From the NCBI GenBank assembly GCA_024226235.1, contig JAAELW010000122.1, forward strand, positions 7,953 to 71,952: 64,000 bases of DNA, read 5' to 3'. Source of the DNA: a bacterium (GTDB taxonomy: Bacteria; Myxococcota_A; UBA9160; UBA6930). Position numbers and translations under genes: made by a program. The notes beneath the pieces were generated by a model. It worked only from the letters and a program-made list of their open reading frames with translations, ran no database searches and was not told the origin of the DNA. This document shows positions 1 to 64,000 of this stretch, piece by piece (positions within the stretch are counted from its first letter, which is position 1; each line of letters begins with the position of its first letter).

Positions 1-1
1 A

Positions 2-130
2 GCGATCGGCTCGCTGGGTATCGGGAAGCTGGGCGGCCGTCCGCGCTTGATCGTGCGGTCCATTCGACGGCTCGGACAAGACGTGTACGTTCACGGGGTC
101 TTGCCCCCCAACCCCGGAAGCCCGACATGA
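2..130 (+). CDS. 3' end of an unidentified CDS, truncated by the window edge
   Basis: Frame 2 is open from the window edge. Its TGA at 128-130 overlaps the ribH ATG at 127 (ATGA), which suggests translational coupling. The 42-aa tail (..GIGKLGGRPRLIVRSIRRLGQDVYVHGVLPPNPGSPT) matches no family I recognise. Confidence 0.3.
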   Translation, partial: AIGSLGIGKLGGRPRLIVRSIRRLGQDVYVHGVLPPNPGSPT

Positions 131-603
131 AGACCTACTCCGCGAGCCGGAATGCCAGCGGGCTACGGGTGGGCGTCGTGGTGTCGCGTTTCAACCCGTT
201 GATTTCGTCCAGGCTGCTCGATGGCTGCGTCGCTGAACTCGAGCGCCGTGGTTGCGCACCTGAGGACGTACACGTCGCCTGGGTGCCCGGCGCCTTCGAA
301 ATCCCTCTGGCGGCGCGACTGCTGGCGAGTAGTGGACGGTACGATGCCCTCGTCACTCTCGGATCTGTGATCCGCGGTGGTACGCCGCACTTCGAGTACG
401 TATGCCGCGGGGTGACGGATGGGGTTGCCGGTGTGATGCACGAGACTTGCGTACCCGTCGCTTTCGGTGTTCTCACCCTCGATGACATCGATCAAGCACT
501 CGAGCGAACCGGCGGCGCCCATGGCCACAAGGGCGCGGAGGCTGCTCTCGCGGCCATCGAGATGGCTTGTCTGGGGCGCGTTTTGCAGGGATCGCCGTCG
601 TGA
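127..603 (+). CDS. ribH: 6,7-dimethyl-8-ribityllumazine synthase
   Basis: 158 aa. Typical RibH motifs are present: GLRVGVVVSRFN, WVPGAFEIPLAA, LGSVIRGGTPHFEYV, FGVLT. It is followed by nusB, the conserved ribH-nusB pairing. Confidence 0.93.
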   Translation: MKTYSASRNASGLRVGVVVSRFNPLISSRLLDGCVAELERRGCAPEDVHVAWVPGAFEIPLAARLLASSGRYDALVTLGSVIRGGTPHFEYVCRGVTDGVAGVMHETCVPVAFGVLTLDDIDQALERTGGAHGHKGAEAALAAIEMACLGRVLQGSPS

Positions 604-1046
604 CCGCTGCCCTGGCCGGTCGCCGGCGCTCACGTCAGGTCGCACTCCAGGTGCTCTATGCCTTCGATCTCGGGGATCGGAAAGGCCAGGGCAGGCAGGC
701 AGATGTCGAAGCCGTCTTCGAGACCTTCGCCGACCACTTCGAGCTGCCCGAGGGTGCCCGGGCCTTTGCGAAGGAGTTGGTCGCTGGTGTCGTCGCCCAT
801 CGCGACGAGCTCGATCTGCGGATTGCCGCCTCGGCCCGCAACTGGCGCCTCGAGCGGATGGCTGCAGTCGACCGCAATGTGCTCCGTCTCGCCGCCTATG
901 AACTCGTCCACCTGGGTACGCCCGTCCAGGTGGCGATCGATGAGGCGGTCGAACTCGCGCGCCAATTCGGGGGTGACCCCTCGCCGGGCTTCGTCAACGG
1001 AGTGCTCGACGCCGTAGCTGCCAGCCTTGCCGAGGTGGCGTCGTGA
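600..1046 (+). CDS. nusB: transcription antitermination factor NusB
   Basis: Motifs RRSRQVALQVLYAFDL, DRNVLRLAAYEL, AIDEAVELAR, FVNGVLD. The ORF track starts at 567, but the GTG at 600 overlaps the ribH stop (GTGA) and gives a typical NusB N-terminus. The start is uncertain (567 or 600). Confidence 0.88.
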   Translation: MTAALAGRRRSRQVALQVLYAFDLGDRKGQGRQADVEAVFETFADHFELPEGARAFAKELVAGVVAHRDELDLRIAASARNWRLERMAAVDRNVLRLAAYELVHLGTPVQVAIDEAVELARQFGGDPSPGFVNGVLDAVAASLAEVAS

Positions 1047-1681
1047 CCGCCGTGCTCCTCGTCGAAGTCTGTGAAGGCCGGCTCGACCAGATGAGTGCCG
1101 ACGTGCTGGTGGCGCCGTTCTTTGAGAGCCACCGCCCTTTGCGAGGACCGGTTGCCCACGTCGATTGGCGCCTGTCGGGCCTGCTCTCGACCGAGCTCGC
1201 TTCTGGACGGATCAAAGGGGCTCGCGGTGAGGCGACCCTGTTGATCAGTGCCGGCCGGTTGCAGGTGCCGCGGATCATCGCTTTCGGTCTGGGCCCGAAG
1301 CCCGGTTTCTCGGAGCGCGACCTGAAGGATCTGGCTGCAGAGCTGGTACAGCGCGTGGTCGGGCTCCGTGCCGGGCGGGTCGCGATCGCGCTGCCGGACG
1401 AACTCGTGATGGGCTTCCCGATCGAGTTGAGCACTGAGGCGCTTGTGCGCGGAGCGGCCGAGGCGTTGCAGGAGCAGCCGGCCGCCCTGCACTTGAAGCT
1501 GTTGTGCAATGCTCGAGGGGGTGATGCGGAGCGCGGCGTACGAAGGGCCGCAGCCCAGGCGGCGGTCCCCGTCCGCATGGACGCCGGAGGCCCGGTTCCA
1601 GAGCCCGGCCCAACGGCCGGGAGCCCGGATCGGGTTCGCCAACCGGCAGATTCGATCTCTCGGCCCCTGCCGACCCGCTAG
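1043..1681 (+). CDS. hypothetical protein resembling a stand-alone leucyl-aminopeptidase (M17) N-terminal domain
   Basis: The GTG at 1043 overlaps the nusB stop (GTGA). Residues ~17-120 (ADVLVAPFFES..LRGP..VDWRLSG..GRIKGARGEATLL..RIIAFGLGPKP..ERDLKDLAAELV) parallel the non-catalytic N-domain of PepA-type aminopeptidases. No catalytic domain follows. The C-terminus is Pro/Arg-rich and low-complexity. Confidence 0.55.
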   Translation: MTAVLLVEVCEGRLDQMSADVLVAPFFESHRPLRGPVAHVDWRLSGLLSTELASGRIKGARGEATLLISAGRLQVPRIIAFGLGPKPGFSERDLKDLAAELVQRVVGLRAGRVAIALPDELVMGFPIELSTEALVRGAAEALQEQPAALHLKLLCNARGGDAERGVRRAAAQAAVPVRMDAGGPVPEPGPTAGSPDRVRQPADSISRPLPTR

Positions 1682-1932
1682 GCCAGCAGGGATTTCGCGG
1701 GGACGACCCTCGCCTTGCAGACGTCGTGGCAACGATGGGTGTGGGGATCTGGCCTCGCTCTACGCGGCAGCGGACTCCTGACCCCTGAGTGGCATTAATG
1801 GGAATCCCTGGTTCAAGTCCCGTTCGGGTCGGCCGATGGATTCTTTGAGATTATCGATGACTTCGGAGTCAGCGCTTCTCCCTGGGTGGGGGTTGTCGTG
1901 GCCTGCCGGAGCGCAAGCGAGGTGGGCAGCGC

Positions 1933-3558
1933 ATGAGCCTGGTCGGAAGTCTCGAGGACCTGGGCCTCGACGACATCCTGCAGATCATCAGTCTCTCCGG
2001 AAAATCCGGAGTGCTGGCTCTGCAGGCCGATGAAGGTGGCGGAAAGATCCTTTTCGAGGAGGGTCGGATCTGTTCTGCTCTGGTCGAAGGTGGACCGGTC
2101 AGCGTGGCCGAGCTGCTGGAGAGTCGGAGCCTGCCATCTGCTGATCAGATTGCAGCCGAAGAGCTCGAGGCTGCGATCTCAGATCATGTCGAGAGCTGTG
2201 TACTTCGCATGTTCACGTGGTCCGCGGGCGAGTTCAGCTTCGAGGTCGGGGCCCCCGCAACACAGGATCTTCGTGGGTTGACATTCGAACCCGGCTTCAA
2301 CCCCCAGTTCCTGGCACTCGAAGGAACACGCCGGGCCGATGAGCTCATGGCTGCTGGGCGGGGTCCAGCAGAAGAGCTGGCTGCCCCGGAGCCGGATGGC
2401 GATATCGGTTTCGAATCGGCGCCGGAGCCTGAAGAATCGCTGGCTGATCTGGTGTCGGCGCCGGAGCCTGAAGAATCGCTGGCTGATCTGGTGTCGGCGC
2501 CGGAGCCTGAAGAATTGCTGGCTGATTTGGTGCCGGCGCCGGAGCCTGGGGGAGTGCGGCCCGAACTGGATGCGGAGAACCTGGCGGTTCTCGCCGATTC
2601 TCCTGCTCTTCCGCCCCTCGTGTTCATCGATCCGGATCTCGCGATCGTGGAATGGGCGCGTTCGTCGCTCCCCGAGGAGCTGGCTGCGGCCCACCTCTTT
2701 CAGCTGACGGAGCACGGGATCAGCCGGATTCGTCAGTACCTTCGTCGAGCGGAGGTCCCTTTGGTAGTTCTCTCCGCATGTGCGTTGGCGGATCCGACAT
2801 CCGGAGCGCGGACGCCAGCCGAGGTCGTCGAGCGGCTCCTTCGGCAGGCACCGCAGATGCGCATCCTGATCCTCGAGGAGGCCGGTCGTCCGATCGCGCC
2901 CGGTCTCGAAGCCCAGACCCAAGGGCGGGTCGACAAGCCCTCAGCGATCCAGCTCACCGATCCATCGATGGCACCTGCTCGCGAGCGTCTCGGACACGAG
3001 CTCACTGGCGTGATTCGGCGGGTCTGTGAGATGGAGCCTTCTGCTCCGCCGCCGGTCGTCGAAGACCTGCGGCAGATGAGCATGCAGCTTCGGGAGTCGG
3101 CGGCCTCCGGGGAAGTCCTTCCGAGGGTGATCGAGTTCGCATCGCGAATCTTCTCGAGAGTTGCCCTCTTCATGGTTCGCGATGACGAGGCGGAAGGCAT
3201 TGCCCAACACGGGCTTCCGCTGGCAGGCGGCCCGGACGATGCCGGGATCCGATCCCAGAGCCTTCACGTTTCCGAGTGTGCCGATCTTCGCAAGGTGATC
3301 GAACACCGTGCACCCGTCTGGATGGCCGGGGAAGGCGGTGAAAGCCGGCTGATGGCCGGGCTGGCGACGGTTCCGCCGCAGGAGGCGTGGCTGGCTCCGA
3401 TCGAGATTGCCGACCGGGTGGTTGCCGTGGTCTATGGCGACATGCTTCCCGGTGAAGAGCCGATTCCGGATACAGCGGCGCTCGAGGTCGCGCTGCACCA
3501 CGCCGGTCTGGTCCTGGACCGTGCCGCGCTGGAGCGGGCTCTGGAAGAGCCCGGCTAG
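1933..3558 (+). CDS. PATAN (DUF4388) domain protein with acidic tandem repeats, a receiver-like middle region and a GAF-like C-terminus
   Basis: The N-terminus GSLEDLGLDDILQIISLSGKSGVLALQADEGGGKILFEEGRICSA matches the PATAN/DUF4388 signature. There are 3.5 copies of SAPEPEESLADLV. The C-terminal ~150 aa (RIFSRVALFMVRDDEAEGIA..VVAVVYGD) looks GAF-like. The gene sits directly upstream of cheY/cheA. Confidence 0.8.
   Translation: MSLVGSLEDLGLDDILQIISLSGKSGVLALQADEGGGKILFEEGRICSALVEGGPVSVAELLESRSLPSADQIAAEELEAAISDHVESCVLRMFTWSAGEFSFEVGAPATQDLRGLTFEPGFNPQFLALEGTRRADELMAAGRGPAEELAAPEPDGDIGFESAPEPEESLADLVSAPEPEESLADLVSAPEPEELLADLVPAPEPGGVRPELDAENLAVLADSPALPPLVFIDPDLAIVEWARSSLPEELAAAHLFQLTEHGISRIRQYLRRAEVPLVVLSACALADPTSGARTPAEVVERLLRQAPQMRILILEEAGRPIAPGLEAQTQGRVDKPSAIQLTDPSMAPARERLGHELTGVIRRVCEMEPSAPPPVVEDLRQMSMQLRESAASGEVLPRVIEFASRIFSRVALFMVRDDEAEGIAQHGLPLAGGPDDAGIRSQSLHVSECADLRKVIEHRAPVWMAGEGGESRLMAGLATVPPQEAWLAPIEIADRVVAVVYGDMLPGEEPIPDTAALEVALHHAGLVLDRAALERALEEPG
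2416..2550 (+). repeat. in-frame 39-bp tandem repeat (2 identical copies, 1 variant, 1 partial copy)
   Basis: tcggcgccggagcctgaagaatcgctggctgatctggtg occurs at 2416-2454 and 2455-2493. A variant lies at 2494-2532 and a partial copy follows to about 2550. The unit encodes SAPEPEESLADLV. Confidence 0.9.
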
Positions 3559-3729
3559 CCCGGGCTTCGAGCGCAAAGAGCCCGGTTGGCCCGGGGCTTT
3601 GAGGGCAGATTTCCACGCCCGCGGGGCAGCGCAGTGAACCGGGGAACCCTGTGTGCTCTCTCAAGAAATCCCCCTAGTCGGCCGATGCGCAGGCCTTACC
3701 AGAGGGCCCTTCGGGCCTGGGAGGGAAGG

Positions 3730-4113
3730 GTGGCGCGCATCCTCATTGTCGAGGACTCCGGCACGATGCGGAGCCTGCTGGTTCAGGCGCTCGAAGGCGT
3801 AGACCCGAACGTCAAGATCGATGAGGCCCAGAACGGCTTCGAGGCGCTGCGCATGCTGCCGCGAGAGCGCTACGACCTGATCCTGACCGACATCAACATG
3901 CCCGACATCAACGGACTCGAGCTTGTGTCGTTCGTCAAGGGCAACGAGACCTACGCGACGATTCCGCTCGTGATCGTGTCCACGGAAGGATCGGAACGCG
4001 ATCGCGCGAAGGGGCTCGATCTCGGGGCAGAGGGCTATCTGGTGAAACCCTTCGAGCCGAGGGAACTCCAGGAACTGGTCGCGGATCTCCTCGATTTGAG
4101 CCAGGGAGGCTGA
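3730..4113 (+). CDS. cheY: chemotaxis response regulator CheY
   Basis: Single receiver domain: ILIVEDSGTMR, DLILTDINMPDINGLELV, PLVIVSTEG, YLVKPF. The GTG at 3730 follows a GGAGGGAAGG Shine-Dalgarno-like run, so the 3586 ORF-track start is probably an upstream extension. Confidence 0.9.
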   Translation: MARILIVEDSGTMRSLLVQALEGVDPNVKIDEAQNGFEALRMLPRERYDLILTDINMPDINGLELVSFVKGNETYATIPLVIVSTEGSERDRAKGLDLGAEGYLVKPFEPRELQELVADLLDLSQGG

Positions 4114-4119
4114 GGGCCC

Positions 4120-6234
4120 GTGGCTGCTTCGGGAAAGGAAAGCGCCGGCTCAAAGGCCCAGCGTGAGTTCGTCTCGGAGGCCGAAGACATCCTCGAGCGG
4201 ATGCGCGACGATCTCTCGGAACTCGCCGAAGCCGCAGGGGGCGGTGCAGAGCCCGACCCGGATCTGATCAACAGTCTCTTTCGGTCGGCTCATTCGCTGA
4301 AGGGACTCTCGGGCATGTTTGGCCTCGAGAGCCTCGGTGAGCTGGCTCATCGCCTGGAAGACCTGCTCGACGGTCTGCGCATGGGCCGACTGGTGCTGGG
4401 CGCCGACGGCCTGGCATTGTTCGATGACGCGATCGAAACCTTGAGTACCGCATTGGTCGAGCTCCAGGCTTCGGAGATCGGCACTGCAACGCGCGAGACC
4501 ATTGCGGAGCTGTTGGGGAGGATCGAGGGGTTTGGCGGGAACGAATCTGCATCGGAAGATGCATTCGGCGATTTGGCGCTTCCGTCGTCGATCCTTCGCG
4601 CACTCACGGAGTACGAGGAGCACCGGCTACGCGACAATCTTCGACGTGGTCGGGGCATCTATGTCGTCGGGGTCGATTTCGAGATTGCCAACTTCGAGCA
4701 AGGTCTGGCGGAAGTGACGGCCATGATCAAGGAGGTCGGCGAGATCCTCTCGACGCTTCCGTCGCCAGGCGAGACGCCCGATTCCCAGATCCGCTTCTCG
4801 CTGTTGACCGGCACAGACCTTTCCGCAGCAGATCTCGCGACTCGGCTGGAACTGCATCCGGATTCCGTCGAGACGGCAATGGCTCCGTGCCCGTCGTCGA
4901 ACACCGCGCCCACACCGGAGTCGTCTCCGGCCCTGACGAAACCCGAAGACGAGGATCAGCCGTCGGAGCCTCAGCGGGAGGCCGTGCAGGAGTCAGGCTC
5001 GCTCAAGTCGATCAGCGGAACCGTTCGGGTCGATATCCGAAAGCTCGACGAGCTGATGAACCTGGTGGGCGAACTCGCGCTGCAAAAGGGAGCGCTCAAG
5101 CATCTCACCGATCGCCTGACTTCCGAAACCAGCACCCTGGGAGCGGGTACCGAACTCGGGAAGATCTACCGCGGACTGGAGCGCAAGCTGTCGGAACTGC
5201 AGGCCGGGGTTCTCGAGGTGAGAATGGTCCCGCTGCGCCAGGTGTTCGACAAGCTGGTCCGCGTGGTGCGCCGTCTGCGTCTGGATCAACGCAAGGAGGT
5301 GCGACTCGAGGTTCACGGTGTGGACACGGAACTCGACAAGCTGATCGTAGAGGAGCTGGTCGACCCGCTGATGCATCTGGTTCGCAATGCCTTCGATCAC
5401 GCAATCGAGCCGCCGGCTGAGCGTATTCGTGCAGGAAAGGAAGCTGAGGGCACGATCCGTCTCGAAGCGACCCAGCGCGGCAACGACGTCGTGATCACGC
5501 TTTCCGACGACGGCCGTGGAATCGATACCGAGCGGGTTCTGGAACGCGCCCGAACACAGGGGCTGGTGGATGCTGAAGAGGAGTTCTCGGAACGGGAGAT
5601 CCTCGATCTGGTCTTCCACCCGGGTCTGTCGACCCGTGAGGCGGTGACGGAAACCAGTGGGCGCGGCGTCGGAATGGACGTGGTGCGATCGAATATCGCT
5701 TCTCTCGGCGGGATCGTGGATATCGAGTCGACGGCCGGTCGAGGGACGACAATCACCCTCACATTGCCGATCACCCTGGCGATCATCCAGGCGTTGATCA
5801 TTGGTGTCGGTGAACACCACTTCGCCGTGCCACTGAACTCAGTACGTGAAACCCTGCTTCTGGATCGCTCGGAAATTCAGAGCAGCGAGGGAAGGGAGAT
5901 CCTGAACCTGCGGAGTGAGCCCCTGGTCGTCAAGCGGCTGGCTCGGGAATTCGGGATCGAAGAGGAGGCCCGCGGAGCAAAGATCTACGTCGTCGTTCTC
6001 GGGATGGGCGACGCGCGGATGGGGTTGATCGTCGATCGACTGGAGGGGCAACAGGATGTGGTGATCAAGCCGATCCAGGGGCCCGTCAGCAATGTGCGGG
6101 GCATTGCGGGTGCCACCGAACTCGGAGAACAGGGTGCCGTGCTGGTGCTCGATGTGTCGGCTTTCATCGAAGACCTGGGTCGTCGCACGGTTCCGATCTT
6201 CGACCGGAGTCGAGTCCGCCGGAGTGACGCATGA
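4120..6234 (+). CDS. cheA: chemotaxis histidine kinase CheA
   Basis: HPt motif FRSAHSLKGLSGMFG. Dimerisation and HATPase regions are present (HLVRNAFDHAIE, DDGRGID, GRGVGMDVV). A C-terminal CheW-like domain is present. The stop overlaps the cheW start (ATGA at 6231). Confidence 0.95.
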   Translation: MAASGKESAGSKAQREFVSEAEDILERMRDDLSELAEAAGGGAEPDPDLINSLFRSAHSLKGLSGMFGLESLGELAHRLEDLLDGLRMGRLVLGADGLALFDDAIETLSTALVELQASEIGTATRETIAELLGRIEGFGGNESASEDAFGDLALPSSILRALTEYEEHRLRDNLRRGRGIYVVGVDFEIANFEQGLAEVTAMIKEVGEILSTLPSPGETPDSQIRFSLLTGTDLSAADLATRLELHPDSVETAMAPCPSSNTAPTPESSPALTKPEDEDQPSEPQREAVQESGSLKSISGTVRVDIRKLDELMNLVGELALQKGALKHLTDRLTSETSTLGAGTELGKIYRGLERKLSELQAGVLEVRMVPLRQVFDKLVRVVRRLRLDQRKEVRLEVHGVDTELDKLIVEELVDPLMHLVRNAFDHAIEPPAERIRAGKEAEGTIRLEATQRGNDVVITLSDDGRGIDTERVLERARTQGLVDAEEEFSEREILDLVFHPGLSTREAVTETSGRGVGMDVVRSNIASLGGIVDIESTAGRGTTITLTLPITLAIIQALIIGVGEHHFAVPLNSVRETLLLDRSEIQSSEGREILNLRSEPLVVKRLAREFGIEEEARGAKIYVVVLGMGDARMGLIVDRLEGQQDVVIKPIQGPVSNVRGIAGATELGEQGAVLVLDVSAFIEDLGRRTVPIFDRSRVRRSDA

Positions 6235-6731
6235 GCAGTGTGGCCACGCCGGATTTCGCCTGGGATGAGCTTGCACGGGCTGCCACCCGCCTCGGAGACG
6301 AGGCCGAGGCGGAGGTCTTTCACGAATTCCTGGCCTTTCCGCTCGGTGCCGATCGCTATGCACTGCCGGTCGATCGGGTCAGGGAGGTGGTGCGATTGCG
6401 CCAGATCACCCCCGTGCCTCGGGTCCCTGCGGATATCCTCGGAGTCATCTCCTTGCGCGGTGAGATCGTGCAGGTTCTGGATCTCTCCCAGCGGCTGGGA
6501 GGTTCGATTGGCCTGCGGACGCCCACCTCCCGGATCGTGGTCCTGCATGGCAGGGAAGGCGACGCGGCGGGCCTGCTGGTGGAAACGATCGCTTCGGTTC
6601 TGCGAGTGCCCGAACATGCATTCCGGGACGCTCCGGACAGCGATACCGATTTCGTTTCGAGGCTCTGTGAGGACGAAGGTGATTTCGTCTCCATTCTGAA
6701 CCTCGAGAAGGTGTTGGACCTTGGCGAGTAG
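6231..6731 (+). CDS. cheW: chemotaxis coupling protein CheW
   Basis: 166 aa CheW fold: FLAFPLGADRYALPVDRVREVV, VPADILGVISLRGEIVQVLDL. Confidence 0.9.
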   Translation: MSSVATPDFAWDELARAATRLGDEAEAEVFHEFLAFPLGADRYALPVDRVREVVRLRQITPVPRVPADILGVISLRGEIVQVLDLSQRLGGSIGLRTPTSRIVVLHGREGDAAGLLVETIASVLRVPEHAFRDAPDSDTDFVSRLCEDEGDFVSILNLEKVLDLGE

Positions 6732-7212
6732 CGTACTCACGGCCAATGAAGGGCAGATCGAACTGGCCTGCTTCGAGATCGAAGGCCAGGTCGTCGGCAT
6801 CGATGTCTTCCAGATCCGGGAGATCATCCGGAACCAGGAAACGACGCCCCTTCCGAATGCGCCTGCACTGATCGAAGGTGTCATCGATCTGCGAGGCCAG
6901 GTGATCCCCGTCATCGATCTGGGGCGCGCGTTGGCTCAAGGCTGCTCCAAGGGCGGCACTTCTGCACGGATTGCAATCGTCGAGATCGAAGAACTGATAT
7001 TTGGGCTGCGGGTGGATGCAGCCGTGGATGTGCTCTCGGTGGCATCCGGGACCATCGAGGGGCCGCCCGCGCTGGCCACGCATTCCGGATATGCCGCAAT
7101 TCGTGCGGTCGTACGTTGCAAGGACGCACCTCCGGTGATGGTGCTTTCCCTGGACCAGATCCTGGAGAGCGTCTACCGCTCGAACTCGCGAGCAGGGGAG
7201 GAACCGCGATGA
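6721..7212 (+). CDS. cheW: second CheW-like coupling protein
   Basis: 163 aa: LACFEIEGQVVGIDVFQIREII, APALIEGVIDLRGQVIPVIDL. The TTG start at 6721 overlaps the upstream cheW by 11 nt. Confidence 0.85.
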   Translation: MASSVLTANEGQIELACFEIEGQVVGIDVFQIREIIRNQETTPLPNAPALIEGVIDLRGQVIPVIDLGRALAQGCSKGGTSARIAIVEIEELIFGLRVDAAVDVLSVASGTIEGPPALATHSGYAAIRAVVRCKDAPPVMVLSLDQILESVYRSNSRAGEEPR

Positions 7213-9788
7213 CGGAGCTGGCCTACGGGAGTGGCAAGGCATTCCAGAGGCGTCACGTTCTGGGGTGGTCGCTGATCAGTCTCTCCGGGGCGGTCCTCAG
7301 TGTTGCCTACCTCGCGACGGTTCTGATCCTGACACCGGAGCAGTGGTCGGCGTTCGGGCTTGCAGGTGGTATTGCGGCCGCTGGGTTGACTGTCTTTGCC
7401 CAGGCTCTGCAGCGCCGCTTCTCACGACCGATTCTGGATGCAATCGACGCGATCGCAGCGGGCGATTCAGCCCCCGATGGATTTCGGATCGCCTTCGCCC
7501 GGCTCACACACCTGCCCTATCGGAGCGCGCGTGACACGCTGATCGTCTGGAGCGGCGCCGCGATCTTCGTGCCCTGCTTCCTGGCCGTTGCCCTCGAATC
7601 GGTCTCGATCTTTACCTGCATTGCGATCGCAATGGCCACGCTAAGTGGTGGAACGATCGCCGCGGTCTTCATGTTCTTCGGCATCAAGCAGATGGTCGCG
7701 CCGCTCGTGGACGAATGGGCCCAGAGCCTTCCGGACGGTTCAGAACGCGCCGAGTTGATGCCTGACGTCTCTCTCTCGACGAAGCTCGCAGTACCCCTGC
7801 TCGCGGTATCGACCGTGACGCTCTCCTTTGCGCTTCTGCTCTCCTATGCATTGGCGAGCCGGCCTGTCGAAGCCCAGGATGTACGTGTCAAACAGGCCTA
7901 CTTGGAGTACTCGGTCGATGAGTTGGCCAAGGACGCCGATGCAATCGGGCGCTTGCGTGAGATCGGCGCCGCCTTCTCCGCGACCCATGCGATGTTGATC
8001 ATCGATCGCCGGCAAAGGGCGATCGTCGACGGACCCCCGGACGGTATGCGACCTGCGGAGATCGAGTGGCTTCTCGGACAGACCGAGGAAGCGACTGGTG
8101 AAAGCACGGGCTTCGACTCCCCGAACAGTTTTGCCTGGCTGAACCTGGAAGCTGACGGTCGGAGGGTGTTGGTCGCGGTCACCCCGGGTTCGGTCTTCGC
8201 TGCAGATCAGCTGGCTACGAGCATGGCCTTCGCAGGCGTGACGTTCATCGCCCTGATGATCACATTCCTCACCTGTCGGGCGCTCGCCCGGGATGTCAGT
8301 GTGACGACCCAGCGCCTGATCGGTCGGGCCGAGCGGATCGCCGATGGAGATTTCCTCGCGCAGGACGTGGTCGAATCGGAGGATGAACTCGGAGTCCTGG
8401 GGCGCACCTTCGACCGGATGGTGGACTCACTGCGCGAGATGCTCGGGCGAGTGGCTGCAGCCGCTGACGGTCTGGATCGGGCCGTCAATGATCTCGGGGC
8501 AATCGGTGAGGCGGTGACGACGGCGACCGACGATCAGCGCGCAGACATCGAGCAGGCGACCGCCCAGGTGGCTGCCGTCAACCACAAGGTCTCGCAGATC
8601 ACCGGGAACGCCCAGGCGTTGAACGCCAACGTCGAAGAAGCCAGTAGCTCGATCCTCGAGCTGGGTGCCGCGAGTGAGCAGCTGAACCAGACCGCCACGA
8701 CCCTCAGCAGCCACGTCGAAGAGGTGGGGGGGTCGATCGAGCAGATGATTCGCAGCGTCGCGCAGGTGGGGGAGAACACGGAAGGATTGGTTGCGGGCGT
8801 GTCCGAGACTGCCAGTTCGATGTCGGAAATGGCGGTGGCGATGACCGAGGTGGATACCAATGCCACCCACGCTGCCGGCCTGTCTTCCCAGGTGGTCGAG
8901 CTCTCCGAGCGAGGGCAGGAGCGCGTCCACGAGACGATCAGCGGCATGGAAGCGATTCGAGACACGACCGAGACCGCAGACGAGGTGATCGGGAGTCTGG
9001 CCGGACGCATGGCCGAGATCGGAGCAATCGTCGACGTGATCGACGACGTCGCAGACGAGACCAACCTGCTGGCGCTGAATGCAGCGATCATCGCCGCCCA
9101 GGCAGGTGATCAAGGCCGCTCGTTTTCGGTCGTCGCAGAGGAAATCAAGGATCTGGCGGATCGCGTACTCAGCAGCACCAAGGAAATCGGTGAGCTGATC
9201 CGGGCCGTGCAAAACGAAACGGCGAACGCTACCGAGGCGATCGGTCGTGGAACGGAGCGCGTGCTGAGCGGTGTAGAGCTGGCGGCCGAGGCCGGACTTG
9301 CACTCGAGGAGATCACCGGCGCCGCACGGGGCTCAGGAGGCCGCATCCAGGAGATCGTTCACGCAGTACGCGAGCAAGCGGGAGCGGCTCGGCATGTGGC
9401 GGGCCTGATGGACCACGTCAGTGCGCAGGTCGAAGACATCCAGGAAGCCGGTCGGGAGCAAGAGCGCGGAAATGATGTGATGGTTCGCGGTGCCCATGTG
9501 ACCCGTGATGTCGCCCAGCAGACCCAACGAACGACTGAGGAGCAGTCGCGGGGAGCAGGGCGGATCCGGCACAGCATGGAGAGTATTCGCGACACCGTGG
9601 ATCAGATCCACGCCGGGCTGCAGGAGCAGACCCATTCGTGTCGCTCCACAGTGTCATTTTTGGAGCAGGTCTTCGAACGGACCTGCTCTAACGAGGAATC
9701 GTCTCTTCGTCTCGCCAATGCGACTCGTGCGCTGGGCGAGCAGGCTGCAGCCCTGCGCGACGGCGTGAACCGGTTCCGGATCCAATGA
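7209..9788 (+). CDS. methyl-accepting chemotaxis protein with a multi-pass N-terminal membrane region and HAMP
   Basis: The ATG at 7209 overlaps the cheW stop (ATGA). Several hydrophobic segments lie in the first ~380 aa. A HAMP-like stretch is present (RIADGDF..ELGVLGRTFDRMVDSL). The signalling hairpin reads ETNLLALNAAIIAAQAGDQGRSFSVVAEEIKDLADRV. Confidence 0.92.
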   Translation: MTELAYGSGKAFQRRHVLGWSLISLSGAVLSVAYLATVLILTPEQWSAFGLAGGIAAAGLTVFAQALQRRFSRPILDAIDAIAAGDSAPDGFRIAFARLTHLPYRSARDTLIVWSGAAIFVPCFLAVALESVSIFTCIAIAMATLSGGTIAAVFMFFGIKQMVAPLVDEWAQSLPDGSERAELMPDVSLSTKLAVPLLAVSTVTLSFALLLSYALASRPVEAQDVRVKQAYLEYSVDELAKDADAIGRLREIGAAFSATHAMLIIDRRQRAIVDGPPDGMRPAEIEWLLGQTEEATGESTGFDSPNSFAWLNLEADGRRVLVAVTPGSVFAADQLATSMAFAGVTFIALMITFLTCRALARDVSVTTQRLIGRAERIADGDFLAQDVVESEDELGVLGRTFDRMVDSLREMLGRVAAAADGLDRAVNDLGAIGEAVTTATDDQRADIEQATAQVAAVNHKVSQITGNAQALNANVEEASSSILELGAASEQLNQTATTLSSHVEEVGGSIEQMIRSVAQVGENTEGLVAGVSETASSMSEMAVAMTEVDTNATHAAGLSSQVVELSERGQERVHETISGMEAIRDTTETADEVIGSLAGRMAEIGAIVDVIDDVADETNLLALNAAIIAAQAGDQGRSFSVVAEEIKDLADRVLSSTKEIGELIRAVQNETANATEAIGRGTERVLSGVELAAEAGLALEEITGAARGSGGRIQEIVHAVREQAGAARHVAGLMDHVSAQVEDIQEAGREQERGNDVMVRGAHVTRDVAQQTQRTTEEQSRGAGRIRHSMESIRDTVDQIHAGLQEQTHSCRSTVSFLEQVFERTCSNEESSLRLANATRALGEQAAALRDGVNRFRIQ

Positions 9789-9804
9789 ACGTCAGGAGAA
9801 CAAG

Positions 9805-10905
9805 ATGATTGCGGCTTGTCCCACATGTGCGGCCCGCTACCGGATCGACAAACACAAACTCGGAGACAAGGGCGCTCGGCTTCGCTGCTCGCGCTGTGAA
9901 TCCGTCTTTCGCGTGCGCGCGCCCACTTCCCAGCCTGCGGAAACTTCCGTTTCTTCTGCCAACCAGCAGCCTGCGGAAGCTCCGGTTTCTTCCGTCGAGC
10001 AGCGGCCTGCGGAAGCTCCGGTTTCTTCCGTCGAGCAGCGGCCTGCGGAAGCTCCGGTTTCTTCCGTCGACCGGCAACCTGTGGAAGTCCCTGTTTCTTC
10101 CGCCAACCAGGACCCGCCGGAAGAGAAGCCGCGGGCGCAGATCGTCATCGCGATGCCCGATGCCGAGGTCGCCAAGAGGACAGCCGATGACCTCAGCGCC
10201 CGCGGTCTCCACAGCATGGTGGTCTTCGACGGGGTCGATGCGATGCTCGAAATCCAGCGCCAGGAGCCGGTCGCGGTCTTGTTGGCTGCAGAGCTTCCGA
10301 AGATGTTCGGCTTTCAGGTCTGTGAGATCGTGAAGCGTAACGCGAGCCTGCGCGGCATCCACGTCGTACTCGCTGGAACCGTCCACCATCCGGAACGCTA
10401 TCGGCGGTCGCCTTCGGAATTCTACGGTGCCGATTCCTACGTCGAGGTTCCGGATCTGCCCGGGGCACTCGCCCCAGTGCTGGTGGAGGCTGGAATCCTG
10501 TCGCCAGAGAATCCTCCGCGAGAAGAGCCGTCGCCCGTGCCGGAGCGGTCAGAGCCGAGTCCGCCGGCCGAAGCGCTGGAGCGGCCTGAGATATCGGGTC
10601 CGGCGCCGACGCAGCCGAAGCAAGAGGAGCCGGCTGCAGCTTCGGCTTCACCGTCTCCGCAGCTCCAAGAAGAGCAAGCCCAGGCAGAGCGCCTGGCTCG
10701 CATCATCGTGTCAGACATCGTGCTCTACAACGAGGAGAAGTTCGCGTCCGCCGTGCAGGCCGGCGACGTGGCGGAGGCGATGGCCGCTGACCTTGCTGAG
10801 GGGCGGGGATTGTTCGAGCAGCGGATCGACGAGAAAGTGAGAGGCAAGGGCGATCACCTCCTGGAAGAATTATTGCGGGTCGCCCGTGCTCGCGGGATGC
10901 AATGA
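9805..10905 (+). CDS. MJ0042-type zinc-ribbon protein with 12-aa tandem repeats, a receiver-like domain lacking the phospho-acceptor Asp, and a conserved helical C-terminus
   Basis: CPTC..(19 aa)..CSRC Zn-ribbon at the N-terminus. Five copies of (Q/R)PAEAPVSSVEQ-type units. A receiver-like region has AVLLAAELPKMFGF where receivers carry D-x-x-MP. The C-terminal motif is AERLARIIVSDIVLYNEEKF. The stop overlaps the next start (ATGA at 10902). Confidence 0.8.
   Translation: MIAACPTCAARYRIDKHKLGDKGARLRCSRCESVFRVRAPTSQPAETSVSSANQQPAEAPVSSVEQRPAEAPVSSVEQRPAEAPVSSVDRQPVEVPVSSANQDPPEEKPRAQIVIAMPDAEVAKRTADDLSARGLHSMVVFDGVDAMLEIQRQEPVAVLLAAELPKMFGFQVCEIVKRNASLRGIHVVLAGTVHHPERYRRSPSEFYGADSYVEVPDLPGALAPVLVEAGILSPENPPREEPSPVPERSEPSPPAEALERPEISGPAPTQPKQEEPAAASASPSPQLQEEQAQAERLARIIVSDIVLYNEEKFASAVQAGDVAEAMAADLAEGRGLFEQRIDEKVRGKGDHLLEELLRVARARGMQ
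9931..10110 (+). repeat. in-frame 36-bp tandem repeat, 5 copies
   Basis: The units encode QPAETSVSSANQ, QPAEAPVSSVEQ, RPAEAPVSSVEQ, RPAEAPVSSVDR and QPVEVPVSSANQ. The central copies are nearly identical at the DNA level. Confidence 0.9.
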
Positions 10906-12974
10906 GCTTCGTGGACAGGGACCAACACGATCATCTGCTTTACGATCTGAGGAGTTCGGACGACGAGGTTCGTCGGCTCGCGGTCGAACGGCTTACGACG
11001 CTTCCGCCGAATGAAGCGATTCCCGCTCTCGTTGCGCAGCTCGCGGATCCGAGCTGGCGCGTCAGGAAGGCTGCCATCGAGCGACTCTCGGAGACCCCCG
11101 AGACGTCGGCCGCAATCCCGGCGTTGGTCGAAGCCCTGGCCGATGGCGAGAATCCCGGCCGGCGCAACGCCGCGCTCGAGACGTTGACGCGATGCGGCTC
11201 CTCGGCCCTGCCAGTGCTCTTCGATGCGTGTCGCGGCCCGGATGTCGATGTACGCAAGCAGGCGGTGGATGCATTGGCGGGGATCGGAGATCCCGCAGCA
11301 GTCCCCCGTCTCCTGGAAGTGCTGTCCGACCCGGACCCGAACGTGCGCGGTGCCGGCGCGGAAGCCCTGGGCTGTGTCGGGAATGAAGACTGCCATTCGA
11401 TCCTACTGCGCCTCGTCAGCGCCGATCCGGAAATCCTCGTACGGTTGTCGGCGCTTCGGGCCCTCGATCGACTCGAAGCCCAGGTGGATACGGCCGAGTT
11501 GCGCTGCGCATTGGACGAATCCCTGCTTTGCGCTGCGGCCTACGCGGTATTGGGCCACAACGACGAGCCGGGCTCCGTGCAGGTGCTCTTGAAAGGGTTG
11601 GAGAGCGGAGGTCGGTCGACCCGAGAGGCAGCCCTCCAGGCGTTGGTACGTATCTGTGCACGTCCGGGGAGCGAGAACGAGGCTCGGGCAACCGAGGTGA
11701 AACAGGCGATCGGGCCGGAAGGGGAAGCGTTCGCGTTCACCACGGCTCAGGTTCGCGAAGGCGACCTCCCCGTGCGGCTGGCAGCCGTCCAGATTCTCGG
11801 ACTGCTGGGTCATGCCGAAGCTGTGGTGCCGATGCTGGATGCGGCCTGCGACGAAGCGCTGTCGGAGGTCGTGCTCGCGGCCCTGGAATCCATGGGCCAG
11901 GCGGTCGTTCCGCCGATCGAGATCGGCTTCGACGATCTCCTTCCGGAAGAACGCCGGATGGCCTGCCGCGCTCTGGGCGCCGCACCTGGTGAGCCAGCTC
12001 GTGGAGTTCTGCTGCGTGCGCTTGCCGACACGGAACATCAAGTGCGGGCCGATGCTGCGCGCGCTCTCGGCCGGCACGGAATGCTCGAGCCGATCGCAGA
12101 GTTGGTCGCTCTACTCGGTGCCGCCGCTCGAGAGGGTGGAGAATGGGGAAACGAGGAGCTGGCCGCATCGACTGCGGCTCTTCGAGCCATCGGGTCGAAT
12201 GATCCGGCTCCCGTGGTCGAGGCCCTGGAGGAGTGTCTCCCCGAGGAGGGGAAGGTCTTCCGGCTCGCAGCAACCGAGGTGATCGGCGCTGTCGGCGACT
12301 CCCGGCAGCTCGAGTTGCTGACGCGGTTGGCCGCCGACCCCGAGCCTCCGGTTCGTCGGGCCGCTGTCGAGGGAATCGCTTCGGTCTCCACGACTCCGCC
12401 GCTCGAAACGTTGCGCCTTGCTCTGGCGGATGAGGACGTGGGTGTGCGGATCGGTGCTGCTCGCGCACTCACGGTCTCGGCTGATCCGGAGGTGATGGCC
12501 GATCTGGCACATCTGACGGAGGATCTCGACCAGCGGGCGCAAGCCGCGGCATTTCGGGCCCTGGGACGCTGGGCTTCACGACATGGGATGGAGCAGGCAC
12601 GGCCGCAGATTCTCGAGCTGGTATCGGCTGCCATTCGCCGGGGAGGGACTCCCGCGATGGCCGGTCTGGAGGTATTGGATCGGCTCGGTGGCGGAAGTGC
12701 GGCCACGCTGGCGACCGCGGCATTGGGGGCGGACGATGCAGAGCTCGTGATGGCTGCCATCGGTTGTGTGGGGCGGCATGCAGAGACGCTGGCGCTTGCC
12801 GAACTCCTGCCTCTGCTGACTCATGACCATTGGGCCGTGCGTGCCCAGGTGGTGGATGTACTTGCGGAAAGGCGATCCCACACGGCGGTTCCGGCGATTC
12901 TCCGAAGGTTGGAGTCCGAGACCGATGAGTTCGTCCGAAGCGCGATCTTCAATGCGTTGGACGCTCTCGAGTAG
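10902..12974 (+). CDS. HEAT-repeat (PBS-lyase-like) protein, 690 aa
   Basis: Repeated ~30-aa units of the type D.D..VR..A..AL(G/A)..G...A.P.L...L.D run along the whole length. Examples are DPSWRVRKAAIERL, DVDVRKQAVDALAGIGDPAAVPRLLEVLSDPDPNVRGAGAEALG and HWAVRAQVVDVLAE. Confidence 0.85.
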   Translation: MSFVDRDQHDHLLYDLRSSDDEVRRLAVERLTTLPPNEAIPALVAQLADPSWRVRKAAIERLSETPETSAAIPALVEALADGENPGRRNAALETLTRCGSSALPVLFDACRGPDVDVRKQAVDALAGIGDPAAVPRLLEVLSDPDPNVRGAGAEALGCVGNEDCHSILLRLVSADPEILVRLSALRALDRLEAQVDTAELRCALDESLLCAAAYAVLGHNDEPGSVQVLLKGLESGGRSTREAALQALVRICARPGSENEARATEVKQAIGPEGEAFAFTTAQVREGDLPVRLAAVQILGLLGHAEAVVPMLDAACDEALSEVVLAALESMGQAVVPPIEIGFDDLLPEERRMACRALGAAPGEPARGVLLRALADTEHQVRADAARALGRHGMLEPIAELVALLGAAAREGGEWGNEELAASTAALRAIGSNDPAPVVEALEECLPEEGKVFRLAATEVIGAVGDSRQLELLTRLAADPEPPVRRAAVEGIASVSTTPPLETLRLALADEDVGVRIGAARALTVSADPEVMADLAHLTEDLDQRAQAAAFRALGRWASRHGMEQARPQILELVSAAIRRGGTPAMAGLEVLDRLGGGSAATLATAALGADDAELVMAAIGCVGRHAETLALAELLPLLTHDHWAVRAQVVDVLAERRSHTAVPAILRRLESETDEFVRSAIFNALDALE

Positions 12975-12976
12975 TC

Positions 12977-13903
12977 ATGATGTGCGAGCGAGACGAGATC
13001 TCTCTTACCGATGCGGAGTTTCGCATGTTCCGGGATTTTTTCCGGGACTATTGCGGCCTGCATTTCGGAGAGGACTCGCGCTTCCTGCTCGAGAAGCGCC
13101 TGGCCCGTCGGGTGCGGGAGCTCGATCTCGGGAGCTTCTCCGCCTATCACTATCTGCTGCGCAAGGCGGGGCAGGGTGAGCAGGAACTCGGGCACGCCAT
13201 CGACGCACTCACGACGAACGAGACGTACTTCTTTCGCGAACGCTCCCAACTCCAGGCGCTCGTGGAGGAGATCATTCCCGAATGCCTCGAGCGACGCCGC
13301 AAGCGGGGTGGGCGAATGCTCAGCATCTGGTCCGCGGGTTGCTCGAGCGGCGAGGAGCCGTACTCGATCGTGATGATGGCCAAGGAGGCTGGCCTCGTGC
13401 CAGGCGACGATTTCCGCGTTTACGCGTCGGATATTTCAGGTGCCATCCTTCAGAAGGCCCGCAACGGGTTGTATCGGCCAGCCTCGTTTCGGGAAGGCCT
13501 GGATCACCTGCAGAAGAAGTACTTCGAGGAGCAGAGTGGCTTGTGGCGGGTTTCCGATGAAATCAAGCGCCACGTGGTCTTCACGCGGGTCAACCTGTTG
13601 GACAAATCACGCGCGGATCTGCTGGGCGCGATGGATGTGATCCTCTGCCGGAATGTGATCATCTACTTTGATCTCGAGACCAAGCGAGAGGTCATTGGTC
13701 GCTTTCACGACAAGCTGCCGCCCGGTGGCTATCTGCTTCTGGGCCACGCAGAGTCGTTGATCAATGTGTCGAGCGCCTTCAGCCTCACCCATCTGAAACG
13801 GGACATGGTCTACCGCCGCCCGCTTCCTGGTGAGGAGCTGCTCGATCCCTGGCATGCGGCGGCCCGGGCCGCGATCTCTCCGATGGAGCGGGAAGAGGGA
13901 TGA
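12977..13903 (+). CDS. cheR: chemotaxis protein methyltransferase CheR
   Basis: Motifs TTNETYFFRE, IWSAGCSSGEEPYSI, ILCRNVIIYFD. Confidence 0.93.
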   Translation: MMCERDEISLTDAEFRMFRDFFRDYCGLHFGEDSRFLLEKRLARRVRELDLGSFSAYHYLLRKAGQGEQELGHAIDALTTNETYFFRERSQLQALVEEIIPECLERRRKRGGRMLSIWSAGCSSGEEPYSIVMMAKEAGLVPGDDFRVYASDISGAILQKARNGLYRPASFREGLDHLQKKYFEEQSGLWRVSDEIKRHVVFTRVNLLDKSRADLLGAMDVILCRNVIIYFDLETKREVIGRFHDKLPPGGYLLLGHAESLINVSSAFSLTHLKRDMVYRRPLPGEELLDPWHAAARAAISPMEREEG

Positions 13904-14949
13904 AACCGAGCGAGCGCATTCGAGTGCTGGTGATCGATGATTCCGCCTTCACGCGAAGAACCCTGGTTCGCATGCTCGAGGGGTCACCGCTGATCGAGGT
14001 CGCCGGTTGGGCTCGCGATGGCGAAGAGGCGCTTCGCATGGCGCTCGAGACCGATTTCGACCTGATCACGCTCGATCTCGAAATGCCGCGCATGGACGGC
14101 TTCACGTTCCTGCGCATCATCATGGCCAGGAAGCCGACTCCGGTGATGGTGGTGAGCGGGCGCTCCGGGCATCAGGATGTCTTTCGCGCCCTCGATCTCG
14201 GTGCGGTGGATTTCCTCGCGAAACCGAGCCTCCGGATCGGCCCCGAACTCCAGACCATCGAACAGGAGCTGATCCGAAAAGTCCACGCCATCCGGCAGCT
14301 TCGCATCGCCAAGGTGCAGGATCGGATCGGCACCACCCAGGCGCTGGCCGGGCCTTCGGCCGCTCCGGGTGTCCCCCCGCGGGTAGTGGCGATCGGCGCT
14401 TCGACCGGCGGCCCGACGGCCCTGATGCAGATATTCAGTGCTTTTACCGAGCCCCCGAGTTGTGGCTTCATCGTTTCCCAGCACATGCCGAAAGGGTTTA
14501 CCCAGAGCTTTGCGGCCCGCATCGATCGCCTGACGGTTTTTCGGGCACAGGAAGCCGAGACGGGAAGTACTGTGGAGGAAGGCATGGTCCTGGTGGCACC
14601 CGGTGGCAGCCATCTCGAATTTGAAAGCCGCGAGGAATCTTCGCGGGCGATCGTCGTGCCTTCCGTGCCCGGCGACAAATACGCACCCGCGGTTGATCGC
14701 ATGTTCCAATCCGCGGCCAAGATCTTCGGATCGGAGCTGCTGGGAATCGTCCTGACTGGCATGGGTGACGACGGCCGCCGTGGTGCGCAGGCGATTCGTG
14801 AGGCCGGGGGTCGTGTCTTCGCCGAATCCGAAGAGACGGCTGTGATCTTCGGCATGCCGCAGCAGGTGATCCGTGCAGGAGCCGCCGACATCGTGGCGCC
14901 TCTGGGGGAGATCCCCGCTCTGATCCAATCCGGCCGGCCGGCGTCATGA
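13900..14949 (+). CDS. cheB: protein-glutamate methylesterase CheB (receiver + methylesterase)
   Basis: Receiver motifs RVLVIDDSAFTRR, DLITLDLEMPRMDG. Esterase motifs VVAIGASTGGPTAL, GMGDDG. The start overlaps the cheR stop (ATGA). Confidence 0.93.
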   Translation: MKPSERIRVLVIDDSAFTRRTLVRMLEGSPLIEVAGWARDGEEALRMALETDFDLITLDLEMPRMDGFTFLRIIMARKPTPVMVVSGRSGHQDVFRALDLGAVDFLAKPSLRIGPELQTIEQELIRKVHAIRQLRIAKVQDRIGTTQALAGPSAAPGVPPRVVAIGASTGGPTALMQIFSAFTEPPSCGFIVSQHMPKGFTQSFAARIDRLTVFRAQEAETGSTVEEGMVLVAPGGSHLEFESREESSRAIVVPSVPGDKYAPAVDRMFQSAAKIFGSELLGIVLTGMGDDGRRGAQAIREAGGRVFAESEETAVIFGMPQQVIRAGAADIVAPLGEIPALIQSGRPAS

Positions 14950-14961
14950 TGGGGTCCTACC

Positions 14962-15771
14962 ATGAGCAATGACGTGTTCGAGAGAGCAGATGAAGTGCTG
15001 GGCCTGTTCCGTCGGGGTGCAGAGTTCACCCGTGAGCTACTGGAAGAGAACAAGGTGCTCCGGCAACGCCTGGCGCGTGTCGAATCCCATCAGCAGGATG
15101 CTGCGCAGGACAATGGCGAGTGGGACAAGCTGCGCTCCCAACTGCTGGAGCGAATCCAGGGCCTCGAGTGTGAGCATCAGGATGCGATCGAACGAGTGGC
15201 GGTTCTCGAGGACGAGAACATGCAATTCGCAGGTCGGTATCTCGAGATCGAAGAGGAAAACAACGCGCTCGCGAACCTCTATGTGGCGAGCTTCCAACTC
15301 CACTCGACACTCGATCTCTCCGAAGTCTTCAGGATCGTCATCGAGATCGTGATCAATCTGATCGGCGCCGAGGTCTTTGCGGTCTACGCCCTCGACGAAA
15401 AGAGCGGAGTGTTCGAGCCGGTGGCCTCCGAGGGAGTGAAACTCTCCAACGTGCCCACGGTGCAGCTCGGTCAGGGTCTGATCGGCGGATCCGTGACGGA
15501 ACGAGAGACGGCTTTCGCGGATCCGGGGAGCCAGACCGACTTGTCGCGGCCGCTCGTGTCGATCCCGTTATGTGTCGATGATCGCGCCATCGGGGCGATC
15601 GCGATCTTCAAGTTGCTTACCCAGAAGAAGGAATTCAGCCCGCTGGACCACGAGTTGTTCACATTGCTGGCTGGGCATGCGGCGACCGCGATCTTTGCGG
15701 CTCAACTCTATTCTCAGTCGGAACGCAAGCTCAATACCATTCAAGGGTTCATCGATCTGCTGACGAAGTAG
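14962..15771 (+). CDS. coiled-coil / GAF domain protein
   Basis: The N-terminal ~100 aa is heptad-rich (LEENKVLRQRLARVESHQQ..LEDENMQFAGRYLEIEEENNALANLY). A GAF-like region follows (LDLSEVFRIVIEIVINLIGAEVFAVYALDE..GLIGGSV..AIGAIAIFKLL..ELFTLLAGHAATAI). Confidence 0.8.
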   Translation: MSNDVFERADEVLGLFRRGAEFTRELLEENKVLRQRLARVESHQQDAAQDNGEWDKLRSQLLERIQGLECEHQDAIERVAVLEDENMQFAGRYLEIEEENNALANLYVASFQLHSTLDLSEVFRIVIEIVINLIGAEVFAVYALDEKSGVFEPVASEGVKLSNVPTVQLGQGLIGGSVTERETAFADPGSQTDLSRPLVSIPLCVDDRAIGAIAIFKLLTQKKEFSPLDHELFTLLAGHAATAIFAAQLYSQSERKLNTIQGFIDLLTK

Positions 15772-15802
15772 CTCGCTCGTGTGCACCGAGCGGGAGGGGA
15801 CC

Positions 15803-16195
15803 ATGGAACGTCGAAATCGGATCTTGATCGTCGAAGACAGCCCGACCATGCGTCAGCTGTTGATATTCGCACTCAAACGGCTCCGCAACACGGATATCAT
15901 CGAAGCCCAGGACGGGATGGATGGGCTGCGCAAGGTTACGGCAGATGACTACGACCTGGTCCTGGTGGACATCAATATGCCAGTGATGGATGGGCTGAAG
16001 CTGATCAGCTTGATCCGGGGCGAGGAGCGCCTCGAGGAGATGCCCATCGTCGTGATCACGACCGAAGGCGCCAACGAGGACCGCGCCCGGGCGCTCGCGC
16101 TCGGGGCCAACGAGTACCTGACGAAGCCGATCCAGGCGAACAAGGTCCTCCAGGTCGCACGCGGGCTGCTGAAGATCGAATCCCGGTCCACCTAG
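15803..16195 (+). CDS. CheY-like single-domain response regulator
   Basis: Motifs RILIVEDSPTMRQ, DLVLVDINMPVMDGL, PIVVITTEG, YLTKP. The ATG at 15803 follows GGGAGGGG; the 15779 GTG is an alternative start. Confidence 0.88.
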   Translation: MERRNRILIVEDSPTMRQLLIFALKRLRNTDIIEAQDGMDGLRKVTADDYDLVLVDINMPVMDGLKLISLIRGEERLEEMPIVVITTEGANEDRARALALGANEYLTKPIQANKVLQVARGLLKIESRST

Positions 16196-16385
16196 GCCAG
16201 GTCCCCATTTCAGCGGTGTGGGCCGATCGGCTGGGCCTTGACCGAGCCACCCGTCTCACAGGTGCCGACGGCTGCGGTTCTGGCCTCGAAACCGGGTCCG
16301 GTTTCGTCCCCCGAATCGCCCTGGAGCAGATCGCGGCTAGAGATCGGCGGGCGGATCGCAGCCGGGCTGGCTATACCAAGCGGCG

Positions 16386-16913
16386 ATGGCAGGCATCTCG
16401 ATGCGGATTCTGGCGCTCGTATTCCTGGCGACACACCTCTTGGGGTGCGGGTACCAGCTCGTTCGTTACGCCGATCCGGTCGGAGACGCCCGGCGGATCG
16501 CTCTGCAGCCGCTCCTGAACGACACCTTCGAGCCGGGCATCGATTCGCTGCTGCTCGATGCCTTCCATCGGGAGTTTCTGCGACGAGGCGGGCTGCGCAT
16601 CGTCGAGGATCCCGAGACGGCGGATCTGATCGTCGGCGGAGTGATCGACAGCCTGTTGACGCGTGGACGGAGCTTTTCGTCGATCCAGTTCGCTCTCGAG
16701 TACGAGCTCCTCCTTCGGGTCGATCTGGAGGTGACCCGCCCGGATGGAACCCCGGTGCCGATCGATGGGCGGGCCTTCAATGAGTCCGAGATCTACCTGT
16801 CGAGCGCCGATCTCGAGGTGACGCGAACGAATCGGGAGGAGGCGTTGCGGCGGCTCGCCGGGACGATGGCGACGCGTCTCCACGACGCGCTGTACGAGCG
16901 CATTCAGCCTTGA
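16386..16913 (+). CDS. lptE: LPS-assembly lipoprotein LptE
   Basis: Signal peptide plus lipobox (MRILALVFLATHLLGC|GYQL). The length and the position directly upstream of holA are typical of LptE. The start may be the internal ATG at 16401. Confidence 0.72.
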   Translation: MAGISMRILALVFLATHLLGCGYQLVRYADPVGDARRIALQPLLNDTFEPGIDSLLLDAFHREFLRRGGLRIVEDPETADLIVGGVIDSLLTRGRSFSSIQFALEYELLLRVDLEVTRPDGTPVPIDGRAFNESEIYLSSADLEVTRTNREEALRRLAGTMATRLHDALYERIQP

Positions 16914-17926
16914 GTCCGCCCGCACGGACGAGCCGGCGCGGTCAGGGCGGCGGACTTCCGGTGCAGGCGTTGCGTAAGGAGATCGCCGCAGGGCAGTTGA
17001 GGCCTGCGTATCTGCTCGGTGGAAGCGAGGCACTGCTGCGCGATGATGCGCTGGCGGCACTTCGCGAGGCGGCCCTTGACGGGGTGGCCAGTGATTTCAA
17101 CTTCGATCGTCTCGACGGGGAATCGGCGAAGCCTGCGGACCTGATCGACGCTGTGCATTCCCTGCCCGTGATGGCAGCGCGCCGACTCGTCTGGTTGCGG
17201 GAGCCGGAAGGTAAGCGCGGCAAGGGGCTCGGCGATACGTTGGTCGAACTGCTTCCCGGAATCGCCGAACGGGAAGATGTGGTGCTGGTTGTCACCGCCA
17301 GCCAGATCGATCGGCGTTCGCGTTGGGTCAAGGCGTTTCAGGAACCCGCCATCCTGGTGGACTGCCAGCCTCCTTCCGCCGGAAAGGGACTGGTAGCGTG
17401 GATTCGGGAAGAGGCGACGAGCCAGGGCGTGCCCTTGGACGCGGACGCGGCCCAGGCTCTGGCTGAGGCCACGGGTCCGCAGCTGCTACTACTGCGCCAC
17501 GAGGTCGAGAAGGCTGCGCTCTATGCCGGGCCCGGCGAGCGTGTGACCCGCTCCCACGTTCTGGGCACCGTCAGTGATGTGGCCGAAGATCCGATCTGGG
17601 ACCTGACCGACGCGATCGGAGAAGGGCGGACCGCCGATGCATTGGGGGTGCTCCACCGGTTGGGCGGCGCGGGAGCACCGTCGCCGGTTCTGCTGGCTTC
17701 ACTGGCCGGGCACTTTCGAAAGCTCGTACGCGCTCGCGCGGGCGAGGCTCCGCGTGGCCATCCCTTCGCCGTGAAGAAGATCCAGCGACAGGCTTCCCGC
17801 TACACGGCGCCGCGTCTGCGCGCCTGCCTGGATGCCATCCACGAGGTCGACGAGATCCTGAAGGGGCAGGGCAACCTCGATCCCACCCTCGCGATGCAGC
17901 GCCTCGTGCTGGGCTTGTCGGCCTAG
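16910..17926 (+). CDS. holA: DNA polymerase III delta subunit
   Basis: 338 aa. N-terminus is ..LRPAYLLGGSEALLRDDAL. The lptE-holA synteny is conserved. The start is uncertain (TTG 16910 or GTG 16961). Confidence 0.8.
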   Translation: MSPPARTSRRGQGGGLPVQALRKEIAAGQLRPAYLLGGSEALLRDDALAALREAALDGVASDFNFDRLDGESAKPADLIDAVHSLPVMAARRLVWLREPEGKRGKGLGDTLVELLPGIAEREDVVLVVTASQIDRRSRWVKAFQEPAILVDCQPPSAGKGLVAWIREEATSQGVPLDADAAQALAEATGPQLLLLRHEVEKAALYAGPGERVTRSHVLGTVSDVAEDPIWDLTDAIGEGRTADALGVLHRLGGAGAPSPVLLASLAGHFRKLVRARAGEAPRGHPFAVKKIQRQASRYTAPRLRACLDAIHEVDEILKGQGNLDPTLAMQRLVLGLSA

Positions 17927-17983
17927 CTTTGGAGCCCCCGGCTCTTCTCTGCCAGAGGGCGCCGCGGATCCACGCCAGCGATC

Positions 17984-18247
17984 TCAGCCGAGCTTGCTGA
18001 CCGCTTTCGCCAACCTGGACACACTGCGGCTGGCGGTCTCGCGCTTTATTACGCCCTTGCTGGCAGCCTTGCGGAGTGTCTTCTCGGCGTCTCGGAGCCG
18101 GGTCTGGGCATCGGTCGCGTCGCCCTCGCTGATCGCGCTTCGCAGGGCCTTCACGGAGGTTCGGACTTCGCTGCGGACGGCCCGATTGCGGTCGCGGCGC
18201 TTCAGCGATTGTCGGACACGTTTTTCTGCGGACTTGTGATTCGCCAC
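17984..18247 (-). CDS. rpsT: 30S ribosomal protein S20
   Basis: 87 aa beginning MANHKSAEKRVRQSLKRRDRNRAVRSEVRT.., a classic S20 N-terminus. Confidence 0.95.
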   Translation of the reverse strand: MANHKSAEKRVRQSLKRRDRNRAVRSEVRTSVKALRSAISEGDATDAQTRLRDAEKTLRKAASKGVIKRETASRSVSRLAKAVSKLG

Positions 18248-18389
18248 CGGTGACTCCCTGCGAGGGCGCGCAGCATAGGCAAATCCACCGGACGTCGCCC
18301 ACGGGGAGGGTCCGGTCCCCTATCAGGGTCATCCCGTGATCGACCGATACCCCGAGGTGAACCCGCCGAGGTGCCTTTCGTTGGTTCGG

Positions 18390-20219
18390 ATGCGCAGCGT
18401 GATCTTTGTCTGCTGTTGGCTCGGGATATGGATCCTCCCCGGGGTGGCTTTCTCTGCCACCTCGGAGCCGGGGGACGTACGCTCCGAGGCGACCGCCCCT
18501 GCGCCGCCACAGGCTCCGCTCCCCCAGGGGAACATGCCTCGCGATCCGACCCTGCGGCAACTCAGTGCCGCCTGGGCGATTCCGGCGGCGGGATTCGACG
18601 AGCGCGTCGAACGGCTCCAGAAGGCCGGGGCAGCCCTCGGCCTCGCGAACCTGGAGGGCCCGGCCCAGGCGATGCTCTTCGATGATCTGGGTACCCCCTA
18701 TGAACGGGCAAAGGCCGCCCAGGCATTGGCCCCGGATCTGCCGGCAGCCCATGCTGCACTGGCCCGCGCCGCTTGGGCGCGAGGAGAGCCGGGTACGGCC
18801 TGGCGGGCATTGCTCGACGCGACAGGCGCGATCGGCCGCCATCTCGAATCTCGCAGCTGGCTGGGCCTGTATGCCTGGCATGCAGTCTGGTGGGCGGCGT
18901 TGCTGGCGGGCGCCGGCTTTCTGTTGCTCGCGTTGGCTGTCGCATTGCCTTCGATGACGCGTCGGCTGGGTGCGGTCACGCCGGAGCTCCCGACCGCCGC
19001 ACGCCTGGCCACGCTTGGCACGATACTCCTGCTACCCGCTGCGCTCGGCGAAGGCCCTCTCGGTGTCGTCCTGGCGGCTGCCGCTCTGGCAGCGGTGCAA
19101 GGGGGGACAGGTCAACGGCTCGCGCTGGCCGCTGCGGGCATCCTGACGCTGGTGGCCATGTATCCACTGCTCGATGCAGCCGCGGAGGCCCGGGTCGACC
19201 TCACCCGGCAGGCCACGGTCGTTGCTGCCCAGCAAGTCGAACGCGGTGTGGCCTCGCCGGTCGAGCGGGGCCGTGTCGCGCGTCTGGCGGAGGTCGATGC
19301 ACGGGCCGGGCGCGCTCGAGCGCTGGCCGAACGCCGTGCCGGCGCGCATTCCACAGCAGAGGCACGCTTCGCCCGGTGGATGGAAGAAGCCGGTCCCGAG
19401 GCGCTGGCAAATGCCGCGGCAGCGAGTTTTGCGCTGGGGGACCGGAAGCAGGCTGTCGTATTGCTGGAACGGGCGGCCCACGCAGGTGATGACCCGATCA
19501 TCCTGTTCAATCTTTCTCAGGCCTACGGAGGAGTCGTGGCGATCGAGCGCCAGAACACCGCGCTCGCCCAGGCCCAGGCGCTGGATGCGGATCGAACCCA
19601 CCAGCTGGTGGCCAGCTTTGGGCCCGGTCAGATGGCGGATCGACCGTTGCGGCCACTCGCGCCGGGCTCATCCGATCCGGAAAGACTCGATCTCGCCAGT
19701 GGCGTATCGGCGACCGAGGTTGCGGACGTTCAGCGTCGTCGGCTTGCCCCGGGATACCTCGGGGATGGCGCGTTGCTGGCTGCACTGGCATTGCTGGCCG
19801 CGTTGGTGCTTGGCACGCTGGCCGGTGGTTTGCTCGAACGTGCAGGCGTGGGCGAAGTCGATCTTCGGACGCGCATTGCCCAGTTGATCGAGAACCGCCT
19901 CGGCGATGCGTCGGAACGGCTCCAACATCTTGCTGAGCTGCGTCGGCGAGAGGAGTTCCAGGTGCGAGCCGAGCGAGTCTTCCAGGTGCTCGTGCCCGGC
20001 GCAGCCGGGTTGCTGGGAGGCCGGCCCCTGCTGGCCTGGGTTGGATTCCTGTGGGCGGCGATCTTCGTCAGCCTCGGGCTCGTCGGGAGGAGTATTCCGG
20101 TGCAGCCACTGGCCCTCGGTGGCTGGCCGGAACTCGTGTTGCCATTCCTGTTCGTGGTGGGCTTCACGGGTCATCTCGCGTGGGCCCATCTCTCGATCCG
20201 AATCCAGGAGCGTGCCTGA
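18390..20219 (+). CDS. hypothetical secreted/multi-pass membrane protein with a TPR-like segment
   Basis: Signal-like N-terminus MRSVIFVCCWLGIWILPGVAFS from the internal ATG at 18390 (the ORF track starts at 18336). Several long hydrophobic segments are present. The product is Ala-rich and shows no recognisable catalytic motif. Confidence 0.6.
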   Translation: MRSVIFVCCWLGIWILPGVAFSATSEPGDVRSEATAPAPPQAPLPQGNMPRDPTLRQLSAAWAIPAAGFDERVERLQKAGAALGLANLEGPAQAMLFDDLGTPYERAKAAQALAPDLPAAHAALARAAWARGEPGTAWRALLDATGAIGRHLESRSWLGLYAWHAVWWAALLAGAGFLLLALAVALPSMTRRLGAVTPELPTAARLATLGTILLLPAALGEGPLGVVLAAAALAAVQGGTGQRLALAAAGILTLVAMYPLLDAAAEARVDLTRQATVVAAQQVERGVASPVERGRVARLAEVDARAGRARALAERRAGAHSTAEARFARWMEEAGPEALANAAAASFALGDRKQAVVLLERAAHAGDDPIILFNLSQAYGGVVAIERQNTALAQAQALDADRTHQLVASFGPGQMADRPLRPLAPGSSDPERLDLASGVSATEVADVQRRRLAPGYLGDGALLAALALLAALVLGTLAGGLLERAGVGEVDLRTRIAQLIENRLGDASERLQHLAELRRREEFQVRAERVFQVLVPGAAGLLGGRPLLAWVGFLWAAIFVSLGLVGRSIPVQPLALGGWPELVLPFLFVVGFTGHLAWAHLSIRIQERA

Positions 20220-20220
20220 A

Positions 20221-21330
20221 ATGTCCGTTGCTCTTCATGGGAACCTTCGGGACTTCGGGATCGGCGAGGTCTTCCAGTTGATCGGTCAACAACAGAAGAC
20301 CGGAATGCTGGCCGTGGACGGAGAAGCCGGGTGTCTGCGCATCGCTTTCGACGGCGGCAGCGTCGTCTGGGCGGAGAGCGCCGGTGCCTATGAAGGAGCG
20401 GCGCTCGGCGACATGCTCGTGCGAGTCGGGTTGATCCGACCGGAGAGCCGCGCACGGTTCGAGGCCGGGGTCGCCGGATCGGAGCAGAGCCTCGGCGATC
20501 TGGTCGTCGAGAGTGGGGAGATCTCGAGCGACGTCGTTCGGGAGATCACCGACCTGGTCACGATGGACACGATCTTTGCGCTGCTGCGCTGGCGGAGTGG
20601 TTCGTTCCACTTCACGTCCCAACCGATCTTCCACGATCGCGGCCGCTCGGATCTCCTTCCTGCCGAGCAGATCCTGATGGATGGTCTGCGCATGGTGGAC
20701 GAGTGGCGCACGCTGGATCCGGTGGCCACCTCCAGTGATGGGGTGTTTCGTCGCACGGGCAGCTTCGATGCGTACCGTGAGACCCATGCCGGTGACCCAC
20801 CCGAGCGGCTGGCGGAAGCGGAGCGTCTCTTCCTGTTGATCGACGGTCGGCTTCAGGTGCGGCGCGCGATCGATCTCTCGCGGCTCGGCGACTTCGAGGG
20901 TGCCCGGCTGCTCTCCCGGTTTCGCAAGCTGGGGGTGATCGAACCCCTTTCGCCCGAGGAACTGGCCCGGGCCCGCGAGCGCACCCAGGTCCGGCCCCGT
21001 CCCGCGATGCTCCGCCTCGACCCGGGGCGCCTGCTCGTGGCTCTTCCCTATGTCGCGTTGGCACTGGTCGTCTGGCTGGCGGTTCGGCCAGCTTCCGCTC
21101 CCGAGAACCCGCTGGGCGCCGGTCCGATGGCTCGGGCCGATGCGGCCCACGATGCGCTGCGGCTCAGGCAATCCGCGCTGGCCTACCGCTACGCCCGTGG
21201 GAATTGGCCGAGTCGGGCTTCCGACCTGGATGAACTCCGCGGGGCAGGCAGGATGGCGGGGATGGAAGCGGATTCGTACTATTTCCGACGACGCCACGAC
21301 GGCGTAGTGGTGCTCGCACCCGAGCACTGA
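20221..21330 (+). CDS. PATAN (DUF4388) domain protein
   Basis: The ATG at 20221 lies 1 nt after the upstream stop. N-terminus GNLRDFGIGEVFQLIGQQQKTGMLAVDGEAGCLRIAFDGGSVVWA is the PATAN signature. A C-terminal hydrophobic segment is present (LLVALPYVALALVVWLAV). The ORF-track start at 19906 is an upstream extension. Confidence 0.75.
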   Translation: MSVALHGNLRDFGIGEVFQLIGQQQKTGMLAVDGEAGCLRIAFDGGSVVWAESAGAYEGAALGDMLVRVGLIRPESRARFEAGVAGSEQSLGDLVVESGEISSDVVREITDLVTMDTIFALLRWRSGSFHFTSQPIFHDRGRSDLLPAEQILMDGLRMVDEWRTLDPVATSSDGVFRRTGSFDAYRETHAGDPPERLAEAERLFLLIDGRLQVRRAIDLSRLGDFEGARLLSRFRKLGVIEPLSPEELARARERTQVRPRPAMLRLDPGRLLVALPYVALALVVWLAVRPASAPENPLGAGPMARADAAHDALRLRQSALAYRYARGNWPSRASDLDELRGAGRMAGMEADSYYFRRRHDGVVVLAPEH

Positions 21331-21393
21331 ATTTCGCCGGCCGTTCCACGGAGGAAGCCCCTGAACGATCAGGACGCCAGCAGCCGCCAGACA

Positions 21394-22449
21394 TTGGTTT
21401 TCGATGACAACCACCTGGCCGCTGCGCTCTACGGGGAACGTGAACGCACGCTGCGAATCCTCGAGCAGGATCTCGGGATCCAGGCCCGAGCGCGCGGCAA
21501 CCAGGTGAAGCTGGTCGGCGCCGAGGCCCAGGTGCGGATCGGCCGACAGGTGCTCGAGGAACTCTACGGGCTGCTGCGTGAAGGCCAACCCGTGAAGCCG
21601 CGCGACGTTCGCAGCGCTGTCCAGATGCTGGCCAAGGTGCCCGGTGTGCGTCTCCAGGACGTGTACCAGGATGTGCTCGCGAGTGTCGGTGGACGCCGGC
21701 GCATTGCGGCCAAGAACCTCTCGCAACGCCGCTATGTGGAAATGATGCGTGACCACGATGTGGTCTTTTCCACCGGTCCGGCAGGGACCGGCAAGACCTA
21801 TCTGGCGATGGCGATGGCGGTTGCTGCTCTCAACCGCCATGAGGTGGCGCGTGTCGTGCTGACCCGCCCTGCGGTCGAGGCGGGTGAGAAGCTCGGCTTC
21901 CTGCCGGGCTCGATGGCGGAGAAGGTCCATCCCTATCTGCGCCCCCTGTACGACGCCCTTCACGACATGATGGACTTCGACAAGGCCGGACGCCTGATCG
22001 AGCGCGATGTGATCGAGGTCGCGCCGTTGGCGTTCATGCGCGGGCGCACCCTGAACGATTCCTTCGTGATCCTCGATGAAGCCCAGAACACCACGCCCGA
22101 GCAGATGAAGATGTTCCTCACCCGGTTGGGCTTCGAGTCGAAGGCCGTGATCACCGGGGATACGACCCAGATCGATCTTCCCTCCGACCGGCCCAGCGGG
22201 CTGGTGGACGCGGTGCGGGTGCTGCGGAACACCCGCGGTATTGGCTTCCATCAGTTCACCGAGGCCGACGTCGTGAGGCATCCGTTGGTGCAGTCGATCG
22301 TCCGGGCCTATGACCACAAAGAGCGCGCCGCTGACCAGGCCCGCGCTGAAGAGGCTCGTGGTTCGACCGCTGACAAGGCTGGTGCCGACGCCGTTCCCGG
22401 GCCGGCCGCCGACGCTGTTCCCGGGCCGAACGCCGACACCGGAGATTGA
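21394..22449 (+). CDS. phoH: PhoH-like ATPase (YbeZ)
   Basis: Walker [14 protein letters not shown]. Also [18 protein letters not shown] and [11 protein letters not shown]. There is an atypical C-terminal tail with ADAVPGP repeats. Confidence 0.92.
22384..22437 (+). repeat. 24-bp in-frame tandem repeat (2 copies plus a partial) in the phoH tail
   Basis: gccgacgc(c/t)gttcccgggccg occurs at 22384 and 22408, and the unit restarts at 22432. It encodes ADAVPGP(A/N). Confidence 0.7.
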
Positions 22450-22453
22450 CCGG

Positions 22454-22894
22454 GTGCCGGTCCACGTGTCCGGACCGCCTCCCGAGGTGAACGGACCTGT
22501 ATTCGATGCGGATGGCTTCGCCCACCAGGCCGAGCGATTGCTGAAGGCGCTCGAAGTGCCGGATGCCGAGCTCTCCATCTCGTTGGTCGACGATCGGGCC
22601 ATGGCCGCGATGAACCAACGCTTCCGCGGACGCGAGGGTCCCACTGACGTGCTCTCGTTCTCGTTGCTCGAAGGGGAGCATGCCGAGCATCGGGGGGGGA
22701 TGCTGGGTGACGTGGTGCTTGGTCTGGAGGTTGCTGATCGGCAGGCGGCCTCGTTGGGGCACAGCCTCGATGAGGAACTGTTGCGGCTATTGATCCACGG
22801 TGCGCTTCACCTGCTGGGGTTCGATCACGGGCTCGACCACGAGGCTCATGTGATGCAGGAGCGTGAACGGGAACTCCGAGTGCAACTCGCGTGA
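22454..22894 (+). CDS. ybeY: rRNA maturation endoribonuclease YbeY
   Basis: Zn-binding motif LLIHGALHLLGFDH; also DVLSF. The GTG at 22454 lies just after the phoH stop, so the 22310 ORF-track start overlaps phoH and is unlikely. Confidence 0.88.
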   Translation: MPVHVSGPPPEVNGPVFDADGFAHQAERLLKALEVPDAELSISLVDDRAMAAMNQRFRGREGPTDVLSFSLLEGEHAEHRGGMLGDVVLGLEVADRQAASLGHSLDEELLRLLIHGALHLLGFDHGLDHEAHVMQERERELRVQLA

Positions 22895-22910
22895 CGGAGG
22901 GGTCGAGGCC

Positions 22911-24491
22911 ATGAGCCGGCGCGCGCGCCTGGGCTGGGTTCTGCTGCATGTGGGCGTGACGTTTCTCGCCTTCCCCCAACCGTGGGGAGAGGGCTCGATC
23001 GATCTGGGCCCGGTGCTCGCGTATGGCGTTCCACTGACGGCGTTGCTCGCGCTGCGTGGTCTTCCCGTCGGCCGCGCTGCGCTGCTCGGCTTCGTGCAGG
23101 GCAATCTGGCCCTGGCTGCGGTGATCCACTGGTTCTTCGTCGTGACCCACTACTACGGGCATGCCCCACTCGTTCTCGGGGTGCTCGCACCGTTGGCAGG
23201 TGCGGCCTATGGCGGGCTCTTCCAGGCCGCCTGGGCTGCGGTCTACGCGTTCCTGGCGCGGCGTGGCGCGGCTTCGATCTGGATCCTGGCGGCTTGGTGG
23301 GCTGCACTCGATCATGGACGCACGTTCTTCCTCGGTGGGTTCCCGTGGGGCACCCTTGGCTATGCGCAGCACGGCAGCCCGCTGCTGGCCCTGGCCCCGT
23401 GGACGGGCGTGTTCGGGCTGTCCTTCGTCACCGTGTTGATCAGTCTGGCTGCCTTCGCCTGGCTTGCCCCCACCCGAGCGCAGACGTTCGGTGTCGGCGG
23501 GCGTCGGGCCGGAGCTCTGGCCCTCGTGGTCGTGCTCGCGGTGGGCCTGGTTGCGCGGGTCGTCTGGCCAGACCCGGCGGACGATGAAGAGGTCCAGGTC
23601 GCGGTGCTTCAGGGCAACATCGAGCAGGGCGTGAAGTGGTCGCCGGACTGGGCCGAGCGGACGCTTGCGATCTACACGGGGCTCACCCGGCAAGCGGCGG
23701 AGCGAGGCGCAGCTCTCGTGGTGTGGCCCGAGACCGCCGTGCCCGGCGCTCCGGACGCAGATCCGGAGTTGATGGAACGGCTCGTCGCATTGGCAGAAGA
23801 GACCGGTGTCACGCTCGTCATCGGAGCGGTTGGAATTGATTGGGTGCCTGGCGAAGAGCAGCCTCGCATCTTCGACAGCGCCTTCATCCTGACGGATGGG
23901 GTTGCGCCGGTGCGATACGACAAAACCCATCTGGTTCCGTTCGGCGAGTATCTCCCGTTGCGCAGTCTGCTCGGTCGCTTCATCCGTGCGCTTGCCACCG
24001 GCAGCGCTGGCCGGGACCTGACCGCGGGGCCGGGGCCGCAGGCCCTGGCGGTTCCCGGGCCGGGCGCTGTGTCGACCGCGGTGGGCATTCCCATTTGCTA
24101 TGAACTGCTCTTCCCGGATCTGGTGCGGCGGTTTGCGGCCGGCGGTGCCCGGGTCCTGCTCGCGATCACGAATGATGCCTGGTACGGGCGCACCGGTGCG
24201 CCCTACCAGTTTCTCGAGATCACGGCGCTGCGCGCGGCGGAGACAGGGCTGTGGGTTGCGCGGGCGGCCAACACGGGGGTATCGGCCATGATCGACGGAC
24301 GCGGGCGCGTTCGCGATCGAACCGCCATCTTCGAGACGGACCTCCTGGTGGGTGCGATTCCCCTGCGACACCCGGACCGGGGAATGACCTTCTACGTACG
24401 GTATGGAAATGTGTTTGTCTGGACCTGCTGGGCCATCGTGTTCGGGTGGTTGCTCCGGGCGCGGCGCCTTTCTTTCGAGGACCCACGATGA
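22911..24491 (+). CDS. lnt: apolipoprotein N-acyltransferase
   Basis: Multi-pass N-terminus plus a CN-hydrolase domain (VVWPETAVP, PICYELLFPDL, ITNDAWYG). The ATG at 22911 is preceded by GGAGGGG. Confidence 0.9.
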   Translation: MSRRARLGWVLLHVGVTFLAFPQPWGEGSIDLGPVLAYGVPLTALLALRGLPVGRAALLGFVQGNLALAAVIHWFFVVTHYYGHAPLVLGVLAPLAGAAYGGLFQAAWAAVYAFLARRGAASIWILAAWWAALDHGRTFFLGGFPWGTLGYAQHGSPLLALAPWTGVFGLSFVTVLISLAAFAWLAPTRAQTFGVGGRRAGALALVVVLAVGLVARVVWPDPADDEEVQVAVLQGNIEQGVKWSPDWAERTLAIYTGLTRQAAERGAALVVWPETAVPGAPDADPELMERLVALAEETGVTLVIGAVGIDWVPGEEQPRIFDSAFILTDGVAPVRYDKTHLVPFGEYLPLRSLLGRFIRALATGSAGRDLTAGPGPQALAVPGPGAVSTAVGIPICYELLFPDLVRRFAAGGARVLLAITNDAWYGRTGAPYQFLEITALRAAETGLWVARAANTGVSAMIDGRGRVRDRTAIFETDLLVGAIPLRHPDRGMTFYVRYGNVFVWTCWAIVFGWLLRARRLSFEDPR

Positions 24492-25637
24492 GTGAGAACG
24501 TCGACATCGCTTCTATCGACGCCGGTGAGCTCGGCGAGCGCCTCGCTGCACTGCGTACCCGCTTCGCCGAGTTCCGGGGGCGTCTTTGACGAAACGGGGC
24601 TGAGGAAGAAGCAGCAGGAGCTGGAGGAAGCGTCCGCCCGTCCTGATCTCTGGGAGGATCGCGAGAAGGCCGAGCGGCTGTTGCGCGAGAAGCGCCGCGT
24701 CGAGCGCGAACTCGAGCTCGTCGACGGTATCGAGCTGGCCTTCTCCGACGCAGAGGTGCTGCTCGAGCTGGCCCAGGAGGCCAGCGATGCGGATACCCTG
24801 AGCGAGGTCGCGGAGAAGCTCGGCGCCGGGGAAGCTCGGCTCGAGGACGCAGAGCTGCACGCGATGCTCGGCGGTGAACACGACGGTGCGGGAGCGATCG
24901 TCGAGATCAATGCCGGCGCCGGTGGTACGGATGCGGCCGACTGGGCCGAGATGTTGCTTCGCATGTACCTGCGCTGGGCTGAGGAGCGGGACATGACGAC
25001 CGAAATCCTCGATGTCCAGGCGGGTGATGAGGCGGGCCTTCGCAGCAGCACCGTGACCATCCAAGGTGACTTCGCGTTCGGGTACCTGAAGGCTGAAGAG
25101 GGCGTACACAGGCTGGTGCGCATCTCTCCCTTCGACGCCCAGCATCGCCGGCACACGGCGTTCGCCAGCGTGAGCGTGATCCCCGAGCTCGACGATTCGA
25201 TCGACGTCGAGGTGGACGAGAAGGACCTGCGCGTCGATACCTATCGGGCTGGGGGCGCGGGCGGACAGCACGTGAACAAGACCGACTCGGCAGTGCGTCT
25301 CACCCATGAGCCCACCGGAATCGTGGTGCAATGCCAGAACGAGCGCTCGCAGCACAAGAACCGGGCCCAGGCCCTGAAAGTGCTGAAGGCGCGAATCTAC
25401 GAGCACTATCGACGGGAGCAGGAAGAGAAGATGGCCGCGATGCGAGGGGAGAAGCAGGAGATCGGTTTTGGCAGCCAGATCCGCTCCTATACGCTGCACC
25501 CCACCCAGCGCGTGAAGGATCACCGAACGGGGGTCGAGGCGGGCAATGCCCAGGCCGTTCTCGACGGCCAGCTCGACAAATTCATTCGCGCCACGCTGCT
25601 CTGGAAGAGCACCCGAGGCGCCGGGAGCTCATCGTGA
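24488..25637 (+). CDS. prfB: peptide chain release factor 2, with programmed +1 frameshift (24488-24586 joined to 24588-25637)
   Basis: Frame-0 leader MSENVDIASIDAGELGERLAALRTRFAEFRGRL ends at the in-frame TGA at 24587-24589, inside CTT TGA C. The +1 frame continues with RF2 motifs SPF (ISPFDAQHRRHT) and GGQ (GAGGQHVNKTDSAVRLTH). The start overlaps the lnt stop (ATGA). Confidence 0.93.
24576..24590 (+). promoter_or_regulatory. prfB: prfB +1 frameshift site (internal SD-like GGGGG, then CTT TGA C)
   Basis: GGGGG at 24576-24580, CGT, CTT at 24584-24586, TGA at 24587-24589, C at 24590. This closely mirrors the E. coli AGGGGGUAUCUUUGAC autoregulatory site. Confidence 0.88.
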
Positions 25638-27112
25638 GCGAAAACGAACAAGACGCGCGTCGCGCCCGGCTCGAAGCCCTGCGCCAGGCAGGCGTGGATC
25701 CGTTCCCCGCACGGGTCGCAGAGCACACGTCGATCGCGGCCTTGCGTGTGCCCTGGGAAGACGTGAGTGCCGAGGTGCTGGAAGCCGAGATGCCGCCGGC
25801 AGCCATCGCCGGACGGATCAAGGCCCATCGCTCCTTCGGCAAGTTGCTCTTCATGACCCTGGTGGAAGACGGCGTGGCCATGCAGGTCTGCCTGCGCAAG
25901 CAGGAGGTGACGCCCGAAGTCTTCGATTTCTCCAAGAAGCTCGACGTGGGCGATTTCGTGCGGGCCGAGGGCTTCGTCTGGCGCACGAAGAAAGGTGAGC
26001 TGACTCTCGACGCGAGGGACGTCACGATGCTCGCCAAATGTCTGCAGCCCCTGCCCGAAAAATGGCACGGCCTGGCCGACGTCGAGACCCGCTATCGCCA
26101 GCGCTACCTCGATCTGCTCTCGAACGAGGAGGCGAGGACGACCGCATTGCTGCGCAGCCGGGTGACCACTGCGTTGCGCCAGTTCCTCGGTGAGCGCGGC
26201 TTTCTCGAAGTGGAGACACCGGTCCTTCAACCGATCTACGGTGGCGCTGCGGCGCGACCCTTCACGACCCATCACAACATGCTCGATCAGCAGCTCTATC
26301 TGCGCATTTCCGACGAGCTCTACCTGAAGCGCCTGGTGATCGGAGGGCTCGACCGGATCTACGAGATCGGCCACAACTTCCGCAACGAGGGCATCTCGAA
26401 GAAGCACAACCCCGAATTCACGATGCTCGAGTGCTACCAGGCGTTCGCCGACTATCGAGACATGATGGACCTGACGGAAGCCATGGTCGGCTTCATCGCC
26501 GAGAGCGTTCTCGGGACCACCAGCGTGGAGTTCCAGGGCACGAAGCTCGAACTCGGGAGGCCGTGGCCACGGATCACGATTCGAGACGCGATCCTGGAGA
26601 AGACGGGCGTCGATATGCTGGCCGCCGCCGACTTGCCTTCTCTCCAGCAGGCCGTGCGCGATGCGGGCAAGGACCCAGGCGAAGCACCGACCTGGGGTGT
26701 GCTGGTCGACGATCTCTTCTCCGACTACGTCGAGCCCACGCTGATCCAGCCGACCTTCATCACGGACCATCCTGTGGAGCTTTCACCCCTCGCCAAACGT
26801 TCCTCGGAGGATCCCAGGTTGGTGGAGCGCTTCGAGCCCTTCATCGGGGGAATGGAGATCGGCAATGCCTTCAGTGAGCTCAACGATCCGGACGATCAGA
26901 GGCAGCGTTTCGAAACCATGGGGAAGGCCCGGGAACAAGGGGATGAGGAGGCGCATCCAATGGACGAAGCATTCCTGCTGGCCCTCGAGCACGGGATGCC
27001 TCCCACCGGGGGGCTCGGCATTGGGGTGGATCGACTGGTGATGGTCTTGGCCGACGCGTCCAACCTGCGAGAAGTCATCCTCTTCCCGCACCTGCGACCC
27101 GAGGGCGACTGA
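25634..27112 (+). CDS. lysS: lysyl-tRNA synthetase (class II)
   Basis: The GTG at 25634 overlaps the prfB stop (GTGA). Motifs FLEVETPVLQP, YLRISDELYLKRL, HNPEFTMLECY, GLGIGVDRLVM. The ORF-track start at 25331 is an extension into prfB. Confidence 0.93.
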   Translation: MSENEQDARRARLEALRQAGVDPFPARVAEHTSIAALRVPWEDVSAEVLEAEMPPAAIAGRIKAHRSFGKLLFMTLVEDGVAMQVCLRKQEVTPEVFDFSKKLDVGDFVRAEGFVWRTKKGELTLDARDVTMLAKCLQPLPEKWHGLADVETRYRQRYLDLLSNEEARTTALLRSRVTTALRQFLGERGFLEVETPVLQPIYGGAAARPFTTHHNMLDQQLYLRISDELYLKRLVIGGLDRIYEIGHNFRNEGISKKHNPEFTMLECYQAFADYRDMMDLTEAMVGFIAESVLGTTSVEFQGTKLELGRPWPRITIRDAILEKTGVDMLAAADLPSLQQAVRDAGKDPGEAPTWGVLVDDLFSDYVEPTLIQPTFITDHPVELSPLAKRSSEDPRLVERFEPFIGGMEIGNAFSELNDPDDQRQRFETMGKAREQGDEEAHPMDEAFLLALEHGMPPTGGLGIGVDRLVMVLADASNLREVILFPHLRPEGD

Positions 27113-27118
27113 AGTCCC

Positions 27119-29122
27119 ATGGGTCCTCTGGCTGCCGATCTCTGGGCGTTCCTGAGCACCGCAGGGGGCTCCATCGCACTGGCGTTCATCGTGGCGATGG
27201 CATTGGGCATCGTTGCAGTCACGCTGCTGTTCATGGGCTCGGCGGTGGTCGTATTGGAACGCTTCGCCCGCGCGACCCACCGGTTGAGCAGTATCGTGTG
27301 GGTGACCCTGGCCTGGGCCGCGCTGCTCGGAAGCCGGGGCCTCGACCGGGAGTGGTTCGAGTTGCTGGCCGGCGATTGGCCCGGCCCTCTGAAAGCATGG
27401 ATGCTCGTCGCGGCGGGCTCCCTGGTCGCGCTGATCGTGGCACAGTTGCTGGTGGCCGCGCTGCTTCGCTTCGTCCCGCCCCGGCTGCTCGGGATCGGTA
27501 GCACCGTCGTTCTGGCTGCGGGCTACGCATTCATGGTCGGCGGTCTGGACCAGCTCGACTACGCGCTCGCGCCGGCCGGGATGGCCTGGGGGCTGTTCGC
27601 GATCTTTCGCTGGCGACGGCGGAGGGCGAGCGTGAACGGCGCGTCCGAGCGCGGCAATGACGAACGCCTGACCCTCGCGTTGGCGGTGGTCCTCAGTGCA
27701 GGCGCCGTCCTGCCGCTTCTTCTGACTGCCCCCCAGCCGGAGTTCTTCGTGCTGGGTCAGTCACTCTTGTCGGGGTTCTTCGCCTTCGTGCTGCTCGGGC
27801 TCCTGCCGCTCGCCGCCTCCGGGCTGCTCGATACGCGCGGCACCGCCGAATGGTTCATTGCGCGTCGCTACCTGTTCGCCAAGCGACGTCAGACCTTCAT
27901 CTCCGTGGTGACGGGGATCTGCATCGTCGGTGTGGCTGCTGGAGTGTGGCTGATCATCACCGTGCTCTCGGTGATGAACGGCTTCGAGAGGACCTGGCGC
28001 GACGAAATCATCGGCAACCGCGCACATCTGACCGTCCACAGCCCGCTCGGTCCGATCGAGAACTATCGCGAGGTGCTCGAAACACTCGATGGCCTGGAAG
28101 ACGTGATCGGTGCCTCGCCCTTCCTGGATGGTGAGGGGATGGTGCGGGGTCGCGACGGCGAGATCGTCGGCGTGCGGGTGCGCGGGATCGATCCGGAGCG
28201 GATCGTCCAGGTGACCGACCTGCGAGATGATCTACTGCCCGGGTCCGAGTATGCGCTCGACAACCTGGCCCCCGGCGTGTCGGACAATGGCGCACCGCCT
28301 GCTGACCCCGGAATCGTGATCGGCAGTCAGTTGGCCCAGCATCTGGGCGTGGGCGTGGGCGACGACCTGCTGGTGATCTCTCCGTTCGGCGGGCCGCCGA
28401 CCCCGCTCGGGCCGAGCCCGCGTCTCAAGCGGTTCCGTGTCGCCGGTGTCTTTCAGTCGAGCTTCTTTCAATACGATGAGATCTTCACCTATGTGAACCT
28501 GGCGGCTGCCCAGGATTTCCGGCGGGTCGAGGATGTCGTTCACGGGATCGAGGTTCGCACCACCGACTACTATCGTTCGAGCCGCGTCGGCCGGGAGATC
28601 GAGGGCGTTCTGGGCTTCCCGTTCTTCACTCGGGACTGGAAGGAGTTCTTTCCGACCTTCTTCCAGGCGCTGAAGAACGAGCGGGTGATGATGTTCTTGT
28701 TGCTGGCGATGATCATGGTGGTCGCCACGTTCGCGATCGTCGTGACCCTGGTCATGATGATCATGGAGAAGTCGAGCGATATCGCGATCCTGAAGGCCAT
28801 GGGGGCGAGCGATGCATCGGTCGAGCGCATCTTTGCGATCGAAGGCACGCTGATCGGGTTGATCGGAACCTTCGTTGGGGTGCTCGCGGGAATCGCGGTC
28901 ACCACCCAATTGCCCTGGGTGCAGCGGCAGATCGAGACGCTGACGGGCATCGATACGTTGCCGGCCGCGATCTACCAGTTCTCGACCCTGCCGTCCGAGA
29001 TCGACGTCGGTCAGGTGGCCGTCGTCGTAGCGATCGCGATGGTGCTTTCGCTCGGCGCGACGCTCTTGCCCTCCCGGCACGGCGCGAGGCTCGATCCCGC
29101 GGAAGCGCTTCGGTACGAGTGA
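27119..29122 (+). CDS. lipoprotein-release permease LolC/LolE (FtsX family) with a ~240-aa hydrophobic N-terminal extension
   Basis: From residue ~245 onward the LolC/E layout is typical (WFIARRYLFAKRRQTFISVVTGICIVGVA.., a periplasmic MacB-like domain, and a C-terminal FtsX 3-TM bundle ending [10 protein letters not shown]). The preceding 240 aa are in the same frame and contain several TM-like segments. Confidence 0.85.
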   Translation: MGPLAADLWAFLSTAGGSIALAFIVAMALGIVAVTLLFMGSAVVVLERFARATHRLSSIVWVTLAWAALLGSRGLDREWFELLAGDWPGPLKAWMLVAAGSLVALIVAQLLVAALLRFVPPRLLGIGSTVVLAAGYAFMVGGLDQLDYALAPAGMAWGLFAIFRWRRRRASVNGASERGNDERLTLALAVVLSAGAVLPLLLTAPQPEFFVLGQSLLSGFFAFVLLGLLPLAASGLLDTRGTAEWFIARRYLFAKRRQTFISVVTGICIVGVAAGVWLIITVLSVMNGFERTWRDEIIGNRAHLTVHSPLGPIENYREVLETLDGLEDVIGASPFLDGEGMVRGRDGEIVGVRVRGIDPERIVQVTDLRDDLLPGSEYALDNLAPGVSDNGAPPADPGIVIGSQLAQHLGVGVGDDLLVISPFGGPPTPLGPSPRLKRFRVAGVFQSSFFQYDEIFTYVNLAAAQDFRRVEDVVHGIEVRTTDYYRSSRVGREIEGVLGFPFFTRDWKEFFPTFFQALKNERVMMFLLLAMIMVVATFAIVVTLVMMIMEKSSDIAILKAMGASDASVERIFAIEGTLIGLIGTFVGVLAGIAVTTQLPWVQRQIETLTGIDTLPAAIYQFSTLPSEIDVGQVAVVVAIAMVLSLGATLLPSRHGARLDPAEALRYE

Positions 29123-29805
29123 TGGAAACCCCGCTGCTCCAAGCCCGCTCGGTCTCGAAGAGTTTCCACACCGGCGAAGGCGAGATCACGGTGCTTCGGG
29201 AACTCGAGGTCTCCGTCGCCCGCGGTGAGAGGCTGGCCATTCTCGGTCAATCGGGAATCGGCAAGTCGACGCTGCTGCACATCCTCGGGACCCTCGATCA
29301 TCCGACCGGCGGCGAGGTGCTCTTCGAGGGGGAGGACGTCTTCGCGAAGGATCCTCAGCAGTTGGCCACCTTCAGGAACGAGGCCCTCGGGTTCGTCTTC
29401 CAGTTCCATCACCTGCTGCCCGAGTTCACCGCCCAGGAGAACGTGATGATGCCCGGCCTGCTGCGCGGGCTGTCCATGTCCGAGATGGGCGAGCGTGCGG
29501 CCTCGATCCTCGACGAAGTGGAGCTGGGTCATCGAATCCGGCATCCCGTCGGAAAGCTCTCGGGTGGCGAACGCCAGCGCGTGGCAGTGGCGCGAGCGTT
29601 GGTCCTCGATCCGCCGTTGATCCTGGCTGACGAACCCACTGGAAACCTCGATCCGGCCACGGGTGATCGGGTGGCAGACATGCTCTTCGACCTGAACGAG
29701 CGCCGTCAGACTGCGCTGGTGGTGGTCACCCACAACGAGTCCCTGGCCCGCCGACTGGGGCGGGCGGTCACGTTGAAGGCAGGGAAGCTCGAGCCGTCCA
29801 GCTAG
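29119..29805 (+). CDS. lolD: lipoprotein-release ABC ATPase LolD
   Basis: Walker [10 protein letters not shown], signature [15 protein letters not shown], Walker [13 protein letters not shown]. The start overlaps the upstream stop. Confidence 0.9.
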
Positions 29806-30141
29806 AAGCCAGGCTCGCCCATCTGGCCCAGCCAGACGCGGAGGTAGCCTCGAGCACGATTCAGTCGGGCTGCGCCGCCCCCCACGATGGCGACTCTCAT
29901 GCCAGATGACGGTAGCGTGCCCCCGGGGCTTCTTGGCGATCCACCCAGCAGTCTGTGGATTCGATCCTAAGCTACGGATTTTGAAGAGGAAATCTCCTTC
30001 TTGCCGGCTTGCTTCGAATCTCCGCCCCGAGTAGACTCCGGGGCCGCCGAGGTAGGATGGCCACGGCATCTGGGGGCAGTGGGGAGACGGGGAACGACCC
30101 CCATCGCTTCGGCTTCGGGCCCGCTGAGACGGCTCACCCCC

Positions 30142-33100
30142 ATGGGCGTCATGCATCGAATCCACGAAGTGGGGATCCACACGTTGCGCTTTCAGCGAAT
30201 CATGGCCGTTGCTCTGCTCGGCGGGCTGCTGTTTGCGGGGTTCGTTCCTCGCGGTGCGGCCGCGCAGAATGCCGTGCGCATCGTCGTTGCGGTGCTGCCT
30301 TTCGAGGTGCACAGCGCCGAGCCGCTCGATTATCTGGAGAATTCCCTGGCCGACCTGCTCGCCACTCGCCTCGAGACGAGCGAGCGAGTCGAAGTGGTCG
30401 AGGCCCTCACGGTTCGCGAGACGCTGGTCGCCTATCCGGGCGAGCGCACGGAAACGGTGGTGCGACGTATTGCCCGCGAGGTAGGCGCGGACTACGTGGT
30501 TCTTGGAAGCCTGACCGAACTCGCCGGGCACTACAGCCTCGATGTTCGCGTCACCCCGGTGGAAAGCCGTGTAGCGACCTCGACCATGGTGTTCACGGCC
30601 GAAAATGACGATGCGCTCCTCGATCGGATCAACGAACTCGCCAGCCGGGTGCTTGCGATCGTTGGAGAGGACACGTTCCGGGCGCGGGTGGTCGCGGTCG
30701 AGGTGACCGGCGTGCCGGATTTCCCCGAAGAGACCACCGCGCGCCTGCGCACGCAGCCGGGTTCTGCCTACGACAGCGCTGCCGTCCGTGACGATCTGGC
30801 CACGCTGCGTGGGATGCCCGGCATCGCCACGGCCAGTGTCCAGACCGATCGGGGGCGGGAAGGTGTGCGGGTCGTTTATCGATTGGTGCCGACCGAGCGC
30901 ATCCTTCCGATGGGCGACCTGGAGGAGGTCGGTGATCCGATTGCCGAGGTGCGGATCGAGGGAAACAAGCGTATCGAGGCCGGTGCCATCCGCGCCCGCA
31001 TCACGACACGTGCAGGTGAGCCCTACGACGCCAGGCGCATCTCCGAGGATGTGCGCGAAATCCACGGCCTCGGGTTCTTCCGCAATGTGCGCGTGCTCTC
31101 CGACGAGAGCATCGAGGGTCGTGTGATCACCTTCGAGGTGGAGGAGAATCCGGTCATCCGGCAGGTGTCGATCACGGGCAACGACAACGTGGACGGCGAG
31201 AAGATCCGTGACAACCTCACGTTGGCCACCGGCTCCACGCTGGATATTCCGTTGCTCTTCGAGAACCGCGAGCGGATCGAGGCTCTCTACCGGGCCGAGG
31301 GCTACTACCTCGCGAAGGTTCGCTACGAGATCGAGGAAACCGGTCCCGATGCGGTCTCCGTACATTTCGAAGTTTCCGAAAACGACAAGCTCACACTCAC
31401 CAAGATCTCGTTCGAGGGGAACGAGGAGTTCTCGGATGAGGAGCTGACCCGCAGGCTCAAGACCCGAACCTGGCATTGGTACTCCTACGTCACCAAGTAC
31501 CTGGATCGCTCAGGCACCTATTCCGAGCCGGTCTTCCTGCAGGATCTGCAGGGCCTCCAATCGAAGTACCTGGACGCGGGCTACATCCAGGTCGAGATCG
31601 GTGATCCCGAAGTGAACCCGGTCGAAGAGGGCCTGGAGGTCGTGGTTCAGATCACCGAAGGCCGCAAGTTCAATACCGGCACAGTCGACGTCGCGGGTGA
31701 TGATTCGGTCGATATCGAAGCTCTCCGCGAGCGTCTCAGCCTGAAGGTTGGTGAGCCCTTCAGCCGATCCTTCCTGAATGCCGACCTGAAGGAACTCGAG
31801 GATTTCTACACCAACCGCGGTTTCTACCAGGCCGAGGTGGCGCCGCTGACCCGAGTCAATGAAGCCGACGAGGTCGTCGATGTGACCTTCGAGGTGGTGA
31901 AGGGGCCGCTCTACTTCATTCGCGAGATCGATATCGCGGGCAACACCACCACCATCGATACGGTGATCCGGCGCGAGGTGCCGACGGTCGAAGGCGAGCT
32001 CTACTCCGTGCGCCGGATGCGGCTCGCGAACCGGCGGATCCGAGGCCTCGGCTTCTTCGAAGACATCTCGCTGGATGCCAAGCTCACGGATTTCGAGGAC
32101 CAGCTCGATCTCGAGGTGCGTGTGATCGAGCGGCCCACGGGCTCCCTCTCGTTTGGAGCGGGTTTTTCGTCGCTGGACAAGTTCGTCGTCTCCGGATCGG
32201 TCTCGCAGTCGAACCTGTTCGGGCGTGGCTATGGGCTCGCTCTGTCGGCGGATATCGGCGGCCGAAGCACCCGCTTCTTCCTCTCCTTCACCGACCCGTA
32301 CTTCATGGGGTCGACCTTTGGGTTCATGGCCGGTCTCTCGCGCACCGATCTCGAGTTCTCTGACTTCGAGCAGGAGCAGACCAGCTTCGATCTCTCGCTC
32401 TCGCACTTCCTCGACGAGGCGCATGCGACCCGCGGCTCCGTCCGTTACAGCTACGCGGCTCGGGACATCACCGAGCGAGGCGGATTCAACGCGGCCGGTG
32501 TGATTTTCCGAGAGCTGCTGGGGGGTACCGAGAGCACCAGCCTGGTGGGCCTCACGCTGCAACGGGATACCCGCAACGATCGGATCTCTCCGTCGTCCGG
32601 AAGCGCCTGGGGGTTCTCGGCCGATCTCGCCGGCCTCGCGGGCTTCGCGAAGTACATTCGCATGGAGGGCCGCTCAACCTGGTTCCGCAAGACACCCGAT
32701 TGGATGCCCGCATGGTTCCCCTTCCGGGACGAAGCGGCCTGGGTGTTCGGCCTGCGGGGGGGCTGGGTCGTCCCGTTCAACAAGATCGGCGATTTCAACT
32801 TCGATACGGCGGACATCGAGACGACTTCGGATAGCGAAGTGCAAGCGCTCCAGAACATCGACGATGAAATCAAGCTTCCGCTGACCGAGCGCTACTTCCT
32901 GGGTGGAATCGGGACCTTCCAGCTACGGGGCTACAAGGCGCGCTCGGTCGGGCCCCGTCGGGCCGTCTTGAAACGTGGTGGCCTGTTCGGAACCGGAGAT
33001 TCGTTTACGCCGGTAGGTCGATCGATCTACGTGACGGGTGCGGGGCTCAACTCGGTCTGCACCGATTTCGAGGACACTTTCCTCAACGAGCAGGGTGACG

Positions 33101-33450
33101 GCGACGAAGAATGCAACAGCCTCTTCGATACCGATATCGATGACTTTGACGATCTCGACGAGACCGACGTGATTGGCGGCAACAAGTTCATCTCCGCGTC
33201 CGTCGAATACCGCTTCCCGATCTCCGAATCCCTCGGTCTGGTCGGAATCGTCTTCCTCGATATGGGCAACGCGTTCGACGAGACCCAGTCGTTCATTGAT
33301 TTCGCCGATTGGCGTTTCGGTAGTGGTTTCGGGGTGCAGTGGTTCTCGCCCTTCGGGCCTCTCCAGGCGTTCATTGGCTTCCCCATCAACAAGCTGGAGG
33401 TCGAAGACGCTCAGGTCTTCGAATTCTCCGTCGGCGGTGCGACTTTCTAG
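30142..33450 (+). CDS. bamA: outer-membrane protein assembly factor BamA with an extra N-terminal domain
   Basis: Multiple POTRA units are present (e.g. IAEVRIEGNKRIEAGAIRARI, IRQVSITGNDNVDGEKIRDNL, LTKISFEGNEEFSDEEL). A C-terminal Omp85 barrel ends ..VFEFSVGGATF. The signal peptide is ..MAVALLGGLLFAGFVPRGAAAQ. The start is uncertain (30142, 30151 or 30202). Confidence 0.9.
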   Translation: MGVMHRIHEVGIHTLRFQRIMAVALLGGLLFAGFVPRGAAAQNAVRIVVAVLPFEVHSAEPLDYLENSLADLLATRLETSERVEVVEALTVRETLVAYPGERTETVVRRIAREVGADYVVLGSLTELAGHYSLDVRVTPVESRVATSTMVFTAENDDALLDRINELASRVLAIVGEDTFRARVVAVEVTGVPDFPEETTARLRTQPGSAYDSAAVRDDLATLRGMPGIATASVQTDRGREGVRVVYRLVPTERILPMGDLEEVGDPIAEVRIEGNKRIEAGAIRARITTRAGEPYDARRISEDVREIHGLGFFRNVRVLSDESIEGRVITFEVEENPVIRQVSITGNDNVDGEKIRDNLTLATGSTLDIPLLFENRERIEALYRAEGYYLAKVRYEIEETGPDAVSVHFEVSENDKLTLTKISFEGNEEFSDEELTRRLKTRTWHWYSYVTKYLDRSGTYSEPVFLQDLQGLQSKYLDAGYIQVEIGDPEVNPVEEGLEVVVQITEGRKFNTGTVDVAGDDSVDIEALRERLSLKVGEPFSRSFLNADLKELEDFYTNRGFYQAEVAPLTRVNEADEVVDVTFEVVKGPLYFIREIDIAGNTTTIDTVIRREVPTVEGELYSVRRMRLANRRIRGLGFFEDISLDAKLTDFEDQLDLEVRVIERPTGSLSFGAGFSSLDKFVVSGSVSQSNLFGRGYGLALSADIGGRSTRFFLSFTDPYFMGSTFGFMAGLSRTDLEFSDFEQEQTSFDLSLSHFLDEAHATRGSVRYSYAARDITERGGFNAAGVIFRELLGGTESTSLVGLTLQRDTRNDRISPSSGSAWGFSADLAGLAGFAKYIRMEGRSTWFRKTPDWMPAWFPFRDEAAWVFGLRGGWVVPFNKIGDFNFDTADIETTSDSEVQALQNIDDEIKLPLTERYFLGGIGTFQLRGYKARSVGPRRAVLKRGGLFGTGDSFTPVGRSIYVTGAGLNSVCTDFEDTFLNEQGDGDEECNSLFDTDIDDFDDLDETDVIGGNKFISASVEYRFPISESLGLVGIVFLDMGNAFDETQSFIDFADWRFGSGFGVQWFSPFGPLQAFIGFPINKLEVEDAQVFEFSVGGATF

Positions 33451-33480
33451 CCCTGCCGTCTTCAACAGGAGTCGGAATAC

Positions 33481-34002
33481 ATGACGCGTAGAATTCAATG
33501 GCTGGCGGTGGTCGCGATTGCAGTGCTGGCCTTCGCCCAGACCGGAGCCGATGACGGCCTCAAGATCGGCGTGGTCGACATGCAAGAGGCCCTGTCCTCG
33601 ACGGACCAGGGCAAATCCGCGCGCGACGAACTCGTTCGCAAAGAGCGGGAGGCCCAGAGCGAGCTCCAGCCGATGATCGAGCGGCGCAACGCGCTGCAGG
33701 AGGAGATTCGCGGCAAGAAATACGTGCTGTCCGAGAGTGCGCTCTTCGACAAGCAGGTGGAGATGGCCGAACTCACCAATCAGATCGAGAGCAAGTACAA
33801 GGAACTCGAGGGTCAGTTCAAGATCGACCAGGGCCGGATCCTCGCGCCGCTCCAGGCCAAGATGATCGAGATCATCGAGGAGATCGGGAAGGAACAGGGC
33901 TTCACGGTCATCCTGCAGCGCGATGCTCCGGGGCTGGTCTATGCCAGAGAGGCCCTCGACATCACCGATGTCGTCGTGGGTCGCTTCAACAAGCAGAGCT
34001 GA
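33481..34002 (+). CDS. skp: periplasmic chaperone Skp/OmpH
   Basis: 173 aa with a signal peptide and a coiled-coil-rich body (IGVVDMQEAL..GKSARDEL..). It sits immediately after bamA, the conserved position. Confidence 0.85.
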   Translation: MTRRIQWLAVVAIAVLAFAQTGADDGLKIGVVDMQEALSSTDQGKSARDELVRKEREAQSELQPMIERRNALQEEIRGKKYVLSESALFDKQVEMAELTNQIESKYKELEGQFKIDQGRILAPLQAKMIEIIEEIGKEQGFTVILQRDAPGLVYAREALDITDVVVGRFNKQS

Positions 34003-34010
34003 CGCCGAGG

Positions 34011-34787
34011 ATGCCCCAGGTCCATCCCACCGCGGTCGTCGATCCCGGCGCGAAGCTGGCCGACGATGCCGTTGTCGGGGCCTACGCCACCGTAGGCCCC
34101 GAGGTCGAACTCGGTCCCGGCGTCGAGCTCCGTCCCCATGCCCACGTCTGGGGTCGGACGCGAGTAGGGGAGGGGTCGCGAATCTTCTCCTTCGCGGTCG
34201 TCGGCGAGGAGCCCCAGGACGAGAGCTTCTCGGGAGAGACGACCGAGCTTGTGTTGGGCCGGAAGAACGTGATCCGGGAGCATGCCAGCATCCACGTAGG
34301 CACGGCAAAGGGCGGTGGCTCGACGCGCCTGGGTGACGAGAACCTGATCATGAATGGTGTCCACATCGGTCACGATGCCCGGATCGGATCGCATTGCATC
34401 ATCGCGACCCATTGTGCGATTGCGGGGCATGTGGAGATGGGTGACTACGCAGTGATCGGCGGGCTCTCGGGCGTTCACCAGTTCGCGCGGATCGGCGAAT
34501 CGGCGATGGTGGCGGCGTTGTCTGGTGTGAGCAAGGATGCGCCGCCCTTTTCGATCGTTGCCGGTGAACGGACGACCACCCGTGGTGTGAATGTCATTGG
34601 CCTGAAGCGCCGAGGCTTCTCGCCAGAGGTACGCAGCCAGATCAAGCGCGCGTTCCACATCCTGTTCGGCTCGAAGCTCCGCTTCGAGGTGGCGCTCGCC
34701 CAGGTTCGCGAGGAAGGACTCGATAGCGACGAGGTAACGCGGCTCTTGGCGTTCGTGGAATCCTCGGAGCGCGGAGTCTCCCGGTAG
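34011..34787 (+). CDS. lpxA: acyl-ACP--UDP-N-acetylglucosamine O-acyltransferase
   Basis: N-terminus VHPTAVVDPGAKLADDAVVGAYA, hexapeptide repeats, and the C-terminal helical region typical of LpxA (GVNVIGLKRRGFS..IKRAF). Confidence 0.92.
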   Translation: MPQVHPTAVVDPGAKLADDAVVGAYATVGPEVELGPGVELRPHAHVWGRTRVGEGSRIFSFAVVGEEPQDESFSGETTELVLGRKNVIREHASIHVGTAKGGGSTRLGDENLIMNGVHIGHDARIGSHCIIATHCAIAGHVEMGDYAVIGGLSGVHQFARIGESAMVAALSGVSKDAPPFSIVAGERTTTRGVNVIGLKRRGFSPEVRSQIKRAFHILFGSKLRFEVALAQVREEGLDSDEVTRLLAFVESSERGVSR

Positions 34788-34794
34788 CCCTCCC

Positions 34795-35640
34795 ATGGAG
34801 GTGGTCGGGCTCATCGCCGGCCTCGGTCGTATGCCGATCGAGGTGGCTCGCGCCGCGCGGCAGGGAGGCAGGCGGGTCGTCGCCGTCGGCCTGCGTGGCT
34901 TGACCGAGGCCTCCCTGGCCGAGGAAGTCGAGAATCTCGTCTGGGTGCACGTCGGTGAGGTCGAGCCGATGATGGCCTGTTTCCGGGACGCGGGCGCGGG
35001 CACCCTCGTGATGGCCGGCAAGGTTCCGAAGACCTTCCTGTGGGAGCAACCGGAGCTCGTCAAGCCCGATGCCCGGGCGTTGCGCGCCCTTTCGGGCCTG
35101 GCCGATCGCAAGGACGACTCCCTGCTGGGCGCATTCGCAGATCTTCTGGTCGAGGAGGGTTTCTCGCTGTTGGGTCAGGTCGAGCTGGCACCGGCGCTGC
35201 TGGCCGAGGTCGGCACGCTCGGGTGCGTCCAGCCTGGGCCCGCTGAGCTTGCGGATATCGCCTTCGGCTGGCCGATCGCCAAGGCGATCGGAGCGCTCGA
35301 CGTGGGCCAGACCGTGGTGGTGAAGGGGCGGGCGATTCTCGCACTGGAAGCCGTCGAGGGCACGGATGCCGCGGTCGAGCGCGGCTGTGCGCTGGGCGAA
35401 CCGGGCGCCAGCGTCGTGAAGGTTGCCAAACCGGCTCAGGACATGCGTTTCGACGTACCCACGATCGGGTTGGCCACATTGCAGGTACTGGTCGACTGCG
35501 GAGCGAAGGCCCTTGCAGTGGAGGCTGGGAAGACCGTGATGCTCGAGCGCAAGGCACTGCTGGCCCTGGCCGATCGACATGGAATCGCCGTGGTCGGCTT
35601 CACGGATGGAATGCTCGAAGCGGGGGAGGGCGAGGTTTGA
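34795..35640 (+). CDS. lpxI: UDP-2,3-diacylglucosamine hydrolase LpxI (DUF1009)
   Basis: 281 aa. N-terminus VGLIAGLGRMPIEVARAA. Also VMAGKV.K, DDSLLGAFADLL..EGF and DVGQTVVVKGRAILALEAVEGTDAAV. It lies between lpxA and lpxB, as in other LpxI-encoding genomes. Confidence 0.8.
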   Translation: MEVVGLIAGLGRMPIEVARAARQGGRRVVAVGLRGLTEASLAEEVENLVWVHVGEVEPMMACFRDAGAGTLVMAGKVPKTFLWEQPELVKPDARALRALSGLADRKDDSLLGAFADLLVEEGFSLLGQVELAPALLAEVGTLGCVQPGPAELADIAFGWPIAKAIGALDVGQTVVVKGRAILALEAVEGTDAAVERGCALGEPGASVVKVAKPAQDMRFDVPTIGLATLQVLVDCGAKALAVEAGKTVMLERKALLALADRHGIAVVGFTDGMLEAGEGEV

Positions 35641-36587
35641 TCGTGCGCCTCGCGGTGATCGGTGTCGGGCATATGGGCCGCTTTCATGCCCAGAAGGCGA
35701 AAGCACTTCGAGATGAAGGCGTCGAGTTGGTTGCCGTCGTCGATACAGACATCGAACGAGCGCGGAGTGTGGCCTCCGAGTTGGGTGTCGTGGCGGCCGA
35801 TGATCTGGAAAAGGTCGCTTCAGGGCTCGATGCGGTGATCGTCGCGGTGCCGACCGTGCATCACGCAGAAGTAGTCGGGGAAGCGCTGGAATCCGGGCTC
35901 GACGTATTGGTGGAGAAACCGATTGCGGCGACCCTGGCTGAAGCGGAGAAGCTGCTCGCGCAAGCGCGAGAAACCGGCCGCGTGGTGGAAGTGGGCCACC
36001 TCGAGTGGTTCAACGCCGCAATGAGAAAGGCCGCGGAACGCATCCACCGGCCCCTCTTCGTCGAATCGCACAGGCTCGGTCCGTTTCCCGATCGGTCGAC
36101 CGATGTGGATGTGGTACGCGACCTGATGATCCACGATCTGGATCTGATCCAACGGGTGGTCGGTGCCGAGCCGGAGCGGATCGAAGCCATCGGCGTGCCC
36201 GTCATCACGGAGCGGGTCGACATTGCGAACGCGCGCCTCACCTTTGCAAGTGGCTGCGTTGCGAATGTCACTGCGAGCCGTGTATCCCCCCAACCTTTGC
36301 GCAAGATCCGTTTCTTCCAAGCCGACGGCTATCTCTCGATCGATCTGCTCGAGCGCGAAGTCGTGCTTGCCGAGCGCGGACCGCCGGATGACGAGGGTCG
36401 GCGACAGGTCTCTCTCGACCGCATGGCCATCGACCGGGCGGATGCACTCGAAGCCCAGCTGCGTTCGTTTCGAGACGCGGTGCGCACCCGGGGTGCGGGT
36501 GAAGGGGCCGCCGACCACGGGCTGGCGGCGCTGCGCTCGGCGCTCCGGGTCGTGGAGGCCATGCCGGCCCTGGAGCCGCTCTCGTGA
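35637..36587 (+). CDS. Gfo/Idh/MocA-family NAD(P)-dependent oxidoreductase (GnnA-like candidate)
   Basis: Rossmann N-terminus RLAVIGVGHMGRFHA and the VLVEKPIA motif. It is embedded between lpxI and lpxB with overlapping stop/start codons on both sides. Confidence 0.85.
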   Translation: MIVRLAVIGVGHMGRFHAQKAKALRDEGVELVAVVDTDIERARSVASELGVVAADDLEKVASGLDAVIVAVPTVHHAEVVGEALESGLDVLVEKPIAATLAEAEKLLAQARETGRVVEVGHLEWFNAAMRKAAERIHRPLFVESHRLGPFPDRSTDVDVVRDLMIHDLDLIQRVVGAEPERIEAIGVPVITERVDIANARLTFASGCVANVTASRVSPQPLRKIRFFQADGYLSIDLLEREVVLAERGPPDDEGRRQVSLDRMAIDRADALEAQLRSFRDAVRTRGAGEGAADHGLAALRSALRVVEAMPALEPLS

Positions 36588-37759
36588 GTAGGATCTTCGT
36601 GTCGGCCGGGGACGCTTCGGGTGAGCAGCATGCGGCCGCGTTGGTCGAGGTGCTCAGGCGACGGCTTCCGGATGCGCGCTTCATCGGGCTCGGCGGAACG
36701 GCGATGGAGAAGGCCGGCGTGGAGCTGATCGTGCACCAGCACGAGATCGCGGTAGGTGGCCTGGTCGAGGTGCTCGGCGATGTCGGCCGGATCGTCAGTG
36801 CCTGGCGACGTCTTCGGAGGGTCTTGAAGGAGCGGCCGGATCTCGTGGTCCTGGTCGACTCGCCGGACTTCAATATTCCGTTGGCGCGAACTGCACGCAA
36901 GGCGGGGGTCCCGGTGCTCTACTACATCAGCCCGCAGGTCTGGGCCTGGCGGACGGGGCGGATCCAGAAGATCGCGCGGCGGGTCGACCGGATGGCCGTG
37001 ATCTTCCCGTTCGAGGAAGAGGTCTACTCCAATACCGGTCTGCCGGTCACCTTCGTCGGGCACCCGGTCGTCGATCATCTGCGTCCCTTCCTGGATGGGG
37101 GAGATGCTGCGAGTTCCCGCGCCGTGCTCGGCCTGGAGGGGGACGCGCCCTGTATCGCGCTCTTGCCCGGGAGCCGTCGCAACGAGGTGCGCGATACACT
37201 GCCGCTCCAACTCGAGGTCGTGAAGGCGGTGCACGCAAAGGATCCACGGGTCCGATTCACGGTCGGGGTCGCGCCCAGCATCCCGCGCGAGACGATCGAT
37301 CTGCGCATACGTGAGGCCGGGTTGCCGTCGCTCATCGATCTCCGCGTCTTCGAAGGGCGTACCCTGGATGTCATTCGCGCGGCCGATGTGGCGCTCACGA
37401 AGCCCGGCACGGTGACCGTCGAGATCGCGGTGCTCGGGACGCCTGCGGTCGTCGCGGCTCGCGCGCATCCGCTGACCGCGTTCCTGATGCGTCGTCTGGT
37501 CAAGGTCCCGTCGTTCACGATGCCGAATCTGATCGCAGGCGAGACGATCATTCCAGAGTTCCTTCAAGAAGAGGCGCTTCCAGAGCCGATCGCCGAAGCG
37601 TTGCTGGCCCGAATCGCCGGTCCGGAGCGCGAGACCCAGAAGGTTGCATTGGCTGGCGTGCGAGAGCGGCTCGGGCACGGAGGTGCTTCGGAGCGAACTG
37701 CCGACCTCGCACAGCAGATGATGGCAGTGGAGATGGCGGATGGGGCTGCTGGCGCATAG
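36584..37759 (+). CDS. lpxB: lipid-A-disaccharide synthase
   Basis: N-terminus RIFVSAGDASGEQHAA.L, then PDLVVLVDSPDFNIPLAR and YYISPQVWAWR. Confidence 0.9.
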   Translation: MSRIFVSAGDASGEQHAAALVEVLRRRLPDARFIGLGGTAMEKAGVELIVHQHEIAVGGLVEVLGDVGRIVSAWRRLRRVLKERPDLVVLVDSPDFNIPLARTARKAGVPVLYYISPQVWAWRTGRIQKIARRVDRMAVIFPFEEEVYSNTGLPVTFVGHPVVDHLRPFLDGGDAASSRAVLGLEGDAPCIALLPGSRRNEVRDTLPLQLEVVKAVHAKDPRVRFTVGVAPSIPRETIDLRIREAGLPSLIDLRVFEGRTLDVIRAADVALTKPGTVTVEIAVLGTPAVVAARAHPLTAFLMRRLVKVPSFTMPNLIAGETIIPEFLQEEALPEPIAEALLARIAGPERETQKVALAGVRERLGHGGASERTADLAQQMMAVEMADGAAGA

Positions 37760-38993
37760 CCTGGCGGCGTTGACCGCGCTGATCGGAATACCATTCGGCC
37801 TGCTCGGCTTGGCTCTTCGCCCCGCATGGCGAACCGGCCTGGCGGAGAGGCTCGGGCTGCGCTCGCCGCAGAGCGCAGGTGCTGCACCGATCTGGATTCA
37901 CGGGGCGAGCGTGGGTGAGCTGCAAGCCGCTCTGCGGCTGATCGATCCGCTGCTGGCTCGCGGTGAAGCGGTGGTCGCCACCACGACGACCACCACCGGA
38001 CGAGCGCTGGCGCGCCGTCTTCGCCCCGAGCTGGCGTCCGGCCTGGCTCCGATCGATCACCCCTGGTCGACCACGGCCGCGTTGAACCGAACCGCCCCCA
38101 GCGTGCTGGTGCTGATCGAGACGGAGCTCTGGCCGTGTTGGATTGCGTCGGCTTCGCGGCACGGGATTCCCGTGCTGGTGGTGTCCGGGCGCATCTCGGA
38201 CCGGAGTTTTCCCCGCTATCGCCGGATGCAGCGTCTGTTGGCACCTACGCTGGCCGGGTTGGCCGCGGTTGGCGCCCGCAGCGAGGTGGACGCCGAGCGT
38301 TTCGTTGCGATTGGGTTGGACAGCGATCGGGTGGAGGTGACCGGCGATCTGAAACTCGCGCCGCCGTCGGCTCCGGCGCCTCTCGAAGGCGAGCTCGTGA
38401 GGGCTCTTTCGGCGACGCCATGCTGGGTGGCGGGCAGTACACACCCGGGTGAGGAAATCGCAGCGCTCCACGCCACCGAAGAGGTGAGAGCGCGGGGCCA
38501 GAAGCTCGTGCTGGTCGTCGCGCCACGTCACCCGGAAAAGGTGGATGCTGCCGAGTCCGCACTTCGTGCGGCCGGCGCAAAGCCGCGCCGGCGTTCGGCA
38601 CTCGCCGGAGACGTGTTGGAAGACGGAGACGTCTTGCTGTTGGACACCCTGGGCGAGCTGGCCAGCCTGTATGGCGTGGCCCAGGCGGCTTTCGTCGGCG
38701 GCAGCCTGGTCCCGGTGGGGGGACACAACCTGCTCGAGCCGCTTCAGGCGGGCTGCCCGGTGTTGTTTGGTCCCCATGTCGGCAATGCACGGGAGAGCGC
38801 ACGTCTGCTGCTCGATTCCGGATCGGGAATCCAGGTGTCGGATTCGAAGGCCCTGGCAAGAGCCCTGGAGGATGTGCTGTCAGAGAATCCTCGCCGTAGG
38901 ATCGAGGCAGGGCAGCTCGCACTCGAGCTCCATCGCAGTGCGGTCGACGATGTGCTCGCGCTGATCGATCGGGTGCGGGGAAGCGCAGGCTGA
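37740..38993 (+). CDS. waaA: 3-deoxy-D-manno-octulosonic acid (Kdo) transferase
   Basis: Motifs IWIHGASVGE, ETELWP, and the C-terminal GGSL.P.GGHN.LEP. Confidence 0.9.
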   Translation: MGLLAHSLAALTALIGIPFGLLGLALRPAWRTGLAERLGLRSPQSAGAAPIWIHGASVGELQAALRLIDPLLARGEAVVATTTTTTGRALARRLRPELASGLAPIDHPWSTTAALNRTAPSVLVLIETELWPCWIASASRHGIPVLVVSGRISDRSFPRYRRMQRLLAPTLAGLAAVGARSEVDAERFVAIGLDSDRVEVTGDLKLAPPSAPAPLEGELVRALSATPCWVAGSTHPGEEIAALHATEEVRARGQKLVLVVAPRHPEKVDAAESALRAAGAKPRRRSALAGDVLEDGDVLLLDTLGELASLYGVAQAAFVGGSLVPVGGHNLLEPLQAGCPVLFGPHVGNARESARLLLDSGSGIQVSDSKALARALEDVLSENPRRRIEAGQLALELHRSAVDDVLALIDRVRGSAG

Positions 38994-40129
38994 TGAAGCG
39001 ACCGAGCTGGTTTGAAACGGAGTCGAAAGGTTGGAGGCGACTTGCGCTCCTGCCCATGTCGGTTGCGGCGGCTCTCTATGGTGTCGCGGCCCGGCTGCAC
39101 CGCCTCGCCTACGATCGGGGCTGGTCGTCTCGTCGCCAGCTGGCATGCAAGGTCGTCAGCGTCGGCAACCTGGTCTCGGGGGGTGCGGGCAAGACACCCA
39201 CCGCAGCCTGGGTGGCTGCCGCGCTGCGCGCCCGGGGCCACAGGGTTGTGCTCGCCAGCCGCGGCTATGGAGGGAGCGGGCACGACGCGGTTCGGGTCGT
39301 CTCCGATGGCCGCTATGTGCGAGGCCGTAGTGAAGTCGTCGGCGACGAGGCCATGTTGTTGGCTGCCCTCGCACCGGGCGTGCCGGTGATCGTCGGCGCG
39401 CGGCGGGATCTCGTTGGCCAGCGCGCCGTCGCTGCCTTCGATGCCCACGTGCTCGTGCTGGACGACGGCTTCCAGCATCACCGGCTGGTGCGAGACGTCG
39501 ATCTGGTGACCGTCCACGGCAGCGCGGGCTTTGGCAATCGACACCTCCTCCCCCGCGGTCCGTTGCGAGAGCGCCCCGAGACCCTCTGTCGCGCGGATGC
39601 GATCGGCATCGTAGACGGACCGCTCGGCGATGCGGATGCCGCGTTTCTGGATGAGAAGGCCCCGCTGGTCCGGCGCTTCGAAGTCGAGCGCGTAGCGACG
39701 CAGACGCGTCCACTCGGAGGTGGTGCACATGCACCGGTCGAGGCGCTGGTCGGACGTCCTGTGGGTCTGCTCTGCGGCATCGCACGCCCGGCTTCTTTTC
39801 GAGAGACGGTCGAAGGGCTGGGCGCTTGCGTCGTGGCCGAGCGGAACTTCGCCGACCATCATGTCTACCAGGCTTCGGATCTTCGGGGGTTGGAGGCCGA
39901 AGCCGCGGTCTGGCTCACCACCGAGAAGGATGCGGGCAAGCTGTTGCCGCGCTGGATCCGCGGTGTGGAACTCCTCGTCCTCTCTCAGGAGACGCGGGTC
40001 CGGGATGCGGAAGCCTTCCTCGACTGGTTGGAGGATCGCTTGCGCGCCAAGGCCGCGGGTCGCAACGCGACCGTTCCCGGGATCGCGCACCCACCCCGTG
40101 CAGCGCGCGATCACACCGCGTTGGGCTGA
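38993..40129 (+). CDS. lpxK: tetraacyldisaccharide 4'-kinase
   Basis: P-loop VVSVGNLVSGGAGKTP; also RGYGG and LDDGFQH. Confidence 0.9.
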   Translation: MKRPSWFETESKGWRRLALLPMSVAAALYGVAARLHRLAYDRGWSSRRQLACKVVSVGNLVSGGAGKTPTAAWVAAALRARGHRVVLASRGYGGSGHDAVRVVSDGRYVRGRSEVVGDEAMLLAALAPGVPVIVGARRDLVGQRAVAAFDAHVLVLDDGFQHHRLVRDVDLVTVHGSAGFGNRHLLPRGPLRERPETLCRADAIGIVDGPLGDADAAFLDEKAPLVRRFEVERVATQTRPLGGGAHAPVEALVGRPVGLLCGIARPASFRETVEGLGACVVAERNFADHHVYQASDLRGLEAEAAVWLTTEKDAGKLLPRWIRGVELLVLSQETRVRDAEAFLDWLEDRLRAKAAGRNATVPGIAHPPRAARDHTALG

Positions 40130-40232
40130 TCAGGTGCCATCCCGGCTGGTTGTCTCGCGGGTGCAGACCGATTGTCGGTGCGCGAGCGCAACCGATCGCG
40201 AGGCTGAGGCTCGTGCGAGTGGCGTTGCGCCA

Positions 40233-40405
40233 CCTGCGGGCGGGTGGGTAGGCCAGCGTGGTCTTCGCGGGGTTGGGAGGGGGGATGGTCCCGGGGGTAA
40301 GGGGGTTCCTCTTCTCCTGTGAGCTGCTGGGCTCGCCAGCATGGCGGGCGCGGCGCTTTGGCCCGCATGGGCGGAAACGAGGCCGACTCGGGTTCGCGGC
40401 TCCGT
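40233..40405. repeat. left inverted-repeat arm
   Basis: cctgcgggcgggtgggtaggccagcgtggtcttcgcggggttgggagggggg.. matches the reverse complement of the right arm. Confidence 0.75.
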
Positions 40406-41115
40406 CAAGCAGCGCCTGGAACCTCAGCCGGATCGAGAAGTGGCCCCGCCTTGCGCCAGCCCTCCGCCAAGAGCCAGGTGTGGGGCATGGCGATGGCCAC
40501 GACCTCTCCGCCGGGTCGTTCACGTGCCTGGGCCACCAGCCCCATAGCAGAGCGCCGCCAGCCCTCGAACCAGCGCCCTGAAGACGCAGGATCGATCCTC
40601 GTGGTAAGGGGCTTCTTCTTCAGGTGCCTACGAGCATTCAGAAGCACGTAGCGCAGCGTATTCCGCACCTGGGTGGGCGTCCGGAGCACCCGGTGATGGA
40701 AGCGGTCGAGCAGCACGCTCCCATTCCGCCCAAATACCCTGTTTACGGCCCGCGCCAGGCGAGCCCCCAGCGCATTCATCCCCCTGCCAAGCGCATCCAC
40801 ATCCTGGGCCTCGACGATCCCATGCACGTGGTTCGACTGGATCGAGTAGTGGACGAGCCGGAAGTCCCCCCGCTCCAGCACCTGAGCGAACGACCGCTCG
40901 ATCTCCCGCACCAGCCGCGCACTGCGGAGTGACGGCACATCGGGCCGGACCTTCAGCGTCACATGGCAGGGAAACCGCGAAGCCAGCGCCGCACGTCGAA
41001 GATGGGCCACCCGCGAATCCGGAGTGCGCCGACGCCCGGCCCTTTCTCGCCTTCCGCCCCAACCGCAAGCGACGCGAAGGGGAAGTTCTTGCTGGGTAGA
41101 ACGACACGACATCAT
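40405..41115 (-). CDS. REP-associated tyrosine transposase (IS200/IS605 TnpA-like Y1 HUH enzyme)
   Basis: HUH motif SNHVHGIV and catalytic-Tyr region VRNTLRYVLLNARRH. The length from the ATGATG at 41115 is ~236 aa. The ORF-track extension to 41424 runs into the repeat arm. Confidence 0.85.
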   Translation of the reverse strand: MMSCRSTQQELPLRVACGWGGRRERAGRRRTPDSRVAHLRRAALASRFPCHVTLKVRPDVPSLRSARLVREIERSFAQVLERGDFRLVHYSIQSNHVHGIVEAQDVDALGRGMNALGARLARAVNRVFGRNGSVLLDRFHHRVLRTPTQVRNTLRYVLLNARRHLKKKPLTTRIDPASSGRWFEGWRRSAMGLVAQARERPGGEVVAIAMPHTWLLAEGWRKAGPLLDPAEVPGAA

Positions 41116-41194
41116 GTTGAAACTAGCGAGGTTATGCGATCTGTCAAGGAGAAAGTACACGAAATTGCCTTCACGTCCTCGGTCCGACCAAGAC

Positions 41195-41382
41195 CCCGCG
41201 CGCAGCTCTGTTCCCCGCGATTTGGAGCCGGCCTCGTCTCCACACACGCCGGCAAAAGCACCGCGCCCACGACGCCGGCAAGCCCAGGCGCTCGCAGGAG
41301 AAGAGGAACCCCCTTGCCCCCAGGACCATCCCCCTCCCAACCCCGCGAAGACCAAGCTGGCCCACGCACTCGCCCGCAGGCG
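41195..41382. repeat. right inverted-repeat arm
   Basis: The reverse complement reads cctgcgggcgagtgcgtgggccagcttggtcttcgcggggttgggaggggg.. and aligns with the left arm. Confidence 0.75.
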
Positions 41383-41439
41383 CCTTGAGCACAGCGGACG
41401 TCTCCGAGATGGGAAGCGGGACATCGCTGACGGAAAGAT

Positions 41440-42273
41440 TCAGCCGTGACCCGATCGATAGCGAAGCGCGTGCACCGCGACCTTGCGCAGTTCGCGATCC
41501 ACTTTGCGCAGAAGAGCGCGCCTGAGGGCACGGTCTTGGCCGCAGTAGGCGCCGAAGAATGTGGCGACTCCGCGGGTTCCGACGATCGGGAGGACTTCTC
41601 GTTTCAGGAGTGAACGAAACAGGCGCATGATCTGCGACATGCGCTCGCCCGGAGTGAGCCCTGGTGTGATGCGGGCGCGATCGAGGTCGATCAGGATCAC
41701 TTCCGGTGGCGTGGACTCGCGCACCAGCAGGTTCTTGACATGGAGGTCCGCGTGACGTCCGCCAGCGTCGTGGAAAGCGCGAACTGCCCGACCCGCGGCA
41801 CGGGCCACGGGCAGGAGCGTTTCCGCATCCGGGCAGGTCTCCAGCCAAACGAGGCCGTCGCGGGTGTCTTCTTCGAACACAGTGCCTACCGTCAGGGCCC
41901 ACCATGCGGCGAAGATGCGTTCACCGGCGGCCAGGATGGCCTGCGGCACCGGGGCTCCAGCGGCGCGCAGTTCGGCGGTGACGGCGATCTCGCGAGTGGC
42001 CCGCCCTGTCCCCAGGTAGGCGCGACCCAGAAGAGGGCCGAGCAGGCCGCCGTGTACGAGGCGTCGCAAGGCGATTCGTTCCGAGCGGCCGGGTACGGAG
42101 GCGACAGCCAGCGGTACGCGGCCAGTCGCGGTGTCCGGGCCGCTGCGGAATTCGGCGTCGAGCCCGCCCGGCTCCGACCAGCCCAGGCGCTGGACGTCTT
42201 CGGCGAAGCTCTCGTCCACGCTGAGCCGGATCCGGCCGGACGAGATGACGCGAAATTCCGGCAAGGACGTCAC
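41440..42273 (-). CDS. lipopolysaccharide kinase family protein (Kdo kinase KdkA / InaA-like)
   Basis: Protein-kinase-like catalytic loop HADLHVKNLLV and ILIDLDRAR. The GTG at 42273 lies 13 nt after the lptF/G stop. The ORF-track start at 42504 overlaps lptF/G. Confidence 0.75.
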   Translation of the reverse strand: MTSLPEFRVISSGRIRLSVDESFAEDVQRLGWSEPGGLDAEFRSGPDTATGRVPLAVASVPGRSERIALRRLVHGGLLGPLLGRAYLGTGRATREIAVTAELRAAGAPVPQAILAAGERIFAAWWALTVGTVFEEDTRDGLVWLETCPDAETLLPVARAAGRAVRAFHDAGGRHADLHVKNLLVRESTPPEVILIDLDRARITPGLTPGERMSQIMRLFRSLLKREVLPIVGTRGVATFFGAYCGQDRALRRALLRKVDRELRKVAVHALRYRSGHG

Positions 42274-42286
42274 CCTGTCCCGGCGA

Positions 42287-43426
42287 TCAGCTCTCCGCGT
42301 GTCGCGCGCGGTAGAGAAGGAATGCGGCGACGGCGGCGAAGACGAGGTTCGGAAGCCAAAGTGAAACGGCAGCCGGGGCGATGCTCTCTTCGGCGAGGTA
42401 CTCACCGGCCGAGAGCAGGGTGTAGTAGCTGAACACGAGTACGACGCAGAGAAGAACCCCCCAGGAACGAGCGCCCCGGGATCGCTGCAGGCCCAGCGGA
42501 ACACCTAGCAACGCAAAGAGGAAGGGTGCTACGGGCAAGGCAAGGCGTCGATGCAGCTGGATCTCGTAGCGATCACGGGACTTCACCCGCACGTAGCTCG
42601 GGGCCTTGCCGTTCGGGCCCCAATCGTTCAGCACCAGCTGGATCTCGCTGTTGGTCATCTCGCGGGGACGGATACGATTGAAGCCGGGAGTGGCCAGCGC
42701 GGAGAGGTCGAATGTGTACTCGAACTCCTGGAACGAGATGCGCTGGTAGCGGTCGTCGCCGGCATCCTCGCGCTCGAAATGGATGTCTCCCTCGAACAGC
42801 CGGATCACTCCGGTACCGGAATCGCGCTCGAAGTCGAAGCGGCCGCGGTTGGCGACGACAGTGAAGGGGTTCTTCTGGTCGGTGCGGTCGGAGATCAGCA
42901 CGCCGGACAGCTCGTTGTTGTCATTGCGCCCATCGACGAAGAGCAGCCGCTGGCCGGTGGTATCGAGCTCGTTGAATGCTCCCGCCTCGATGATCCCACC
43001 GCGGGAGGCCACCTCTCCGAGGAAGCCGCGCAGATCCCTCCGCGCTCCGGGCTCGACGGAGCTGAGCAGCCAACCCGTGCACAGGGAGACGATCAGGCCG
43101 ACGGCCGCGACCGGTATCACGATCTGGCCCAGGCTCACCCCCAGAGCACGCATGGCCGTCACTTCCGCGTCCGAAGACATGCGGCCGACGGCGACCAGGA
43201 TTCCGAACAGGAAGGCGACCGGGATCGAATAGGCCGCCAGCATGCCCAGCAGGTAGGCCATCAGGTTGAGCATGTCCCCGAAGCCGATGCCGATGCCGGC
43301 GATGTCGTTCAGCTCGCGCAGGATGCGCTGGGAGAGCATCACCGAGCCCACGGCGAGCAGGCCAATGCCTGCGTATTGCCCGAGCTCACGCAGGACGTAG
43401 ATCGACAAGGTGCGCGGGATCCGCAT
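42287..43426 (-). CDS. LPS export ABC permease LptF/LptG family
   Basis: From the ATG at 43426 the product reads MRIPRTLSIYVLRELGQYAGIGLLAV.., with MSSDAEVTAMRALGVSL, a periplasmic beta-jellyroll region and C-terminal TMs. The remaining upstream 389 aa of the 768-aa ORF is antisense to the GT9 gene and was rejected. Confidence 0.88.
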   Translation of the reverse strand: MRIPRTLSIYVLRELGQYAGIGLLAVGSVMLSQRILRELNDIAGIGIGFGDMLNLMAYLLGMLAAYSIPVAFLFGILVAVGRMSSDAEVTAMRALGVSLGQIVIPVAAVGLIVSLCTGWLLSSVEPGARRDLRGFLGEVASRGGIIEAGAFNELDTTGQRLLFVDGRNDNNELSGVLISDRTDQKNPFTVVANRGRFDFERDSGTGVIRLFEGDIHFEREDAGDDRYQRISFQEFEYTFDLSALATPGFNRIRPREMTNSEIQLVLNDWGPNGKAPSYVRVKSRDRYEIQLHRRLALPVAPFLFALLGVPLGLQRSRGARSWGVLLCVVLVFSYYTLLSAGEYLAEESIAPAAVSLWLPNLVFAAVAAFLLYRARHAES

Positions 43427-44566
43427 GGCCGGGTATCCTACCGGTCGCCGTTTCCCCCCGCGAGGCTCGCCATTCATACCTGCACGAATGCCCTGGGGGC
43501 CCCCGCGCCGGCGGAGAGGATCCTGATCCTGCGTCTGGGGGCGCTGGGTGACGTCGTTCGCACGTTGCCGGCTGCCTCGGCCCTGCGCCGGGGCTATCCG
43601 GACGCTCATCTCGCATGGCTGGTCGAGCCGCCCTCCGCCTCGCTGCTGGGAGGCATCCCCTGGCTCGACGAGGTGTTGGTCTTCCCCCGGCCGCAGCTGC
43701 GGACTGCCCTGCGCCGGGCGCGGCCGGACCGTTTCTGGGCGGCTGGTGGCAGCTGGCTGAAGGCGCTTCGCGCGGAGCGCTTCGATCTGGTGGTGGATTT
43801 CCACTCGATCCTGAAGAGCGGTGCGCTGGCCTGGCTCTCGGGGGCCGGACGCCGTGTGGCCTACGCCCGGCCCTTCGCCCGGGAGGCTTCGGATTGGTTC
43901 GCGACGGAGCACGCTCAGCTCGTCCCGCCCCGCCAGAGTCGCTTTCAACGCAACGAAGCCCTGGTTCGCTATCTGGGAGTCTCGGAGTCCGCAATGGATC
44001 GGCCTCTCGTGTTGACGGAGGAACGGGTGGAGCACGCGGCGAAGGCTCTGGGCCCCGGTCCGGCTCCGATCGCGATTCATCCGGGCACCAGCGATGCGAC
44101 AGCCCATAAGCGCTGGACGGTGCAGGGCTACGCGGAGGTCGCTCGAGCACTGGCGGGTGAAGGCGTGCCTGCCGTGGTGACTGCTGGCCCCGCCCGAGAT
44201 GATCGGGAGTTCGCCGACGCGGTGGTCGCTGCAGCCGGAGGCGCAGCTCGCCGCGCTCCGGAAACCCCGACCCTTCTCGATCTGGCGGCTCTGTTCCAGG
44301 CCAGCCGGTTGTATCTTGGCGGCGATACCGGGCCGCTTCACGTGGCGTCTCTCGTGGGGACACCGGTCGTCCAGCTGATCGGCCCGACCGACCCGATCGA
44401 GAACCAGCCCTCGCCGGCCACGCCTTCGCGCACGGTTCGGACTCAGGTCGGCTGCAATCCCTGCCGCCGCGGGTGCGCAGCTGCCTCGTGTATGAGGGTA
44501 ATAACCCCCGATTCGGTCATTGAGGCTGCCCGCGAGCTTCTGGCGGGGGAGGGGACCCAGTGTTAG
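43376..44566 (+). CDS. ADP-heptose:LPS heptosyltransferase (GT9)
   Basis: Motifs RILILRLGALGDVVRTLPA, IAIHPGTS...KRW, LGGDTGPLHVAS. The start is unresolved: no ATG, GTG or TTG lies between 43377 and the conserved N-terminus. The TTG at 43376 would overlap the divergent lptF/G start by 51 nt; the CTG at 43493 is another option. Confidence 0.78.
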   Translation: MPELTQDVDRQGARDPHGRVSYRSPFPPARLAIHTCTNALGAPAPAERILILRLGALGDVVRTLPAASALRRGYPDAHLAWLVEPPSASLLGGIPWLDEVLVFPRPQLRTALRRARPDRFWAAGGSWLKALRAERFDLVVDFHSILKSGALAWLSGAGRRVAYARPFAREASDWFATEHAQLVPPRQSRFQRNEALVRYLGVSESAMDRPLVLTEERVEHAAKALGPGPAPIAIHPGTSDATAHKRWTVQGYAEVARALAGEGVPAVVTAGPARDDREFADAVVAAAGGAARRAPETPTLLDLAALFQASRLYLGGDTGPLHVASLVGTPVVQLIGPTDPIENQPSPATPSRTVRTQVGCNPCRRGCAAASCMRVITPDSVIEAARELLAGEGTQC

Positions 44567-44585
44567 GTTCCGCGCGCCGTAACCC

Positions 44586-45695
44586 ATGACCAAGCCTCAG
44601 GAAATTCTCATTCGGGGGCCGAACTGGACCGGCGATTGGATCATGGCGACCCCGGGCTTCCGGGCCTTGAGAGCGGGCTTCCCCGAGGCACGCATCACGC
44701 TGGCAGTCCGATCCGGTCTCGAGCAGCTCGCCGCGGGTGCTCCCTGGTTCGACGCCGTCGTTCCCGTGTCCTCCTACGGACAAGGCACGGGCGCGCTCGT
44801 CCGCGAGGCCATGCAGATGCGGGCCCCCCGTTCCTCCCCCGGGTTCGATCTGGGGGTGTGTCTGCCGGATTCGTTCTCCGCGGCGCTTCTGATGCGCCTG
44901 GCCGGGGTTCGCGAGATCGTGGGCTATCGGCGCGGCTGGCGCCGGGCGCTCTTGCACCGCCCGGTTTCGCTGCCGGCTTCTGGCGGGCGCCGGCTGATGC
45001 TGGCCCGGGAGCTTCATGTACTGGGGCTCATCGAGGCCCTGGGATGTGAACGCCGGGGCACGCATCTGGAGCTCTTCGTCACGGCCGCTGAAGAAGGGGA
45101 GGCGCACGAGCGCCTCGACAAGGACGGAATCGACCCGGAGCAGCCCTACGCCGTACTGGCTCCCGGGGCATCCTACGGATCCTCCAAGTGCTGGCCCGCC
45201 GAGTCCTTTGCCGCGGTTGGCGACGCGCTGGCCCGCGCCGGTGCCCGGGTCGTCGTGGTGGGCACGCCTGCCGAACGCGGCCTGGTAGGCGAGGTGGCGG
45301 CGGCGATGACCGCGCCCTCGGCGGCGCTGGCCGGGGAGCTTTCACTGGGCGGATTGAAGGCGGTCCTGCGCGAGTCGAGGCTGCTGGTCTGCAATGATGC
45401 CGGCGCCCGACATATCGCGGTCGCCTTCGGTGTGCCCTGTGTGGTGATGATGGGTTCGACCGCTCTCGAAAAGACGGATCTGAATCTCGACCGGGTGCAG
45501 ATCCTGACGGCCGATGTTTCGTGCCGTCCATGTTATGCGCGCGAATGTCCGACCGATCATCGCTGCATGACGCGCATCTCGCCGGAGCATGTCAGTGCGC
45601 GAGCGCTTCCGGCGCTGGCCGCCGACGCCGCTCGCAGTTGGCAGGGTGCCCAATGGGTGGTGCGCGATGGCGGCAGTCTGGAAGCGACCGCATGA
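44586..45695 (+). CDS. ADP-heptose:LPS heptosyltransferase (GT9), second copy
   Basis: Motifs ILIRGPNWTGDWIMATPGFRALR, LAPGASYGSSKCWP, CNDAGARHIAVA. Confidence 0.85.
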   Translation: MTKPQEILIRGPNWTGDWIMATPGFRALRAGFPEARITLAVRSGLEQLAAGAPWFDAVVPVSSYGQGTGALVREAMQMRAPRSSPGFDLGVCLPDSFSAALLMRLAGVREIVGYRRGWRRALLHRPVSLPASGGRRLMLARELHVLGLIEALGCERRGTHLELFVTAAEEGEAHERLDKDGIDPEQPYAVLAPGASYGSSKCWPAESFAAVGDALARAGARVVVVGTPAERGLVGEVAAAMTAPSAALAGELSLGGLKAVLRESRLLVCNDAGARHIAVAFGVPCVVMMGSTALEKTDLNLDRVQILTADVSCRPCYARECPTDHRCMTRISPEHVSARALPALAADAARSWQGAQWVVRDGGSLEATA

Positions 45696-46675
45696 CGGAT
45701 CTCTCCATCGTCATCGTCACGTGGAATGCCCGGGAAGTCCTGCTCGATGCGCTCGAATCCATCGAGCGAGAGATCCTGGGGAGGCAGGGCGAGGGTCGTA
45801 TCGAGGTCGAGACGCTCGTGGTCGACAATGGCTCCGAGGACGGCAGTGTCCAGACCGTGCGTCAAAAATTCGGTTGGGCCGATGTGATCGCGCTGCCGCA
45901 GAACATCGGCTTCGCCGCCGGAAACAACGTGGGCCTGGCCAGAGCGAAGGGGCGCCACTCCGTCCTTTTGAATAGCGATACCGTGGTGCTCCCGGATGCC
46001 CTCGAGAAGTGCGTTCGGTACCTCGATGCCCATCCTGAGGTCGGCGTCGTCGGGCCGCAGCTCTTGAACCCCGATCTGACCAAACAGAATTGCATTCACA
46101 ACTATCCGAGCCTCGTGACGGAGATCTTTCCGAAGGGCGTGCTCGAGAAGCTCTTTCCGCGGCGCTTTCCGTCCAAACGCTTCGAACATCCGGAGCCGAT
46201 TCCGGTGGAAGCGGTGCTCGGCGCCTGCCTCTTCGTCCGCAGGGAGGTTCTCGAGCGGGTCGGTCCGATGCCCGAGGACTACTTCTTCTTCCTCGAGGAA
46301 ACGGATTGGTGCTACCGCATTGCTGCGGCGGGCTGGAAGATCATGCACGTGCCCGATGCCCAGGTGATCCACGTATTCGGAGCCAGCACGAAGAAGAAGA
46401 TTCCGGCAGAGACGAGGATCGAATATCACCGCTCCCTGTATCATTTCTTCCGCAAGAATCGGGGAGGGACGAGAGCTGCCTGGATCAAAACCCTGCGCAT
46501 TGCGAAAGCGTTGCTTTACGTGATGATGCGGGGGCCCGGTGCAGTCTTCTCGTCCTCCATGCGTGGGCGTTGGGAGCAGGATTGGCGGGTGCTGCGCTGG
46601 CATCTGCGCGGTTGTCCGGAAAACGAAGGGTTGCGTGCATTGCGGGCAGCCGATCAGGAAGGGGAAACGGCGTGA
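45692..46675 (+). CDS. family 2 glycosyltransferase
   Basis: The ATG at 45692 overlaps the upstream stop (ATGA). Motifs LSIVIVTWNAREVL, VVDNGSEDGS, GFAAGNN, LNSDT, FLEETDWCYR. Confidence 0.85.
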   Translation: MTDLSIVIVTWNAREVLLDALESIEREILGRQGEGRIEVETLVVDNGSEDGSVQTVRQKFGWADVIALPQNIGFAAGNNVGLARAKGRHSVLLNSDTVVLPDALEKCVRYLDAHPEVGVVGPQLLNPDLTKQNCIHNYPSLVTEIFPKGVLEKLFPRRFPSKRFEHPEPIPVEAVLGACLFVRREVLERVGPMPEDYFFFLEETDWCYRIAAAGWKIMHVPDAQVIHVFGASTKKKIPAETRIEYHRSLYHFFRKNRGGTRAAWIKTLRIAKALLYVMMRGPGAVFSSSMRGRWEQDWRVLRWHLRGCPENEGLRALRAADQEGETA

Positions 46676-47787
46676 ACGTGCTGGTGACGGGAGGTGCTGG
46701 TTTCGTCGGGTCCCACCTCGTCGATGCGTTGGTGGAGGCGGGCCATCGGGTCCGCGTGCTCGACAATCTCGACCCCCAGGTGCATGGCGAGGGCGGGCAG
46801 CGCCCGACTCATCTGCACGAGGATGCGGAGCTGCAGGTGGGCGATGTTCGCGACCGGGCCGCGGTGGCGCGGGCGCTCGAAGACATCGACCAGGTCTTCC
46901 ATCAGGCGGCTGCGGTCGGGGTCGGCCAATCCATGTACCAGATGGAGCAATACGTCTCCGTGAACAGCGTAGGTGCTGCGGTGCTGCTCGAGGAGATCGT
47001 GGCACGCCGCGACCGCGTCCAAAAGATGGTCGTCGCTTCCTCAATGTCGATCTACGGTGAGGGCGCCTATCGAACCCCCGAGGGCGCGACCGTGTTCCCG
47101 GGGCTGCGCCCCGACTCCGCTCTCGAGGCCCAGCGTTTCGAGATGCACGACGACGACGGGCGCGAGCTCCAACCGATCCCGACACCCGAGCAGAAGCCCC
47201 TCGTTCCGACGTCGATCTATGCGATCACCAAGCGGGATCACGAGGAGATGTTCCTGGCGGTGGGTGCGGCCTACGGGATCCCCGCGGTGGCGCTTCGCTA
47301 CTTCAACATCTACGGGCCACGCCAATCGCTCTCGAACCCCTACACCGGCGTGATGGCGATCTTCTCGTCCCGCATCATGAATCGCAACCGGCCGATGATC
47401 TTCGAGGATGGCCTCCAGAGTCGGGACTTCGTGCACGTCTCCGACATCGTCCAGGCGAACCTGCTGGCGATGGGGAAGGACGAGGCGGACGGGAAGGTCT
47501 TCAACGTCGGGACCGGCCGTTCGACGTCGATACTGCGGGTCGCCGAGATCCTGGCGGAGCAACTCGATTTCCCCGATCCGCCCGATGTCGTCGGCAAGTT
47601 CCGGGCCGGAGACATCCGGCACTGCTTTGCCGACACGAGCCGGATCGAGAAGCAGCTCGGGTATGCCCCGGCCATGACGATGGAGAGTGGCATGCGCAAT
47701 CTCCTGGAGTGGATTCGGACCCAGAAGGCCGACGACAGGGTCGAACAGGCAGCCCGGGAGCTCGAGGCCCGCGGTCTCACACGCTGA
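46672..47787 (+). CDS. NAD-dependent epimerase/dehydratase (extended SDR)
   Basis: The GTG at 46672 overlaps the upstream stop (GTGA). Motifs VLVTGGAGFVGSHLV, SSMSIYG, YAITK. Substrate is not assignable from sequence. Confidence 0.85.
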   Translation: MNVLVTGGAGFVGSHLVDALVEAGHRVRVLDNLDPQVHGEGGQRPTHLHEDAELQVGDVRDRAAVARALEDIDQVFHQAAAVGVGQSMYQMEQYVSVNSVGAAVLLEEIVARRDRVQKMVVASSMSIYGEGAYRTPEGATVFPGLRPDSALEAQRFEMHDDDGRELQPIPTPEQKPLVPTSIYAITKRDHEEMFLAVGAAYGIPAVALRYFNIYGPRQSLSNPYTGVMAIFSSRIMNRNRPMIFEDGLQSRDFVHVSDIVQANLLAMGKDEADGKVFNVGTGRSTSILRVAEILAEQLDFPDPPDVVGKFRAGDIRHCFADTSRIEKQLGYAPAMTMESGMRNLLEWIRTQKADDRVEQAARELEARGLTR

Positions 47788-48806
47788 TGGTCCGTCTCGA
47801 TCGACGCAGGCTCGAAAAGCTCGTGAAGGGCTTCGCTCGCGTGCGCCTGCTGGTCGTGGGCGATGTGATGCTCGATGAGTATCTGTGGGGCGATGTCGAT
47901 CGGGTGAGTCCCGAGGCACCGGTGCCGGTCGTGCACGTCACTCGCGAATCGATGGCGCTCGGTGGGGCTGGCAATGTCGTGCGAAACGCCGTGGCGATGG
48001 GTGCGATCTGCCGCTTCTGCGGTGTGGTCGGGGACGATTGGGCTGGCAACAGGGTGATCGACCTGCTGAAGGATCTCGGTATCGATGTGCAGGGGTTGGT
48101 CAGGGAGGAAGGCCGGCCGACCACGCGCAAGACGCGGGTCGAAGCCCGCTCCCAGCAGATGCTGCGTTTCGATCGGGAGACCGAGGAGCCGATTTCGACC
48201 GGCGCTTCCCGGGCCCTGTGGGCCGCAGTGGATGCGGCCCTATCCGGCAGTGACGGACTCGTGCTCGAAGATTACGGCAAGGGGATGTTGAACAAGCGCG
48301 TGCTGAAGGGTCTGATGGCGCGCGCGAAGGAGGCGGGGCTGCCGGTCACGGTCGATCCCAAGGACCACGTCGCGAGCTTCCGGGGTGCGAGTCTGGTCAA
48401 GCCGAATCAACGCGAAGTAGAACAGCTCACCGGAATTCGCATCCGTAGCCGGGACGATCTCTATCGCGCCGTGGCCAAGCTTCGTCGCAGCCTGGGTGGC
48501 TCGGATGTGATCGTGACCCGTGGTGGCGATGGGATGACCATCTTCGAGGGAGATTTTCCGCCCGTCGACGTTCCGATCGCCCATAGTGAGGTCTACGATG
48601 TCCAGGGTGCGGGCGATACATCGATTGCGGCGCTCACGCTGGCACGGCTTGCCGGCGGAACCCTGCTCGAGGCGGCCGTGATTGCCAACGCTGCTGCCGG
48701 TGTGGTGGTGGGCAAGCTCGGCACGGCGACAGCGACCCCGGAAGAAATCCTGCAGTTCCTCCCAGCCGCAGCAGACGCCGCTCGAACAGGAGGTCGAACC
48801 CGATGA
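47787..48806 (+). CDS. D-glycero-beta-D-manno-heptose-7-phosphate kinase (RfaE/HldE domain I only, PfkB family)
   Basis: Motifs LLVVGDVMLDEYLWGDVDRVSPEAPVPVV, GGAGNV, DVQGAGDT. No fused adenylyltransferase domain is present. Confidence 0.85.
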   Translation: MVRLDRRRLEKLVKGFARVRLLVVGDVMLDEYLWGDVDRVSPEAPVPVVHVTRESMALGGAGNVVRNAVAMGAICRFCGVVGDDWAGNRVIDLLKDLGIDVQGLVREEGRPTTRKTRVEARSQQMLRFDRETEEPISTGASRALWAAVDAALSGSDGLVLEDYGKGMLNKRVLKGLMARAKEAGLPVTVDPKDHVASFRGASLVKPNQREVEQLTGIRIRSRDDLYRAVAKLRRSLGGSDVIVTRGGDGMTIFEGDFPPVDVPIAHSEVYDVQGAGDTSIAALTLARLAGGTLLEAAVIANAAAGVVVGKLGTATATPEEILQFLPAAADAARTGGRTR

Positions 48807-49687
48807 TCCACTCGATGACGGGCTTTGGCCGGGTGGATCTCGAGATCGATGGCCTGCCGATCTTCGTCGAGGTTCGCAGTGTCAACCATCGGCACCTCGA
48901 TGTGTCGGTCCGCGTGCCACGGCTGTTCTCGGTCCTCGAGCCCGCATTGAAGAAGCGCCTGCGGAGCCGCTTCCAGCGCGGGAAGGTCGATGCCTCGGTC
49001 GCCTTTCCGCAGAACGCATCGCCGCGTGCACGTCTCGTTCTGGATGTGGAGGTCGCGGATCAGTATCGCGCGTTTGCAGCCGAGCTGGCCGGAGGCGAGG
49101 CGGTTCAGCTTCCCGCGGTACAGCTTGTCGCATTGCCCGGCGTGGCACGTCTGGTCGAGCAGGAGCTCAACGTGGAGGCAGCCCAGACGGTTCTGGAGGA
49201 GGCCCTCGATCGGGCTGCAGAGGAGACCCTGGAGATGCGCCTGCGGGAGGGCCAGGCCCTGGAGCGCGAGCTGCGTGGGCGCCTCGAGGCCGTCCTCGCA
49301 CTCGTCGGTTCGTTGGAGGCGCGGTCAGGCGATGTGGTGGCGGCGGCCAGGGAGCGGATCCGCAAGCGTGCGGACCAGCTTCGTGAGGAGCTCGGCAATC
49401 TCGACGAGGCGCGCCTATACCAGGAGGTGGCGATCGCCGCCGACCGGCTCGACGTGACGGAAGAACTCGTGCGTCTGCGCAGTCATGTCGAGCAGTTCGG
49501 CGAAGTGCTCGCCACCGCCGATTCCGAGACGCCCTGCGGCCGGCGACTCGATTTCCTGCTGCAGGAGATGATGCGGGAGGCCAATACGGTCGGGTCCAAG
49601 GCAAGCGATGCGCCTCTGGCCCACTTCGTCGTGGATATGAAGACGGAGGTCGAACGCATCCGCGAGCAGGTGCAGAATGTCGAGTGA
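48803..49687 (+). CDS. yicC: YicC family protein (stress-induced; putative endoribonuclease)
   Basis: N-terminus [10 protein letters not shown], then RSVNHRHLD, and C-terminal [31 protein letters not shown]. Confidence 0.88.
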
Positions 49688-49946
49688 CGACCAGGACCTG
49701 CGCCTGCTGAACATCGGATATGGGAATCTGGTGATGGCATCGCGCGTGGTGGCGATCGTCTCGCCACAGTCTGCACCGATGAGACGGCTGCGGGAGGAGG
49801 CGGCCGGCCGCGGTAAGCTACTCGATGCCACCCAGGGGCGGCGCACGCGTTCGATCCTGCTGACGGATAGCGATCTGATCATCCTCTCGGCGATCAACCC
49901 GGAGACGATCGCAGCGCGCCTCACAGCGGAAGACGAGACGAAATGA
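49677..49946 (+). CDS. remA: DUF370 / RemA-family protein
   Basis: 89 aa: [49 protein letters not shown]. It occupies the conserved yicC-remA-gmk position. Confidence 0.85.
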
Positions 49947-50596
49947 GCGGCCGTCGGGGCATTCCGTTCGTCGTCTCGGCGCCGTCGGGCACGGGCAAGA
50001 CCACCGTATGCCGCGCCGTGGTGGAGCACGACGGCCAGGTCGAATTCTCGATCTCCCATACCACTCGCCCGTGCCGCCCAGGCGAGCAGGACGGCGTGCA
50101 CTATCACTTCGTCAACGCAGAGGCCTTCGCCGAGTTGGTGGCCGAGGGTGGCTTCGTCGAGCACGCCGAGTATGCCGGCAACCAATATGGCACGAGCTGG
50201 AAATCGATCGACGAGCCTCTGGCCTGTGGACGCGACCTCCTGCTCGAAGTCGAAGTGCAGGGCGCCCGCCAGCTACGCTCGCGACGAGACGACGCCCGGC
50301 TCGTCTTCCTGCTTCCTCCGACTCTGCAGGAGCTCGAATCGCGGCTGCGGGGTCGCGGCACGGACTCGGATGAAGCCATCGCCAAACGTCTCGAAACGGC
50401 TCACGTCGAACTGGCCTCGGTTCATCTGTTCGACTATGCGGTGGTGAACGAGTCGGCCGACCAGGCGACACGGGACCTGCTCTCCATCATCCATGCCGAA
50501 CGCAGCGGCGAAACCGGAGACGTGCGCGAGCGCTTCGGCCGGGCCCGGGTCGTCGAAGGCCTGAAAGGCATCCTGCCCATCCCCGGACGCAGCTGA
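49943..50596 (+). CDS. gmk: guanylate kinase
   Basis: P-loop [12 protein letters not shown], then [15 protein letters not shown] and EYAGNQYGT. Confidence 0.93.
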
Positions 50597-50627
50597 CGGG
50601 AAGCCAGACAGGCCCGTTCGTGCGTGA

Positions 50628-51308
50628 TCAGATCCAGCCCAGCAGGGCTCCGAAGACCAGCAGGCAGACCGCGTCCAAGGCGAAGATCGTCCCGACGGTG
50701 ATGGCCTGCTTGCGAACATTCCCCATGTCGTGCACCCAATAGGCGACCAGGTAGAAGTGCAGGTAGCCGAACAAGAAAATCGGAATCGGGCTGTGCGCAC
50801 TCCACCACGACCAATCCCAGGTCAGTGCATCGACGGCGTTCAGGAAGATTTCGACGATCACGCAGACGACGGAATTGACGGCTGCCAGCAGCCAGCGGTT
50901 GGGCACCCCCCAGATCTTCAGTGACTTGTCGGCGGGCAGCAGTTTCGCGCCGTAGATCCCCATGAAGGCGAACATCATGCAGATCTCGATGTTGAGGCCG
51001 ATCAAGATCACGTAGGCGCTGTCGCCGGGTGTGGCCCACATCGGCGCGTACTGGGTGAAGTGGAACACGAGCCCGTTCCAGATCTCGTTGAACCAGTCCA
51101 TGCCCCAGAAGGCGAGCCCTGCGAACAATACGTTCCAGTTGCGCCGCTCGACCTCGACCGAGTAGATGTAGAACACGATGACCAGCAGCGGGATCACGTA
51201 CCACTCGAAGTGGCTGGCGTCGCGAAGCCTGTCGAGTGCCTGTTGGCTGAAGTCGGTCGGCATGGGATCCTCGAGGGTCAGGGTTCGTGGGCTCTCGTCT
51301 CGCTCCAT
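50628..51308 (-). CDS. hypothetical multi-pass membrane protein
   Basis: Aromatic and hydrophobic-rich composition (WYVIPLLVIVFYIYS, FAGLAFWGMDWFNEIW, ICMMFAFMGIYG, FLFGYLHFYLVAYW) is unlike the Arg/Pro-rich shadow ORFs. The locus looks lower in GC by eye. The start may be the ATG at 51263. Confidence 0.65.
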   Translation of the reverse strand: MERDESPRTLTLEDPMPTDFSQQALDRLRDASHFEWYVIPLLVIVFYIYSVEVERRNWNVLFAGLAFWGMDWFNEIWNGLVFHFTQYAPMWATPGDSAYVILIGLNIEICMMFAFMGIYGAKLLPADKSLKIWGVPNRWLLAAVNSVVCVIVEIFLNAVDALTWDWSWWSAHSPIPIFLFGYLHFYLVAYWVHDMGNVRKQAITVGTIFALDAVCLLVFGALLGWI

Positions 51309-51442
51309 TCTGCCGCAACTGGGGCGCCCGGGCAGACATTGGCCGTGGGCAGGGCCCCCTGGTGTGGCGGGTCGGAATTGGTCGCAATCCTTCCACTCCG
51401 GTACTCTCCGGCAACGCCCCGTTTTGAAAGCGTTTTTCCAAC

Positions 51443-53596
51443 ATGTTGCGCTTCAACGACATCGCCGATCGCGTGCTCGAATACGATCCGGAGTGCGACC
51501 TCGAACTCCTGCAGAGGGCCTACGTCTTCACGGCGAAGGTCCACGACGGGCAGGAGCGGCTTTCGCGCGAGCCCTACCTGATCCACCCCCTCGAGGTGGC
51601 CGGCATCCTGGTCGATATGCGACTCGACGAGGTGACGATCATCGCCGGGCTCCTGCACGACACGGTGGAGGATACCCTCGCCGGCCTGGACGAGATCGAG
51701 CGTCTGTTCGGGGAAGAGGTGGCTTTCCTGGTCGAGGGCCTGACCAAGATCTCGAAGGTCCAGTTCCGTTCGGCCCGGGCGCGCCAGGCCGAGAACTTCC
51801 GCAAGATGCTCGTCGCGATGTCCAAGGACATCCGCATCCTGCTGATCAAGCTCGCGGACCGCATCCACAACATGCGGACCTTGCATTTCATGCCCCAAGT
51901 GAAGGCCCAGGCGATCGCGCAGGAAACGCTCGACATCTACGTGCCCCTGGCCCATCGCCTCGGAATCGATTGGATGAAGCGCGAGCTCGAGGATCTGGCC
52001 TTTCGGACGCTGCACCCGGATGTCGTCGTCGAGTTCGAGCGGATGCTCCGGGGCCGGCACGATGAGCGCGAGCGATACATCGAAGAAGTCAAGGGCATCA
52101 TGACCCGGGCGCTCGAGGAGGCCGGTCTCCGGGCTGTCGTCTCGGGTCGCGTCAAGGAAATGGCATCGATCCACGCGAAGATGGCCGATCAGGGGTTGAG
52201 CCTGGACCAGGTCTATGATGTGATCGCATTTCGGATCGTATTGGACGGTGGCACCGAGCAGGTCTATGCGGCGCTGGGCCTTGTGCATTCGACCTGGCCT
52301 CCGGTACCCGGACGCTTCAAGGACTACGTGGCCCTTCCGAAGGCCAATGGCTACAAGTCGCTGCATACCACGGTGATCGGACCCTATGGCGAGCGCATCG
52401 AGGTCCAGCTCCGAACGGAAGAGATGCATCTTCACGCGGAGCTCGGAATCGCCGCCCATTGGCGCTACAAGGGCCATGGCGGCCGGGAGCAGGACGACGA
52501 GAACTTCAACTGGTTGCGTCAGCTGCTGGAGCGTCAACAGGAACTCGATGATCCGCACGAGTTCCTCGAGACGGCCAAGTTGGATCTGTTCGCAGATGAG
52601 GTCTTCATCTTCACGCCGAACGGTGATGTGATCAACCTGCCACGCGGTTCGACAGCTCTCGACTTCGCCTACGCGATTCACAGCGAGGTCGGCGACCACT
52701 GCTCCGGGGCGAAGGTCGGTGGAACCATGCGCTCGCTTTCCCGGGAGCTGGAGAGTGGCGACACGGTCGAGGTGATGACGAATCCAAACCAGACCCCCAA
52801 GAAGGATTGGCTGGAGTTCGTCGTTTCGGGGAAGGCGAAGAGTCGCATCCGCCACGCCGTACGTCTGGCCGAGAACGAACGCAGTCGCGAACTTGGTCGC
52901 GGTATCCTGGAGCGGGAGCTGCGCAAGGCCAGCATCTCCCTGGCGCGGACGGTCGAAAGTGGCGAGATCGATCCGGTGGTCACTCGCTATGTCAAGGGTG
53001 GCGTCGAGGATCTATTCGCCGCAGTGGGTTATGGCCGAGTCTCTTCTCGGGCTGTACTCGAGATGCTCCGACCGGAGCTCGGTGCGCCCCCCGAAGAGGA
53101 AGCGACCAAGGGGCGGAAGCTCCGCGATCTCTTCCGGCGAGAGCGCAAGACCGTCGGTTCTGGCATCCGTGTCGACGGTCACGGTGACGTATTGGTTCGC
53201 TTCGGACGCTGCTGCTCGCCGCTTCCGGGAGACGAGATCATCGGTTTCGTGACCCGCGGTCGTGGCGTCACGGTCCATTCTCGGGAATGCCGGGTGGCCT
53301 TCGAACTCGACAAGGAACGTTGCATCGACGTCGAGTGGGAAGAGGATTCGGATGTGAAGCGGCGCATTCGCATCAAGGTCACCTCCCGTGACGTACCTGG
53401 GCTCCTGGCCAAGGTGACCAAGACCATCTCTGCAGCGGGGATCAACATCGGCTCGGCCCGAATCGATACCCGTGATGATTCGACCGCGACCCAGACCTTC
53501 GACCTGTGGGTGGGTGACGTGGCTACGCTGCGCACGATGATGAAGGAGATCCAGAAGGTGAAGGGTGTGTTGGTCGTCGAACGGTTGCGATCGTGA
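51443..53596 (+). CDS. spoT: bifunctional (p)ppGpp synthetase/hydrolase (RelA/SpoT homologue)
   Basis: HD domain (HPLEVAGIL, LLHDTVEDT), synthetase domain (YKSLHTTV, EVQLRT..MH), TGS domain (VFIFTPNGDVINLP.GST.LDFAY.IH) and a C-terminal ACT domain. Confidence 0.95.
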   Translation: MLRFNDIADRVLEYDPECDLELLQRAYVFTAKVHDGQERLSREPYLIHPLEVAGILVDMRLDEVTIIAGLLHDTVEDTLAGLDEIERLFGEEVAFLVEGLTKISKVQFRSARARQAENFRKMLVAMSKDIRILLIKLADRIHNMRTLHFMPQVKAQAIAQETLDIYVPLAHRLGIDWMKRELEDLAFRTLHPDVVVEFERMLRGRHDERERYIEEVKGIMTRALEEAGLRAVVSGRVKEMASIHAKMADQGLSLDQVYDVIAFRIVLDGGTEQVYAALGLVHSTWPPVPGRFKDYVALPKANGYKSLHTTVIGPYGERIEVQLRTEEMHLHAELGIAAHWRYKGHGGREQDDENFNWLRQLLERQQELDDPHEFLETAKLDLFADEVFIFTPNGDVINLPRGSTALDFAYAIHSEVGDHCSGAKVGGTMRSLSRELESGDTVEVMTNPNQTPKKDWLEFVVSGKAKSRIRHAVRLAENERSRELGRGILERELRKASISLARTVESGEIDPVVTRYVKGGVEDLFAAVGYGRVSSRAVLEMLRPELGAPPEEEATKGRKLRDLFRRERKTVGSGIRVDGHGDVLVRFGRCCSPLPGDEIIGFVTRGRGVTVHSRECRVAFELDKERCIDVEWEEDSDVKRRIRIKVTSRDVPGLLAKVTKTISAAGINIGSARIDTRDDSTATQTFDLWVGDVATLRTMMKEIQKVKGVLVVERLRS

Positions 53597-53634
53597 GCGC
53601 CGTGCTCAAAGCCGAACGGTTGCGATCGTGAGCG
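53578..53634 (+). repeat. 22-bp perfect direct repeat with 35-bp period, spanning the spoT stop and the next gene's start
   Basis: cgaacggttgcgatcgtgagcg occurs at 53578-53599 and again at 53613-53634. Confidence 0.9.
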
Positions 53635-54449
53635 AGGACCGTCCGGAGCTCAGCGTCTGCATCATCGCCTGCAACGAGGAGCGAGACCTTCCGCGCTGCC
53701 TCGCGTCGGTTGCATTTGCGGACGAGATCATCGTGATCGTGGACGATCGCAGTGGGGACGCCACCGAAAAGCTGGCACGAGAGGCCGGTGCGGAGGTGCT
53801 TCTGCATGCCTACGACGGAAATGTCGAGCAGAAGAACCTCGCGTTGGATCGGGCCCGGGGGCAATGGGTGCTGGCACTCGATGCGGACGAGGCGTTGAGT
53901 GACCAGTTGGCGGCGGAAATCCGTGCGTTCCTGGCCCAGCCGCCGTCGGATGTGGCCGGCATGGAGATCAATCGACTCACTTGGCATCTGGGGCGTTGGA
54001 TCCGGCACGGTGAGTTCTATCCCGACTGGCAGCTGCGCGTGTTCCGGAATGGAGCCGGGCGTTGGGCCGGCACGAATCCCCATGGACGGGTCGAACTCTC
54101 GCCCGAGGCTGGAAGCCAGGGGCGCTTTCGTGGCGAGGCCTGGCATTGGAGCTATCGCGATCTGACGGATCAGGTCGACCGCATCCAGGATTTCAGCAGC
54201 ATCCAGGCCAGGGCCAACCTGGAGAGTGGTCGCTCCCATGCGTTGCGCGACATGATTCTGCGTCCACCGGCACGCTTTGCGCGCGCCTTCCTTCTCAAAC
54301 AGGGCTATCGGGACGGAGTGCCGGGCTTCATCATTGCTGCGGCCACGGCCTTTCACGTATTCCTGAAGTACGCAAAGCAATGGGAGCAGAGCCATCTCGG
54401 CTCCGGAAAAAATGCTCGTGACGCTGGCAATACCGGACAGTCCGCCTAG
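53628..54449 (+). CDS. family 2 glycosyltransferase (WaaE/KdtX-like LPS core type)
   Basis: The GTG at 53628 lies inside repeat copy 2. Motifs LSVCIIACNEERDLPRCL, IIVIVDDRSGD, LALDADE, and the C-terminal helical tail typical of KdtX-like GT2 enzymes. Confidence 0.85.
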   Translation: MSEDRPELSVCIIACNEERDLPRCLASVAFADEIIVIVDDRSGDATEKLAREAGAEVLLHAYDGNVEQKNLALDRARGQWVLALDADEALSDQLAAEIRAFLAQPPSDVAGMEINRLTWHLGRWIRHGEFYPDWQLRVFRNGAGRWAGTNPHGRVELSPEAGSQGRFRGEAWHWSYRDLTDQVDRIQDFSSIQARANLESGRSHALRDMILRPPARFARAFLLKQGYRDGVPGFIIAAATAFHVFLKYAKQWEQSHLGSGKNARDAGNTGQSA

Positions 54450-55588
54450 TGCCTGGGCTCCGTGTTCTCCAGCTGACGAGTGATTGGAAGTGGACCGGGC
54501 CGGCCGAGCCCATGCTTCGGCTGGCGGAGGGCCAGCGGGCTCGCGGACATCAGGTGTGGCTGGGATGCCCTACGGCACCGGAGGGGGCCGACCGATCCGT
54601 CGGCAGCGAAGCCGCGGAGGCGGGGCTTCGTTGCTCGCTGGAGCTTCCGCGTGGGCGTGGCGTCCGGCCATTCGCGGATCGCTCCGTGGTCCGAGCGCTT
54701 CGCGAGCTGATGGACGAGCACGCAATCGAACTCGTCCACACCTGGCATACCCGGGATCATGTTCTCGCGCTGCGCGCCGCGGGGCGCCGCACCCGGTCCG
54801 GGCGTCCGGCCGTGGTGCGTTCCTACCGGATTGCTGAGCAGATTCCGGATCGTCCCTGGAATCGTTGGCTGTATGGCGCGCGCACGGATGGGCTCCTCTG
54901 CGTTTCCCCGCAGACGGCTCGAGCCAACCGGCTGCTGCGTGGTGGCCGGCCGACCCGCGGGGTGTTCGGTGCGGTGGATGTGGAGCGCTTTCGGCCGATC
55001 GCTCCGAATCCAGAGTCGCGTCGCGCACTCGGGTTGGCTCCTGAGCATCGCGTCGTCGGGATCGTCGCCCGGGTGCAGCCCCACCGGCGCTTCGACCTGC
55101 TTCTCGAAGCCGCCCGCGTGCAGGCAGAGCGCGATCCCGCATTCCGCTTGCTGGTGATTGGCCGCGGCACCCGGCGCCGAGAGCTGGCCGAGCAGCCGGC
55201 CCGGGAGATGGGGCTGGAAGAGAGAGTCCTCTTTGCTGGCTACCGGCGCGAGGACTACGCGGATGTGTTGCGTACGATGGACGTCTTCACCTTCCTCGTG
55301 CCGGGTAGCGATGGCACCTGCCGGGCGCTCCTGGAGGCTGCGGCGTGTGGGATACCCGCGGTCGTGTCCCGCCTCGGAGCGTTGCCCGAGATCGTGGTCG
55401 ATGGGAAGACCGGCCTGCTGGTGGCCGACGATCCCGCTGCATTGGCGGATGCCTGGCAGGTGCTCCTCGATGACACGGAGAAGCGTCAGGGGTTCGGCGC
55501 CGAGGCACGCAAGCGCGCTGAAACCAGCTTTACCCCGGAGCGGCTGGCCGAGGAGGTCGAGGTGCTCTATCGCGAGGCTCTTGCTTGA
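54449..55588 (+). CDS. family 4 (GT-B, GT1-fold) glycosyltransferase
   Basis: N-terminus RVLQLTSDW.WTGPAEP, and C-terminal E..G....EA.A.G.P.V motif (CRALLEAAACGIPAVVSRLGALPEIV.DG.TG). Confidence 0.85.
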   Translation: MPGLRVLQLTSDWKWTGPAEPMLRLAEGQRARGHQVWLGCPTAPEGADRSVGSEAAEAGLRCSLELPRGRGVRPFADRSVVRALRELMDEHAIELVHTWHTRDHVLALRAAGRRTRSGRPAVVRSYRIAEQIPDRPWNRWLYGARTDGLLCVSPQTARANRLLRGGRPTRGVFGAVDVERFRPIAPNPESRRALGLAPEHRVVGIVARVQPHRRFDLLLEAARVQAERDPAFRLLVIGRGTRRRELAEQPAREMGLEERVLFAGYRREDYADVLRTMDVFTFLVPGSDGTCRALLEAAACGIPAVVSRLGALPEIVVDGKTGLLVADDPAALADAWQVLLDDTEKRQGFGAEARKRAETSFTPERLAEEVEVLYREALA

Positions 55589-56652
55589 AGCCTCTCTTCG
55601 TGCCGGGACGCTTGTGTTTGATGGGAGAGCATTCCGACTGGGCGGCGGGTTACCGGCGCACCCACCCGGAAATATCGCGTGGTCATTGCCTGGTCGCCGG
55701 GACCGACCAGGGTCTCCACGCGGAGGCCCGGCCGATCGCGGATGCCCTCGAGATCGAGAGCGTCCTGCCGCACGGTGAGGAGATGGGGCCGGCGCGAATC
55801 CAGGCGACAGTCGCAGCACTCACCGATGCCGCCGCCGGAGCCGACTTCTTCAGCTATGCAGCAGGTGTTGCAGCCGAAGCCATCGAGCGCTTCCAGGTCG
55901 GCGGCCTGCGAATGCGGGTCGATTCCGATCTTCCCGTCCGCAAGGGTCTCTCATCCTCTGCGGCGGTATGCGTCCTGGTCGCCCGAGCCTATTCGAAAGC
56001 CTATGGGCTCGGCCTCGATGTGGCCACCGAAATGGATCTGGCCTACGCGGGTGAGCGCCGCACGGGCTCGGAATGTGGGCGCATGGATCAGGTCTGTGCC
56101 TACGGTCGTCAGGTGACCTCTCTCGTTTTCGATGGGGAAGGGTTGCAGGTCGATGTCGTCGAACCGGGCGCCGAGTTTCATTTTCTGATCGTGGACCTTC
56201 GGCGAGGCAAGGATACGCGCCGGATCCTGTCCGATCTGAATGCCTGTTATCCGAATACGCAGGGTGCGGTAGCGCGCCGGGTTCGCGAGGGGCTCGGGCA
56301 GGCGAACATCCGGCTCGTCGCCGAGGGACGCCGAGCCATCGAGACGGGAGACGTCGTCGGATTGGGTGCATGCCTCGACGAGGCCCAGACGCTCTTCGAC
56401 GAAGCGGTGGCTCCGGCCAGCCAGGAACTCCGGTCCCCGCGGTTGCACGAAATCCTGGATCACCCGGCGGTGTCCGAACTCGCCCACGGAGCCAAAGGGA
56501 TCGGCTCCCAAGGGGACGGTTCGGTCCAGGTCCTGGCTCACGACGTCGAGGCGCGCGAGGAGTTGGCCCGGCGGTTGGAGACCGAGGAGGGCGTGCATTG
56601 TCTTCGGTTGAGTCTCGGGTCGGGGCGCGACGAGGGGGAGGGGCTCGGATAG
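55585..56652 (+). CDS. GHMP-family sugar kinase (galactokinase-like)
   Basis: Galactokinase-type N-terminal signature PGRLCLMGEHSDW and GHMP motif II DLPVRKGLSSSAAVCV. The start overlaps the upstream stop (TTGA). Confidence 0.8.
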   Translation: MKPLFVPGRLCLMGEHSDWAAGYRRTHPEISRGHCLVAGTDQGLHAEARPIADALEIESVLPHGEEMGPARIQATVAALTDAAAGADFFSYAAGVAAEAIERFQVGGLRMRVDSDLPVRKGLSSSAAVCVLVARAYSKAYGLGLDVATEMDLAYAGERRTGSECGRMDQVCAYGRQVTSLVFDGEGLQVDVVEPGAEFHFLIVDLRRGKDTRRILSDLNACYPNTQGAVARRVREGLGQANIRLVAEGRRAIETGDVVGLGACLDEAQTLFDEAVAPASQELRSPRLHEILDHPAVSELAHGAKGIGSQGDGSVQVLAHDVEAREELARRLETEEGVHCLRLSLGSGRDEGEGLG

Positions 56653-56710
56653 AGCGAACGCCCGATGCACGTGTCTGTGGAAACCATGCGCAACAGGGCT
56701 TTCGACATTC

Positions 56711-58363
56711 ATGAACCTCCATCCGGGACGAGGTCGGGACCGGGCCCGGATGAGGCGGGGATCAAGCCTCCCGTCAGAGCCGCCGATGTCTTTCAGGCAC
56801 GCCCACTGCAAGATCACCGAAAGCGACGGCAACCGTACCGACATGGCAAAAGTCTCATCTGGAGATTTCCGGGAACTGATTCGCGGCGCGACCCTTCCTT
56901 CTCCGCCCGAAGTCGCGGTTGCGATCATCGAGTTGGCGAAGGACGAAGGCGCCTGCTTCGAGGACTATTCCGAGGTCCTGAGCCGGGATCCGGTCTTGGC
57001 CTCCCGGGTCATCAAGCTCGCGAACTCGCCGATGTTCGGGCTCGCGAGGACGGTGACCGACCTGGCAGATGCGTGCAGTCTGTTGGGCCTGCGAACCATT
57101 CGGACATTGGCCCTCGGTTTCTCGCTGACCGCGGCCCTGCCTTCCCACGGTGGTGCGAAGTCGTTCTCGCACGACGAGTTCTGGGAGCGGACCGTGCTGT
57201 TCGCAGTGGCAGCACGGGAGTTCGCGCTGCGCAAGGACCGCACCATTTCGGATGAAGCGTTCCTGTGTGGGCTGCTCGCGACGATCGGCCAACTGGCGAT
57301 GGCACACCTGATCCCGAAGCAATACGAGCGTCTCCTGCGCAGAGCCGACGGCTGGCCCACGGCCGACGAAGAATCGAAAGCCCTCGGCTTCGATCACCTC
57401 GATGCCACCGAATGGTTGCTGGAACACTGGGGGATCCCCGAAGAGCTCTGGGCCGGGGCCACGGGTTGGGCGTCTGGAGGTGATCCGCAACAGCCTCTCG
57501 CCGAGGTGTTGACCGCCGCTCGAGCTGTCGTGGCTCTGCGGTTCGGAAAGACGACCAAAGGTCAGGCCCTGGATGATCTCCACGGTCTGGCAGCGGATCT
57601 GGGTCTCGATTCCACCAGGATGGATGCACTTCTGCTTTTCATTTCCGACCAGGCGAAGCGCTTGCCGAAGGCCATGGAGGCCGGCAGCAGTGAGGGGGTC
57701 GATGCCTATCATCTGCTCGCTCAGGCTCGAGAGCAGATGCTCGAACTCTCGTACAGGACGGCCGCCGATCTCAACCGATCGGAGCGGAGATCCAGAGCCC
57801 TCGAATCACGAGTGACCCAGATGACGGAGCAGCTCAATCGAGATTCGCTTACGGGTCTCGGGAATCGGGCATTCTACGAGGCGGCCCTCTCCGAAGCGAT
57901 CGAACGTGGCACGAAGGAAGACGAAGGGGAAGACGGAGCGGATGGTCTGGGTCTGCTGGTCATCGATGTGGACTCTTTCAAGGGTTTCAATGACGGATTC
58001 GGCCATCCGGCAGGGGACGAGGTTCTCCGGTTGGTGGGCCAGGTGCTCGGGGGAACGTGCCGGGCAGGTGACATCGCGGCCCGGATTGGCGGGGATGAGT
58101 TCGCGGTCATCGTTCCCAACGCGACGCTCGAGAGCCTGGCTGGACTCGGGGAGCGACTCAGGCGCTTCATCGCGGATACGCCGCTTCAGTTTGGCCGCAA
58201 TGTCGAGCACATCACGCTCAGCATCGGCGGAGCACTCCTCGTCACGCCGTGCTCTTGCGGAGACAAGTCGCGCTTGATCGCCGAAGCTGATCGGCAGCTG
58301 TACCTCGCCAAGCACGCCGGCCGAAACCTGGTCTCGATTTCAGCAGAAGCCCTCGAGGGTTAG
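56711..58363 (+). CDS. HDOD domain / GGDEF diguanylate cyclase
   Basis: HDOD motifs (LPSPPEVAVAIIEL, SRDPVLASRVIKLANSPMFG). A coiled-coil linker follows. GGDEF domain: DSLTGLGNR, LLVIDVDSFKGFNDGFGHPAGD, RIGGDEFAVIV, with RAGD five residues upstream (I-site-like). The start is uncertain (56711, 56786 or 56843). Confidence 0.85.
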   Translation: MNLHPGRGRDRARMRRGSSLPSEPPMSFRHAHCKITESDGNRTDMAKVSSGDFRELIRGATLPSPPEVAVAIIELAKDEGACFEDYSEVLSRDPVLASRVIKLANSPMFGLARTVTDLADACSLLGLRTIRTLALGFSLTAALPSHGGAKSFSHDEFWERTVLFAVAAREFALRKDRTISDEAFLCGLLATIGQLAMAHLIPKQYERLLRRADGWPTADEESKALGFDHLDATEWLLEHWGIPEELWAGATGWASGGDPQQPLAEVLTAARAVVALRFGKTTKGQALDDLHGLAADLGLDSTRMDALLLFISDQAKRLPKAMEAGSSEGVDAYHLLAQAREQMLELSYRTAADLNRSERRSRALESRVTQMTEQLNRDSLTGLGNRAFYEAALSEAIERGTKEDEGEDGADGLGLLVIDVDSFKGFNDGFGHPAGDEVLRLVGQVLGGTCRAGDIAARIGGDEFAVIVPNATLESLAGLGERLRRFIADTPLQFGRNVEHITLSIGGALLVTPCSCGDKSRLIAEADRQLYLAKHAGRNLVSISAEALEG

Positions 58364-58418
58364 CTCCGACGCCCACCCGGTCGGACAGCCGGGCCTGCAG
58401 CGCAGGGCCAAGGCATTT

Positions 58419-58440
58419 CGAACCGAACCGAACCGAACCG
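58419..58440. repeat. (CGAAC)4 pentanucleotide microsatellite
   Basis: cgaaccgaaccgaaccgaaccg lies in the convergent intergenic gap between the GGDEF gene and the msbA-like gene. Confidence 0.85.
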
Positions 58441-58448
58441 CAAGGCCG

Positions 58449-60383
58449 CTATTCCGGGTTCGGTTGTAGCGCCATCAGCTCCCGGTAGAGCCCGCCGCGG
58501 GCCATCAGCTCCTCGTGCCGGCCCAGATCTGCGACCTTGCCGCCGTCGAGTACGAGGATCTTGTCGGCGTGGCGGATGGTCGAGAGGCGGTGCGCGATGA
58601 TGAAGACGGTTCGGCCGCCCAGAAGGGCTTGGATGGCGTCTTGCACGTAGCGCTCGCTCTTCGCGTCGAGCGAGCTGGTGGCCTCGTCGAAGATCAGCAC
58701 GGCGGGATCACACAAGATGGCTCTGGCGATGGTGATGCGTTGGCGTTGCCCACCCGATAGTCGGACCCCGGCGTCGCCGACCTCGGTGTCGTAGCCGTCG
58801 GGGAGCTCGCGGACGAACTCCTCTACGTGCGCGGCGCGGGCGGCTTGGATGACTTCGGCTTCCGTGGCTTCCGGGCGGGCGTAGCGGATGTTCTCCCGGA
58901 TGCTGCCTGTGAACAAGAAGGACTCTTGACTGACGACGGCGCAGTGGCTTCGCCAGGAGCTGCGCGTCACGTTTCGCAGATCTACGCCGTCCACCTCGAT
59001 GCTGCCCTGGTCCGGGTCGTAGAAACGCAGGATCAGGTCGGCCACCGTCGTCTTGCCGCTGCCCGTAGGTCCGACGATGGCCACCACCTCGCCCTGGTTC
59101 ACATCGAGGGAGAGGCCCTTCAGTACGGATTCGCGGCCGTAGGAGAATGTGATGTTGGAGAGCTTCAACCCCTCGCGCAGGGCGGGGAGATCGACCGCAT
59201 CGGGCGCGTCGGCGGGTTCGCCCTCGGTATCGAGGAGCAGGAAGAAGCGTTCGGCCGAAGGCATGGCCTCCTGCAGCTTGGTCCAGCCCTTGGTGATTTC
59301 CTTCATTGGCCGGTAGGTCGTCTGCATCACGACGATGAATGCCATCAGCGACCCGACCGTGAGCCCAAACAGTTGTCCAGCCACGACCGCGACGCCGAGC
59401 AGCAGAACGCCGATCCCGGCCGCATTGGTGATGGCCTCGACGGTGGCGCGGGAGAGCGCCCGGTTCTTCACGACCTTCAGGTTGCGGCGGTAGAAGCGGA
59501 GGTTGTGCTCGTCGAACGCGCGTTCCTCGCCGGCTTCGGCTTGGAAGGCCTTGATGACCTTGATGCCGGCAAGGATCTGGAGGAGTCGTCCGGTGACGTC
59601 GGCCTGACTCTGCTGCCTGCGGCGCGCGCTCTTGCGGATGCGTCGCCCGAAAATCGCGATGGCGCCGGCGATGGGTGGCGCGACGACGACCAACGTGAGG
59701 GTGAGTGGCCAGGAGAGGTAGAGCAACGTGGCGACGCCGACGCCCAGTGCGAGCACGCTCTGGACGACGTCGGAGAAGAGCAGGTCGAGGGATTGCTGTG
59801 CGCGCTGGGCGTCGTTCATCACCCGGGAGAGGGTGTCGCCACGGCTCACGCCGTGGTGGAAGCGCAGCGGGAGACGTAGCAGCTTCGCGCAGAGATCCCG
59901 TTGCACGTCGACCAACACGCGCCCGAGCACGGTCTCGGCAAGGTAGACCTGGAAGAAATGGGAGATGGGCAGCAGGGTCAGGATCAGCAGTGCAGCCAGC
60001 AGGATGCGCGGAAGGCTGCGCTTCACCTCGCTGACGACGGCCCCTCCGCCCTGCGTCGCGGTCTGCGCCGGAGTGGCAGTGTCTGGGCTCGAGGTGTCTT
60101 CCCGGCCCAGCGCGGAGCTGAACCAATCGCCCAACGCCGGTGCGCTGCCCGCTGAGACCTGGGGCAGGATCACATCGTCGAAGAGCGGCTGGACGAGCAC
60201 GGCTCGGCCCGTGCGGGCACCGGAGTAGACCAACGCCGCAAGGATGGCGACCAGCATCAGCCCCACATACGGTCGGACGTAGGCGAGCAGGCGCCAGAAC
60301 GAGGAGAACGACCCCGGTGCTGGGGCCTCGGGTTCCTCCCCAGGCATGGGGGAAGGTTCGGTCAACGATTCCTCCGGGGGCAA
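58449..60383 (-). CDS. ABC transporter permease/ATPase, MsbA-like lipid exporter
   Basis: Six-TM exporter domain plus NBD (GPTGSGKTT, LSGGQRQRITIARA, LIFDEATSSLD, AHRLSTI). Confidence 0.88.
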   Translation of the reverse strand: MPPEESLTEPSPMPGEEPEAPAPGSFSSFWRLLAYVRPYVGLMLVAILAALVYSGARTGRAVLVQPLFDDVILPQVSAGSAPALGDWFSSALGREDTSSPDTATPAQTATQGGGAVVSEVKRSLPRILLAALLILTLLPISHFFQVYLAETVLGRVLVDVQRDLCAKLLRLPLRFHHGVSRGDTLSRVMNDAQRAQQSLDLLFSDVVQSVLALGVGVATLLYLSWPLTLTLVVVAPPIAGAIAIFGRRIRKSARRRQQSQADVTGRLLQILAGIKVIKAFQAEAGEERAFDEHNLRFYRRNLKVVKNRALSRATVEAITNAAGIGVLLLGVAVVAGQLFGLTVGSLMAFIVVMQTTYRPMKEITKGWTKLQEAMPSAERFFLLLDTEGEPADAPDAVDLPALREGLKLSNITFSYGRESVLKGLSLDVNQGEVVAIVGPTGSGKTTVADLILRFYDPDQGSIEVDGVDLRNVTRSSWRSHCAVVSQESFLFTGSIRENIRYARPEATEAEVIQAARAAHVEEFVRELPDGYDTEVGDAGVRLSGGQRQRITIARAILCDPAVLIFDEATSSLDAKSERYVQDAIQALLGGRTVFIIAHRLSTIRHADKILVLDGGKVADLGRHEELMARGGLYRELMALQPNPE

Positions 60384-60398
60384 TGCCGAGGGTAGGGG

Positions 60399-61784
60399 CT
60401 ACCCGAGTTCCTCGCGAATCGCATCCCCAGCCCGCCATCCGAGCAGCAGCTCGCCCTCGAGGCCGAGCGAGGCCACCTCCTCGCGCGGCAGGGTGAAAAC
60501 GGGTTCGCGGCTTCGGGTGCGGACGGTCACGGCGCTGGGCCAGCTCGGGCTCTGGCCTGGTTGGCCCATCGGATCGTCCCAACCAGGGGTGGGGGCGAGT
60601 GGCCCCGCCTTCAGTCGCCGCTCCGAAAAGGGCATCAGTGTCCGGATCTCGGCCTCCAGCGCTTCCGCTACGGGTTCCGGGTCGGCGTCGGCCGGGATCG
60701 TCGCAGCTGCCACCAACTCGGCGAAGCGTTTGCCTCGGGGAGAGGGGTGCAACGACAGGCGAATCGGGCTGGTGATTGGGCCGCTTTCCGGAGCCGGAAG
60801 CAGCGCGCGGGGAGCCAACGGCTCTGGCACCACCTCCCGGAGGGCGCGGAAGTGGACGGCACATCGTCTGAAGGCCGGCCGCGCCCCACCGAGGAAGCCC
60901 GGTACTGGCTTTCCCCAGCCCTCGAGGGCGGTGGTCAGCGCCCCGCCGATGGTGTTGATGACCAGGGCCCGGCCAAACCACGCATCTCCAGGCCCCGATC
61001 GCAGGATGCCCGGATGCCCTCCGAGCTCGACGAATTCGAAGGGGCAGCCGATGGTTCGAAACTCTGCGTGCAGGTTTTCCAGTCGCTCGCGCAACGCGCC
61101 CAGCAGGCCCGTCTCGCCGGTCGAGTGTCCGGTGCCCCCCGCCAGGGTCGCGCCTAGCAAGCGGGTCGTCGCCTCCGGCCCCGGCTCGCCTTCCGGCAGC
61201 TCACAAAGCCCCCGGCTCTGCAGGGAGAAGTAGGCGGCGAGTTCTCCGTCGGCGGTATGGACCCCTGTCGGGAGCCCTGCCCCCGCCGGGGCCTCACGCG
61301 AGAGCGGGGCCAGGCGGGAGCTCCGCTTCACGAACGCGGCCTCCAGCAACCCCTGTCCCAGGGCGGCAGCGCTCCGCTCGAGTTCGTGGGTCAAGGCGCG
61401 GGCTTCTTCGGGCTTGGCCAGGCCCCAGGCCACGAGCTCTCGAGCCGTCAGGTCCCGGTCCCCCACGTCGAGGCGGGCCTCCGGAAGCAGCACCTGGTAG
61501 GCCACCTCGCCAGGTGTGAAGCGCCGTCGCTCGATCGACGGGATGCCGAGAGCACGGAGGGCTTGATCCACCAGGCCGTTGCCGAGAACGCCAGGCACCG
61601 TGAATGGTTCGCGAAAGAGTAGCGGTGTGCGAGCCGTCGTATCTTCCTCGGCAACCAACACCCGGTGCCCCGCCATCGCGAGGCGGATCCCCACGACCAG
61701 GCCGGGCAATGCGCTCCCCAGGATCAACACATCCCAGCGGCGCGAGCGAAGGGCATTCCGGGCTTCGATGCGCGGTCGGGCCAT
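60399..61784 (-). CDS. hypothetical NAD(P)/FAD-binding oxidoreductase-like protein (CrtI/phytoene-desaturase-like, divergent)
   Basis: The ATG at 61784 lies 22 nt after the purM stop. N-terminal Rossmann-like WDVLILGSALPGLVVGIRLAMAGHRVLVAEE has a degenerate GxGxxG motif. The rest was not recognisable by eye. Confidence 0.5.
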   Translation of the reverse strand: MARPRIEARNALRSRRWDVLILGSALPGLVVGIRLAMAGHRVLVAEEDTTARTPLLFREPFTVPGVLGNGLVDQALRALGIPSIERRRFTPGEVAYQVLLPEARLDVGDRDLTARELVAWGLAKPEEARALTHELERSAAALGQGLLEAAFVKRSSRLAPLSREAPAGAGLPTGVHTADGELAAYFSLQSRGLCELPEGEPGPEATTRLLGATLAGGTGHSTGETGLLGALRERLENLHAEFRTIGCPFEFVELGGHPGILRSGPGDAWFGRALVINTIGGALTTALEGWGKPVPGFLGGARPAFRRCAVHFRALREVVPEPLAPRALLPAPESGPITSPIRLSLHPSPRGKRFAELVAAATIPADADPEPVAEALEAEIRTLMPFSERRLKAGPLAPTPGWDDPMGQPGQSPSWPSAVTVRTRSREPVFTLPREEVASLGLEGELLLGWRAGDAIREELG

Positions 61785-61806
61785 CAGCGCTTCGCGGGCC
61801 CGGGCC

Positions 61807-62895
61807 TCATCCAGCCGGGTCCTGTTGGCCGCCTTCGAAGAGCAGCGACGGTTCGCCTTCCTGCTTGGCTTCGATGGTGCCGATCCGGTATGCGCGCTCG
61901 CCCATTCCGCCAAGGCGTTCCAGCATGTCGTCCGCATCTTCGCGGCGAGCGATCAGGATCATCCCGAGGCCGCAATTGAAGACGCGGCGCATCTCCTGCT
62001 GGGAGATCTCGCCGTGCCTTGCCAGGAAATCGAAGATCGCCGGCCGGGGCCAGGCCGAGAGGTCGATGCGTGCGCGCGTAGCGGATGGCAGGACTCGCGG
62101 CACGTTGCCGTCGAAGCCGCCGCCGGTCACGTGGACGATGCCGTTGAGCGTGAAATCACGCAGCAGGTTCAGGATCGACTTCACATAGATGCGCGTCGGC
62201 GCCAGCAGAGCGGCTGCCAGCGAGGTGTTCAGCTCGGGCGGAGCGTCGCGCAGGTCGAATTTTCCGGCGGCGATGCCTTCGTCCACGATCTGCCGCACCA
62301 GCGAGAAGCCATTCGAGTGGACCCCGTTCGAGGCCAGACCGATCAGCACGTCTCCGACCCGGATGCTCGAGCCGTCGATTACACGATCCCTCTCGACGAC
62401 CCCGACGCCAAAGCCCACGAGTTCCAGTTCGCTCTTGGCGTAGAAGCCCGGCATGCTCGCCGTCTCACCACCCAAGAGCGCACAGCCAGCCCGGCGGCAA
62501 CCTTCGGCGACTCCGCGCAGCGCCTCGGCGGCGATCTCCTCATCCATCTCACCCATGGCCAGGTAATCGAGGAAGACCAGCGGCTCAGCGCCCTGGACCA
62601 CCAGATCGTTCACGACCATGGCCACACAGTCGATGCCGATCGTGTCGTAGCGGCCCATCAAAGCGGCCAGCTTCAGCTTCGTGCCTACCCCATCGGCGCC
62701 GGCCACGAAGACCGGGGAGGTGTAGCGCTCCGGCGCCTTGAACAGCCCTGCGAAACCACCGATCGAGGAGAGGATCTCGGGCCTGAACGTGCTCCGGGAG
62801 ATCTCCTTGATCTCGTCTACGAACCCCTCGTCCTTGTCCAGGTCGACGCCGGCGCGCGCATAGGTCGGGGCACTCTTCTCGTCGGGGGGCGACAT
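61807..62895 (-). CDS. purM: phosphoribosylformylglycinamidine cyclo-ligase (AIR synthetase)
   Basis: Motifs YARAGVDLD, IGGFAGLF, GADGVGTK, DCVAMVVNDL, HSNGFSL. ATG at 62895. Confidence 0.93.
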   Translation of the reverse strand: MSPPDEKSAPTYARAGVDLDKDEGFVDEIKEISRSTFRPEILSSIGGFAGLFKAPERYTSPVFVAGADGVGTKLKLAALMGRYDTIGIDCVAMVVNDLVVQGAEPLVFLDYLAMGEMDEEIAAEALRGVAEGCRRAGCALLGGETASMPGFYAKSELELVGFGVGVVERDRVIDGSSIRVGDVLIGLASNGVHSNGFSLVRQIVDEGIAAGKFDLRDAPPELNTSLAAALLAPTRIYVKSILNLLRDFTLNGIVHVTGGGFDGNVPRVLPSATRARIDLSAWPRPAIFDFLARHGEISQQEMRRVFNCGLGMILIARREDADDMLERLGGMGERAYRIGTIEAKQEGEPSLLFEGGQQDPAG

Positions 62896-63027
62896 GAGAC
62901 GTAGATAGCAATTTCGAAGCCCGGCCGCGCCCAAGCCCCCTTCCCCCACCGCAGGGTCGGGAGCCCCGCGGGCTCTTCCTGAATGGAGGTGCGGCGATGC
63001 CGCGAGACGAACCGAACGGGATTGCGG

Positions 63028-64000
63028 CTACCCGAGCACCAGCTCCGCCGCGGTGCGGATCTGTCCGGGATCGGTGGGCATCAGCAGCAGATGGGTCACC
63101 GGTGTCTCTCTCCACGCGTCCAGCCGTTCGCGGATGCGCTCCGGCGGGCCTACCAGCGAGATCTCGTCACAGAACTCGTCCGGAACGGCCTGGGTGGCTT
63201 CTTCGCGCTTTCCTTCCATGAAGAGCTCCTGGACCTTCTCGGCTTCCGCCTCGAAGCCCATCCGGGCCATCAACTCCTTGTGGAAGTTCCGCTTCATCGA
63301 GCCCATGCCGCCGATGTAGAAGCCGAGGATCGATTTCATCGGCATGAGCCCGGCCTTCACGTCGTCGGTGACCTGGATGCTCACCCCGGCGCAGATCTCG
63401 AACCCCTCCGGTGCATTCTTCAGCGAATCCGAATACACCTCGGGGCGGAAGGGCGAGTAGTAGAGCGGTAGCCAGCCTTGGCACATCTCCGCTGCCAGGG
63501 CCACGTTCTTCGGCCCCTCTGCGCCCAGGAAGATCGGCACGTCCGCGCGCAAAGGGTGGGTGATCGGCTTCAGCGATTTCCCCATTCCCCAGGCACCTTC
63601 GCCCGTGTACGGCAGTGGATAGTGGGGGCCTGGGTTCTGCACCGGAGCCTCCCGGCGAAACACCTGCTGAATGATGTCCACATACTCGCGGGTTCGGGAG
63701 AGAGGCTTTGCGAAGGGCTGGCCGTACCAGCCCTCCACGACCTGGGGTCCGGAGACTCCGAGGCCCAGCACCAGCCTGCCCTTCGAAAGGTGATCGAGAG
63801 TCAGCGCGTGCATGGCTGTCGCCGTCGGCGTACGGGCCGATATCTGCACCACCGACGTCCCCAGCCGGATGCGTTCCGTGTGGGCGGCGATCCAGGTGAG
63901 CGGCGTGAACGCGTCGGAGCCCCAGGACTCGGCAGTGAAGACGATGTCGAAGCCGAGCCGCTCTGCCTCCTGCGCGGTCTCGACGAAATTTGCGGGGGGC
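63028..64000 (-). CDS. LLM-class (luciferase-like) flavin/F420-dependent oxidoreductase, 5' end beyond the window
   Basis: LDHLSKGRLVLGLGVSGPQVVEGWYG is typical of LLM/F420 oxidoreductases. The frame stays open to position 64000 (..FVETAQEAERLGFDIVFTAESWGSDAF..), so the 63852 'M' is an internal GTG. Confidence 0.8.
   Translation of the reverse strand, partial: PPANFVETAQEAERLGFDIVFTAESWGSDAFTPLTWIAAHTERIRLGTSVVQISARTPTATAMHALTLDHLSKGRLVLGLGVSGPQVVEGWYGQPFAKPLSRTREYVDIIQQVFRREAPVQNPGPHYPLPYTGEGAWGMGKSLKPITHPLRADVPIFLGAEGPKNVALAAEMCQGWLPLYYSPFRPEVYSDSLKNAPEGFEICAGVSIQVTDDVKAGLMPMKSILGFYIGGMGSMKRNFHKELMARMGFEAEAEKVQELFMEGKREEATQAVPDEFCDEISLVGPPERIRERLDAWRETPVTHLLLMPTDPGQIRTAAELVLG

Follow-up and report, generated by a model that had tools for sequence, protein, structure and literature searches.

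An ORF check of the window, that is, the whole 64-kb stretch of DNA analyzed, identified twelve genes, all on the + strand, between positions 1933 and 16195: a PATAN protein (g1), CheY-1 (g2), CheA (g3), two CheW proteins (g4 and g5), an MCP (g6), a Zn-ribbon pseudo-receiver protein (g7), a HEAT-repeat protein (g8), CheR (g9), CheB (g10), a GAF protein (g11), and CheY-2 (g12). This is the order given by the first-pass annotation, and the ORF, Pfam, and junction checks upheld both the twelve co-directional genes and the four ATGA stop/start overlaps, which are exact at 6231, 7209, 10902, and 13900. The remaining junctions of the operon range from -11 to +27 nt, and, measured against homologues, every one of the 12 ORFs is intact and full length, with coupled junctions. 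The Pfam content likewise agreed with the earlier description of an "alternative cellular function"-type Che operon in which four noncanonical proteins (g1, g7, g8, and g11) are embedded.

The core genes encode a chemosensory set. CheY-1 (3730 to 4113, in an ORF that opens at 3586) and CheY-2 (15803 to 16195, in an ORF that opens at 15779) are single-domain response regulators (Response_reg, E values of 2.5e-28 and 1.9e-28). Because an SD-like sequence, GGGAGGGAAGG, lies upstream of the GTG at 3730 and g2 homologues are 124 to 129 aa long, the true start of g2 is probably this GTG (127 aa) and not 3586; g12 probably starts at the ATG at 15803. The CheA histidine kinase (4120 to 6234) combines Hpt, H-kinase_dim, HATPase_c, and CheW domains without a receiver and matched the NCBIfam CheA models with E values of 1e-106 to 8e-122. 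It is followed by CheW-a (6231 to 6731; CheW, 9e-30) and CheW-b (6721 to 7212; CheW, 4.5e-29), whose sole candidate start, the TTG at 6721, produces an 11-nt overlap with g4. The membrane MCP (7209 to 9788, 859 aa; HAMP plus MCPsignal, 1.5e-37) has hydrophobic segments at residues ~17 to 43, 49 to 67, 109 to 167, 191 to 217, and 334 to 360 (19-residue windows). Its signaling domain is unusually long, ~64 heptads by length, with the hairpin tip near residue 634 and arms of 222 and 227 aa; it is collinear and gap-free with the 44H receptor 2ch7 across 253 aa, with ~100 aa additional on either side. CheR (12977 to 13903; CheR_N plus CheR, 2.8e-55) and CheB (13900 to 14949; REC plus CheB_methylest, 1.2e-55) complete the set, and the phospho-residues are kept in both CheYs and in the CheB receiver.

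Of the four accessory proteins, g1 (1933 to 3558, 541 aa) opens with a PATAN domain (Pfam DUF4388, residues 5 to 138, E value = 1.1e-22). Its AlphaFold model (pLDDT 84) places PATAN at residues 1 to 150, a disordered segment at 150 to 221, an alpha/beta domain at 229 to 335, and a GAF domain at 375 to 540; the acidic repeat linker is encoded by a 39-nt tandem repeat (×3.4) at 2416 to 2548. In the Foldseek search, a REC-GAF dual-sensor kinase ranked first, followed by GAF domains, so the "GAF-like" label of the first-pass annotation finds its support in the predicted structure only, and the REC-like domain is without an evident acceptor Asp. The other GAF protein, g11 (14962 to 15771, 269 aa), consists of an N-terminal helical region, with no Pfam domain match in residues 1 to 100, and a GAF_2 domain (residues 117 to 244, 1.4e-12); a profile comparison of the g1 and g11 GAF domains gave no significant match.

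Between the MCP and CheR lie g7 (9805 to 10905, 366 aa) and g8 (10902 to 12974, 690 aa), translationally coupled through the ATGA at 10902. The former carries an MJ0042-type Zn ribbon (Zn_ribbon_4, 8.4e-12; TIGR02098), a Pro/Ala repeat linker encoded by a 36-nt repeat (×5) at 9931 to 10110, a pseudo-receiver, and a C-terminal helical domain. The pseudo-receiver assignment was confirmed by a receiver fold at residues 110 to 230 of the model and by hhalign against CheY (99.1% probability); the equivalents of CheY D12/D13, D57, T87, and K109 are all substituted, and the phospho-residues are thus lost. In the homologue alignment, C5, C8, C28, C31, and the RYRR/YGAD motifs are invariant, and the C-terminal domain is conserved. 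Residues 4 to 66 of g7 also matched GltJ weakly in NCBIfam. The g8 protein is composed entirely of HEAT repeats (HEAT_2, 1e-73, 7 stretches).

Searches against Pfam and NCBIfam found neither a catalytic nor a DNA-binding domain in any of the four accessory proteins and no enzymatic or DNA-binding output domain in the cluster, in keeping with the earlier statement that it has no recognizable output. None of the four matched a named NCBIfam equivalog or, by sequence, a solved structure. A scan of the ~45 other ORFs of the window returned housekeeping and envelope functions, with no CheC, CheD, CheX, or CheZ, no further che genes, and no flagellar, type IV pilus, or polarity genes, as the first-pass annotation had largely anticipated.

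We then considered how far the arrangement is conserved. Relatives of g7 occur in 144 Myxococcota species representatives (MAGs). Among the 43 species-level MAG loci that span both flanks of the cluster, all 43 are at one chromosomal site, with ribH-nusB on one side and holA-rpsT on the other, and 30 have the full 12-gene order of the window. Internal deletions affect 8 of the 43, PATAN, CheY, and g7 being the sole survivors in some; the GAF gene is absent in two (L036 and L064), and the MCP gene is relocated to the cluster end in 5 related loci. Across the MAG loci, the median identity of g11 is 61%, on par with housekeeping neighbors, and the two CheYs reach 68% and 78%, the latter making g12 the best-conserved gene of the cluster. 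The gene order is far beyond chance, since it is repeated in ~80 independent genomes. The accessory genes thus co-occur and keep their order beside che genes, and the possibility that their neighborhood is not conserved can be set aside.

The same cluster type extends to other lineages. In Geobacter pickeringii (CP009788, locus L083), the order is PatA_N-CheY-CheA-AAA-CheW-REC-CheW-HEAT-CheR-CheB-GAF-CheY-...-leuS-LptE-holA-rpsT. Position-specific best matches between the window and this locus had identities of 51% for CheR, 48% for CheB, and 50% for GAF; CheA was 44% identical over residues 12 to 683 of g3, and residues 7 to 689 of g8 were collinear with a 667-aa HEAT protein (31% identity). 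The two CheYs match by position as well: g2 shares 67% identity with the first Geobacter CheY and 46% with the last, and g12 shares 61% with the last. Near-identical gene sets were found in Thermoanaerobaculia, Nitrospirota-type, and other contigs. The g11 family comprises 245 representatives at an E value of ≤1e-30, and a CheY gene directly follows g11 relatives in Geobacter, Thermoanaerobaculia, Nitrospirota, and Schekmanbacteria, the last having a GAF-CheY-(PATAN+REC) trio alone, without che genes. In distant loci, both ends of g1 are kept, and the PATAN and CheY genes overlap in L083, L084, and L089. Homologues of g7 lie immediately 5' of the HEAT gene in L084, L088, and L089, with a start-stop overlap in the window, L001, L084, and L089; in L087, from which the HEAT gene is missing, the g7 homologue sits between a CheA remnant and CheB.

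A che cluster of this kind, group beta, was described by Tran et al. in 2008 as conserved in delta-proteobacteria, including Myxococcus xanthus (PMC2577667). In G. sulfurreducens, it is cluster 5 (GSU2212 to GSU2224), with the series CheY GSU2223-CheA GSU2222 (EsnC)-ATPase GSU2221-CheW GSU2220 (EsnB) (PMC5585712, PMC8242959), and deletion phenotypes are known for EsnB and EsnC (PMC5585712). The che8 cluster of M. xanthus has been reported to be conserved in G. sulfurreducens (PMC2330069). These results indicate that the twelve genes are very probably one operon encoding a complete group beta pathway (Geobacter cluster 5/Esn and, by way of the literature, M. xanthus Che8) and that it was vertically inherited at rib-nusB/cluster/(leuS)-lptE-holA-rpsT. 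Some points weigh against this: the window has an mcp gene where the published definition reads "no mcp genes," it is without the ATPase and the true receiver found in the Geobacter clusters, and the GAF gene is absent from two MAG loci and apparently from Che8. The class is old and widely conserved, and the four extra proteins are therefore standard parts of it and not a new invention. Since like clusters exist in Geobacter and other lineages and group beta has been published, orthology to a characterized pathway holds in part: the pathway is described and, through EsnB and EsnC, partly characterized genetically, and this does not extend to the accessory proteins themselves, for none of which a characterization was found in the literature reached.

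From the established biochemistry of the domain families, the multi-TM, long-stalk MCP, the two CheWs, and CheA would form a sensing array adapted through methylation by CheR and CheB, and phosphorylated CheA would pass phosphate to CheB and to the two CheYs, all of which keep their catalytic residues. We tentatively suggest, from gene adjacency and analogy with distant systems, that CheY~P might carry the signal out by binding the conserved accessory proteins, whose genes are arranged in pairs. CheY-1 and the PATAN-REC-like-GAF protein encoded upstream of it would act together, much as a "split" regulator of the PatA type, and CheY-2 would act with the GAF protein encoded upstream. The coupled g7 and HEAT proteins could serve as an adaptor or scaffold, either anchoring the array to a polar or polarity factor or, in the manner of Che7/Cpc7, acting as a CheY~P target in its own right. 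The target would most likely be a surface-associated behavior (pili, polarity, or matrix/biofilm) rather than flagellar rotation. We put the probability of this whole explanation, identity, mechanism, and output together, at roughly 0.6.

The same pathway could instead deliver its output by phosphotransfer to unlinked regulators (an EsnD-like GGDEF protein or a MXAN_4468-like orphan CheY), with the accessory proteins as array scaffolds, localization factors, or adaptation modulators and the CheYs as phosphate sinks. The phenotype of esnB and esnC mutants is shared by the unlinked MCP EsnA and the unlinked GGDEF response regulator EsnD, a diguanylate cyclase (PMC5585712), and in M. xanthus, the orphan regulator MXAN_4468 has been reported as a target of CheA8, which is implicated in its phosphorylation (PMC9040617). 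The cluster may thus not encode its own main output, and accessory proteins devoid of catalytic and DNA-binding domains fit this view. However, no genes of the cluster are better conserved than the two CheYs, and from phylum to phylum each stays with the same partner gene; simple phosphate sinks would not be expected to do so. In the sole system where PATAN has been studied, in cyanobacteria, it is the output domain and binds the pilus motor via PilB1 and PilC (bioRxiv 10.1101/2021.06.11.447907). We consider output through unlinked regulators somewhat unlikely.

Three other readings of the operon were weighed. The first-pass annotation regarded the accessory set as an undescribed, lineage-specific signaling or output module. 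Although the four proteins match no named NCBIfam equivalog or, by sequence, solved structure, their types recur in unchanged order in contigs from Thermoanaerobaculia, Nitrospirota-type, and other sources and, for three of the four, in Geobacter, and the cluster type was described in 2008 (PMC2577667), so that the claim of an unrecognized combination did not hold and we rejected a lineage-specific module as barely credible; only the weaker point that these proteins are functionally uncharacterized survives. Conventional motility chemotaxis, with the CheYs acting on a flagellar motor encoded elsewhere, would suit the complete core set (MCP, CheW, CheA, CheY, CheR, and CheB) and the 83 bits that g12 scores against the E. 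coli-type CheY model. The model cutoff, however, is 189 bits, far above this score; the window is without flagellar genes and CheZ, CheC, or CheX phosphatases, no flagellar genes neighbor the orthologous clusters of Geobacter, and group beta is set apart from E. coli-like clusters (PMC2577667), all of which makes this reading very improbable. The deletions in related loci might point to a decaying or nonfunctional remnant, but we give this next to no weight for an operon whose 12 ORFs are all intact, with coupled junctions and catalytic residues preserved.

Known systems resemble the group beta operon of the window to different degrees. GltJ of M. xanthus and ZitP of Caulobacter share with g7 an N-terminal MJ0042-type ribbon (Cys 5/8/28/31) followed by a low-complexity linker, and their ribbons are protein-protein interaction modules that recruit MglB and bind PopZ, respectively (PMC11135422). 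The likeness is confined to the ~37-residue ribbon, and g7 has neither a GYF domain nor a membrane part. The cyanobacterial Tax/Pix systems are also Che-like operons that open with a PATAN protein beside a plain CheY; they control type IV pili, which are only a candidate target of the operon in the window. PatA-type regulators join PATAN and a phosphorylatable receiver in one protein, whereas in the window a gene of its own encodes the phosphorylatable CheY and g1 has its REC-like domain, without an evident acceptor Asp, plus a GAF domain.

The M. xanthus Che7 cluster shares a nonhybrid CheA and the core order CheY-CheA-CheW-MCP-...-CheR/CheB (PMC3945109 tables), as well as an in-cluster HEAT-repeat protein, Cpc7, which PMC11514114, citing Darnell 2014, describes as binding CheY7. 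Unlike the window, Che7 has one CheW, one CheY, and a cytoplasmic Mcp7 that lacks both TM segments and HAMP; proteins of the PATAN, GAF, or Zn-ribbon types have not been reported for it. It reportedly includes a desaturase gene. The analogy with Cpc7 drawn in the first-pass annotation was thus a reasonable lead, but Che7 is not the closest relative of the cluster. Che8 (MXAN_4751 to MXAN_4759), whose function is reported as still unknown (PMC9040617), has the tag order CheY8b-CheA8-CheW8b-CheW8a-[two unnamed genes]-CheR8-CheB8-CheY8a and, like the window, a nonhybrid CheA8 with a dimerization domain (PMC3945109 tables). Unlike the window, it is without an MCP, and from the tag spacing cheB8 and cheY8a are direct neighbors, apparently leaving Che8 without the GAF protein. 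Geobacter group beta shares the order PATAN, CheY, CheA, CheW(s), HEAT (667 to 690 aa), CheR, CheB, GAF (~270 aa), and CheY and the downstream neighbors lptE-holA-rpsT. Its cheA gene is followed by an AAA_22 ATPase gene, which the window does not have, and a true receiver of 123 aa separates its two cheW genes. Conversely, the MCP within the cluster and g7, placed upstream of HEAT, are present in the window and absent from the Geobacter cluster.

Twelve intact, co-directional open reading frames (g1 to g12) span 1933-16195, and profile annotation with Pfam and NCBIfam returned the same gene order that the first-pass annotation had claimed: a PATAN/DUF4388 protein (g1), a CheY (g2), a CheA with Hpt, dimerisation, ATPase and CheW-like domains and without a receiver (g3), two CheW proteins (g4 and g5), an 859-aa MCP with a HAMP domain (g6), a Zn-ribbon protein (g7), a 690-aa HEAT protein (g8), CheR (g9), CheB (g10), a 269-aa GAF protein (g11) and a second CheY (g12). 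The ATGA overlaps claimed at 6231, 7209, 10902 and 13900 were all exact, and the remaining junctions ranged from -11 to +27 nt. SD-like sequences and homologue lengths place the likely true cheY starts at 3730 (g2) and 15803 (g12). Upstream of the former, a 31-nt direct repeat (3545-3607; 2 copies, 84% matches) takes in the stop codon of g1 and the spacer between g1 and g2. Pattern scans for sigma-70 promoters, terminators and sigma-54 sites performed at chance level and were uninformative on transcription.

Outside the operon, the window holds housekeeping and envelope genes (ribH, nusB, holA, rpsT, phoH, ybeY, lnt, prfB, lysS, lolDE, bamA, skp, lpxA/I/B/K, kdtA, heptosyltransferases, gmk, relA/spoT and purM). 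CheC, CheD, CheX, CheZ, flagellar and pilus genes, which had been reported absent, were not found anywhere within the 64 kb. The window also encodes an HDOD-GGDEF protein that has no receiver domain (56711-58363) and a RelA/SpoT homologue (51443-53596). A 212-aa protein at 1043-1681 corresponds to M17 leucyl aminopeptidase in its N-terminal domain alone (Peptidase_M17_N, 2e-13) and has no catalytic domain; in 55 loci it is conserved immediately before the cluster. Just 3' of rpsT, on the forward strand, are a 627-aa protein for which the Pfam search gave no match (18336-20219) and a second DUF4388/PATAN protein (about 20216-21330, within the ORF 19906-21330; E value = 3.8e-26). In L001 and L002, rpsT is followed by the same pair, and 47 of the related loci have a detectable 627-aa protein; the two genes may represent a further PATAN module with a link to the che cluster.

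We searched for relatives of g7, taking one genome per species, and mapped the loci by tblastn with the window proteins. Relatives were present in 144 genomes, the best 80 of which were all uncultured MAGs; g7 itself was 100% identical to a MAG protein, and its nearest relatives were labelled Deltaproteobacteria or Myxococcota. Nearly all loci repeated the window gene order, and the flanks recurred as well: ribH, nusB and an M17-N-like gene on the upstream side, (lptE)-holA-rpsT on the downstream side. Among the 43 loci spanning both flanks, 30 carried all 12 genes in window order, 5 had the MCP shifted to the cluster end and 8 had internal deletions. The first-pass annotation had allowed that the accessory genes (g1, g7, g8 and g11) might not stay next to che genes in related genomes; with the full order in 30/43 loci, they do. 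Median identity to the window was highest for CheY-2 (g12, 78%) and CheY-1 (g2, 68%), followed by CheB (63%), CheR (62%), the GAF protein (61%), CheA (57%), g7 (43%), the HEAT protein (42%) and the PATAN protein (39%); the neighbouring ribH and holA gave 68% and 54%. Judged by these identities, the GAF protein and the CheYs are conserved on a par with the neighbouring housekeeping genes.

Several loci depart from this arrangement. The MCP gene stands after the last cheY, not between cheW and g7, in L025, L027, L030, L038 and L046, and a second MCP is added after the last cheY in L014, L020, L041 and L073. Deletion variants occupy the same site in L049, L052, L059, L060, L069, L077, L053 (which lacks HEAT, CheR and CheB), L036 and L064 (which both lack the GAF gene alone), and in some of these loci the remnants are fused: a piece of CheY runs into a piece of an MCP, for example, or the first 550 aa of CheA stand beside g7. 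We considered reduced PATAN-CheY-g7 loci as a minimal functional module and rejected this, because the loci had been retrieved via g7 and several carry fused, deletion-type remnants. Many MAGs with the Myxococcota-type locus are labelled Spirochaetales or Spirochaetaceae (L013, L019, L024, L027, L029, L066 and others), one isolate so labelled bears the name HK-STAS-MYXO-51, and a contig with a bacterial-type che cluster (L089) is filed as Candidatus Methanoperedens; these labels are probably taxonomy-label or binning errors.

A profile of distant g11-family members retrieved proteins from Geobacter, Desulfuromonas, Thermoanaerobaculia, Nitrospirota and Schekmanbacteria. In Geobacter pickeringii (CP009788, L083), the genes read PatA_N - CheY - CheA - AAA_22 ATPase - CheW - REC - CheW - HEAT (667 aa) - CheR - CheB - GAF - CheY, followed by a cytochrome gene and leuS - lptE - holA - rpsT. 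A Thermoanaerobaculia contig (L084) carries PatA_N - CheY - CheA - ATPase - CheW - HEAT - CheR - CheB - GAF - CheY, with, between CheW and HEAT, a 282-aa protein that has its own N-terminal CxxC...CxxC ribbon and is alignable with the g7 pseudo-receiver and C-terminal domain. In L089 the order is PatA_N+REC - CheY - CheA - CheW - Zn-ribbon+REC - HEAT - CheR - CheB - GAF, and the ATPase is absent. The clusters of L085 and L088 include MCPs with long signalling domains alignable with g6, L087 has a reduced cluster between rib-nusB and leuS-holA-rpsT, and a Schekmanbacteria contig (L086) has GAF - CheY - PATAN+REC with che genes absent. The first-pass annotation had not recognised the combination of accessory proteins from any characterised pathway and took it as a candidate for an undescribed module; as a lineage-specific novelty this does not hold, as matching sets occur in Thermoanaerobaculia, other contigs and, with three of the four proteins, Geobacter, and the cluster type has already been described (PMC2577667).

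The correspondence with Geobacter is position specific. By tblastn against L083, g2 was 67% identical to the first CheY and g12 61% identical to the last, each having its positional counterpart as best match, and identities were 44% for CheA, 31% over the full length of HEAT, 51% for CheR, 48% for CheB and 50% for GAF. The cluster also keeps its place on the chromosome. In the Myxococcota MAGs it is preceded by rib genes, nusB and the M17-N-only protein (127-1681 in the window) and followed by (leuS)-lptE-holA-rpsT (16238-18247); G. pickeringii shares this address on the downstream side, and the metagenome contig L087 shares it on both sides. One chromosomal address (rib-nusB ... leuS-lptE-holA-rpsT) is thus retained from Geobacter to uncultured Myxococcota, over phylum-level distances. 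These results indicate orthology, and a shared way of working, between the window cluster and the class of the Geobacter group beta (Esn) cluster, which probably takes in Myxococcus xanthus Che8 as well.

The claim that g7 contains a pseudo-receiver was borne out. Across an alignment of 22 homologues, the ribbon cysteines C5, C8, C28 and C31 (CxxC...CxxC) are invariant, and g7 matches MJ0042-type zinc ribbon models (PF13717, 45.3 bits, cutoff 30.3; TIGR02098, 43.2 bits, cutoff 20.9). After the ribbon come a Pro/Ala linker that varies, then a receiver-like domain and, at the C terminus, a strongly conserved helical domain of ~75 residues; an AlphaFold model (pLDDT 79) reproduces these modules. 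Residues 112-228 are modelled as a (beta-alpha)5 receiver fold with strands and helices at pLDDT >90; this central domain matched PhoB, MtrA, the M. xanthus FrzS receiver and CheY4 in Foldseek (TM 0.75-0.84) and a CheY profile in hhalign (99.1% probability). All phospho-positions are replaced (acidic pair to M/P, D57 to A, T87 to G, K109 to V/S/Q), and the acceptor position varies among the 22 homologues; the phospho-chemistry residues are kept in both CheYs and in the CheB receiver. Since the receiver fold is present and its phospho-residues are lost, g7 is a genuine pseudo-receiver. Its disordered linker is encoded by an in-frame tandem repeat at 9931-10110 (36 nt x5, 86% matches; PAEAPVSSVEQR units).

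A similar repeat (2416-2548; 39 nt x3.4, in frame, 96% matches; SAPEPEESLADLV units) encodes the disordered linker of g1, and the length of these repeat-encoded linkers differs widely among homologues. The PATAN domain of g1 matches Pfam DUF4388 over residues 5-138 (E value = 1.1e-22) and is modelled confidently. The AlphaFold model of g1 (pLDDT 84) places PATAN at 1-150; beyond the acidic repeat linker come an alpha/beta domain resembling REC (229-335) and a GAF domain (375-540). In Foldseek, a REC-GAF dual-sensor kinase scored best and GAF domains came next. Comparison of the middle domain with a CheY profile by hhalign was not significant, nor was profile-profile comparison of the C terminus with the g11 GAF domain. 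We therefore assigned the REC-like and GAF domains of g1 as predictions of the model. Among PDB sequences, neither g11 nor the g1 family profile had a match. The acceptor-like position of the REC-like domain is Asp in the family consensus and Cys in the window protein. HEAT repeats run along the whole length of g8 (HEAT_2, 1e-73), and g11 has a GAF domain at 117-244 preceded by a conserved N-terminal region of ~100 residues, its family comprising 245 cluster representatives at E<=1e-30. The MCP g6 has several hydrophobic segments besides its HAMP domain, and its signalling domain has 222 + 227 residues flanking the tip, a length that would fit ~64 heptads; its alignment with a 44H receptor was free of gaps at the centre.

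Beyond the parts list, intact catalytic residues, operon-like packing, orthology and gene pairings that these comparisons demonstrate, established knowledge of the protein families suggests that MCP, CheW and CheA would build a sensing array, that CheR and CheB would adapt it and that CheA~P would donate phosphate to CheB and both CheYs. The cluster contains no enzymatic or DNA-binding domain, and output must therefore run through protein-protein contact or through unlinked regulators. We tentatively favour contact with the in-cluster accessory partners, at a probability of about 0.35 to 0.4, because the CheYs are extremely conserved, because the PATAN-CheY and GAF-CheY adjacencies are invariant across phyla and the trio persists without che genes, and because several lineages show translational coupling of the HEAT gene to that of the Zn-ribbon pseudo-receiver. 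Precedents from other systems may serve as leads by analogy: in Synechocystis, PATAN serves as the output domain and binds PilB1 and PilC (bioRxiv 10.1101/2021.06.11.447907), Zn ribbons of the same type as that of g7 recruit MglB in GltJ and PopZ in ZitP (PMC11135422), and the target of CheY7 in the M. xanthus Che7 system is a HEAT protein (PMC11514114).

Alternatively, the signal could be carried by unlinked regulators such as EsnD, a GGDEF response regulator of G. sulfurreducens, or MXAN_4468 of M. xanthus, with the accessory proteins acting as scaffolds. The role of Che8 is still given as unknown, barring cross-talk between CheA8 and MXAN_4468, an orphan regulator (PMC9040617), which would suit such a route. 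We rate this route only a little less likely than contact with in-cluster partners. A literature search on later Esn work found nothing about the accessory proteins. Contact with in-cluster partners also admits a bolder version, which we hold to be improbable: the accessory proteins and both CheYs would form an ancient non-enzymatic output machine, a ribbon-anchored HEAT scaffold with CheY~P-switched motor or polarity partners. Here the GltJ/ZitP-type Zn ribbon of the pseudo-receiver would anchor the HEAT scaffold to a polarity factor, and CheY~P would make the PATAN-REC-GAF protein and the GAF protein engage a motor of the pilus or secretion type, or else a polarity GTPase module. If true, beta/Che8 would be an unrecognised general controller of cell polarity or surface behaviour, inherited at one site across several phyla.

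The PATAN, HEAT and GAF proteins, together with the Zn-ribbon pseudo-receiver in many lineages, are integral conserved parts of the cluster and not passengers, and the accessory proteins occur as fixed gene pairs with the two CheYs. These features, with the housekeeping-level conservation and the single address, point to a core physiological role for a class that is among the most conserved chemosensory clusters without an assigned function. The conserved pairs also supply partner hypotheses testable in G. sulfurreducens (Esn) and M. xanthus (Che8), both of them genetically tractable. The pairings and the fixed address sharpen an old question; the window, from an uncultured organism, adds a variant and not a principle, and nothing in its cluster is expected to astonish specialists.

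Like group beta, the window cluster contains cheA, cheW, cheR and cheB (Pfam: g3, g4, g5, g9 and g10), and its gene order and accessory set agree with the Geobacter beta cluster. The series in G. sulfurreducens, CheY GSU2223, CheA GSU2222 (EsnC), ATPase GSU2221 and CheW GSU2220 (EsnB), with GSU2224 upstream (PMC5585712; PMC8242959), is the series read in L083. In PMC2577667, Tran et al. (2008) define group beta as having no mcp gene inside the cluster, describe it as conserved in delta-proteobacteria, including M. xanthus, Stigmatella, Anaeromyxobacter and Plesiocystis, and give its function as unknown except for preliminary, unpublished evidence for extracellular matrix control; a phenotype in electrode colonisation or in regulation of the extracellular matrix is reported for G. 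sulfurreducens only (PMC5585712; unpublished remark in PMC2577667). In contrast to this definition, the window cluster includes an MCP (g6); L085 and L088 do so too, and the published no-mcp feature thus fails across the wider family. The window also differs from the published Geobacter cluster in having the Zn-ribbon pseudo-receiver and in lacking both a true receiver between the cheW genes and the ATPase, for which tblastn with the L083 protein (the GSU2221 equivalent) found no homologue in the 64 kb (best E value = 0.35). L084, L088 and L089 share departures of the window, which indicates variation inside the class; the window cluster is therefore a further member of a kind already known, though functionally unexplained, and not a new one.

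According to PMC2330069, G. sulfurreducens has a conserved counterpart of the M. xanthus che8 cluster. The locus-tag order of Che8 is CheY-CheA-CheW-CheW-x-x-CheR-CheB-CheY (PMC3945109), closer to the window than the Geobacter arrangement is. From these two sources and PMC2577667, we infer that group beta and Che8 are the same. Che7 resembles the window in encoding a HEAT-repeat protein (Cpc7) inside the cluster, as g8 is here, but its Mcp7 is described in PMC3945109 as cytoplasmic and without TM segments or HAMP, whereas g6 has a HAMP domain and hydrophobic segments. PatA-type regulators have the N-terminal PATAN (DUF4388) domain in common with g1.
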